Source of the DNA: Chitinophagales bacterium
GTDB taxonomy: Bacteria; Bacteroidota; Bacteroidia; Chitinophagales; UBA2359
Reading direction: 5' to 3'
Length of the DNA stretch: 30,913 nt
Assembly (NCBI GenBank): GCA_049608825.1
Contig: JBMYXW010000001.1
Location: forward strand, 2,789-33,701
Shown: positions 1-30,913 of the stretch, piece by piece
How positions within the stretch are numbered: position 1 is the stretch's first letter
How the letters are laid out: every line of letters starts with the position of its first letter
Program-made: the position numbers and the translations under genes
Notes under the pieces: generated by a model
Told to the model about the DNA's origin: nothing
Database searches by the model: none
The model's input: only the letters and a program-made list of their open reading frames with translations

Positions 1-3000
1 GTACTTTACAATGCCGAATCGTCCAGCGACCCCGTTTTTTATGGATTCCAAATCGACTCCAAAAGTAACACTTTGCCAACTGCTTGTTATGCCGTAGCCA
101 CTTTACATTTTGAGAATGTAGAAATTATTGGAGACAATGGAGATAAAGCAGCCATATTGCTATATGGTGACCCTGTTTTGGGAGCAGGCGTAGGTACAGA
201 AGGGGTTTGTAATGACCCAACAAACGCATTGGCAGGTTTTAATATAGGAACAACCGATTATGCTGCTTTTCGGGTGAATATTTCGCAGGCAATGGCAAAT
301 ACGACAGGAGATGGGGAAGTATTGAACTATCCAAGTGGTACACTGCCCAATGGTTATTATTACTTGGCGATTCAAGGAGAAAATGGTTCATTGGTGAAAT
401 TTGACCTAAGAATAGAAGTGGATTATCAAGGAACATGCAAGCTTGAAACAAGTTGCGGAGCATGTGATTTGAGTTTTACAGCAAACGACAACTGTTCGGG
501 AGACGGAAGTGCCAATACGGTTATTCAGATTAATGGAGAGATAGACTTAGCGATTAATGAACCCATTGTGACAATAAAAGGAAACCCTGCCTTAGAGGGA
601 AGTGATTATACCATCAATAAAGATAACAAAACCATTTCATTGAATCCAAATGCAGCATCACATGAAGATTATTATGAAATTAAAATAGGCAACAATGTAT
701 GTACTTCAGTCTATCAAGATACGATACAATGTTGTTATTTAGAAACAGATAACACAACGGCTATATCCTTGTGTAAAGGAAATGAATACACTGTCAGCAC
801 CTCCAATGTCCAACTAAATGACGAACAGAATAAGGTATTTTGGGTATTGACAGCAGGTACTTTGGGGGTAAACGATGAAGTGGGAGTCTTCAATGCGCTA
901 AAATCTTATCCAGGTTCATCCATCGTATTTTCAAACGATGGCAGTTTATTGACTGGTACTTACAGTCTTACACCTTACATCGGAACATCCACTCTCAGTA
1001 ATAGAAGCTATACCTCCATTAAAAGTATTTCAAGCAATATCAATACTGGAGAGATTAATACTGACCAAACGGTTGATCCTTTTACTATTGAGGATATTCC
1101 CTTTGACAGCAATACCAAAGTAAAATACACTGTCTCCATTGCAGGAATAGAAGAAGAAGATAAATTGATAGAACCTGCTTATAAATTTCCTGACGGAAAT
1201 GGAGACCAAACAACAATCAAAAAAAGTACTTCAATTGTGGGAGAATTGCAGTTTAGTACCTTGATTGAAGGAAATCCAAATGGAGACTATTCTTTATTTA
1301 TACCAGAGGGTATTGATATAGGTAGTAATATGAAGGTCACTTTTGGAATTGAGATTTTGGATATCCCAATAGGTGCTGTTGCAGAAGATTGTACGGCTTT
1401 TGGCGATCCCATTCTCATTGATATAGTTGCGCCTGTTACTTACACGAAACGAGAGTTCTGTTCAGGGGTGGATGGTTCTGTAATCATTGAATTAAGTGGT
1501 GGTAGTGGTAATTACAACGCATGGGTGGATGGTTCTCCTGTATCCACACCAATATTTGAGATTTCAAATTTGACTCAAGGTGATTCTTACCTTCTCGAAA
1601 TAGAAGATGCTTCTTGTAGTAGTGGTAGTATCTCTAAAAATGAAACCTTCAATTGTGACCCCAGCAACGATTGTATCAACAATGCGATTTCTTTGAATAG
1701 CCAAATTAACGCAACCATCTGTCAATCGGGCTATGCGACTTTCGCTTGTCAAGATTTTGACTACAACCCATTGACAGACGACCAAGCCCCAACAGCCGAT
1801 ATTGTTGGAGGAAATGCTTTGGAATGTGGTACATCCCCTTTCTACGATGTTTGGTTTAACTTTGACATAGACGACACCACACCCGACCTTTGGCTTAATA
1901 TTTATCCAGAAAATTCCAGCGCACAATTTGGTGCAGCTATTTACAGTGGTACACCCAGTCATGTAAATTCTTGTGGTGAGTCTGAATACATTGACTGTTT
2001 GGTGTATGAAGGTTGTTCTATAGGAGAAAATTCTGGTAGTTCTTTGGATATAACAGGTTGTGGCTCGTCTCACACAAGGTTGGATTTAACCCATTTAGAA
2101 ACAGGAATATATCATTTGAGGGTATGGAGAGAAACAGCTGAAGGAGAAGATATTCCTCCAACAGGAGATTTTAGTATTTGTTTGGAATCGACAGAAACAC
2201 ATCCCAATGCACAGGATGGTTGTTCATTCAGTGGTTCAATGGACTTATTGGAAGGCTGTAATGATGATTCTATCATCAATACAGATTATACAACAACCTA
2301 TCCTTGTATTTCCAATGCAGGTATATTGGAAGGAAATGGTTGTGACAATAGTGCTGATTTTTACAACAACACTGCGTTCTATGGATTTGAAATAGATACA
2401 GAGGGCGATAATTGTACTGCTAAGGTAGAGTTGACTTTTGAGAATTTAATGATTGAAGGAGGAGCAGATGCCAAAGTTGAATTATATGGACCTTTCTCCA
2501 GTACAATTTCAACAGGATTGTGTGACACTCCTGTTTTAGAAGAACAAAATATTTCTAATGTAAATCCACTGATTAAGAGTGATTTAGTCGAAGGGATGTA
2601 TTATTTTAGTATTGCAGGATACAAAGGAGCATTGGTTCAGTTTGATTTAAAAATAGAGGTAAACTACAACACTAATTGCAGCTTCAATAGAGACTGTGGA
2701 AGTTGTCCAACAGAACCTACTTTTGAAGTTATTACAGAAGCCACTAATGCTTCTCCTTGCGCCAATCAGAGCTTAACATTAACTGCAAATGTAGATGTTA
2801 GCGATAACTATGATTATAAATGGAATGCACCAGACAATACACTTATTGAGCAAACACAAGTTCCTTTTATTACAATTGACAATCCTCAAACAGGTAATTA
2901 TACAGTTATTGTTACAAATGGAGCAGGATGTTCTGCTGAGGAATCAATCACTATTGATGTATCAGAGAGTTTGCCAGTGATAACTGCCTCTCTCGACAAC

Positions 3001-6000
3001 TGCGATACTTATACTTTGGATGCAGGAGCAGGTTTTGAAACCTATCAATGGAGTATAGGTTCTAATGACTCAATTATTCCAGTCGATAATATCAATGGAA
3101 CCTATACGGTTACAGTCACCAATGAACAGGGATGTACAGGTACAAGTGAGCATACCATAGAAGGCTTTGAAGCAAGTGCAGAGATTGTAGAAGATGGACC
3201 TATTTGTGAAGGAACAATCGTGAATTTCATTGCTGATGGTGGAGTAAGTTATCAATGGGCAGGCCCGAATGGATTTACTTCAACCAAGTCAAACCCCAGC
3301 ACAATTGCAAGTCTCTCCAATGAAGGAATTTACACCGTTACAGTAACAGACAACACGGAATGTACAGAAGTCATCATGGTAGATTTGACAATAGTTCCAA
3401 ATCCTATTCCAACAATCGAAACCCTGCATATAGGCAATGATTGTACAGACTCCAATTATGTATTGGATGCAGGAGCAGTTTTTGTAGCCTATCAATGGTC
3501 AAACGAGCAGACGACTCAAACCATTGCAGGAACAATAGAAGGTATTTATACCATTACTGTCACCAACAATGAAGGCTGTACAGGAACGACCAGTATTGAA
3601 CATATCTTCTATTCTCCACCTTCGGTTGAGATAAAAGGTAAAGAAGTCTTTTGTGAAGAAAATGTAGTATTGACTGCTCAATCCGAACAGGCAGCCTACT
3701 ATGATTGGTCGTCAGGTGATAGCACTGAAACTATTGCCGCAACCAATATAGGTACTTATACTATCACGATTACAGATGAAAATGGATGTACAGGAAGTGC
3801 TTCACATTCTATTGAAGCCTGTCCTCCTTGTTTGGTAGAATTACCTGCAGATTTTTTGATGCCCTGCAATGCGCCTTTAGTGGCTTTGGTAGCAGATACG
3901 ATAATAGGTACTCCTAATAGTTATTTATGGTCAACAGGCGAAAGCAGTCAGAGTATTCATGTTAGCCAACCAGGTATCTATAGTCTAAGTATCGTAGGTG
4001 ATAATTGTGAGTCTGTTGATACTATAGAAGTATTGCCACCACTCGTTTTGTTTTCAAATATAGAGCCTAATCCTGCAGAGATTTGCATAGGAGACAGCAT
4101 AAAATTGGTTTTAACAGAAGATTTCGATGCTTATAATTGGTCAAATGGGGAAACAACTCAAAGTATTATTGCTCAAATAGGCGATTATACTGTAACGGTA
4201 ACAAATGATGAGGGTTGTTCGGGAACAATGAGTGTGGAAGTATCAGAGGATGATTGTACGGTAAATTGTGAGGTGAGTGCTGTGATTACCGCCCCTACTG
4301 CAAGTATTTGTGAAGGGGAAAGTGTTGTTTTGACTGCAAGTGGAGGAGAAAATTTTGAGGGAATGTATGCTTGGTCGAATGGCGATACTGGACAAACAGT
4401 AGATGTCAGTATTGGAGGAACTTATACCGTTACCATTACAGATGAAAGTAATTGCACAGGAACAGGAGAGGTGACTGTTGAAGTAAATCCTTTGCCTATT
4501 CCTTCTATTACAGGGAATACAATTGTCTGTCCTGTAGATGGTTTGACAAGTATTTTGTATGCAGCTCCAATGTCTGAAGGGTATGAATATCTTTGGTCTA
4601 ATGGAGCAATTAGGGACAGTATTGAAGTAAGTGTAGGAGGTGTTTATACTGTAACAGTGACAGATGAGAATACTACTTGTAGTGCAAATACTTCTGTTGA
4701 AGTGATTGAAAACTGTGAAGAAGTTTGTACGATAGAAACTGTGATTGCCCCCGCTTCTGCAAATATTTGCGAGGGAGACTCTATTGTTTTGACTGCAAGT
4801 GTAGAAAATATAGAAGAAAATGTTGAAGCAATGTATGTTTGGTCAAATGGCGAAACGAATCAGACCATTTTAGTAAATCAAGTAGCTACTTATACAGTGA
4901 CTGTCAGCAATGATATTTGTTCAATAAGCACAAATGTTACTATTGGTTCATTGCCAGATATTTCTCTTTCCGCTACTGATTCAGGCACTCCCTGTACCAG
5001 TGACCATTATGTTACTTTAGAAACTATTGCAAAGAATTGGAATACACCTACTTATAAATGGTCGAACAATGCAAGTACTCAAACCATAAACGTTACTCAA
5101 ACGGAGTCTTATACTGTAACAGTGACAGACCGAGGCGGCTGTAGTGCGACTGATTTATTAGCAGTTACAGTATTGTCATTACCGAATCCAGAAATAGAAG
5201 GAAATTTGGAATTTTGCGAAGGTTCAAATACGATTCTTTCAGTTATAGAAACCTACAATAATTACACTTGGTCGAATGGTAGTTCTGAACAAAGTATCAA
5301 TGTCAACATTGCAGGCACTTACACTGTCACTATTCAAGATGACAATGACTGTACAGGTACAGCAGAAGTGACAATTAGTGAGGTTGATAGTTTGACACCA
5401 AATGTTAGCGGAAACGATTTTTGTGAAGGTTCAAGTGCGACACTTTCTGTTGATGAAGTATTTACTACTTATACTTGGTCGAATGGTGACTCTGGACAAA
5501 ATATTGATGTGATTATTGGAGGAACTTACATTGTCACAGTTGAAGATGCAAGTGGTTGTACAGGTACAGGAGAAGTGACGGTTAGTGAAGTTGGTATTTT
5601 GACACCAACGGTCAATGGAAATGATTTTTGTGAGGGTTCAAATACGACTCTTTCTGTTGATGAAGTATTTACTACTTATACTTGGTCGAATGGCGATTTT
5701 GGACAAGAAATTGATGTTACTATTGCAGGCACTTACACCGTCACAGTTGAAGATGCAAGTGGTTGTACAGGTACAGGAGAAGTGACGGTTAATGAAATAA
5801 GTAGTTTGACACCAACGGTAAATGGAGGTGATTTTTGTGAAGGCTCAAATGCGACTCTTTCTGTTCCCGAAACCTTCAATACTTACACTTGGTCGAATGG
5901 CAGTTCTGGAGAAACTACAAGTATTGGTAGTACAGGAATTTATTCGGTAACAGTAACAGATTCTAACGGGTGCAGTGGATTGGGCAGTATTTCAGTTACA

Positions 6001-8982
6001 AGCAACTGTCCAGAAGAAGAATGTGATCCACTTGTGAATTTTGATTTGGAGGATTCTTATTGTTTGAACACGACTTTATATTTGTACGACAGTCTATCAG
6101 TTACTGCGGATAGTTCAGGGAGTTGGTATGTAGCAGCTCCTCCTTCACAGTATAATCACTTTCTAGAAGATGGAATTTTAGAACTCAAAAATCCAGGAGA
6201 ATACACTATTATTTATAAGTTGGATGAATTTACTACCTGTTCAAGGACTATAGATGTGGCTGATCTAAAAGATATAGATTTAAATTACAGTGTGTTTAGT
6301 TGCGAACAACACGATGTTGTGATAGAAATAACTAATCCTGAAATGGATTGGAAGTATCAATGGTCGAATGGAGATACAGATACAAGCATTGCTACAAATA
6401 TCAACACTACTACTGCTTACACTGTGACAGTAACAAATGAAGCAGGTTGTACCACTACTGCTTCAACAACAGTGACCATTGGAGAACTGCCAAATCTTGA
6501 TATATTATTTATTAGTAATCTCAATCTTGGTAATGTAGTTGGAATCACTCAGAGTGACTCAATTACATTAATTGCAGATATAGAGAATGTAAATGAGATA
6601 CCAAATTATGAGTGGAGTACAGGTGAAACAAGTGAGACCATTTCTGTTACACCACTAGAAACAACAACTTACACGCTTCAAGCAACATTGAGTAATGGCT
6701 GTGTCCTTACTACTGAGGTAATTGTAGAAGTAACAATACCTATGAACTGTGTGGATGCGGTAAAAATATGTGATAAAACCAAGAAGTCTTTTATTAGTAA
6801 TGGTTCTGGGGTGGAAGAACTTGAAAATGAAACTATAAGAGGCTGTTTAGCAAATAGTGAGGTAAATTCGATTTGGTTGAAAATTCAAATAGGAATGGAC
6901 AATCCTTGTGACACTCTCTTGTTTTTTACTATTACACCTAATACACCAACAGACAAATATAGCTTTGCGATTTATGATTCGCTATGCGGTAATCTTGATG
7001 CGCCTATTCGATGTACTGATTTTAGAGGAAATCAAGCAACAGGGATAGGTTTGGATCGCTATTCAACAGATGATTCAGAAGAGTGGCTGGATGTGGATGC
7101 AGATGGCTTATTGAGACCTTTATCTGTCCATCCAGAAGATGTGTATTATTTGTTGGTAAATAATCATGGAGATAACGACGGCTTCACCCTCGAATGGAAA
7201 GATAGCGAGGGGGATAGTCCTGCTAATTTGGGTTGTGAAGACATTGCTCCACATACTATTAGTGCTGAAGATGAAATTATTTGTGAAGGTAGTATTGAGT
7301 TTACACACAGTCCAGTTTCAGAATGTGGTGATTATCAATATATTTTAGTGGATAAGGAGGGGCAAATACAAGGCGTTTTTGATGGAATTATTACTGGGGA
7401 TGCCTTAATAACTGGCATTTATACCATTTATGGAATAATTGATTATGCTGGTCTTGAGATTCCCATAGGAGGTACATTGGAGGATTTAACAGGAGATTTT
7501 GAACTTTCAAGTAATTCTATTTTGATAAACAAAACATGTGGTTCATGCTCTTTACAAAAACTAATACCTGAAATAAATAAACGACTCAACGAAGCGAAGC
7601 AGTATCAGATGGAAGAAACAATCATAGATTTGCAAGCAAAAATTGATGCTATAAAATTATATGTATTGGAGGATTCAGAAGGAGCTATACCCGATTTTGA
7701 CATAGATTTCCTAAGTATAGTCATTGATGCGAACAGCCTACAAACCAGCTGTGATTCCACTTATTTTGAGGTTTTTGCAGATTCGATTGTATATGACAAT
7801 TCCAAACCTCGCGAATATGCCTATGTCGGAGAGGATACACTTTCATATACCATTAGTTATCCTGGATGTGGTGAAATTAAAGAACAATTTACCATTGACA
7901 TTCGCCCTCCTCAATGTGGTATAGCCCTAGAGGGGAGCAGCGATTGTGAAACAGTTTATCTTCAGTTAGAAAATCCTATTGGAATAGAGGATAGTTTATG
8001 GGCTTATCAATGTAAAATTGAAGGAAACAATGGAACAAATGGTGAATGGATTCCGATAGAAGATGTTGTTTTGAATCCAAATACAAATTATTCGATTTCT
8101 ATGCAAGCTGTACAAAAGACCAATAATAACATACCTATTTTTCATGGTAGTAATGCCGATGTGTGTGATTATACCCTTACGACTCCCTCTCTTGATTTGC
8201 TATCTGTTGATATAGAAGAAACTTGTTTTGAGAATGGAGACGCTTCTTTAACTGCCATTGTAGGAGGGAGTATTATGGATGTTGCTTATCAATGGTCTTC
8301 AGGCGAAACGACCCCTCAAATTGAAGTACCTCAATCCGTAACAACAAAGGATTACAGTGTAACTGTGACAGGAATAGGAACTAATTGTGTCACAACTGAT
8401 TCTGCATACAATGTTGGATCCCCTGATATAAGTATTGAATATGCAGATGAGAGTCGTTGTTTGGCAATCCTCAGCATTAAGAATGAGATTCCTGAAAGTA
8501 TTACCTGCTACAATGGGGAGGAAGAAAAAGAGGAGCAGATTTCAGAGGAAGATTGTTGGTGGAACGAGGAAGAACAGCGGTATAAGTGCAAACTGACCTT
8601 GCTTCAACCCTATGAGGAAGAGAGTCAGATATTTGTTCAAGACAGTTCAGGGTGTAGAGATAGCATTACTATCTTCAATTGTGTACCTGATGTAAAAGTT
8701 GTTAAACCAAATCCTTCAACTGGTTTGTTCACAGTAGAATTGACGGGTATTCCCATGGAAACGCCGATTCGATATGCTGTATTTAGCTTTGACCGTCGAT
8801 TGGTATTGAAGTCGGATGGTTATGAGAACCCCTCCAATCAAATATTTGATAATTGGCGAACCATCAACATTGACTTGGATGACCGTTTTCCAAGTGGAAT
8901 GTATTTTGTGCGTTTTGAAGTAAAAATAGAAGGATTGGAAAATCCTATCTATTTTTATGAAAAATTATTGAAGATAAGGTAA
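1..8982 (+). CDS. Giant T9SS type A sorting-domain surface protein/adhesin (5'-partial), with Cys-rich PPC-like domains and about 18 SprB/PKD-like Ig repeats
   Basis: Frame 1 is open from base 1 (VLYNAESSSDPVFYGFQIDSKSNTLPT...), so the TTG at 73 is not the real start. There are about 18 YxWS(N/T)G..Q.I.V...GTYTVTVT..xGC repeats and PxNDxCxxA-type and NCxDAxxxC...GFTLEW domains. The C-terminus KPNPSTGLFTVEL...GMYFVRF...KLLKIR matches the T9SS type A CTD pattern. Confidence 0.9.
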   Translation, partial: VLYNAESSSDPVFYGFQIDSKSNTLPTACYAVATLHFENVEIIGDNGDKAAILLYGDPVLGAGVGTEGVCNDPTNALAGFNIGTTDYAAFRVNISQAMANTTGDGEVLNYPSGTLPNGYYYLAIQGENGSLVKFDLRIEVDYQGTCKLETSCGACDLSFTANDNCSGDGSANTVIQINGEIDLAINEPIVTIKGNPALEGSDYTINKDNKTISLNPNAASHEDYYEIKIGNNVCTSVYQDTIQCCYLETDNTTAISLCKGNEYTVSTSNVQLNDEQNKVFWVLTAGTLGVNDEVGVFNALKSYPGSSIVFSNDGSLLTGTYSLTPYIGTSTLSNRSYTSIKSISSNINTGEINTDQTVDPFTIEDIPFDSNTKVKYTVSIAGIEEEDKLIEPAYKFPDGNGDQTTIKKSTSIVGELQFSTLIEGNPNGDYSLFIPEGIDIGSNMKVTFGIEILDIPIGAVAEDCTAFGDPILIDIVAPVTYTKREFCSGVDGSVIIELSGGSGNYNAWVDGSPVSTPIFEISNLTQGDSYLLEIEDASCSSGSISKNETFNCDPSNDCINNAISLNSQINATICQSGYATFACQDFDYNPLTDDQAPTADIVGGNALECGTSPFYDVWFNFDIDDTTPDLWLNIYPENSSAQFGAAIYSGTPSHVNSCGESEYIDCLVYEGCSIGENSGSSLDITGCGSSHTRLDLTHLETGIYHLRVWRETAEGEDIPPTGDFSICLESTETHPNAQDGCSFSGSMDLLEGCNDDSIINTDYTTTYPCISNAGILEGNGCDNSADFYNNTAFYGFEIDTEGDNCTAKVELTFENLMIEGGADAKVELYGPFSSTISTGLCDTPVLEEQNISNVNPLIKSDLVEGMYYFSIAGYKGALVQFDLKIEVNYNTNCSFNRDCGSCPTEPTFEVITEATNASPCANQSLTLTANVDVSDNYDYKWNAPDNTLIEQTQVPFITIDNPQTGNYTVIVTNGAGCSAEESITIDVSESLPVITASLDNCDTYTLDAGAGFETYQWSIGSNDSIIPVDNINGTYTVTVTNEQGCTGTSEHTIEGFEASAEIVEDGPICEGTIVNFIADGGVSYQWAGPNGFTSTKSNPSTIASLSNEGIYTVTVTDNTECTEVIMVDLTIVPNPIPTIETLHIGNDCTDSNYVLDAGAVFVAYQWSNEQTTQTIAGTIEGIYTITVTNNEGCTGTTSIEHIFYSPPSVEIKGKEVFCEENVVLTAQSEQAAYYDWSSGDSTETIAATNIGTYTITITDENGCTGSASHSIEACPPCLVELPADFLMPCNAPLVALVADTIIGTPNSYLWSTGESSQSIHVSQPGIYSLSIVGDNCESVDTIEVLPPLVLFSNIEPNPAEICIGDSIKLVLTEDFDAYNWSNGETTQSIIAQIGDYTVTVTNDEGCSGTMSVEVSEDDCTVNCEVSAVITAPTASICEGESVVLTASGGENFEGMYAWSNGDTGQTVDVSIGGTYTVTITDESNCTGTGEVTVEVNPLPIPSITGNTIVCPVDGLTSILYAAPMSEGYEYLWSNGAIRDSIEVSVGGVYTVTVTDENTTCSANTSVEVIENCEEVCTIETVIAPASANICEGDSIVLTASVENIEENVEAMYVWSNGETNQTILVNQVATYTVTVSNDICSISTNVTIGSLPDISLSATDSGTPCTSDHYVTLETIAKNWNTPTYKWSNNASTQTINVTQTESYTVTVTDRGGCSATDLLAVTVLSLPNPEIEGNLEFCEGSNTILSVIETYNNYTWSNGSSEQSINVNIAGTYTVTIQDDNDCTGTAEVTISEVDSLTPNVSGNDFCEGSSATLSVDEVFTTYTWSNGDSGQNIDVIIGGTYIVTVEDASGCTGTGEVTVSEVGILTPTVNGNDFCEGSNTTLSVDEVFTTYTWSNGDFGQEIDVTIAGTYTVTVEDASGCTGTGEVTVNEISSLTPTVNGGDFCEGSNATLSVPETFNTYTWSNGSSGETTSIGSTGIYSVTVTDSNGCSGLGSISVTSNCPEEECDPLVNFDLEDSYCLNTTLYLYDSLSVTADSSGSWYVAAPPSQYNHFLEDGILELKNPGEYTIIYKLDEFTTCSRTIDVADLKDIDLNYSVFSCEQHDVVIEITNPEMDWKYQWSNGDTDTSIATNINTTTAYTVTVTNEAGCTTTASTTVTIGELPNLDILFISNLNLGNVVGITQSDSITLIADIENVNEIPNYEWSTGETSETISVTPLETTTYTLQATLSNGCVLTTEVIVEVTIPMNCVDAVKICDKTKKSFISNGSGVEELENETIRGCLANSEVNSIWLKIQIGMDNPCDTLLFFTITPNTPTDKYSFAIYDSLCGNLDAPIRCTDFRGNQATGIGLDRYSTDDSEEWLDVDADGLLRPLSVHPEDVYYLLVNNHGDNDGFTLEWKDSEGDSPANLGCEDIAPHTISAEDEIICEGSIEFTHSPVSECGDYQYILVDKEGQIQGVFDGIITGDALITGIYTIYGIIDYAGLEIPIGGTLEDLTGDFELSSNSILINKTCGSCSLQKLIPEINKRLNEAKQYQMEETIIDLQAKIDAIKLYVLEDSEGAIPDFDIDFLSIVIDANSLQTSCDSTYFEVFADSIVYDNSKPREYAYVGEDTLSYTISYPGCGEIKEQFTIDIRPPQCGIALEGSSDCETVYLQLENPIGIEDSLWAYQCKIEGNNGTNGEWIPIEDVVLNPNTNYSISMQAVQKTNNNIPIFHGSNADVCDYTLTTPSLDLLSVDIEETCFENGDASLTAIVGGSIMDVAYQWSSGETTPQIEVPQSVTTKDYSVTVTGIGTNCVTTDSAYNVGSPDISIEYADESRCLAILSIKNEIPESITCYNGEEEKEEQISEEDCWWNEEEQRYKCKLTLLQPYEEESQIFVQDSSGCRDSITIFNCVPDVKVVKPNPSTGLFTVELTGIPMETPIRYAVFSFDRRLVLKSDGYENPSNQIFDNWRTINIDLDDRFPSGMYFVRFEVKIEGLENPIYFYEKLLKIR
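5209..6000 (+). repeat. Intragenic 207-bp (69-aa) tandem repeat, about 4 units
   Basis: The FCEGS motifs recur at a 207-nt period (unit starts 5209, 5416, 5623, 5830). Units 2 and 3 share exact DNA blocks, e.g. tctgttgatgaagtatttactacttatacttggtcgaatgg and gtcacagttgaagatgcaagtggttgtacaggtacaggagaagtgacggtt. Confidence 0.9.
8680..8982 (+). other. T9SS type A C-terminal sorting domain of ORF1
   Basis: CVPDVKVVKPNPSTGLFTVEL...RYAVFSFDRRLV...PSGMYFVRF...KLLKIR. A basic tail follows an acidic passenger. Confidence 0.8.
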
Positions 8983-9010
8983 GGATAACACATAAGAGTA
9001 TGTAGAATTG

Positions 9011-9043
9011 AAGAACCCGCTTTATGGCGGGTTTTTTATTTTT
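9011..9043 (+). terminator. Intrinsic (Rho-independent) terminator after ORF1
   Basis: Stem aacccgc (9014-9020) / gcgggtt (9027-9033), loop tttatg, followed by a T-rich tract, about 30 nt after the ORF1 stop. Confidence 0.85.
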
Positions 9044-9109
9044 AGGCTTTGAGGTTACACTTTTATAAACCAAATGATTTGCCTATTAACGGATAGTGTT
9101 GTTATATTG

Positions 9110-9117
9110 TATTTTTG
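9110..9117 (+). promoter_or_regulatory. Candidate Bacteroidota primary-sigma -7 element (TAnnTTTG) for ORF2
   Basis: TATTTTTG lies 78 nt upstream of the ORF2 ATG. No TTTG sits at the canonical 19-21 nt spacing; the nearest is 28 nt away. Confidence 0.45.
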
Positions 9118-9142
9118 CATCCATAACATCCAATTCCAAAAC

Positions 9143-9170
9143 CGTCTGTCGTTCGTCGTCAGTCGTATTG
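9143..9170 (+). repeat. Heptamer tandem repeat (CGTnnGT)x3-4 in the ORF2 leader
   Basis: cgtctgt cgttcgt cgtcagt cgtattg. Confidence 0.6.
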
Positions 9171-9195
9171 TCCACATATTCAATAAGCCCCCACT

Positions 9196-12100
9196 ATGAA
9201 CAAAACCACTACTCTGTATTTGTACTTACTACTGTTGTTGTTGTCCTTCAACGTTAATTTTGCTTCAGCATTTGTTTCTCCTCTGATGTCTGATAATTCT
9301 CTTAACAGTAGAGAGTTTGTTATGTCTCCTATTCCTTCAAGCCCACCTCCTCAAATCCAAATAAATTCGTGGGCTGCCAATCATACGGTTCTCAAATCGT
9401 GGCAACCGATACCGAAACCCAAAGGTCAATTTTTGATGTTTCCTCCTTCTTGTATTGAAGCGGATTCATTGGAGTTGGTGGCATTTTACAATGCTACTGG
9501 TGGGGATGATTGGACGGATAATTCGGGGTGGTTGGTTGATGATGTGAGCGAATGGTTTGGTGTGACATTGAGTGTGGATGGGTGTGGGGTGGCGGAGTTG
9601 AATATGTTTATTGATATTAATACAGGTAACAATTTAGTGGGAAATATTTATGATTTTAATTTGTCTAATTTAGAGATTTTGAATTTGAAAATAAATCAAT
9701 TAACAGGTGAGATTCCAAATTTTAATTTACCCAGTTTAGAAGTCTTATGGTTAGGCCGTAATACCTTAACAGGCGATATTCCAAATTTTGATTTACCCAA
9801 TTTAAAAGTTTTATCATTAGATTTTAACGCATTAACAGGTGAGATTCCAAATTTTGATCTCCCTAATTTAGAAGCTTTAGCGTTATACGATAATGCATTA
9901 ACAGGTGAGATTCCAAATTTTGATTTACCCAACTTAGAATATTTAGGGTTACAGTATAACCTGTTAACAGGTGAGATTCCAAATTTTGACTTCCCCAATT
10001 TGGAAACTTTATATTCATACGATAATGCATTAACAGGTGAGATTCCAAATTTTAATCTCCCTAATTTAGAACGTTTAGGGCTATCTGATAACGCCTTAAC
10101 AGGTGAGATTCCAAATTTTGATTTACCCAATTTAAATTATTTAGTGTTATCTGATAATGAGTTGACTTTTGCTGGGTTAGTTCCCCATGTTCAAAATTAC
10201 AATACAAATTCTAATTTTACTACATTATTTTATGCTCCTCAAGCTACCATCCCTCTCTTACTGTCTAATAATACCCTCTATGTAGAAGTAGGAGGCAATT
10301 TATCTAACAATCATTATACTTGGTACAAAGACGGAATAGAAATACCGAATATGCCTGTGGATGGAGACAGCAGTTGGGTTGTCACCGAATCAGGAAATTA
10401 CTATGTTGAGGTCACGAATGATAGTATTACGAATCCAAGTATTAGTGTCCAAAACCTTGTTTTGGTGAGCGATGAGTTATTCGTCCAAGTTAACTCTCCA
10501 AATGACAACTGCCTTGATGCTACTTCCTTAGACCCATTAATGGTAGCAGTGTATGGCTCTTACTCCAATGTTGGAGCAACGATTGAAGGCAGTGATTTAC
10601 TTCCCGATTGCTTCAATGACAATACCTTAGACAACACCGTTTGGTTCACCTTCACAGGAGATGGAAATGCCTACAATATTTCCACCACAGATTGTAGTGC
10701 TTCTTCAACTGCCATGAGCAATACCCAAATGGCAATTTTTGAAGGGGGAAACTGTAATAGTTTGAGTGAGGTAGATTGTAGTGAAGATATTGAAGTAGGA
10801 ACTGATTTGTTTTCGGCAATCACCTTGCCTACTACCAATGGCACAGAGTATTATTTGATGGTAGATGGAAATGGAGGCAATAGCGGAGATTTTTGTTTGG
10901 ATGTTTCTTTGGTGGAAACCTGCTCCTCCGATTTAGGCGGCACAATTTGGGTCACCACCACAGACGATAATGGCGACGATGACAACCCAACAGTTGGCTC
11001 CCTCCGAGCCGCCATCAAATGCGCCAATGAAACAGAAGGAGCAAACGATATTCATTTTAACCTCACAGGAACAGCCCCTTTTGTTTTTCAGCCTACGATT
11101 GAATATCCTTCTTTAATAGACAGTAGCACCATTATTGATGCTACAACTCAATCTAATTTTAGTTTAGGAGATGTAGAATTAGATGGGAGCATGTTAGATT
11201 TAGTTAACGGATTGGAAATTTTAGGAAACGATTGTTCCATCTACGGCTTATATATACATAGTTTTCCTAGCTATGGTATTTTTGTTGAGGAGAGCAATAA
11301 TGTACAAATTGGGGGAGATGAAAGTGAACATCATGGAAATGTTATTTCTAATAATGGTACGCAGACTTCTGAATCAAGTTCTTTTGGCGGTGGTTTAAGA
11401 ATTGTTGATTGTGAGAACGTGACTATTTACAACAATAAAATTGGAACGGATGTCAATGGTTTAACGGGATTTGGCAATATATCTTCTGGAATTACAATTA
11501 CAAATGGAAGTAATTTTTTTATTGGTGGCAGCGGTGATAATCAAGGAAATATTATTTCTAATAACTTGAGTTATGGAATTTGGGGGAATTTAAATGACTC
11601 AGATATACAAGGTAATAAAATTGGAACAGATATTAGCGGCACAATAGATTTAGGAAATGGACTTGAAGGTATAAATATTAATGGAGTAAATTTGTCAATA
11701 GGAGGAAGCAATATTAATGAAGGAAACTTAATATCAGGTAATGATCAAGGTGGGATAAGAATAGTAAATTTTTCAGAAAATATTACAATTACAGGAAATC
11801 TAATTGGTGTAAATATAAATGGTGATGAGCCTTTAAATAATGATGGTGCAGGAATACTCATTTTTTGGGGGAACAATATTTTAATAGGAGGTAATACAAA
11901 TTTGGCTTCAAACATATTGAATGATCCTATTTCCTTAGACGGAGGAGATAACATTACGGTTCAAGGAAATAAGATGGGGGTAGATATACAGGGGGAAGCG
12001 TTATTAGGGAACTCTCAGACTCATGGTATAGGTGTATCGCCAGGTGCACAAAACGTATTGATTGGAGGAAATAATTCGAGTCAAGCGAATATTATTGGAG

Positions 12101-15100
12101 GACATACAACGGCAGGTATTATTCTCTTTATAGATGGGACAACAGGAGACTTTCCATCCGATATTGAAATGAAAGGTAATTTTATTGGAACAGACATAAC
12201 CTCTACAATCGATTTAGGTAACAATATAGGAATAAGTGGACATTTACAAAACAACAATAATATTATTGGTGGTCTATTAGAAGGAGAAGGAAACACGATT
12301 GCATTTAATAATACAGCTATTAGATTTTATGAAAACGGAACGGGAATTGAGATGCGTCAAAACAATATCTTTTGCAATAATAAGACTTATGATTTTTCTG
12401 AGTTGATTGATGTATCAAATATTCCCAACCCTCCAATCATTGTAGAAGCAACTACTACAACACTAACAGGCACAGCCGAAGTAGGAGCAACTATTGAAAT
12501 ATTTGTCCAAGATCATACACTTTGTTCTGGAAATACAACTTGTCAAGGAAATTATTTGGCAACAGTTATGGTAGATGCCTCAACAGGTGAATGGTCTTAT
12601 GAAGGAGCATTTACAATTGGAGATATTATTACTACAACAGCAACAAATTCAAGTAATAACACTTCCGAATTTTCTGCTTGCTCACAAATCTGCCCAAAAA
12701 TCAATCCTGTTATCGCAGGAGAAACTTTTTTTTGCGAAGGTGAAACGATTACTTTGACTGCCAATGATTTCAGTGATTTTACAGCCAAATACATTTGGTC
12801 AACAGGTGAAACCGAACAGGGAATTTCAATCAATACAGGAGGAACTTACACTGTCACAGTTACAGACGGAGGTATTTGTTCGGGAACAGCAAGCATTGAA
12901 GTGATTCAAAACTCCAATCCTTTTGCAGAGATTTTGGCTGGAGATGAGGTTTTTTGTAGTGGTACAGGATTGGATATTTTTGTACAGATTCCTAGCAATT
13001 CTACAAGTGTTTGGTCAAATGGAGATGAAGCCCAGATAACAACCATCGAATTAGGCGGAATTTACACCGTCACGGTTACCAACGAAAACAATTGCAGCAC
13101 AACGAGTTCGGTTTTCATTGAAGAATTGCCCCAACCCAATCCCGAAATTGTAGGAGACTTCAATTTTTGTGAAGGGAAAAACACTATTTTGAGTTTGACC
13201 GAAGTATATGTAGATTATTTATGGTCGAATGGTTCAATAGACTCAAATATTGAAGTGAGTGAAAATGGAGTTTATACTGTGAGTGTTTCGGATGGAAATA
13301 TTTGTGTGGGAATAGCAAGTGTAGAAGTAGTCGCAAACGAGATTCCAACTCTTATCATTTCTTCCTCCAATGGAACGCTGCTTTGTACAGGAGACACACT
13401 TTCTTTGACTGCTAATAGCAATGCGACAGATGTAGAATATATTTGGTCAAATGGAACAAGTGGACAGGAAATTGAAATCACAGAAGGAGGTGATTATACT
13501 GTTACTGTAAAAGACTCCAATGGTTGCAGCAATATAGCAAGTATCACCATTGACACCTCTCCTTCGCCCTCTCCTTCAATTGATGGAGAATTGGGTTTTT
13601 GTGAAGGAGGAAACACCGTTTTGTCCACTGGCAATGCCTATTCTTCTTATTTGTGGTCGACGGGCGAACAAGGTTTTTCCATTGAAGTGACGGAAGCAGG
13701 TGATTATGGTTTGACCGTAACCAACGCCAATGGATGTAGTGGGCAAAAAGAGGTTTCTGTAATAGAAAATGAATTACCTGTTGTATTTATTGAAGGAGAA
13801 AGTACGCTATGCGACCCTAGTATTTTGTTGAATGTTGAACCAAGTAATGAGGATTTTACTTACCAATGGTCAACGGATGTAGGTGCAACATCACAAGAAA
13901 TAATCGTGAATACAATAGGCACTTATACGGTAACTGTTACTGATTTCAATGGTTGTTCGGCAACAGATGAGCATCAAGTGGATGTTTGTATAGAGGGCTG
14001 TGATGTTGTAGCAGATTTCATTCTTCAAGATACGATTTGTACTTCTGTTGCACTTACAATTGAGGAACTACTAACCGAAAGTACTACGACAGGAGGAGAA
14101 TGGCAGCAGACCTACCTAGATGGAACACCTGTTGTTGTCACAGACGATTTTTTGATATTTCCTGAGGTGGGTACTTATACCATTACTTATTTTGTCGAAT
14201 CACCATCAGATCCCAATTGTAATGATACAGATACCAAGATTATTTATGCTGGGGAACCTGATTTTCCCTCTTGGTCTACAGAAGGAGATAATTATGAAAT
14301 TTGTGAAACCAACCTTCCTATAGCTGTTTTTCCTGATAATGAAGGTGGTTATTGGTGTTGTGGGGATTTCGGGAATTGCAAAGCCACTGATGAAAGTTGT
14401 TTTACAATCATTGACGGTCAAATGTATTTTGACCCAATTGGAAATTCCAGTGCGGTCGAATCTTATGACTTGTATCACATTACTACTTTTGAGAAATGCA
14501 GTAGTACAATCAAAAAAGAATTGAGTATTTATGCACAACCTGCCCCACCGGAAGTAAACCCTTCTACTATTACGCTTTGCGAAAATGAAATACTGGATGT
14601 CTTCATATTTATGACAGCTCCTTTTCAATATTCCGACCAACTTTTTACCTTCAATGTCTATAACGAAAATGACGAATTACTAATTGAGGGAATCTCTCCG
14701 AATGATGATATGGTGGATTTGTCGAATTTGCTGACTTCAATTGGCACATACACTTTTTTGGTTAGAAGCGTAAATGGAACTTGTGAAAGTGAAGCCGTGG
14801 AGGTGAGCATTTTTGTTGAAGGTTGTCAAGATTGCCCCGATGAATTATTTATCTTTTCTGCAACCTGTCTGGATGAATTTGGTCAATCTACAATTACTAT
14901 TTTCCCAATTGATACAGATGATAACTATACTGTAACTGCGGGGGGGATTGAGTTGGGCGAAAACGTGTTTGAATTTCAATCTGGAAGTGATGTGACCGTT
15001 ATGCTTACTTCTATAACTACAGATTGTTCTTCTTCTGCTCTCATCGAAATACCCACTGATGTTCCTGTATTGCAGTTGAACAATGAAGCTTCTCAGGTTA

Positions 15101-18100
15101 CAATTTGTGGTGCAGGTGACATCATCTTAGCACCAATGGGAGCAGGCGAAGGAGCTACTTATAACTACTATTTAGACCCTAATGCGATTATTCCAGCCAC
15201 TCCTGCAAGTGGAAGTGTATGGGTAAACAGCGAAATAGTTGGGCAAAGAATTATCTATATTATTGCTACAACTGCAGAGGGCTGCGAATCAGCACCTTTG
15301 GCAGTCAGTACCTATTCTTACGAAAATATTGCAGTAAGTAACATAACAACTCTCTGCAATGAATCAGATAATTCCTATACCGTATTTTTCACTATTTCTG
15401 GTGGTAATGGTGTTTACACTGTGGATGGTGCTTCTGCTCCTGATAATTTCACAAGTGCACCAATCGCTCAGGGTACAGGGTACTCATTCGTAATTGATGA
15501 CGATTCATCACTTCCTTCTTGCGAACCTTTGACACTTTCGGGATTATCGCCAGATTGTACAGATGGTATATCGGCAGTAGATGATTTTGCTTCTACCGAA
15601 ACAGGAGAATCTGTTATTATTGATATTTTGGAAAATGATAGTGGATGTAATTTGAGTATTGGAGGAATAGTAGTGGCTCCTTCTTGTGGCGAGATTACAA
15701 CTATTAATCCTGAGACAGGGGAGGTAACATACTTAGCAGATACCGATACACAATGTACCGAAGATACTTTTGTGTATGAAGTTATTGACTGTAATGGAGC
15801 TACAGATGAAGCTACGGTTACGATTTTTATTTCCCAAGAAACCGCCTTAGCGGTAGAAGTAATTAGAAACTGTGAGGGAGCAGAAGAAACGGGAACTTAC
15901 GAATTGGAGGTTATCATCACTGGTGGAGCTCCACCCTTTACTATTTCGGGAAGTATTAATGAGGTATTACCTAATTATGGAAATACATTTGCAATTATAT
16001 CAGATACAGAATCATATACAATAAACGTAGTTGATGCAAATGGAGATGAGTTTTACAGAGAAGGTGGGAAAATTCCTTGTGTCAAATTTGCTCCTTGTCT
16101 AGATTCAATAGCCATAAATGGTAACTTTTGTCCCACAGAAAACCCTACTGTTACTCTAATTGCTGTAACTATACCTTCAAGTTTCGACTTTTCTTATGAA
16201 TGGTCAACAGGCGAAAATACTCAAACGATTGAAGTAAGTGAAGTTGGCTTTTATTCAGTTACAGTATTAAATACCGATGGTTGTGGTGGAATGGATTCTG
16301 TAGAAATTATTGAAGATTGCCCACAAGACTGCGAACCACTTATTTTCACAGACTCCAATACCCAACTAAACGGCAATGCACAAGCCAACACTGAAAATGC
16401 AAACTGTTGGACTTTAACCGATGAAAGTACATCTGGGCAGGCAGGGTCAATATGGTCACAGCAAAAAGTTTTGTTGAATGAACCGTTTGTTCTCACAGCT
16501 TTTTTGAGTACAAATTTAGATGGTTCGGATGGTTTCACTTTTACCCTTCACAACGATGATTCTGCATTGACAGCATTGGGTTCAAATGGTGAGGGTTTGG
16601 GTTATGGACCGAATTTAACGGATGCAGTAACAGCTACCATTCAACCTTCTATTGCAGTAGAATTAGATACCCACGAAAATCCGACATTAGATAGTGAGCC
16701 AACTTTCAACCACATTGCTGTAAACGAAAATGGCAATATGGAATCAGTGACAACTCCTATTGAAATTTCCAGCTTTGAAAATGGACAAAGCCATGAACTC
16801 AAAGTAGTGTGGAATCCCACGACTTTTGAATTGATATATTACTTCGATGGAGAGATAAAAGGCATTTATGAAAAAGATATTGTTACCGAAATTTTTGGAA
16901 GTGAAAACAGTATCTATTGGGGCTTTACAGCAGCAACGGGTAACAGTGTGAACACACACCAAATTTGTGATGTTCAAATGACCAATTGTGCAACAGAACT
17001 CACTGCAATAGACGACACCTACACCACCTGCTCCAATACTTCCTTCACTTTCAATCCAGTAGAAAACGACTTAGGGGATTGCATTGAGATAACAGGACTT
17101 ATTGTAAGCGGCAATGACATCACATTGGAGCAAATCGACAACGACATCACTTATACACCCACAACTGATTTTGCAGGAACAATCGACTTTGAGTACATCA
17201 TTACGGATTGTTTTGGACAAATGGACACGGCTTTGGTGACGATTGTAGTACTTGACACCACTCCAATTGAAGCAGTGAATGACACAGTTTATATTTTCAA
17301 TACACAAGATTCACCTTCTTTTACTTTTAATATATTGGAAAACGACATTGGAGAGAACATCATTTTGATTGCAGATAGCTTCAATCCACCAACATCTATT
17401 GGTGATTTTCCAGAGGTGTCAGAGTTTGGAGAAATCAACTTTATTCCTGCTCCAAGCATTGAAGGCACTTTTACAATAGAATACGAAATTCAAGGTCAAT
17501 GCGACCAAATAGACATCGCAACTGTTACGCTGATTATTACAGAAGAAAGCATTCCAAATAGTAATGCGGACGAACTCGTTGATATTATTTTAGACGATTG
17601 TATTTCTTTTCAAAATGCAGTCATTAATTGTGCCGATGTTGCCATAGCACAATTTGATACAACCATCACCGAGGGCATTTACAACAATCCATTTACAAAA
17701 GGAATTGCCCTGACAACAGGTAGTGTAGAATTGGGTTTATATTCACCTAATACAAGTGGAAGTGCAGGACTCAGCAATGGTGCTTCTGGTGATGCCGATT
17801 TGGAAACAGAACAGTTTCAAACCTTCAATGCTTGTGCTTTGGAATTTGATTTCACAGCCAACACCGAATCTATTAGTTTCCGTTATTGGTTTGGCTCGGA
17901 AGAATATCCAGAATGGGTAAATACTCAATTCTCCGACCGAATGGGGATATTTATCAATGGAACGGGTTTTGATTCACTCACCAATATCGCACTTGTACCT
18001 GATACAACTATTCCCGTAGGGGTTGATGGGATTAACCACCTAAATAATACCTCCTATTTTGTTGAAAACGAAGCCAATGCCTTGCCTCAATACGATGGAT

Positions 18101-21100
18101 TTACGATTCCTTTAGAGGCAATCACCAATAACTTAACTATTGGTGAAACCTACCACATCAAAATTGTTATTGCAGATGTGAATGATGCAATTTACGATTC
18201 AGGTTTGTTCATTGAAGCCAACACCGAATCCAATGACTTTGAATTAATCGTATCGGAAGATACCACCATCAATGCAGGGGAAAGCACCCAATTGTCTGCT
18301 GAAGTGTTGAACACCACAGCAGAGGTGACTTACACATGGACTCCAACGGAAACACTGGACAATCCAAATATTGCCAACCCTATTGCAAGTCCTACGGAAA
18401 CGACAACTTATTCAGTGACTGCAACAATAGGTGGTTGCGAAAAAACAAATACGGTTACTGTCACGGTAAATTCTATTCCCTGCGAAGGATTATCAGTAGG
18501 CATACTACCAAGCATAGACCCTTATGTTTGTTTTGGCGAGAATATAGGAGGAACGACTTCCATTATAGCAGAAGGATTTACTTTGAGAGAAGGAGATGTT
18601 TTGGGTTATGTATTGCAGGATGAAAATGGCAATATTTTGGCGTATCGAACAGAAGATGCCAATTTTATTTTTGAAGAAATTGAAGACGGACAGTACAATA
18701 CCGAGTATTTTGTACTCGCAATTGCAGGAACAGACAATGGCAGTGGAGAAGTAGATTTGACAGGTGAATGTGTGGATAAGAGTAATTTATTTCCTGTTGT
18801 GTTTTTGGAAAAAATCAATGTTTCGACTGCAATTGTTTGTGAAAACAACGAGCAATTTATTGAGGTAACCTTAGAAGGAGGATTGCCTGCTTATTCAGAT
18901 TCTGAAACGTATGAATTGATAGGCTATGAAAGCCTTATTGTTGAAGGTGAGACAGTAAGGATTGGACCTTTTGAAGGAATGGAAATATTAGAAGTATTGG
19001 ATGGAAATGGTTGTTCTGTGAGTACAGAAGTAAATCTATATCAATTGACGATTTCTTTGGATAACCTAGAAGGGGAAGATGTGACCAACAATACAATTAT
19101 TTTGGATGTAGGAGATGCTCGACAATTGTGGGGTAATGTGAATAATAGCGAAAACCCAAGCATAAATTATACTTGGTCACCTATTGCTGGTTTTGGACAA
19201 TTATTGAACATCAATGCCACAGAACCTGATACGATTACACACACACTAACCGTAGATATAGACGATTTTTGTTCATTACAAGCAGAGGTAACGGTGATCA
19301 TTTTGCCGACAGCCTATGATTGTTTGGATGCTATTGTTCCTTGCAATAATGAACCCATTGTATATAATAGCAATGGAAAGGGAGAGGAAGAAATTTTGGG
19401 GACAGACAAAGTAGGTTGTTTGGTAGAAGGAGAACATTATTCAACTTGGATTCGATTGCAGATTGACAATACTACTTCCGATGGGGAACACCTTACTTTT
19501 ACGATTACTCCAAATGATGGACAAAGAGACTATGATTTTAACTTATACAAAGCTGATGATTGCAATGATTTGGAAGGAATTACACGCTGCTCTTTTGCCC
19601 CTACTTCAATGGAATCTGCTAGTACAGGGCTAAATGAGGTAGATACAGATGATGAAGACACAGACAATGGTTTCGCTCGTTATGTGGCAGTGACTGGAGG
19701 CGAAATTTATTATTTATTAATAGACAATTTTGGAGGAAATGCTCAAGGATTTACCCTCGAATGGACCAATCCCAATGTGTTTTTTAATTGTGACACAATT
19801 CCCGAATGTTATGCAGATGCAGGAACGGCAAGTAGTCCTAAAGATACGTATTGTTCAACAGAAAGTTATATAATAAGTGTTGAAGGAGAATATGAAGGTG
19901 AAGATTTTAACCAAGCTTATTTTTTCTTAGATGAGGACAGTAATATTGTGTCTCAACCCAATAGTCAGACATCAGGCACATATTATTTTGCTTACCTCAA
20001 CTCTCAAGAGATTATTGACTTTAACGAGTACAATACACTTGCAGATATAGGAACAGCTATTTTGGAAGGTGCTTGTATGGATACAAGTAATATTGCTTCG
20101 TTTGAAATAATAGCCTCTCCTCCAAAACCAACCTTTACTTCAATCTCTTGTGATCAAGAAGCTTTTTATATTGAAGTAGAAGAGTCAGATGCTATTATCA
20201 GATGGTACAGTAACGTAGCTTTGAATGATATGATAGGGGAGGGGAATCCGTTTCCTGTAACCGAAGCAGGTACTTATTACGTCACTCAAACTTTGAATAG
20301 TTGCGAGAGTGAAGCACAGGAGGTAGTAGTGACTGAAGCAGACTTCGTGTGTTTGGGTGAATGTCCTGAGAATTTGGTTCAGAATTTTAGTTTTGAAGAA
20401 AGAGTTGGATGTCCTAGTGTTAGTGGACAAATCGAAAGGTCAGCTTTTTGGAGTTTTGTACCTGGAATTACGAATGCTCCTGATTACTTCAATAATTGTA
20501 ATGCTACTACCAATAATTACGAAACACCTCAAAATATAGTTGGTACTCAAATACCTTTTGAAGGTACAGCTTATGCAGGTTTGATGGCATACAATCAAGC
20601 CAACAACACTTTAATAAATCGAGAATACATCCAAACAGAGTTGACTGCACCTCTCATTGAAGGGCAAAGCTATTGTGTCTCTATGCAGGTTAGCCTTGCA
20701 GAAAACAGTCAATTTGCGATTGACAATTTGGGTTTATATTTTTCGGGAAATCAAATAACAAGTAATAGCATTGAAGGATTCTTAGAACCTCAAATTGTGC
20801 ATCAGGGATTTTTGGAAGATACCGATGAATGGATGGAGGTCAAAGGTACATTTACAGCTACTGCTGGGCTACAATATTTGTCAATTGGCAATTTTGCGCT
20901 CAACAATGGGGTAAAAGAAGTTAATTCCGATGGTAATGGAGAAGCATATTACTACATTGACATGATTGAGATTCGTCCAACCAATGAGATAGGAAGTTTG
21001 TCAGTATTTGATATGGACAACAATCAACTCAATACAGAAAGCAATACGATTGTGATTTGTGAAGGAGAAACTATCTGTTTAGATGCAGAAGTAACAAACA

Positions 21101-22722
21101 CTAATTTCACTTGTAGTTTTGCATGGGCAGACTCTACAAATGTTGTTCAACAGTTCAGTTATTGTGATACCCCCACAAAAGATACTACTGTTTATTCTTT
21201 TTGGGTCAGCAATGGGTTGTGTGAAGTAGAGGATAGTTTGGTAGTCATCTTTGGAGAAGAAATGGAAGAAGGAGAACCATGTACTTTATCTATTTGCCCA
21301 CAAATAGAGGAGTTAATGGCGAACTTGAATACCCTTTCCTTGACTGTACCTTTTGAAAGGTCGAAAAAAGAAGTGAGTTGGGAAGAATTGGTTCAAGATG
21401 AAATTGACCTTATAGCGGAAGCAATAGGGATAGAAAAAAGCAAGATAGGAGAGGCACAGATTAGTTTTTTTAGCCTAAACTCTGACTGCAATCCTGATTA
21501 CTACCAAATCATAGGAAATCAAGTTATTTACAATAATTCTGATTCTTGTTATATCTATATGGGACAAGATGAACTGACCTATACACTTAGTTTTCCTTCA
21601 TGTGGTACAGTAACTCGAAGTGTAAAGATAGAGCTTCTTTGCCCTAAATTTGAAGTTCAAGGATTAGATAGTGATTGCCTAACTGCTTCTTTCCAACTTT
21701 CGGATTTAAGTATGAGTATTTCTTCTCAAAACACATTGAATCACTCTGAAATTTCTGCATTGGGATGGTCTGCTGAATGGAAAATTGAAGAATTGGATGA
21801 TGTTTGGAGAGACGAAGATAGTGCTCCTATTTTCTTAGAACCCAATACAGATTACATCGTATTGGTACGCATGGTAAAAGCGGATACTCAACCTCTCACC
21901 CCTATTTTTCATGGCAGTTATGCCGAAACCTGTGGAGCTTCTATTACAACTCCTCCTTTGGACGGAATGCCAGTAAGTATTATTGAGCGATGTTTGGAAG
22001 ATGGAGGAGTGGAATTGACAGCAATAGTAGAAAGTTCTGATGCTATTGACGACTTTGTTATGGAGTGGTCAACAGGAGAAACAATACGGCAAATCATTGT
22101 CTATCCACCTTTTGACGAAAATTATTGGGTCAATATTTTGCGAATTAGTGATGGATGTATAGGAATAGACTCTGTTTCAGATATTGGTCCTCCCGATGTA
22201 TTTGTTGAATACACCGATGCAAGTCGATGTGTGGCTACGATTGGGGTTAGAAATACGATTCCTCAAAGCATTACTTGTCACAAACAACCGATTCCCGAAG
22301 AGGATTGTTGGTGGAATCCAACCGAACAAGCCTACAAATGTGAAATCAATCTGCTTGAAACAACTTCTGATACTACTTATGTGGTAGTCAATGACTTCAA
22401 AGGCTGTGAGAACAGTGTGAAACTATTCAGATGCCAACCCGATATTCGTGTAATCAAACCAAACCCTTCTAAACGATTGTTTACCATAGAATTAACAGGT
22501 ATTCCTATCAAAACACCAATTCATTATTATGTTTACAGCATAGATGGTCGAATGGTTATGGACTCCGAAAATATGCGGGATTCGGGCAGCCAACCTTTGG
22601 AGAATTGGCGGACGCTGAATATTGATTTGGACGAGCGTTTTGTGAGTGGAATGTATTTTGTACAGTTTTTTGTGGAGGGTGTGTCAGAGCCTTTGGTAGC
22701 GAAATTGTTGAAGCAGGAATAG
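9196..22722 (+). CDS. Giant (4508 aa) multidomain T9SS type A sorting-domain adhesin: signal peptide, LRR, PPC-like, beta-helix, SprB/PKD-like Ig repeats, cadherin-like Ig, L-type lectin, choice-of-anchor L, CBM-like domain, CTD
   Basis: Sec signal MNKTTTLYLYLLLLLLSFNVNFASA. Motif-recognisable domains are listed as separate features. The C-terminus is KPNPSKRLFTIEL...YSIDGRMV...SGMYFVQF...KLLKQE. Confidence 0.92.
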   Translation: MNKTTTLYLYLLLLLLSFNVNFASAFVSPLMSDNSLNSREFVMSPIPSSPPPQIQINSWAANHTVLKSWQPIPKPKGQFLMFPPSCIEADSLELVAFYNATGGDDWTDNSGWLVDDVSEWFGVTLSVDGCGVAELNMFIDINTGNNLVGNIYDFNLSNLEILNLKINQLTGEIPNFNLPSLEVLWLGRNTLTGDIPNFDLPNLKVLSLDFNALTGEIPNFDLPNLEALALYDNALTGEIPNFDLPNLEYLGLQYNLLTGEIPNFDFPNLETLYSYDNALTGEIPNFNLPNLERLGLSDNALTGEIPNFDLPNLNYLVLSDNELTFAGLVPHVQNYNTNSNFTTLFYAPQATIPLLLSNNTLYVEVGGNLSNNHYTWYKDGIEIPNMPVDGDSSWVVTESGNYYVEVTNDSITNPSISVQNLVLVSDELFVQVNSPNDNCLDATSLDPLMVAVYGSYSNVGATIEGSDLLPDCFNDNTLDNTVWFTFTGDGNAYNISTTDCSASSTAMSNTQMAIFEGGNCNSLSEVDCSEDIEVGTDLFSAITLPTTNGTEYYLMVDGNGGNSGDFCLDVSLVETCSSDLGGTIWVTTTDDNGDDDNPTVGSLRAAIKCANETEGANDIHFNLTGTAPFVFQPTIEYPSLIDSSTIIDATTQSNFSLGDVELDGSMLDLVNGLEILGNDCSIYGLYIHSFPSYGIFVEESNNVQIGGDESEHHGNVISNNGTQTSESSSFGGGLRIVDCENVTIYNNKIGTDVNGLTGFGNISSGITITNGSNFFIGGSGDNQGNIISNNLSYGIWGNLNDSDIQGNKIGTDISGTIDLGNGLEGININGVNLSIGGSNINEGNLISGNDQGGIRIVNFSENITITGNLIGVNINGDEPLNNDGAGILIFWGNNILIGGNTNLASNILNDPISLDGGDNITVQGNKMGVDIQGEALLGNSQTHGIGVSPGAQNVLIGGNNSSQANIIGGHTTAGIILFIDGTTGDFPSDIEMKGNFIGTDITSTIDLGNNIGISGHLQNNNNIIGGLLEGEGNTIAFNNTAIRFYENGTGIEMRQNNIFCNNKTYDFSELIDVSNIPNPPIIVEATTTTLTGTAEVGATIEIFVQDHTLCSGNTTCQGNYLATVMVDASTGEWSYEGAFTIGDIITTTATNSSNNTSEFSACSQICPKINPVIAGETFFCEGETITLTANDFSDFTAKYIWSTGETEQGISINTGGTYTVTVTDGGICSGTASIEVIQNSNPFAEILAGDEVFCSGTGLDIFVQIPSNSTSVWSNGDEAQITTIELGGIYTVTVTNENNCSTTSSVFIEELPQPNPEIVGDFNFCEGKNTILSLTEVYVDYLWSNGSIDSNIEVSENGVYTVSVSDGNICVGIASVEVVANEIPTLIISSSNGTLLCTGDTLSLTANSNATDVEYIWSNGTSGQEIEITEGGDYTVTVKDSNGCSNIASITIDTSPSPSPSIDGELGFCEGGNTVLSTGNAYSSYLWSTGEQGFSIEVTEAGDYGLTVTNANGCSGQKEVSVIENELPVVFIEGESTLCDPSILLNVEPSNEDFTYQWSTDVGATSQEIIVNTIGTYTVTVTDFNGCSATDEHQVDVCIEGCDVVADFILQDTICTSVALTIEELLTESTTTGGEWQQTYLDGTPVVVTDDFLIFPEVGTYTITYFVESPSDPNCNDTDTKIIYAGEPDFPSWSTEGDNYEICETNLPIAVFPDNEGGYWCCGDFGNCKATDESCFTIIDGQMYFDPIGNSSAVESYDLYHITTFEKCSSTIKKELSIYAQPAPPEVNPSTITLCENEILDVFIFMTAPFQYSDQLFTFNVYNENDELLIEGISPNDDMVDLSNLLTSIGTYTFLVRSVNGTCESEAVEVSIFVEGCQDCPDELFIFSATCLDEFGQSTITIFPIDTDDNYTVTAGGIELGENVFEFQSGSDVTVMLTSITTDCSSSALIEIPTDVPVLQLNNEASQVTICGAGDIILAPMGAGEGATYNYYLDPNAIIPATPASGSVWVNSEIVGQRIIYIIATTAEGCESAPLAVSTYSYENIAVSNITTLCNESDNSYTVFFTISGGNGVYTVDGASAPDNFTSAPIAQGTGYSFVIDDDSSLPSCEPLTLSGLSPDCTDGISAVDDFASTETGESVIIDILENDSGCNLSIGGIVVAPSCGEITTINPETGEVTYLADTDTQCTEDTFVYEVIDCNGATDEATVTIFISQETALAVEVIRNCEGAEETGTYELEVIITGGAPPFTISGSINEVLPNYGNTFAIISDTESYTINVVDANGDEFYREGGKIPCVKFAPCLDSIAINGNFCPTENPTVTLIAVTIPSSFDFSYEWSTGENTQTIEVSEVGFYSVTVLNTDGCGGMDSVEIIEDCPQDCEPLIFTDSNTQLNGNAQANTENANCWTLTDESTSGQAGSIWSQQKVLLNEPFVLTAFLSTNLDGSDGFTFTLHNDDSALTALGSNGEGLGYGPNLTDAVTATIQPSIAVELDTHENPTLDSEPTFNHIAVNENGNMESVTTPIEISSFENGQSHELKVVWNPTTFELIYYFDGEIKGIYEKDIVTEIFGSENSIYWGFTAATGNSVNTHQICDVQMTNCATELTAIDDTYTTCSNTSFTFNPVENDLGDCIEITGLIVSGNDITLEQIDNDITYTPTTDFAGTIDFEYIITDCFGQMDTALVTIVVLDTTPIEAVNDTVYIFNTQDSPSFTFNILENDIGENIILIADSFNPPTSIGDFPEVSEFGEINFIPAPSIEGTFTIEYEIQGQCDQIDIATVTLIITEESIPNSNADELVDIILDDCISFQNAVINCADVAIAQFDTTITEGIYNNPFTKGIALTTGSVELGLYSPNTSGSAGLSNGASGDADLETEQFQTFNACALEFDFTANTESISFRYWFGSEEYPEWVNTQFSDRMGIFINGTGFDSLTNIALVPDTTIPVGVDGINHLNNTSYFVENEANALPQYDGFTIPLEAITNNLTIGETYHIKIVIADVNDAIYDSGLFIEANTESNDFELIVSEDTTINAGESTQLSAEVLNTTAEVTYTWTPTETLDNPNIANPIASPTETTTYSVTATIGGCEKTNTVTVTVNSIPCEGLSVGILPSIDPYVCFGENIGGTTSIIAEGFTLREGDVLGYVLQDENGNILAYRTEDANFIFEEIEDGQYNTEYFVLAIAGTDNGSGEVDLTGECVDKSNLFPVVFLEKINVSTAIVCENNEQFIEVTLEGGLPAYSDSETYELIGYESLIVEGETVRIGPFEGMEILEVLDGNGCSVSTEVNLYQLTISLDNLEGEDVTNNTIILDVGDARQLWGNVNNSENPSINYTWSPIAGFGQLLNINATEPDTITHTLTVDIDDFCSLQAEVTVIILPTAYDCLDAIVPCNNEPIVYNSNGKGEEEILGTDKVGCLVEGEHYSTWIRLQIDNTTSDGEHLTFTITPNDGQRDYDFNLYKADDCNDLEGITRCSFAPTSMESASTGLNEVDTDDEDTDNGFARYVAVTGGEIYYLLIDNFGGNAQGFTLEWTNPNVFFNCDTIPECYADAGTASSPKDTYCSTESYIISVEGEYEGEDFNQAYFFLDEDSNIVSQPNSQTSGTYYFAYLNSQEIIDFNEYNTLADIGTAILEGACMDTSNIASFEIIASPPKPTFTSISCDQEAFYIEVEESDAIIRWYSNVALNDMIGEGNPFPVTEAGTYYVTQTLNSCESEAQEVVVTEADFVCLGECPENLVQNFSFEERVGCPSVSGQIERSAFWSFVPGITNAPDYFNNCNATTNNYETPQNIVGTQIPFEGTAYAGLMAYNQANNTLINREYIQTELTAPLIEGQSYCVSMQVSLAENSQFAIDNLGLYFSGNQITSNSIEGFLEPQIVHQGFLEDTDEWMEVKGTFTATAGLQYLSIGNFALNNGVKEVNSDGNGEAYYYIDMIEIRPTNEIGSLSVFDMDNNQLNTESNTIVICEGETICLDAEVTNTNFTCSFAWADSTNVVQQFSYCDTPTKDTTVYSFWVSNGLCEVEDSLVVIFGEEMEEGEPCTLSICPQIEELMANLNTLSLTVPFERSKKEVSWEELVQDEIDLIAEAIGIEKSKIGEAQISFFSLNSDCNPDYYQIIGNQVIYNNSDSCYIYMGQDELTYTLSFPSCGTVTRSVKIELLCPKFEVQGLDSDCLTASFQLSDLSMSISSQNTLNHSEISALGWSAEWKIEELDDVWRDEDSAPIFLEPNTDYIVLVRMVKADTQPLTPIFHGSYAETCGASITTPPLDGMPVSIIERCLEDGGVELTAIVESSDAIDDFVMEWSTGETIRQIIVYPPFDENYWVNILRISDGCIGIDSVSDIGPPDVFVEYTDASRCVATIGVRNTIPQSITCHKQPIPEEDCWWNPTEQAYKCEINLLETTSDTTYVVVNDFKGCENSVKLFRCQPDIRVIKPNPSKRLFTIELTGIPIKTPIHYYVYSIDGRMVMDSENMRDSGSQPLENWRTLNIDLDERFVSGMYFVQFFVEGVSEPLVAKLLKQE
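9655..10182 (+). repeat. 66-bp (22-aa) leucine-rich repeat array, 8 units, plant-like GxIP type, preceded by an LRR N-cap
   Basis: Consensus FDLPNLExLxLxxNxLTGEIPN. The 24-mer ttaacaggtgagattccaaatttt is exact at 9700, 9832, 9898, 9964, 10030 and 10096, with 2 mismatches at 9766. N-cap DSLELVAFYNATGGDDW...W..DDVSEWFGVT starts at 9463. Confidence 0.95.
10950..12400 (+). other. Right-handed parallel beta-helix region of ORF2 with a CSLREA-like N-terminal motif
   Basis: GSLRAAIKCAN at 10996, then repeated NxIxGNxIGTDxxG...GN...G and IGG....GNxISGN motifs. Confidence 0.8.
15570..17550 (+). other. Three cadherin-like/tandem-95 Ig repeats flanking the lectin domain
   Basis: AVDDFASTETGESVIIDILENDSG, AIDDTYTTCSNTSFTFNPVENDLG and AVNDTVYIFNTQDSPSFTFNILENDIG match the A.DD...........L.ND pattern. 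Confidence 0.7.
16345..16980 (+). other. L-type (legume-like) lectin domain in ORF2
   Basis: QLNGNA...LT....GQAGSIWSQQKV...DGSDGFTFTLHN...GEGLGYG...SIAVELDTHEN...HIAV...HELKVVWNP...YFDG...YWGFTAATG...HQI. Confidence 0.85.
17680..18225 (+). other. Choice-of-anchor L domain in ORF2
   Basis: GIALTTG...GDADL...NACALEFDF...ISFRYWFGSEEYPEWVNTQFSD..GIFING...NIALVP...INH..N...QYDGFT...GETYHIKIVIADVND..YDSGLFIEA. Confidence 0.85.
20362..20980 (+). other. Galactose-binding-like/CBM-like jelly-roll domain in ORF2
   Basis: NLVQNFSFEE..GCP...APDYFNNC...GTQIPFEGTAYAGL...REYIQTELTAPL..GQSYCVSMQVSLA...EWMEVKGTFTA...YLSIGNF...AYYYIDMIEI, a common Bacteroidota secreted-protein module. The ligand is unknown. 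Confidence 0.65.
22432..22722 (+). other. T9SS type A C-terminal sorting domain of ORF2
   Basis: CQPDIRVIKPNPSKRLFTIEL...YSIDGRMV...SGMYFVQF...KLLKQE, paralogous to the ORF1 CTD. Confidence 0.8.
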
Positions 22723-22723
22723 A

Positions 22724-23293
22724 TTACTTTTTCTTCTTCAATCTATCTGGATTCGCTGCCAAAAACGCCTTCCAATCCTTTGCCTTATTGCCTCCAATCG
22801 GCAAAGGAGACTGCAATTGAAGGTGGTGACAAACTGCCACACCAAGCGCATCCGTAGCATCAAAATATTTGGGCATCGCATCAATTTTCAGCGTATGCTT
22901 CAACATTGCCGAAATCTGTTCTTTTGAGGCATTGCCATTTCCAGTAATGGATTGTTTGATTTTTCGAGGAGCATATTCCTGCACATTCATGCCGTGCATC
23001 ATTCCCGCTGCAATAGCCACACCTTGCGCCCTGCCCAGTTTGAGCATGGACTGAACGTTCTTTCCAAAAAAAGGAGCTTCAATCGCCATTTCATCAGGCT
23101 CATGAGTATCTACGAGAAAAGTTATTTTTTCGTAGATAACCTTCAATTTGGTGTAATGATCAGGATATTTATTGAGTCTCACTACTCCAATACTGTGAAT
23201 TTTCAAGTCGTTTTTGCCGAGTACTTCAATCACCGCATACCCCATTACGACCGTACCAGGGTCTATTCCTATGATTTTCTTATTTTTGTCCAT
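22724..23293 (-). CDS. ruvC: Crossover junction endodeoxyribonuclease RuvC
   Basis: IIGIDPGT..MGYAVIE; EMAIEAPFFGKNVQSMLKLGRAQG; EYAPRKIKQSITGNGNASKEQI; DATDALGVAVCH. These are the canonical RuvC motifs. Confidence 0.97.
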   Translation of the reverse strand: MDKNKKIIGIDPGTVVMGYAVIEVLGKNDLKIHSIGVVRLNKYPDHYTKLKVIYEKITFLVDTHEPDEMAIEAPFFGKNVQSMLKLGRAQGVAIAAGMMHGMNVQEYAPRKIKQSITGNGNASKEQISAMLKHTLKIDAMPKYFDATDALGVAVCHHLQLQSPLPIGGNKAKDWKAFLAANPDRLKKKK

Positions 23294-23346
23294 ACAAATA
23301 TTTAGATTGTTATTTTAAATTTTATTCACAACCAAGTCAAGTAATA

Positions 23347-24333
23347 TTGTCCAATTCTCATTCCAAAAAGAACCTAACTCGATTCCTAAAGATACTCATT
23401 TTTAGTGGTTTGGTTTGGGCGATTTACCAACAAATTGCCCGCCAAGAAAACCTTGAATCCATTATTGGGGAGTTTTTAAGCTCTTTCAAACCTAAAAATA
23501 CAGCTTGGTTAATAGGAGTTTGTAGTTTTACCTTTGTCAATTGGGGCATTGAAGCCCAAAAATGGCGGCAACTCCTCTCCAAAATGGAACGTCTTTCTTT
23601 CAAGGATGCTTTTCGAGCCATTCTATGTGGCATTACCCTTTCGCTTTTTACACCCAATCGAGTGGGAGAATATGGTGGTCGAGTGTTGATATTGCAGCAT
23701 GCCAACAGGTTGAAGGCGATTGCTGTTACTTTGGTAGGTAGTTTGAGTCAAATTATTGCGAATGTAACATTGGGAGCGATTGGTTTTTTGAGCTTTGCAG
23801 GCATTTATTTGAAATGGAATTTGTGGCAAATGGAATGGGCGATTGCAGGAGCAGTGTTGATGGTTGTAGCACTTTTATTGATTTATTTCCACGTCCAAAA
23901 AGCGGAGCAGTGGATAGGTAAAATTCCTTTTTTTAGGCGTTATAAAAGCCATTTCAAACCCATTGAAGCCTATTCCCAACGTGAATTGGCGCAAGTTTTG
24001 GGTTGGTCGTTTTTGCGAAACCTTGTTTTTACACTTCAATACATTGGCTTGTGTTGGGCGTTTAATATGGAAGTCGGACTTGTCACAGCTTGGGTAGTGG
24101 TAAATACCATTTTTTTCGTGCAACTTTTCATCCCAAGCATTGCCCTTATAGAGTTGGGCATCCGTGGAAACCTCGCTTTGTTTTTTTGGGGATATGTCAC
24201 GACCAATCACCTCGCCATCATTGCCGCAACGTTTAGTCTTTGGTGGATTAATTTGATGATGCCTGCTATTGTAGGTTGGTGGTTGATCAGTCGTTTGAAT
24301 GTATTGGAGGGTTGGGGAATTAAAAATGGTTGA
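23347..24333 (+). CDS. Lysylphosphatidylglycerol synthase TM-domain (UPF0104/flippase-like) membrane protein
   Basis: Multiple TM segments with NWGIEAQKWRQLL, GITLSLFTPNRVGEYGGR and IPSIALIELGIRG motifs. TTG start, divergent from ruvC. Confidence 0.85.
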   Translation: MSNSHSKKNLTRFLKILIFSGLVWAIYQQIARQENLESIIGEFLSSFKPKNTAWLIGVCSFTFVNWGIEAQKWRQLLSKMERLSFKDAFRAILCGITLSLFTPNRVGEYGGRVLILQHANRLKAIAVTLVGSLSQIIANVTLGAIGFLSFAGIYLKWNLWQMEWAIAGAVLMVVALLLIYFHVQKAEQWIGKIPFFRRYKSHFKPIEAYSQRELAQVLGWSFLRNLVFTLQYIGLCWAFNMEVGLVTAWVVVNTIFFVQLFIPSIALIELGIRGNLALFFWGYVTTNHLAIIAATFSLWWINLMMPAIVGWWLISRLNVLEGWGIKNG

Positions 24334-24372
24334 ATGGTTTTATTGTTGAATGCTTGAATGCTTGAATGGTTG
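24325..24372 (+). repeat. Octamer tandem repeat (AATGSTTG)x6 overlapping the stop codon
   Basis: aatggttg aatggttt tattgttg aatgcttg aatgcttg aatggttg. Confidence 0.8.
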
Positions 24373-24419
24373 AATACAATGTTAGGGAAAGTTCTTGACA
24401 TTCAAAAGGGCGTAGCCCA

Positions 24420-24555
24420 GACCCTATTTGTAGCCAAATAAATGGAATTGAAACTTTAGGAGCGTAGCTTCGGCACGGTTAAACAATGGGTTGTATGTGG
24501 TGTCGAAGCTACGCTCCTAAGATTAGTGTTTACGATTTTTTCTACAAATAGAGTC
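24420..24555. repeat. Nested palindromic REPIN/MITE-like element
   Basis: Inner arms ttaggagcgtagcttcggcac (24456-24476) / gtgtcgaagctacgctcctaa (24500-24520) match 20/21. Outer arms gaccctatttgtag (24420-24433) / ctacaaatagagtc (24542-24555) match 13/14. Confidence 0.85.
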
Positions 24556-24617
24556 GCAACGATGCTGCTGAAATATTAAACAATTTCTGTTATGCTGTAC
24601 CGAATTGTTTTCAGAAT

Positions 24618-24645
24618 CATACAACCATACAGCAATAAACCAATT
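24618..24645 (-). repeat. Inverted copy of the octamer array
   Basis: The reverse complement aattggtttattgctgtatggttgtatg matches 24333-24360 at 22/28 positions. Confidence 0.6.
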
Positions 24646-24734
24646 CTTTTTTATGTTGTCTAATAAAAAAATCTATCCTTCAATGAAAAAATGGATATGG
24701 CTCAGAATAGCAATTAAAATTTAAAAATAAACAG

Positions 24735-25661
24735 ATGAAAAATCTAACTTTCTGCAATAAGTTCCTCGACTACCTTAAATTATTTTTTCGCAGTTTTTTG
24801 GGCTTAAAATTCGCTGTATTATTGGCAGCTTGTTCCTTTATTTTGATGAGTAGCAGTGTAGCAGTTGGCAATAAAAATACAAGCCAAAAAAGTGATGCTT
24901 GTGGTGCATACATAGATTTGAATACTTTTCAAATGGGCGAAACGCTGACCTACAAAGTTAACTACAAATGGTCTGCCATCAATATGACCGCAGGAAAAGC
25001 GACTTTTCATCTCAACGAAACCACCTACAAAGGGAAGCCTTCTTATCATGCAAAATGTGTGGGACGCACGGCTTCTGCTTTCAATTGGTTCTACAAGGTG
25101 AACGATAATTATGAGACCTACATCGACAAAGAAAGTATGCGTCCTCTCAAATTTTCTTTGGACATCAATGAAGGGAAATACTACGAAAAAACCCAATACG
25201 AATTTTACCACGATAGTCACACAGCGAATGTCAATTTTCGCTACAAAAAAGGAAAGCTGAAAACGGAGAATGAAGATGTTGATATTCCGACTTGCGCCCA
25301 AGATATTGTTTCCATTCTGTACTATGCTCGTTCCTTAGACTTTTCCAAAATCAAAGAAGGTGAAACGGTTCATATCGACCTGTTTACAAGCGAAAAAATC
25401 AAACCTGTTTCTTTCCGTTATCTTGGCAAAGAAGTCATCAAAACCAAAATCGGCAAAGTTCGATGCCTCAAATTGTCTCCTTTCTTGTTGGAAAGCGATG
25501 CTTTTGGTGATGGTGGTGGTGATAAAATGCTTATCTATGCCACTGACGATGCCAATAAACTTCCTGTTTTGGTAGAGTCTCCAGTTGCGATTGGTAAGGT
25601 GAGGGTGCATTTGACAGATTATAAAGGGTTGAAGCATCCGATGACGGCGAAGGTAGATTAA
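24735..25661 (+). CDS. DUF3108 domain-containing secreted/outer-membrane protein
   Basis: N-terminal hydrophobic stretch followed by GETLTYKVNY.W..AGKATF, FNWFYKVNDNYETYID...P.KF..DINEG.Y, QDIVSILYYARS and KMLIYATDDANKLPV, the Bacteroidota DUF3108 pattern. Confidence 0.8.
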   Translation: MKNLTFCNKFLDYLKLFFRSFLGLKFAVLLAACSFILMSSSVAVGNKNTSQKSDACGAYIDLNTFQMGETLTYKVNYKWSAINMTAGKATFHLNETTYKGKPSYHAKCVGRTASAFNWFYKVNDNYETYIDKESMRPLKFSLDINEGKYYEKTQYEFYHDSHTANVNFRYKKGKLKTENEDVDIPTCAQDIVSILYYARSLDFSKIKEGETVHIDLFTSEKIKPVSFRYLGKEVIKTKIGKVRCLKLSPFLLESDAFGDGGGDKMLIYATDDANKLPVLVESPVAIGKVRVHLTDYKGLKHPMTAKVD

Positions 25662-25691
25662 ATCTATGTGTTTGTGTTGGTAATTGTATTT

Positions 25692-25900
25692 GTAGAGACG
25701 TTTTACTAAAACGTCTAATAGATATTTAGGTTGGTATTTGTTTAAATGCCTTTATGTTGACGTTTAGGTTGGCATTTGTTTAAGTGCTTTTATATTGATT
25801 GTGTAGGCGTTTTACTAAAACGTCTAATAGATATTTAGGTTGGTATTTGTTTAAGTGCTTTTATATTGATTGTGTAGACGTTTTAGTAAAACGTCTCTAC
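25692..25900. repeat. GTAG-class REP palindrome array (BIME/REPIN-like) with repeated ~37-bp linkers
   Basis: gtagagacgttttactaaaacgtct (25692-25716), a degenerate copy at 25803-25825, and an exact reverse-complement copy at 25876-25900. The linker tttaggttggYatttgtttaaRtgcYtttatRttga occurs three times. Confidence 0.9.
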
Positions 25901-25924
25901 GTGGTTGGATAAAAATGGATTTTG

Positions 25925-25932
25925 TAATTTTG
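25925..25932 (+). promoter_or_regulatory. Candidate -7 promoter element (TAATTTTG) for the hydrolase
   Basis: TAnnTTTG match 18 nt upstream of the ATG at 25951. The -33 element is weak (GTTG at 17-nt spacing). Confidence 0.55.
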
Positions 25933-25950
25933 CAGCAAACATCCTCCAAA

Positions 25951-26895
25951 ATGACCACTTTCAAACGCATCTTAGTTCTTTTCGTCTTGCTGATTGTAGC
26001 AGCTTACGGCTATATATCATGGACACTCTCCAATCAAATTTTGTTTCCCAACAGTTCGATGGAACTCACCAAATCGAGAATAAAAAACAACTGGGGTAAA
26101 GACTTCAATGCCATAATGGACTCGCTACCCACACCCAAAGATTTCGCTGTCACCTCCTTCGATGGCATCCAAATCAAAGGCAAATATTTCCAAAAATCAG
26201 ATATCACCAATTGTGCCATCATCCTTGCACATGGTTGGACAGACACTTGGGCAGGTTCGCTGAAATATGTATCTGTATTGGAGGATTGTCAATGTGATTT
26301 GGTTTTTTACGACCATCGGGCGCATGGTGACAGTGAAGGCACGTATGCCACAGGTAGCATCAACGAATCCAAAGATTTACTCGCCTTGACTGAATGGGTA
26401 CAAAAAGAGAAAAACCTCACTGCAAAACAAATCGGATGGTTGGGCGCATCTTGGGGCGCAGCAGCCGTTTTGACGGCAGGAGCAGATTCCAAAAATGTGG
26501 CGTTTATCATTGCAGATGCACCTTTTCAAGATTGGTATTCTGCTATTTTTGAACGAGCCAACCGAGACTATGGTACCATTGCGTCCATTCTTTCGGCAGG
26601 GGTGATGGGCGTGGTCAATTGGCGGGCAGGAGTAGATTATACCCAAGCAAGCATTGTAGAAGCAGCTTCCAAAATTGAAGAACCCGTATTGTTGATTCAC
26701 TCTCAAGCGGATAGCGAAACAAATTCTCAACAATCGGTCAACATCTCCAAAAAACTAAAACCCAACAACTTTACTTTTCATCACTTGGATTGGGGCAATG
26801 ACCATACACGAGATGTATTGTTCAATACCGAAGAATACAAAGGTTTGGTGAATGAATTTTTGAAGGGAGTGGAAGGGGATTTTTTGAGGGAGTAG
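25951..26895 (+). CDS. Alpha/beta hydrolase with an N-terminal membrane anchor
   Basis: LAHGW oxyanion region, YDHRAHGDSEG, nucleophile GASWG, HSQAD acid and GNDH histidine. The start is reassigned from 25870 (inside the REP array) to ATG 25951 (MTTFKRILVLFVLLIV). Confidence 0.9.
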   Translation: MTTFKRILVLFVLLIVAAYGYISWTLSNQILFPNSSMELTKSRIKNNWGKDFNAIMDSLPTPKDFAVTSFDGIQIKGKYFQKSDITNCAIILAHGWTDTWAGSLKYVSVLEDCQCDLVFYDHRAHGDSEGTYATGSINESKDLLALTEWVQKEKNLTAKQIGWLGASWGAAAVLTAGADSKNVAFIIADAPFQDWYSAIFERANRDYGTIASILSAGVMGVVNWRAGVDYTQASIVEAASKIEEPVLLIHSQADSETNSQQSVNISKKLKPNNFTFHHLDWGNDHTRDVLFNTEEYKGLVNEFLKGVEGDFLRE

Positions 26896-26952
26896 ATGAG
26901 ATTAAAAAAAACATTTTGGATACCTAAGAAATTATACTTGTCAAAGTCAGCC

Positions 26953-27483
26953 TTATGCTATTTGTATCTTCAATTTTTTACCTAAACCTTCAATAATTTT
27001 TTGGAGTGTAGAAAGTTCTACATCTAATTTACTATTTTCTAATTTAGAGATAAAGCTCTTATTCGTTCCGCTTTTTTCTGCCAATTCCTCTTGCGTTAAA
27101 CCTATTTCTTTCCTTGTAGATTTTATCAATAATCCTATGTCAATGTTTCTATTTTCATCTAATACACTGTTTTCAAACAATACAATAGGGTCTAAATCAA
27201 AATGGTAAAATACAGTCTCTCCCTTCATATTTCTGGAATAAACACCTGTATTTTTCCACCCTATTGTAGTTCCGATGATTTCTATTTGCTTAAATTCTTC
27301 CATGTTTTGCATCAATATATAAGCAGGGTGTTTTTCGGAAAAATTCTTTTGGTTTTTGAAAAAAGTTTCAAAATCAATGATTCTCGATTCACCATTGTCA
27401 AATAAACAAGAAACTTCATATTTATTTAAGTCGTTGATTTTTAAAATTTTTGGTATGCTTTTTAGTTGTTTCATTGTCTTCAA
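26953..27483 (-). CDS. DUF2442-like N-terminal domain fused to an XRE-family HTH; putative antitoxin/regulator
   Basis: N-terminal KILKI....YEVSCLFDNGESRIIDF...GTTIGW...DLDPIVLFE; C-terminal IKSTRKEIGLTQEELAEKSGTNKSFISKLEN...ELSTLQKIIEGLG. The start is either TTG 27483 (4-nt overlap with the upstream stop) or ATG 27474. Confidence 0.8.
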   Translation of the reverse strand: MKTMKQLKSIPKILKINDLNKYEVSCLFDNGESRIIDFETFFKNQKNFSEKHPAYILMQNMEEFKQIEIIGTTIGWKNTGVYSRNMKGETVFYHFDLDPIVLFENSVLDENRNIDIGLLIKSTRKEIGLTQEELAEKSGTNKSFISKLENSKLDVELSTLQKIIEGLGKKLKIQIA

Positions 27484-27713
27484 TTATTTGGATTAAATTC
27501 ATTCCATGTCTCAATAAGGAAATCTTGATTTTGTCTTGCCCACTCTATTACCCTTTTTCTTTGTTTGTTAGGTAGTTTACCTTGGTAAGTTTCTAAAGTG
27601 TTTATCTCTATTAATTCTTCGTATTCATTATATTGTGCATGAAAATGAGGCGGCAAGTGGTCATTAAAATAAATGAGAATTTTAATAGATTGTATCAAGT
27701 GAATTGTTGGCAT
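27480..27713 (-). CDS. DUF4160 domain protein, putative type II toxin
   Basis: MPTI...IKILIYFNDHLPPHFHAQYNEYE..IEI...G.LP.KQ.K.V.EWA, the typical DUF4160 signature. It is coupled to the DUF2442-XRE gene. Confidence 0.88.
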   Translation of the reverse strand: MPTIHLIQSIKILIYFNDHLPPHFHAQYNEYEELIEINTLETYQGKLPNKQRKRVIEWARQNQDFLIETWNEFNPNN

Positions 27714-27731
27714 TTAATTGTCTTTTGTTTT

Positions 27732-27762
27732 CAAAGATAACATTTTACAAGCGCAAAGCAAA
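27732..27762 (-). promoter_or_regulatory. Bacteroidota primary-sigma promoter for the DUF4160/DUF2442-XRE pair
   Basis: On the minus strand, TTTG (27762-27759), a 19-nt spacer and TATCTTTG (27739-27732) form a perfect -33/-7 consensus 18 nt upstream of the ATG. Confidence 0.8.
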
Positions 27763-27763
27763 A

Positions 27764-28756
27764 CTAAAACAGCCTATCAAAAAACCAAAACGAAGCCAAA
27801 ATCCCCACACCATAAACGGCTGTTTTGAACGCATAATGGGAGAAATTTTTGAAGCGGTGGGCGAAGAATCGAAGCACTGCAAATTGCAGCACCAAAACTG
27901 TCATTAAAAACAAAAGCTGTCCTATTTCTACACCGATATTGAAGAACAACAAAGCACTTACCAAATTACTTTGCGGCAAACCAATCTCACCCAAAACAGA
28001 CGCAAAACCAAATCCATGCAGCAATCCAAACGAACTCGACACCAAAACAGGATAACGATAAGTCAGCGATGTTTGAGTAGAATGATGGTGGATGATTTCG
28101 TAGCACAAGAAAATAATACTCAATGCGATACAGGCTTCAACAGGTGCTATGGGCAACTGTACCCAGCCCAAAGTCGACAGCACCAAAGTAATAGAATGTG
28201 CGAATGTAAACCCCGTAATTGTCCAAAACAGCTTCCTCGAAAATCCTGCAATAATCAACAAACAAACCAAAAATAACAAGTGGTCTATTCCTGCCCAAAT
28301 ATGTTCTATTCCCAATCTGGTATATTGCTTTATGACCTCAAAATGTTTGGGGGCTGTGGGAATGAAAAAGCTGTTTTTTTGAGGACTGATGATGAAGGTT
28401 TGTAAGGCTTCGTTTTGGAGTTGGAGCTGGACGATGGTGGTGATAGCGGGATTGAAAAGCGGAAATTTGATTTCGATATTTTGACCCTTCAATTCAGAAG
28501 TGGACGTTTGGTAAAGGTGAGAACTGAGATAACCCGATTCTTTTTGGTAAACGGTTTGGGCGGTTTCGTTTTCGGTGTAGTTTTCTGGGAGAATGAGGTA
28601 GGGTAGATTGTTGTTTGTTAGGGTGTTGGGAATATTGAGTTGGACGCTGAGTGAAAAATCGGTTTGCTCTTGGATTTGGATATAGAGAGGGCGGCTTTCG
28701 TGGGCGAAGGCTGAAAGATGGAGGGTTAGGAGGGCGATGAATAGGAAGTGTTTCAT
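27764..28756 (-). CDS. HupE/UreJ family membrane protein (HupE_UreJ_2 type) with a signal peptide and soluble N-domain
   Basis: GIEHIWAGIDHLLFL; TGFTFAHSITL; VEACIALSI; FGLLHGFGFASVL; LFFNIGVEIGQL. Confidence 0.92.
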   Translation of the reverse strand: MKHFLFIALLTLHLSAFAHESRPLYIQIQEQTDFSLSVQLNIPNTLTNNNLPYLILPENYTENETAQTVYQKESGYLSSHLYQTSTSELKGQNIEIKFPLFNPAITTIVQLQLQNEALQTFIISPQKNSFFIPTAPKHFEVIKQYTRLGIEHIWAGIDHLLFLVCLLIIAGFSRKLFWTITGFTFAHSITLVLSTLGWVQLPIAPVEACIALSIIFLCYEIIHHHSTQTSLTYRYPVLVSSSFGLLHGFGFASVLGEIGLPQSNLVSALLFFNIGVEIGQLLFLMTVLVLQFAVLRFFAHRFKNFSHYAFKTAVYGVGILASFWFFDRLF

Positions 28757-28760
28757 TGGT

Positions 28761-29858
28761 CTAAAGCACTATTTCATTGCCAAAATTCAATATCTCCAAA
28801 TTTGTAGGTACAGCTAATTTCAAGCCTTTTGCCAATAACCCCTGTTTATTCAATGAAGTATTGAGGAGTTCATAATTTGGGAGGAAAATATCAGAGATTA
28901 AATGAATATTATCACATATTTTCAATTTTGGAGTGCTGTTTATGGAATACAGCCTGTGAATCAAATATTTTCCTTTGTTGTCATGGATGAATGTTAATTC
29001 CTCAGTACTTAGATATATAGGATTGTGTTTTTCAAATGGGTGATTTGTCGATTTGGCATCACTAAAAATAAGGGTGTTGTCATTCCGTATTATTTCAAAA
29101 TCGAAAGGTTCAAACATCTCACGACTTTTGTTCAACCATTTGAAATTCTTTATCTTAGATTCTTTTTTTTGAGTCGAAAAATATTGGTAAAGTAGTTCTT
29201 CACCAGTCTTACCAATTTCTTTAAGCAGTTTGTTAATTCGTGCAAAATCCTTTGGTCTTGGAATTTTGCGTTTAGATGTTTTTCTTTCACCTATCTGAGA
29301 AGCCACTTCTAATTCTTCTATATATTCGAGGTTTGCTTTGGTTGTTAACTGGTTTACAAATTTGGCTATCGTATTATAATGAGTATCCTGTTCTCCTATT
29401 TTCAACCTTCCATTAGCTAGTTGATTTAGATTTATCCCCAAACGAGATAGTTGTGAGAGTTCATTGGAGTTTTGATTTAATAAGATGGTGATGATTTCTT
29501 TATTATCTAAAGCAAACCAAATCAAATACCAATCAATATTTGTATTTGTATTCGCAATATTTCTAATCTTTTTTCCAATACTAACAATATTATGGGGAAG
29601 GTTCTTTTGCTCTGTTTTTGTACCTACATTTATTGCAGGGCTTCTATTATTATTGATGAATTTTAGAAATAGGAATCCCTCGTAAGATTTGTTCTTATAA
29701 ATCAATTGAGAAGGATAGGTTTTTTTTTCATGGGGCAAGTGGCTAAGTGTAGAAAAATACAATCCAATATGGGTTAGATTGTTATCTGCAAGTCCAAGGT
29801 CTCCTTTTTTTAATTTTTTTATTCCTATTTTTCCAAAAGCTAATTCGTAAATACTCAT
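28761..29858 (-). CDS. Putative restriction endonuclease with a C-terminal DUF3883/NO VEIN-like PD-(D/E)xK domain
   Basis: IGKTGEELLYQYF...WLNKSREMFEPFDFEI...FSDAKST...LSTEE matches the G..GE...W...P(Y/F)DF...(D/E)xKST...(L/I)S..E pattern. It starts 1 nt after the methyltransferase stop. Confidence 0.65.
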   Translation of the reverse strand: MSIYELAFGKIGIKKLKKGDLGLADNNLTHIGLYFSTLSHLPHEKKTYPSQLIYKNKSYEGFLFLKFINNNRSPAINVGTKTEQKNLPHNIVSIGKKIRNIANTNTNIDWYLIWFALDNKEIITILLNQNSNELSQLSRLGINLNQLANGRLKIGEQDTHYNTIAKFVNQLTTKANLEYIEELEVASQIGERKTSKRKIPRPKDFARINKLLKEIGKTGEELLYQYFSTQKKESKIKNFKWLNKSREMFEPFDFEIIRNDNTLIFSDAKSTNHPFEKHNPIYLSTEELTFIHDNKGKYLIHRLYSINSTPKLKICDNIHLISDIFLPNYELLNTSLNKQGLLAKGLKLAVPTNLEILNFGNEIVL

Positions 29859-29859
29859 T

Positions 29860-30864
29860 TTATATTTGGATTAATTTTTTGTCAAACAAATAATGTAGGA
29901 TAGAATAAACTGTATTTACACTTACTGCATTGCCTGCTTGTTTGTAAAGTTGATGATTGCTAATTCCTGCCTTTGAAGCACTTAAATAAAACTCCTTATC
30001 AAAACCTTGCAGCTTCAAAGCCTCAAGAGGAGTGAGTTTTCTTATTTTGTGTTTTGCCTGTTCTTCTTTAGAAAAATCTTTTTTTAGGTATTCAGTAGGA
30101 TTCTCATGGGTCAAAAATTCATCTGAATAATAATTGTCTTGACAAGCTCTGTGCATTTTAACCATTGTAGCAGTTAATGGTCTTGCAATCAGTTGGTTAA
30201 TTTCAGAATTTGATTTAAAATTCTTGCTGCCATTTGCCAAAATCGTTGGTTTGATTCTTTCAGAAAGGTAGTATTTTTTATCAACTTCTTTTTCTAACAG
30301 ATTGTCCAATACTGTGTCGTATTTTTTTAAACTTGTTGAGCCATTTAATTTTTTAGCTCCATTTTTTACAAAATCACTTTTCAAATGTACGAATCTATTG
30401 CCTAAATCTTTACGGATGGCAAAGAAGAAAATTCGCCTTCTATTTTGGGGAAGCCCAAAATCTGCCGTATTGAAAACATCGGATGTAACATAATAACCTG
30501 CATCTTCTTCAAGTGAGCGGATAGTTTCTTTGAGTGTACGTCCTTTGTCGTGTGTCTTGACGTTTCTTACATTCTCTAATAAAACATATTTCGGTTTTTT
30601 TACCAATAAAATATCAATTATGGAATAAAAAAGATTGCCTCTATTGTCTTCAAATCCTTTTTGTTTTCCCATCATGCTAAAAGCTTGACAGGGAAAACCA
30701 CCTGTAAGCAAATCAAAATCTGGTAGTGCAGTGATGTTGTCTTTAATTGAGGTAAACTCTTGAATATCTCCTATCTCGATTTCATTTGAAGTATCAAAAT
30801 TTGCTTTGTAGCTTATGTTTGCATATTTGTCTTTTTCAGAAAACCCAACACATTGTGAGTTCAA
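29860..30864 (-). CDS. dcm: C5 DNA (cytosine-5) methyltransferase, 5'-truncated (motif I absent), possibly a pseudogene
   Basis: Motif IV GGFPCQAFS, VI LLENV, VIII PQNRRRIF, IX RKLTPLEALKLQGF and X YKQAGNAV are present. There is no FxGxGG, and an in-frame TAG lies at 30894-30892. Confidence 0.85.
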   Translation of the reverse strand: MNSQCVGFSEKDKYANISYKANFDTSNEIEIGDIQEFTSIKDNITALPDFDLLTGGFPCQAFSMMGKQKGFEDNRGNLFYSIIDILLVKKPKYVLLENVRNVKTHDKGRTLKETIRSLEEDAGYYVTSDVFNTADFGLPQNRRRIFFFAIRKDLGNRFVHLKSDFVKNGAKKLNGSTSLKKYDTVLDNLLEKEVDKKYYLSERIKPTILANGSKNFKSNSEINQLIARPLTATMVKMHRACQDNYYSDEFLTHENPTEYLKKDFSKEEQAKHKIRKLTPLEALKLQGFDKEFYLSASKAGISNHQLYKQAGNAVSVNTVYSILHYLFDKKLIQI

Positions 30865-30913
30865 TCCATTATCCTTGCAGTCTGATAATTCCTAACCTCT
30901 CTAATCACTTAAT

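Follow-up and report, generated by a model that had tools for sequence, protein, structure and literature searches.

The 30,913-nt stretch of DNA analysed here (the window) carries two giant genes in tandem, ORF1 and ORF2, and raises the question of whether their products are different binding heads mounted on one shared C-terminal base and whether, as the initial annotation proposed, that base is the assembly unit of a surface appendage. [quoted passage not shown] The window belongs to a metagenome-assembled genome (MAG) that is 69% complete, and a run search open to runs of any kind listed only seawater DNA runs. The observation behind the proposal is partly confirmed and its interpretation partly supported. 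ORF1 and ORF2 probably go back to an old duplication within a small family, restricted to a single uncultured genus of marine Bacteroidota, in which each protein joins a variable binding head, an Ig-like array with a jelly-roll domain and a conserved C-terminal cassette of ~420 residues, and is exported by the T9SS.

Architecture of the two genes

ORF2 is complete, and its N-terminus reads as a Sec signal peptide, with a basic residue followed by a Leu-rich hydrophobic core and an ASA motif. ORF1 is cut by the window and open at its 5′ end: on contig C1 the frame runs on to the contig start, giving at least 3922 residues and no start codon, and a run of N is found in the contig just before window position 1. 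Since the N-terminus of ORF1 is missing, its signal peptide is missing from the data as well. The terminator initially placed between the genes corresponds to a terminator-like hairpin. The features of the locus, in window coordinates, are as follows.

1-8982, + strand: ORF1, the last 2993 of at least 3922 codons, 5′-open at the window start and the contig start
760-2322, + strand: ORF1 head, one copy of a ~500-780-aa super-repeat with PPC-like CxxA...WF..F...YHLRVW units (29-30% identity, E 1e-39 and 1e-22)
2716-6738, + strand: ORF1 PKD/Ig-like repeat array of the GhpA/SprB class, ~15-18 repeats with a period of ~70-78 aa (PDB 9flp GhpA, E 5.8e-64)
6748-7197, + strand: ORF1 NCxDA domain, a putative PPC/collagen-binding-domain-like jelly-roll
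7537-7695, + strand: ORF1 D0, helical linker, 9% identical to that of ORF2
7696-8685, + strand: ORF1 D1-D4, four Ig-like beta-sandwich domains (predicted), the family-specific pre-CTD block
8686-8979, + strand: ORF1 divergent, probable type-A T9SS C-terminal domain (CTD; KPNPS...GMYFV...KLLK)
9009-9038, + strand: hairpin resembling an intrinsic terminator and having a T run, in the gap from ORF1 to ORF2
9196-22722, + strand: ORF2, complete gene, 4508 aa, with an N-terminal Sec-type signal peptide at nt 9196-9270
9574-10194, + strand: ORF2 leucine-rich repeats (LRR), not in the orthologues P0003 and P0019
10921-12375, + strand: ORF2 parallel beta-helix-like repeat region, so labelled from its sequence pattern; matches the beta-helix blocks of P0003 and no Pfam model
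12439-14205, + strand: ORF2 Ig-like repeat array of the GhpA/SprB class, ~7-8 repeats
16354-16986, + strand: ORF2 L-type (legume) lectin domain, not in the orthologues
17572-18225, + strand: ORF2 choice-of-anchor L domain (E 1e-54)
19321-19764, + strand: ORF2 NCxDA domain, putative PPC-like jelly-roll
21280-21453, + strand: ORF2 D0, helical linker
21454-22437, + strand: ORF2 D1-D4, four Ig-like domains (predicted) of the pre-CTD block, with nine of the 11 invariant Cys, the other two being in D0
22438-22719, + strand: ORF2 divergent, probable type-A T9SS CTD

Downstream of ORF2 lie ruvC and genes for an LPG_synthase_TM protein, a DUF3108 protein, a hydrolase and others. Self-BLAST of full-length ORF1 gave no N-terminal repeat matches; pairwise comparison did reveal the super-repeat, further copies of which are found upstream of the window along with a proprotein-convertase P-domain. 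Among binding modules, domain scans identify LRR, L-type lectin, Big_9/cadherin-like and choice-of-anchor L domains in ORF2, and PKD, Ig-like and P-domains in ORF1. The initial annotation held that everything outside the C-terminal blocks and the NCxDA domain differs; this is wrong, since the GhpA/SprB-class Ig arrays are common to both proteins and homologous (residues 1017-2246 of P0001, the ORF1 product, against 1101-1668 of P0002, the ORF2 product; up to 36% identity over 560 aa, E 6e-65). Both proteins appear to follow a three-part build, consisting of a variable multi-domain binding head, a GhpA/SprB-class Ig-like repeat array with the PPC-like NCxDA jelly-roll, and a ~420-aa C-terminal cassette in which four Cys-rich Ig-like beta-sandwich domains (D1-D4) would precede the divergent type-A CTD.

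The shared NCxDA domain is real (P0001 2202-2401 against P0002 3324-3525, 33% identity, E 2e-19), and no Pfam model matches it, that of PPC included. The best Foldseek matches of its AF2 model (pLDDT 79, pTM 0.79) are the PPC domain of B. anthracis collagenase (5sv5, E 4.8e-4, TM 0.41/0.56) and the ColG collagen-binding domain. It is a predicted PPC-like jelly-roll, widespread in Bacteroidota T9SS cargo and not a hallmark of this family: of 301 Bacteroidota genomes sampled, 27 have it, N-terminally placed in ~700-aa proteins with a type-B CTD, and the present genome encodes a further protein in which it is combined with a type-B-like tail. The same distribution rules it out as part of a common base. 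The ~700-aa CHU_C (type-B CTD) proteins, which are also T9SS cargo, resemble ORF1 and ORF2 in this jelly-roll (~38-40% identity) and differ in having it right after the signal peptide, in their type-B CTD tail and in lacking the D1-D4 block. This widespread domain, for which there is no Pfam model, would merit a family definition.

The shared C-terminal block

The two blocks span 7534-8982 (482 aa) and 21280-22722 (480 aa), exactly as first described. Of the ~480-aa base that they were said to share, ~430 aa are homologous: in a BLASTP comparison of the whole window proteins, P0001 2579-2991 aligns with P0002 4093-4506 at 40.7% identity (E 2.9e-90), which is far beyond chance. The first ~58 residues, corresponding to the helical D0, are just 9% identical, and the conserved unit amounts to ~420 aa. 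From D0, identity climbs towards the C-terminus, reaching 33% in D1, 35% in D2, 38% in D3, 46% in D4 and 54% in the CTD. The motifs originally quoted as shared, including PIFHGS, EEDCWWN..Q.YKC and YxYxGxDxLxYT, fall in invariant alignment columns. When four full-length copies are aligned, 111 columns are invariant and 11 of these are Cys; invariant Cys flank the predicted domain boundaries at 108/133, 218/238 and 293/317. Where residues are conserved, the codons agree in a fraction of 0.48, and codon usage alone predicts 0.45; synonymous sites are therefore saturated, which rules out recent gene conversion between the two 3′ ends and indicates that the duplication is old.

The AlphaFold (AF2) model of the block (pLDDT 79) consists of four Ig-like beta-sandwiches followed by the divergent type-A-like CTD, and its best fold matches in the PDB are the domain strings of titin, DSCAM, contactin, fibronectin and cadherin; as modelled, the block is structurally a string of ordinary Ig-like beads. 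The possibility that it holds only ordinary Ig/PKD repeats, which would speak against a distinct family, is borne out for the fold and for D1 and D3, both of which are similar to Big_9-like and Ig repeats of a generic kind that many T9SS cargos carry, yet not for D2 and D4, whose motifs (W..KIE, PIFHGS, EEDCWWN..YKC) occur in no other protein among 1.84 billion representatives. The pre-CTD block has no Pfam match at E <= 5 and no NCBIfam match at E <= 1, searches of the PDB with the single sequence and with a profile gave no relative except a CTD match, and the ESM Atlas returned weak leads alone (scores <= 0.87), to Ig, PKD and cadherin clusters. D2 and D4 are domains private to the family and without a Pfam model.

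Distribution and evolution of the family

Among the 1.84 billion representative proteins, only nine matches to the block reach E <= 1e-30, and very few sequences contain the full block, all of them either from a single uncultured marine genus or metagenome fragments. Genomes of the genus have 0-2 copies, with none in the complete genome G003; since the present MAG is 69% complete, the number of copies in it is a minimum. G003 was also searched for an orthologue of ORF2 that ends in another tail; there was none, only the shared jelly-roll domain giving matches. A related-locus search of genome contigs returned solely the locus of the sister genome G002, where the orthologue has a NACHT-LRR gene and ORFs lacking annotation as its neighbours.

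The relatives with different N-terminal parts that a modular family should have do exist. Besides the ORF1-type and ORF2-type architectures, a third lineage of the block (G001, contig C458) is 29% identical to both ORF1 and ORF2, L022 is a mosaic with two NCxDA domains and without D0 and D1, and L023 is a short member of ~915 aa without the giant head. Two sister species have orthologues of ORF2 that are 48-60% identical to it over the last ~1400 aa and lack the LRR and lectin modules. The proposed family with exchangeable payloads is thereby upheld insofar as the block stands behind different N-terminal parts, but it is tiny and restricted to one genus.

The shared tail might alternatively be just the least-diverged remnant of a whole-gene tandem duplication with no added function, in which only the CTD, and perhaps D4, would be constrained by the needs of the secretion machinery and D1-D3 would be ordinary spacer beads. 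D1-D3, at 33-38% identity, are conserved to about the same degree as the Ig arrays (30-36%) and the NCxDA domain (33%), which the two proteins also share. Clearly higher conservation is limited to D4 and the CTD, and so the data do not call for a special base role of the block as a whole. The likeness of D1 and D3 to repeats of unrelated cargo, the absence of D0 and D1 from L022 and the co-linear order of Ig array, NCxDA domain, block and CTD in both genes all agree with such a remnant. On the other hand, the block persists behind four or five upstream architectures, the ~915-aa short member included, and the 111 invariant columns with their 11 Cys and the private motifs of D2 and D4 would be hard to reconcile with mere spacers, which makes this explanation unlikely.

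Our reading is instead that of genus-restricted T9SS surface adhesins with shuffled heads on a conserved cell-proximal stalk and secretion cassette. The cassette appears to be under purifying selection that strengthens towards the CTD, and the heads would change as domains are gained, lost and duplicated; the phrase "swapped heads on a shared base" is therefore an account of the family's evolution and not of a demonstrated assembly unit. A private tail with diverged binding heads is real, yet fairly ordinary for giant adhesin-like proteins. The case shows how one small lineage-specific family evolves, its secretion-proximal cassette being kept while binding heads are rebuilt between sister species.

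Probable export and comparison with known surface systems

The CTDs score just under the curated cut-offs, with 22.2 bits against 23 (TIGR04183) and 25.3 against 27 (PF18962) for ORF2 and 21.0 against the PF18962 cut-off of 27 for ORF1, and T9SS export is therefore likely but not proven. The corresponding E-values range from 2e-5 to 5e-3, PNP, GMY.V and KL.K motifs can be recognised by eye, and a profile of the family aligns (E 0.003) with residues 757-850 of 9whd, which form the C-terminal sorting domain of a GH167 enzyme of solved structure. C-terminal pieces gave no match to a type-B CTD (TIGR04131, CHU_C) at E <= 1-5. The genome encodes SprA (SprA_N, 457 bits), PorU (1338 bits) and four PorP-family genes, and its type-A CTDs number 150 or more. 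Judging by type-A cargo of other Bacteroidota, the proteins would be exported by Sec, their CTD would be recognised by the T9SS and cut off by PorU, and the new C-terminus would be attached to the outer face of the cell, from which D1-D4, as a cell-proximal stalk, could hold the head away from the surface. Anchoring and release after CTD removal cannot be told apart from sequence.

The initial annotation tentatively likened the pair to the grappling hooks of Aureispira, whose GhpA builds heptameric hooks (bioRxiv 10.1101/2024.01.29.577165). By this analogy the block would be an oligomerisation or basal-anchor unit, with protomers aligned via their Ig repeats into a rigid filament and with different tips on ORF1 and ORF2 filaments. 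Both proteins are indeed giant and come from a marine Bacteroidota genome, both Ig arrays are homologous to the GhpA stem repeats (PDB 9flp_A; phmmer E 5.8e-64 for ORF1 and 5.5e-69 for ORF2, 13 stretches each), and the Cys pairs 108/133, 218/238 and 293/317, should they bond with one another, recall the inter-domain disulfides of GhpA (bioRxiv 10.1101/2024.01.29.577165). The repeat class, however, is shared by well over a hundred further protein clusters and the similarity is therefore not specific; there are ~16 repeats in ORF1 and ~7 in ORF2 against 52 in GhpA, and neither the block profile nor P0002 3300-4508 matches the GhpA chain, the full 5898-aa sequence of which was searched. The analogy also fails two reported features of GhpA, which is described as type-B, PorP-anchored cargo (PMC12998431): no type-B CTD (TIGR04131) was detected in ORF1 or ORF2, and no PorP/PorE homologue adjoins the genes, either in this genome or in that of the sister species, what precedes ORF1 being off the contig. 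A grappling-hook-like multimer is hence quite improbable. It is likewise very doubtful that the D1-D4 and CTD cassette, chiefly the private D4 (EEDCWWN..YKC) and the divergent CTD conserved along with it, is a base devoted to docking or oligomerisation, from which a shared multimeric stalk like that of GhpA would carry exchangeable giant heads (LRR/lectin/beta-helix versus P-domain/PPC super-repeat); this would constitute a second, type-A-CTD route to grappling-hook-type appendages. Were the cassette proved to be a base for oligomerisation or anchoring, the grappling-hook concept would extend beyond type-B, PorP-anchored proteins. That the cell releases the proteins into sea water as giant soluble factors, lectin-like or adhesive, the block merely stabilising the C-terminus until CTD cleavage, is very unlikely, for while other Bacteroidota secrete some of their type-A CTD cargo in soluble form and no dedicated anchor gene lies nearby, a long Ig stalk with a distal binding head is typical of surface-retained adhesins and PorU is encoded in the genome.

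Besides the CHU_C proteins, three known systems resemble ORF1 and ORF2 in part. With GhpA of Aureispira sp. CCB-QB1 (PDB 9flp and related) they have in common their giant size, probable export as Sec/T9SS cargo of marine Bacteroidota, homologous Cys-containing Ig-like repeats and a distal adhesin-like head; the last ~480 aa are unrelated, the CTD is type-A-like here and type B in GhpA, the ghpB (PorP) and ghpC (PorE) neighbours are missing, and the heads are made of other domains. The SprB/RemA-type gliding adhesins of Flavobacterium johnsoniae are very large, repeat-rich T9SS surface proteins that form paralogous families with variable binding parts, in all of which ORF1 and ORF2, as likely T9SS surface proteins, are alike; SprB differs in its type-B CTD and cognate PorP/SprF gene, neither of which is seen at ORF1 and ORF2, and whole-protein and piecewise Pfam scans of the two gave no match to the SprB repeat (PF13573). 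Finally, type-A cargo with an Ig-like domain before the CTD, such as the solved GH167 enzyme (9whd) and presumably also the IgSF-CTD of the P. gingivalis gingipain RgpB, which we take to be comparable, has a beta-sandwich directly preceding a beta-sandwich CTD with PNP, GxY and K..K motifs; in ORF1 and ORF2, in contrast, four Ig-like domains instead of one are conserved together with the CTD, and the cargo is a giant adhesin, not an enzyme.

Layout and relationship of the two giant genes

The two genes lie in tandem on contig C1 of the Chitinophagales MAG (completeness 69%, 961 contigs), of which the window covers positions 2789-33701, and DNA near-identical to the window is present in seawater metagenome runs.

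Genes and signals discussed in the text
1-8982, plus strand: ORF1 (protein P0001), 2993 codons inside the window, open at the 5′ end
9009-9038: hairpin with a T run between ORF1 and ORF2
9196-22722, plus strand: ORF2 (protein P0002), 4508 aa
downstream of ORF2, minus strand: ruvC

The ORF1 frame continues upstream, across a short N run just before window position 1, for 929 further codons up to the contig start (L021, contig positions 1-2788), so that ORF1, whose start is missing, encodes 3922 aa or more. ORF2, separated from ORF1 by a 213-nt spacer, has a typical Sec signal peptide at its N-terminus. The other genes 3′ of ORF2 encode an LPG_synthase_TM protein, a DUF3108 protein, an alpha/beta hydrolase, an HTH protein and HupE/UreJ, together with a NOV_C protein and a C5 methyltransferase; no T9SS-anchoring genes are found among them. 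The NOV_C-domain protein and the C-5 cytosine DNA methyltransferase sit side by side where the contig ends (28761-30864, minus strand) and are probably a restriction-modification-like pair. The tandem pairing is not kept in the congeneric genome G002, which has a single gene in another neighborhood; there, a 975-aa NACHT-LRR (STAND NTPase) gene lies directly 3′ of the ORF2 orthologue (L016:16475-19402, minus strand).

BLASTP between the two window proteins yields exactly three classes of common segment: the tails (P0001 2579-2991 and P0002 4093-4506; 40.7% identity, E 2.9e-90), the NCxDA domains, named for their sequence motif (2202-2401 and 3324-3525; 33%, E 2e-19), and the Ig-like repeat arrays (1017-2246 and 1101-1668; 30-36%, best E 6e-65). 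The first two matches are thus real and lie where the initial annotation had placed them; its statement that everything else differs is incorrect, since the Ig-like arrays match as well. Of the residues conserved in both proteins, 48% have identical codons, compared with 45% expected from codon usage; the duplication is thus an old one, its likeness being maintained at the protein level and not by recent gene conversion.

Fold, export signal and specificity of the C-terminal block

The pre-CTD part of the block has no match in Pfam or NCBIfam. An AlphaFold2 model built from nine family sequences (mean pLDDT 79) supplied the domain limits for the per-domain identities.

Domains of the block in the AlphaFold2 model, with ORF1-ORF2 identity
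D0, block start: short helical element, 9%
D1, residues 59-121: beta-sandwich, 33%
D2, residues 122-228: beta-sandwich, 35%
D3, residues 229-302: beta-sandwich, 38%
D4, residues 303-386: beta-sandwich, 46%
CTD, residues 387-480: final beta-sandwich, 54%

Conservation climbs steadily toward the C-terminus, and of the proposed ~480-aa shared block D1-D4 and the CTD are indeed conserved (33-54%), while the first ~58 aa are not. In a Foldseek search of the PDB the model matches chains of Ig, FN3 and cadherin domains, among them titin I65-I70, DSCAM, contactins and fibronectin. Eleven cysteines are invariant among the four full-length block copies, and the location of several on either side of predicted domain boundaries suggests putative disulfide stapling.

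The final domain reads as a divergent, probably type-A T9SS CTD: against Por_Secre_tail it scores just below the cut-offs, the family profile aligns with the sorting domain at the C-terminus of a GH167 enzyme of solved structure, and type-B CTD models give no match to it. The MAG encodes SprA, PorU and four PorP-family genes, and with at least 150 canonical type-A CTD matches in 4.2 Mb its T9SS secretome is unusually large; the ORF1 and ORF2 CTDs score below all 150 matches listed.

Among 1.84e9 representative proteins, only nine matched a profile built from both pre-CTD blocks at E <= 1e-30. Those spanning most of the block are ORF1, ORF2, the G002 orthologue P0003 (4799 aa), the fragments P0005 and P0019 from the congeneric genome G001, apparently the two parts of a single gene broken between contigs, and the metagenome pieces P0006/P0027, P0008 and P0009. 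P0009 (398 aa) has, by eye, a DUF1800-type-like start that switches abruptly into a block D2 close to that of ORF1, and probably results from a chimera in assembly or gene calling. The remaining matches cover only columns ~240-345 (D3, a generic 'WSxGxT' Ig repeat) or ~84-220 (D1/D2, Big_9-like), in proteins whose type-A or type-B tails are unrelated. Among 40 related genomes, the full block is confined to the same genus, with one copy in G002, two genes in G001 and none in the complete 7.8-Mb genome G003. By this distribution, the D2 (W..KIE, PIFHGS) and D4 (EEDCWWN..YKC) motifs are private to a small family, whereas D1 and D3 are bead types of an ordinary kind.

Variable N-terminal parts

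The block is found in five architectures.

Architectures carrying the block
1, ORF1-type: head of a super-repeat (~500-780 aa, containing PPC-like units) and a proprotein-convertase P-domain, then ~15-18 Ig repeats
2, ORF2-type: LRR, PPC-like domain, beta-helix-like repeats, Ig repeats, Big_9, L-type lectin, cadherin-like domain, choice-of-anchor L, NCxDA, Ig_7, jelly-roll
3, G001:C458: third lineage, 29% identity to ORF1 and ORF2 over the block
4, L022: two NCxDA domains, D2 following immediately on the second; D0 and D1 absent
5, L023 (5071-7839): short, ~915 aa, with signal peptide, PPC-like domain, NCxDA, block and CTD

In ORF1 the super-repeat is found at 760-2322, and further copies lie upstream in L021 together with the P-domain (E 9e-10). 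The ORF2 orthologues P0003 and P0019 retain the last ~1400 aa (48-60% identity) and are devoid of the LRR and lectin, and P0003 carries additional beta-helix blocks. As both lack it, the LRR cassette that tips ORF2 (9574-10194) is a recent acquisition in the lineage of the MAG. The short L023 gene, broken by several frame changes on a metagenome contig at 1.97x coverage, may be a pseudogene or reflect faulty assembly.

The NCxDA domain (6748-7197 in ORF1, 19321-19764 in ORF2), for which Pfam and NCBIfam have no model, was ruled out as a family-specific feature, its profile matching 27 of 301 sampled Bacteroidota genomes and 22 of 144 genera. It is a widespread, putatively PPC-like module of T9SS cargo across Bacteroidota (also in L025-L032), usually placed directly after the signal peptide in proteins of ~700 aa whose CTD is type-B (CHU_C) and which occur as adjacent paralogue pairs; another protein of the MAG (2237 aa, G000:C48, L033:66-6779) carries it with a type-B-like tail. 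Its AlphaFold2 model (pLDDT 79, pTM 0.79) is closest, weakly, to pre-peptidase C-terminal and collagen-binding jelly-rolls (E 5e-4, TM 0.41-0.63), and the domain is best read as one more putative binding module.

Taken together, the finding is real yet more ordinary than first proposed: giant T9SS adhesin-like proteins form a family restricted to one genus, whose members conserve Ig-like stalk domains and a divergent, type-A-like CTD behind reshuffled N-terminal binding parts. The Ig-like and CTD cassette would most likely provide export competence and a cell-proximal stalk. A special oligomerization or 'assembly base' role, as initially suggested, is conceivable, unsupported and in our view quite improbable.

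Relation to the Aureispira grappling hooks

GhpA, the grappling hook protein A of Aureispira sp. CCB-QB1, is described as a type-B cargo anchored through PorP, its gene being followed by PorP/PorE genes (bioRxiv 10.1101/2024.01.29.577165; PMC12998431). Membership of ORF1 and ORF2 in the GhpA family was rejected: neither the last 1200 aa of ORF2 nor the block profile matches anywhere in the 5898-aa GhpA sequence, the CTDs are type-A-like in contrast to the type-B CTD of GhpA, no PorP/PorE neighbors are found 3′ of ORF2 or beside the G002 orthologue, and the Ig repeats are several-fold fewer. The Ig arrays do match the GhpA PDB chain (9flp; ORF1 E 5.8e-64, ORF2 E 5.5e-69, 13 stretches each), which places the repeats of all three proteins in the same Ig-like class. 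ORF1 and ORF2 are thus related to GhpA by repeat class and lie outside the GhpA family.

What the first reader, a model, noticed from the sequence alone, without database searches (positions are those of the whole stretch)
23347..28756. Gene-scale codon polarity: C/A-ending codons at 5' ends, G/T-ending codons at 3' ends, on both strands
Seen: the hydrolase starts acc act ttc aaa cgc atc...ccc aca ccc...gtc acc tcc ttc and ends ggt ttg gtg aat gaa ttt ttg aag gga gtg gaa ggg gat ttt ttg agg gag. The HupE gene on the minus strand starts cac ttc cta ttc atc gcc ctc cta acc ctc and ends gtt tat ggt gtg ggg att ttg gct tcg ttt tgg ttt ttt gat agg ctg ttt. DUF3108, the flippase-like gene and the 3' end of ORF2 show the same pattern, and it continues into the flanks (G/T-rich after stops, C/A-rich before starts). 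It follows gene orientation, so it is not replichore skew. The AT-rich TA and R-M genes appear to lack it. Inference: a selected or mutational transcription-linked signal. Possible mechanisms are 5'-unstructured / 3'-Rho-avoiding mRNA design, loose end-to-end fold-back of each transcript, or self versus foreign gene discrimination.
Basis: partly seen in the sequence, partly recalled or inferred. Interest (0 to 1): 0.62.

Follow-up and report, generated by a model that had tools for sequence, protein, structure and literature searches.

The report
Base-composition marks at both gene ends
In this uncultured Chitinophagales bacterium almost every native gene starts with a stretch poor in G and ends with a stretch poor in C and rich in G, written in silent codon positions; this is an unusually strong, G-substituted version of a gene-end codon bias already known in prokaryotes, and what it does is still open.

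Summary
At amino-acid-corrected silent sites, G is 0.42-0.54x expected and A 1.3-1.5x in the first 10 codons. In the last 10 codons C is 0.46-0.54x, G about 1.6x, T 1.1x and A 0.83x. 77% of genes show the 3' shift (p=5e-155), on both strands. It sits at gene ends, not across whole genes: about -100 to +150 nt around starts and -100 to +50 nt around stops. It resets at every cistron. AT-rich, probably acquired genes lack the 3' mark.

The 3' mark does not depend on neighbour orientation, stop codon type or predicted terminators. It is not explained by anti-Shine-Dalgarno pairing, YC dinucleotides, local folding or head-tail complementarity.

It is graded among relatives. It is strongest and longest (30 codons) in this genus, near zero in some sister lineages, and +0.22 in E. 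coli.

Best reading: selection on mRNA composition where ribosomes load and leave. The 5' part is the known SD-less initiation region. The 3' part is an exaggerated form of the known C-avoidance before stops, possibly Rho-related.

The scan has noted keto/amino skew flips on other DNA, but those follow the DNA strand or the operon.

The parts
27764..28756 (-). HupE/UreJ-family gene, the most polar gene body in the genome
   Evidence: Body GC3 skew is -0.69 in the first half and +0.38 in the second, rank 1 of 1293 genes. At 4-fold sites the first half has C 0.56 and G 0.05, the second half C 0.10 and G 0.32.
28325..28756 (-). HupE codons 1-144 (signal peptide plus unassigned N-terminal domain): a C3-rich, G3-starved block
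   Evidence: In 50-codon windows C3 is 18-27 against about 10-12 expected, and G3 is 1-5 against about 6-8 expected from the amino acids. The block ends where Pfam PF13795 starts, at residue 145.
27875..28324 (-). HupE_UreJ_2 membrane domain (residues 145-294): G3-rich, C3-poor in patches
   Evidence: Windows 151-200 and 226-275 have G3 16 against 10 expected and C3 3-4 against 10 expected. Pfam match E=4.5e-44. Homologues in G001, G002 and G003 at 41-44% identity keep the same C-rich then G-rich order.
25951..26895 (+). alpha/beta hydrolase gene with a G-starved head and a C-starved, G-rich tail
   Evidence: 4-fold sites: first 30 codons C 0.40, G 0.07; last 30 codons C 0.11, G 0.33. Pfam Peptidase_S15, Hydrolase_4 and Abhydrolase_1.
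24735..25661 (+). DUF3108 gene with the same head and tail marks, followed by a G/T-rich flank
   Evidence: 4-fold sites: first 30 codons C 0.33, G 0.00; last 30 codons C 0.00, G 0.50. The flank at 25676-25825 has keto skew +0.35.
23347..24333 (+). LPG_synthase_TM-like ('flippase-like') gene. Head and tail marks are present, but the body polarity is not
   Evidence: 4-fold sites: first 30 codons C 0.33, G 0.08; last 30 codons C 0.00 (9 sites). The body from the first ATG runs the opposite way, +0.51 then -0.15.
22633..22722 (+). last 30 codons of the giant T9SS ORF2: a C-free, G-rich tail
   Evidence: 4-fold sites: C 0.00, G 0.36. The + strand at 22601-22750 has GC skew +0.43.
22727..22816 (-). 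last 30 codons of ruvC: tail mark
   Evidence: 4-fold sites: C 0.10, G 0.30. Second-half pos3 GC skew is +0.53 against +0.03 in the first half.
26953..27483 (-). AT-rich (28% GC) HTH_3 gene without the 3' mark
   Evidence: Last 30 codons at 4-fold sites: G 0.00, C 0.12. Pfam HTH_3.
28761..30864 (-). AT-rich (31-32% GC) NOV_C-domain gene and C5 DNA methylase gene without the 3' mark
   Evidence: Last 30 codons at 4-fold sites: G 0.20 and C 0.20 in the first gene, G 0.00 and C 0.10 in the second. Pooled Fisher p=1.0. Pfam assignments.

Best explanation
SHOWN. Each native ORF carries two zones of biased composition on the sense strand, anchored on its ends.
- A G-starved, A-enriched zone runs from about -100 to +150 nt around the start codon.
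- A C-starved, G-enriched zone runs from about -100 to +50 nt around the stop codon and peaks at -20 to -1.
Both are written mainly in synonymous sites. In tandem gene pairs with short spacers both marks are still present.

INFERRED. The marks come from selection on the mRNA at the places where ribosomes load and leave. They do not come from replication or from transcription-coupled mutation. The start zone is the known Shine-Dalgarno-independent initiation region of Bacteroidia.

The stop zone is an exaggerated form of the C-ending-codon avoidance reported before stop codons in prokaryotes, with G rather than A taking the place of C.

My preferred sub-mechanism, about 0.3 on its own, is that the selected property is the C/G content of bare single-stranded RNA as read by Rho-type factors. 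The sense message around the stop has C/G of about 0.4, which makes it a poor Rho substrate. Its complement has C/G of about 2.5, so any antisense or read-through transcript entering a gene from its 3' end is an ideal Rho substrate. The confidence figure below is for the general statement (selected, ORF-end-anchored, mRNA-level). It is not for the Rho step.
For: - Anchoring and reset per cistron. The skew ramps from about -90 nt, plateaus at codons -9 to -2, and falls about threefold within 20 nt after the stop. Tandem genes with 20-120 nt spacers still have C 0.12-0.13 and G 0.24-0.26 in their last 30 nt.
- Nucleotide level, not just codon level. C is also avoided at codon position 1 through Leu CTN to TTR and Arg CGN to AGR, and in the first 40 nt of 3' flanks. 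Hexamer enrichment is almost purely compositional, x0.63 per C and x1.10 per G.
- Not amino-acid driven.
- Not C-to-T deamination. G gains +0.17 while T falls at 4-fold sites.
- Weak in AT-rich genes and stronger in long genes.
- Overridden by a downstream start within 20 nt. G falls to 0.19-0.20 while C stays at 0.13, so two selective demands compete.
- Slightly stronger before close convergent neighbours (C 0.09, G 0.30), which fits the antisense version.
- The same kind of signal exists at lower amplitude in E. coli (+0.22) and other Bacteroidota (+0.11 to +0.23).
- C-ending codon avoidance near prokaryotic gene ends is published (PMC6892556).
- The head zone matches published F. johnsoniae initiation regions (PMC6847099).
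Against: - No direct functional data. No RNA run holds this organism.
- Synonymous divergence in tails equals that in bodies (0.477 vs 0.475 identical 4-fold sites, 44 orthologue pairs), so constraint is not visible at the site level. The sample is small (109 tail sites).
- No YC-specific depletion, which Rho's primary site might predict.
- Rho is present in all 119 high-quality relatives whether or not they carry the mark, and Rho ORF length shows no obvious relation to it.
- The tight peak right at the stop codon suits a ribosome-centred mechanism at least as well as a Rho-centred one.
- The large differences between close relatives (G109 +0.51 vs G101 +0.03) are unexplained.
Confidence: 0.6

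Rival explanations
1. Ribosome-centred function. The last 10-30 codons are written to slow or hold ribosomes before release. This could work through slowly decoded NNG and NNT codons or through G-rich mRNA touching the 30S platform or anti-SD. The benefit would be better termination fidelity, fewer collisions at the stop, or time for the C-terminal domain to fold while the last ~30 residues sit in the exit tunnel.
For: - The peak sits at codons -9 to -2 and the reach is about 30 codons, which is roughly a ribosome footprint plus a queue, or the length of the exit tunnel.
- It is independent of neighbours and terminators.
- It is stronger with TGA and TAG than with TAA after controlling for GC and length (t=5.1 and 3.4), and stronger in long genes.
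- NNG and NNT rise while NNC and NNA fall in every codon family.
- A preprint claims selection for strong rRNA-mRNA pairing in the last 20 nt in 82% of bacteria (10.1101/2020.07.24.220731).
- Genomes with canonical anti-SD have a higher median effect (0.33 vs 0.10).
Against: - No anti-SD specificity. Scrambled or reversed probes gain as much as the real anti-SD. After removing composition, hexamer residuals do not track anti-SD duplex energy (rho +0.05, the same as scrambles). GGAGG is no more enriched than GGGGG or GAGAG.
- Bacteroidia ribosomes sequester the anti-SD (PMC7797042).
- The canonical vs variant anti-SD contrast gives only p=0.052 without phylogenetic correction, and there are clear exceptions (G042 +0.35; G094, G101 and G047 near zero).
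- C is also avoided at codon position 1, where even the G-ending CTG falls, and after the stop codon. Decoding speed cannot explain either.
- The stop-codon effect may simply be the same local G pressure acting on the stop codon itself.
Confidence: 0.25
2. Avoidance of mRNA secondary structure around the stop codon. This is the explanation proposed for the universal 3'-end codon bias. Here it would be achieved by removing C rather than by adding A.
For: - Predicted folding of 40-nt windows is weakest around the stop (-3.0 kcal/mol against -4.6 in bodies).
- Native tails fold 0.2-0.6 kcal/mol more weakly than the same peptides recoded with body codon usage, in windows from -90 to -30.
- C-ending avoidance near prokaryotic gene ends has been attributed to this cause (PMC6892556).
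Against: - Over -60 to +20 the native sequence (-11.6 kcal/mol) is not significantly different from recoding with body usage (-11.9, p=0.23).
- It folds no more weakly than schemes that avoid C without adding G (-11.25) or that avoid G instead (-11.09). A twofold compositional shift therefore buys almost no predicted unfolding, and the added G works against it.
- A-ending codons, the published universal signature, fall here (0.83x).
Confidence: 0.12
3. A strand-asymmetric mutational bias localised at ORF ends. For example, a repair or damage asymmetry tied to where ribosomes and RNA polymerase uncouple. It would accumulate slowly in resident genes.
For: - The same synonymous divergence in tails and bodies.
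- Purely compositional hexamer pattern with no motif.
- No functional signature found in any specific test.
- Weak in AT-rich, probably recent genes.
- Large differences between close relatives, as if a trans-acting enzyme had been gained or lost.
Against: - The skew at unconstrained sites drops from about +0.55 (third positions of the last 10 codons) to +0.19 within 20 nt after the stop, and it resets at every cistron. DNA-level processes have no known way to sense a stop codon.
- Ribosome-polymerase uncoupling would act downstream of stops, not upstream.
- The change is C to G with T falling, not the C-to-T and A-to-G pattern of single-strand deamination.
- G enrichment is cancelled where a downstream start lies within 20 nt, which looks like competing selection.
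Confidence: 0.12
4. Loose fold-back of each transcript (A/C-rich 5' end pairing with the G/U-rich 3' end), or use of the polarity to tell self genes from foreign genes.
For: Heads pair better with tails (-19.4 kcal/mol) than with body segments (-16.9), as composition alone predicts. AT-rich genes lack the tail mark.
Against: - Own head with own tail is no better than head with another gene's tail (p=0.44).
- Pairing would occlude a start region that must stay open for SD-less initiation (PMC6847099).
- G is removed from tails that lie close to a downstream start.
- No reader for such a self mark is known. Weak marks in acquired genes are expected from amelioration alone.
Confidence: 0.04

Closest known systems
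Universal 3'-end codon usage bias (Zahdeh & Carmel 2019, PMC6892556)
   Same: C-ending codons are under-represented over the last 10-15 codons of prokaryotic genes. The effect is synonymous and anchored on the stop codon. I see it in E. coli too (C3 0.28 to 0.20).
   Different: Here G gains rather than A: G is about 1.6x and A 0.83x. The reach is about 30 codons plus about 40 nt of flank. The amplitude is about 2.5 times that of E. coli. The shift hardly changes predicted folding.
Selection for strong rRNA-mRNA (anti-SD) interaction in the last 20 nt of coding regions (Tuller-lab preprint 10.1101/2020.07.24.220731)
   Same: G-rich sequence just upstream of stops, independent of downstream genes, with a non-monotonic relation to an expression proxy.
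   Different: No specificity for the anti-SD complement. The organism belongs to a group whose ribosomes hide the anti-SD (PMC7797042). C loss is the dominant term.
Shine-Dalgarno-independent translation initiation regions of Bacteroidia (Baez et al. 2019, PMC6847099)
   Same: An A-rich, G-depleted, weakly structured region around the start. Here G is 0.09 and A 0.43-0.45 at -20 to -1. Silent sites of the first 15 codons are more conserved than bodies (0.62 vs 0.475).
   Different: Nothing essential. G depletion at silent sites reaches codon 40-60, and further in genes with an N-terminal hydrophobic segment.
Rho utilisation sites ('C>G bubbles'; PMC6144790, PMC6407284)
   Same: Stretches of 80-130 nt defined only by C/G content and lack of structure. 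Gene heads and the antisense of gene tails have C/G of 2 or more, while tails have about 0.4.
   Different: No YC-specific signal. No experimental link. Every gene carries the marks rather than selected terminators.
Replication-associated GC/keto skew
   Same: It involves the same bases (G and T against C and A). An ordinary DNA-strand component does exist in gene bodies.
   Different: The end marks follow the coding strand on both DNA strands and flip within single genes.

Membership tests
Replichore (replication-associated) strand skew | Skew follows the DNA strand whatever the gene orientation | tested here: not met
   Genes on the + and - contig strands show the same head (-0.35, -0.36) and tail (+0.55, +0.58) skews on their coding strand. 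Only the body component behaves as strand-level (r=-0.28 between opposite-strand neighbours).
Prokaryotic 3'-end codon bias (PMC6892556) | C-ending codons under-represented in the last 10-15 codons | tested here: met
   C3 observed/expected is 0.46-0.54 in the last 10 codons and 0.64-0.65 at -20 to -11. Every NNC codon falls.
Prokaryotic 3'-end codon bias (PMC6892556) | A-ending or AT-rich codons preferred towards the stop | tested here: not met
   A3 observed/expected is 0.83. GC3 is kept, 0.42 in the tail against 0.39 in the body, because G replaces C.
Prokaryotic 3'-end codon bias (PMC6892556) | The bias lowers mRNA folding around the stop | tested here: inconclusive
   Small gains of 0.2-0.6 kcal/mol in some 40-nt windows. 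No significant gain over -60 to +20.
Anti-SD pairing at the end of coding regions (10.1101/2020.07.24.220731) | Enrichment of anti-SD-complementary sequence beyond what composition gives | tested here: not met
   Scrambled and reversed probes gain equally. The residual hexamer enrichment is unrelated to anti-SD duplex energy.
Anti-SD pairing at the end of coding regions (10.1101/2020.07.24.220731) | Signal independent of a downstream gene's start | tested here: met
   Same or stronger before convergent neighbours and long spacers.
SD-less Bacteroidia initiation region (PMC6847099) | No G-rich SD peak; an A-rich, G-poor region upstream of and just inside the ORF | tested here: met
   G 0.09 and A 0.43-0.45 at -20 to -1. 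G4 is 0.083 in codons 1-10.
Rho-related composition code (rut-like / anti-rut) | C-rich, G-poor unstructured stretch of about 80 nt (rut) or its opposite | tested here: met
   The composition criterion alone is met. Tails have C 0.09-0.11 and G 0.28-0.30, and their antisense has the reverse.
Rho-related composition code (rut-like / anti-rut) | Rho-dependent change of transcript ends | not testable with these tools
   No RNA data for this organism. Rho is encoded in G000 and in nearly all relatives searched.
Transcription-associated deamination asymmetry | C-to-T and A-to-G gain on the non-template strand, continuous along the transcript | tested here: not met
   T falls while G rises at tail 4-fold sites. 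The skew resets at each cistron and drops at the stop codon.

The most novel reading that the evidence does not exclude
Some Chitinophagales lineages have evolved a tunable, orientation-locked composition code that marks the 3' boundary of every resident ORF, and this genus shows it most strongly. The mark is a C-starved, G-rich stretch of sense RNA about 130 nt long. A trans-acting single-strand RNA reader would read it.
Probability: 0.25. Interest if true: 0.72.

Novelty: new variant of a known kind. Interest (0 to 1): 0.5.

Why it matters
What shapes codon choice at the 3' end of genes is an open question. The 2019 survey (PMC6892556) states there is no agreement on the main factor. This genus offers one of the strongest signals I could measure, with C halved and G nearly doubled at silent sites over 30 codons. 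Here anti-SD pairing, a downstream SD and local folding each fail an explicit test, which narrows the options. The signal differs sharply between close relatives (+0.51 vs +0.03 within one family). That makes a comparative search for the responsible factor feasible, along with simple recoding experiments. On the practical side, the 3' mark separates resident from recently acquired genes in these genomes. It also argues for adding end-specific codon tables when designing or predicting genes for Bacteroidota.

Tried and rejected
- Anti-SD pairing. Duplex energies against the real, variant, reversed and scrambled 16S tails all rise alike. Permutations of G4A1, G3A2 and G4T1 are equally enriched. 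The hexamer regression leaves no anti-SD residual. The 16S tail state across 18 genomes gave MWU p=0.052, uncorrected for phylogeny and with clear exceptions.
- Rho-specific YC depletion. All C-containing dinucleotides fall alike. Rho presence and ORF length across 121 genomes were uninformative.
- Local folding. Recoding experiments changed MFE by 0.5 kcal/mol or less.
- Fold-back and pairing with downstream sequence. Own vs other pairs are indistinguishable.
- Dependence on intrinsic terminators. Spearman rho is -0.02. There is only a weak difference in tandem pairs (p=0.015).
- Avoidance of re-initiation. ATG is not depleted in any frame, and start-likeness of internal ATGs is only slightly lower.
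- Amino-acid or hydropathy explanation. This gives a 10-15% effect only.
- Synonymous-rate test for constraint. Tail equals body, but power is low.
- Stop-codon dependence. It is present, but confounded with local G pressure.
- RNA-seq. No run holds this organism.
- tRNA repertoire. Only 21 tRNA genes are assembled.

Full report
WHAT IS IN THE WINDOW.
The span 23347-28756 holds four genes of normal composition (39-43% GC). They are an LPG_synthase_TM-like membrane protein (23347-24333, +), a DUF3108 protein (24735-25661, +), an alpha/beta hydrolase (25951-26895, +) and a HupE/UreJ-family protein (27764-28756, -). AT-rich genes (28-32% GC) are interleaved with them: an HTH_3 protein (26953-27483, -), a NOV_C-domain protein (28761-29858, -) and a C5 DNA methylase (29860-30864, -). 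At 4-fold-degenerate sites the four native genes pooled have C21 and G2 of 49 sites in their first 30 codons, and C4 and G15 of 44 sites in their last 30 (Fisher p=4e-6). The AT-rich genes show nothing of the kind.

GENOME-WIDE TEST.
The window lies on contig C1 of a 4.2-Mb, 961-contig, 69%-complete assembly at about 39% GC. Close relatives are labelled Chitinophagales/Bacteroidia MAGs. I called 2802 ORFs with a simple longest-ORF procedure.

At 4-fold sites the keto skew rises from -0.14 in the first gene decile to +0.12 in the last. This is mostly G against C, with GC skew going from -0.35 to +0.21.

In absolute coordinates the effect sits at the ends.
- In codons 1-10, G4 is 0.083 and A4 is 0.37.
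- In the last 10 codons, C4 is 0.089 and G4 is 0.342, against body values of about 0.22 and 0.17.
- The 3' ramp starts 30-40 codons before the stop.

77% of genes have a higher GC skew in their last 90 nt than in their body (Wilcoxon p=5e-155). Genes on either contig strand behave the same way.

After correcting each codon for its amino acid and codon box, observed/expected ratios in the first 10 codons are A 1.3-1.5, C 1.03-1.09, G 0.42-0.54 and T about 0.9. In the last 10 codons they are C 0.46-0.54, G about 1.6, T 1.1 and A 0.83.

WHERE EXACTLY.
I took genes with at least 240 nt of ORF-free flank.
- GC skew falls from 0 at -120 to -0.35 at -20 to -1 before starts, and recovers by about +80 to +150.
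- It rises from +0.14 at -120 to +0.46 at -20 to -1 before stops.
- After the stop it drops to +0.19, +0.09 and +0.03 over the next 60 nt.

The body in between is almost flat. With the ends removed, the second half minus the first half differs by +0.05 on average, and normalised z runs from -0.23 to +0.18 along the gene.

Gene bodies also carry an ordinary DNA-strand skew. Neighbours on the same strand correlate at +0.32 and neighbours on opposite strands at -0.28. This component is separate from the end marks.

WHAT THE 3' MARK DEPENDS ON.
It is present before tandem and convergent neighbours at all spacings, with one exception. Where the next start lies within about 20 nt, G falls to 0.19-0.20, because the start's G-exclusion wins, while C stays low at 0.13.

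It occurs with all three stop codons. It is stronger with TGA and TAG than with TAA after controlling for GC and length. That could be compensation for leaky stops, or the same local G pressure acting on the stop codon.

It grows with gene length, from tail skew +0.38 to +0.73. It is weak in genes below 36% GC (+0.18 to +0.27), and it has no monotonic relation to a codon-bias proxy for expression. It is unrelated to predicted hairpin-plus-T-run terminators (rho -0.02).

C is also avoided at first codon positions through synonymous Leu and Arg choices, where even the G-ending CTG falls. The effect is therefore at nucleotide level. A regression of hexamer enrichment shows it is almost purely compositional, x0.63 per C and x1.10 per G in the last 30 nt.

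MECHANISMS TESTED.
(a) Anti-SD pairing. The 16S tail of a same-genus genome is canonical (ACCUCC), while two relatives with little or no mark carry AUCUCC or AUCUCU. That lead did not hold up. Across 18 genomes the contrast is p=0.052 with clear exceptions. Scrambled probes bind tails as well as the real anti-SD. No anti-SD residual remains after removing composition. Bacteroidia ribosomes are also reported to sequester the anti-SD (PMC7797042).

(b) Local folding. Native tails differ by 0.5 kcal/mol or less from recodings that use body codon usage, or that avoid C without adding G.

(c) Fold-back. A tail pairs no better with its own head, or with its own downstream region, than with those of other genes.

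(d) Rho. The C/G ratio fits an anti-rut on the sense strand and a rut on the antisense. But there is no YC-specific depletion, and Rho is encoded everywhere.

(e) Re-initiation avoidance. ATG is not depleted.

(f) Mutation. The change is C to G with T falling, not a deamination pattern. It drops about threefold across the stop codon at unconstrained sites. In favour of mutation, or of only weak selection, synonymous identity between G000 and G003 orthologues is the same in tails (0.477) as in bodies (0.475). Heads are more conserved (0.62).

PHYLOGENETIC SPREAD.
I measured the third-position GC skew of the last 10 codons minus that of the body.

| Genome | Relationship | Difference |
|---|---|---|
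| G000 | this genome | +0.56 |
| G003 | same genus | +0.48 |
| G022 | same family | +0.43 |
| G010 | same family | +0.24 |
| other Chitinophagales families | same order | -0.05 to +0.51 |
| G109 vs G101 | one family (f18) | +0.51 vs +0.03 |
| G105 vs G015 | one family (f4) | +0.38 vs +0.08 |
| five other Bacteroidota | same class or phylum | +0.11 to +0.23 |
| E. coli K-12 | control | +0.22 |

Only in the window's genus does the mark reach back 20-30 codons. Elsewhere it is confined to about the last 10.

HupE.
This gene is the most polar gene body of 1293 tested. Its first 144 codons have C3 at about twice the amino-acid-corrected expectation and G3 at about a fifth of it. The switch falls at residue 145, where the HupE_UreJ_2 membrane domain begins. 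Homologues at only 41-44% identity in three same-genus genomes show the same C-rich then G-rich order. There is a genome-wide link between hydropathy and silent-site choice: C3 is 1.15x in hydrophilic stretches and 0.87x in membrane-like stretches. That link is far too weak to explain HupE, so HupE remains unexplained.

COMPARISON WITH WHAT IS KNOWN.
The 5' mark is the published SD-independent initiation region of Bacteroidia (PMC6847099). Avoidance of C-ending codons in the last 10-15 codons of prokaryotic genes is published and was attributed to structure avoidance (PMC6892556). A preprint attributes G-rich gene ends to rRNA-mRNA pairing (10.1101/2020.07.24.220731). This genome fits the first description in kind. 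It differs in four respects:
- the replacement base is G, and A falls;
- the reach is about 30 codons plus flank;
- the amplitude is about 2.5 times that of E. coli;
- both published explanations fail explicit tests here.

I therefore class it as a new variant of a known kind. Earlier notes of this scan describe keto/amino skew flips on other DNA. Those follow the DNA strand or a whole operon, whereas this pattern is tied to ORF ends. Those notes prompted the neighbour-correlation test.

VERDICT.
My best reading is selection on mRNA composition at the sites where ribosomes load and leave (0.6). Within that reading I give about 0.3 to a Rho-type reading of the C/G content and about 0.25 to a ribosome-centred role. 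Structure avoidance and mutation each get about 0.12.

Noticed in passing
L047-L080 (16S loci of Chitinophagales genomes): 8 of 32 genomes have a variant 16S 3' tail (AUCUCC or AUCUCU instead of ACCUCC). They are scattered over six families, so the anti-SD has decayed repeatedly in this SD-blind order.
   Followed up: partly
window 27764-28756 (-); L181-L183: The HupE homologues in same-genus genomes are only 41-44% identical, while RuvC next door is 86-97% identical. The gene carries a 144-residue N-terminal extension with no Pfam match.
   Followed up: partly
window 26953-27716 and 28761-30864: Two AT-rich (28-32% GC) blocks flank HupE. One holds an HTH_3 gene plus a small ORF. The other holds a NOV_C-domain gene plus a Dcm-type C5 methylase. 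They look like recent insertions.
   Followed up: no
genome-wide (G000 vs L007-L026 of G003): 4-fold sites of the first 15 codons are more conserved between orthologues (0.62 identical) than gene bodies (0.475). This points to site-level constraint on silent positions at gene starts.
   Followed up: partly
genome-wide (G000): Silent-site choice depends on local hydropathy. C3 is 1.15x expected in very hydrophilic stretches and 0.87x in membrane-like stretches, with G3 and T3 moving the opposite way.
   Followed up: partly
genome-wide (G000); window + strand: Gene bodies carry an ordinary replichore-type GC3 skew (neighbour correlation +0.32 on the same strand, -0.28 on opposite strands). The window's + strand has positive GC skew almost throughout, as a leading strand would.
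   Followed up: partly
window 24334-24645 and 25662-25900: G/T-rich octamer repeats, a long hairpin, and a thrice-repeated short palindrome with linkers fill the gaps after the first two genes.
   Followed up: no
genome-wide (G000): Out-of-frame stop triplets are about 1.3x enriched in the last 20 codons, as expected from the loss of C.
   Followed up: yes
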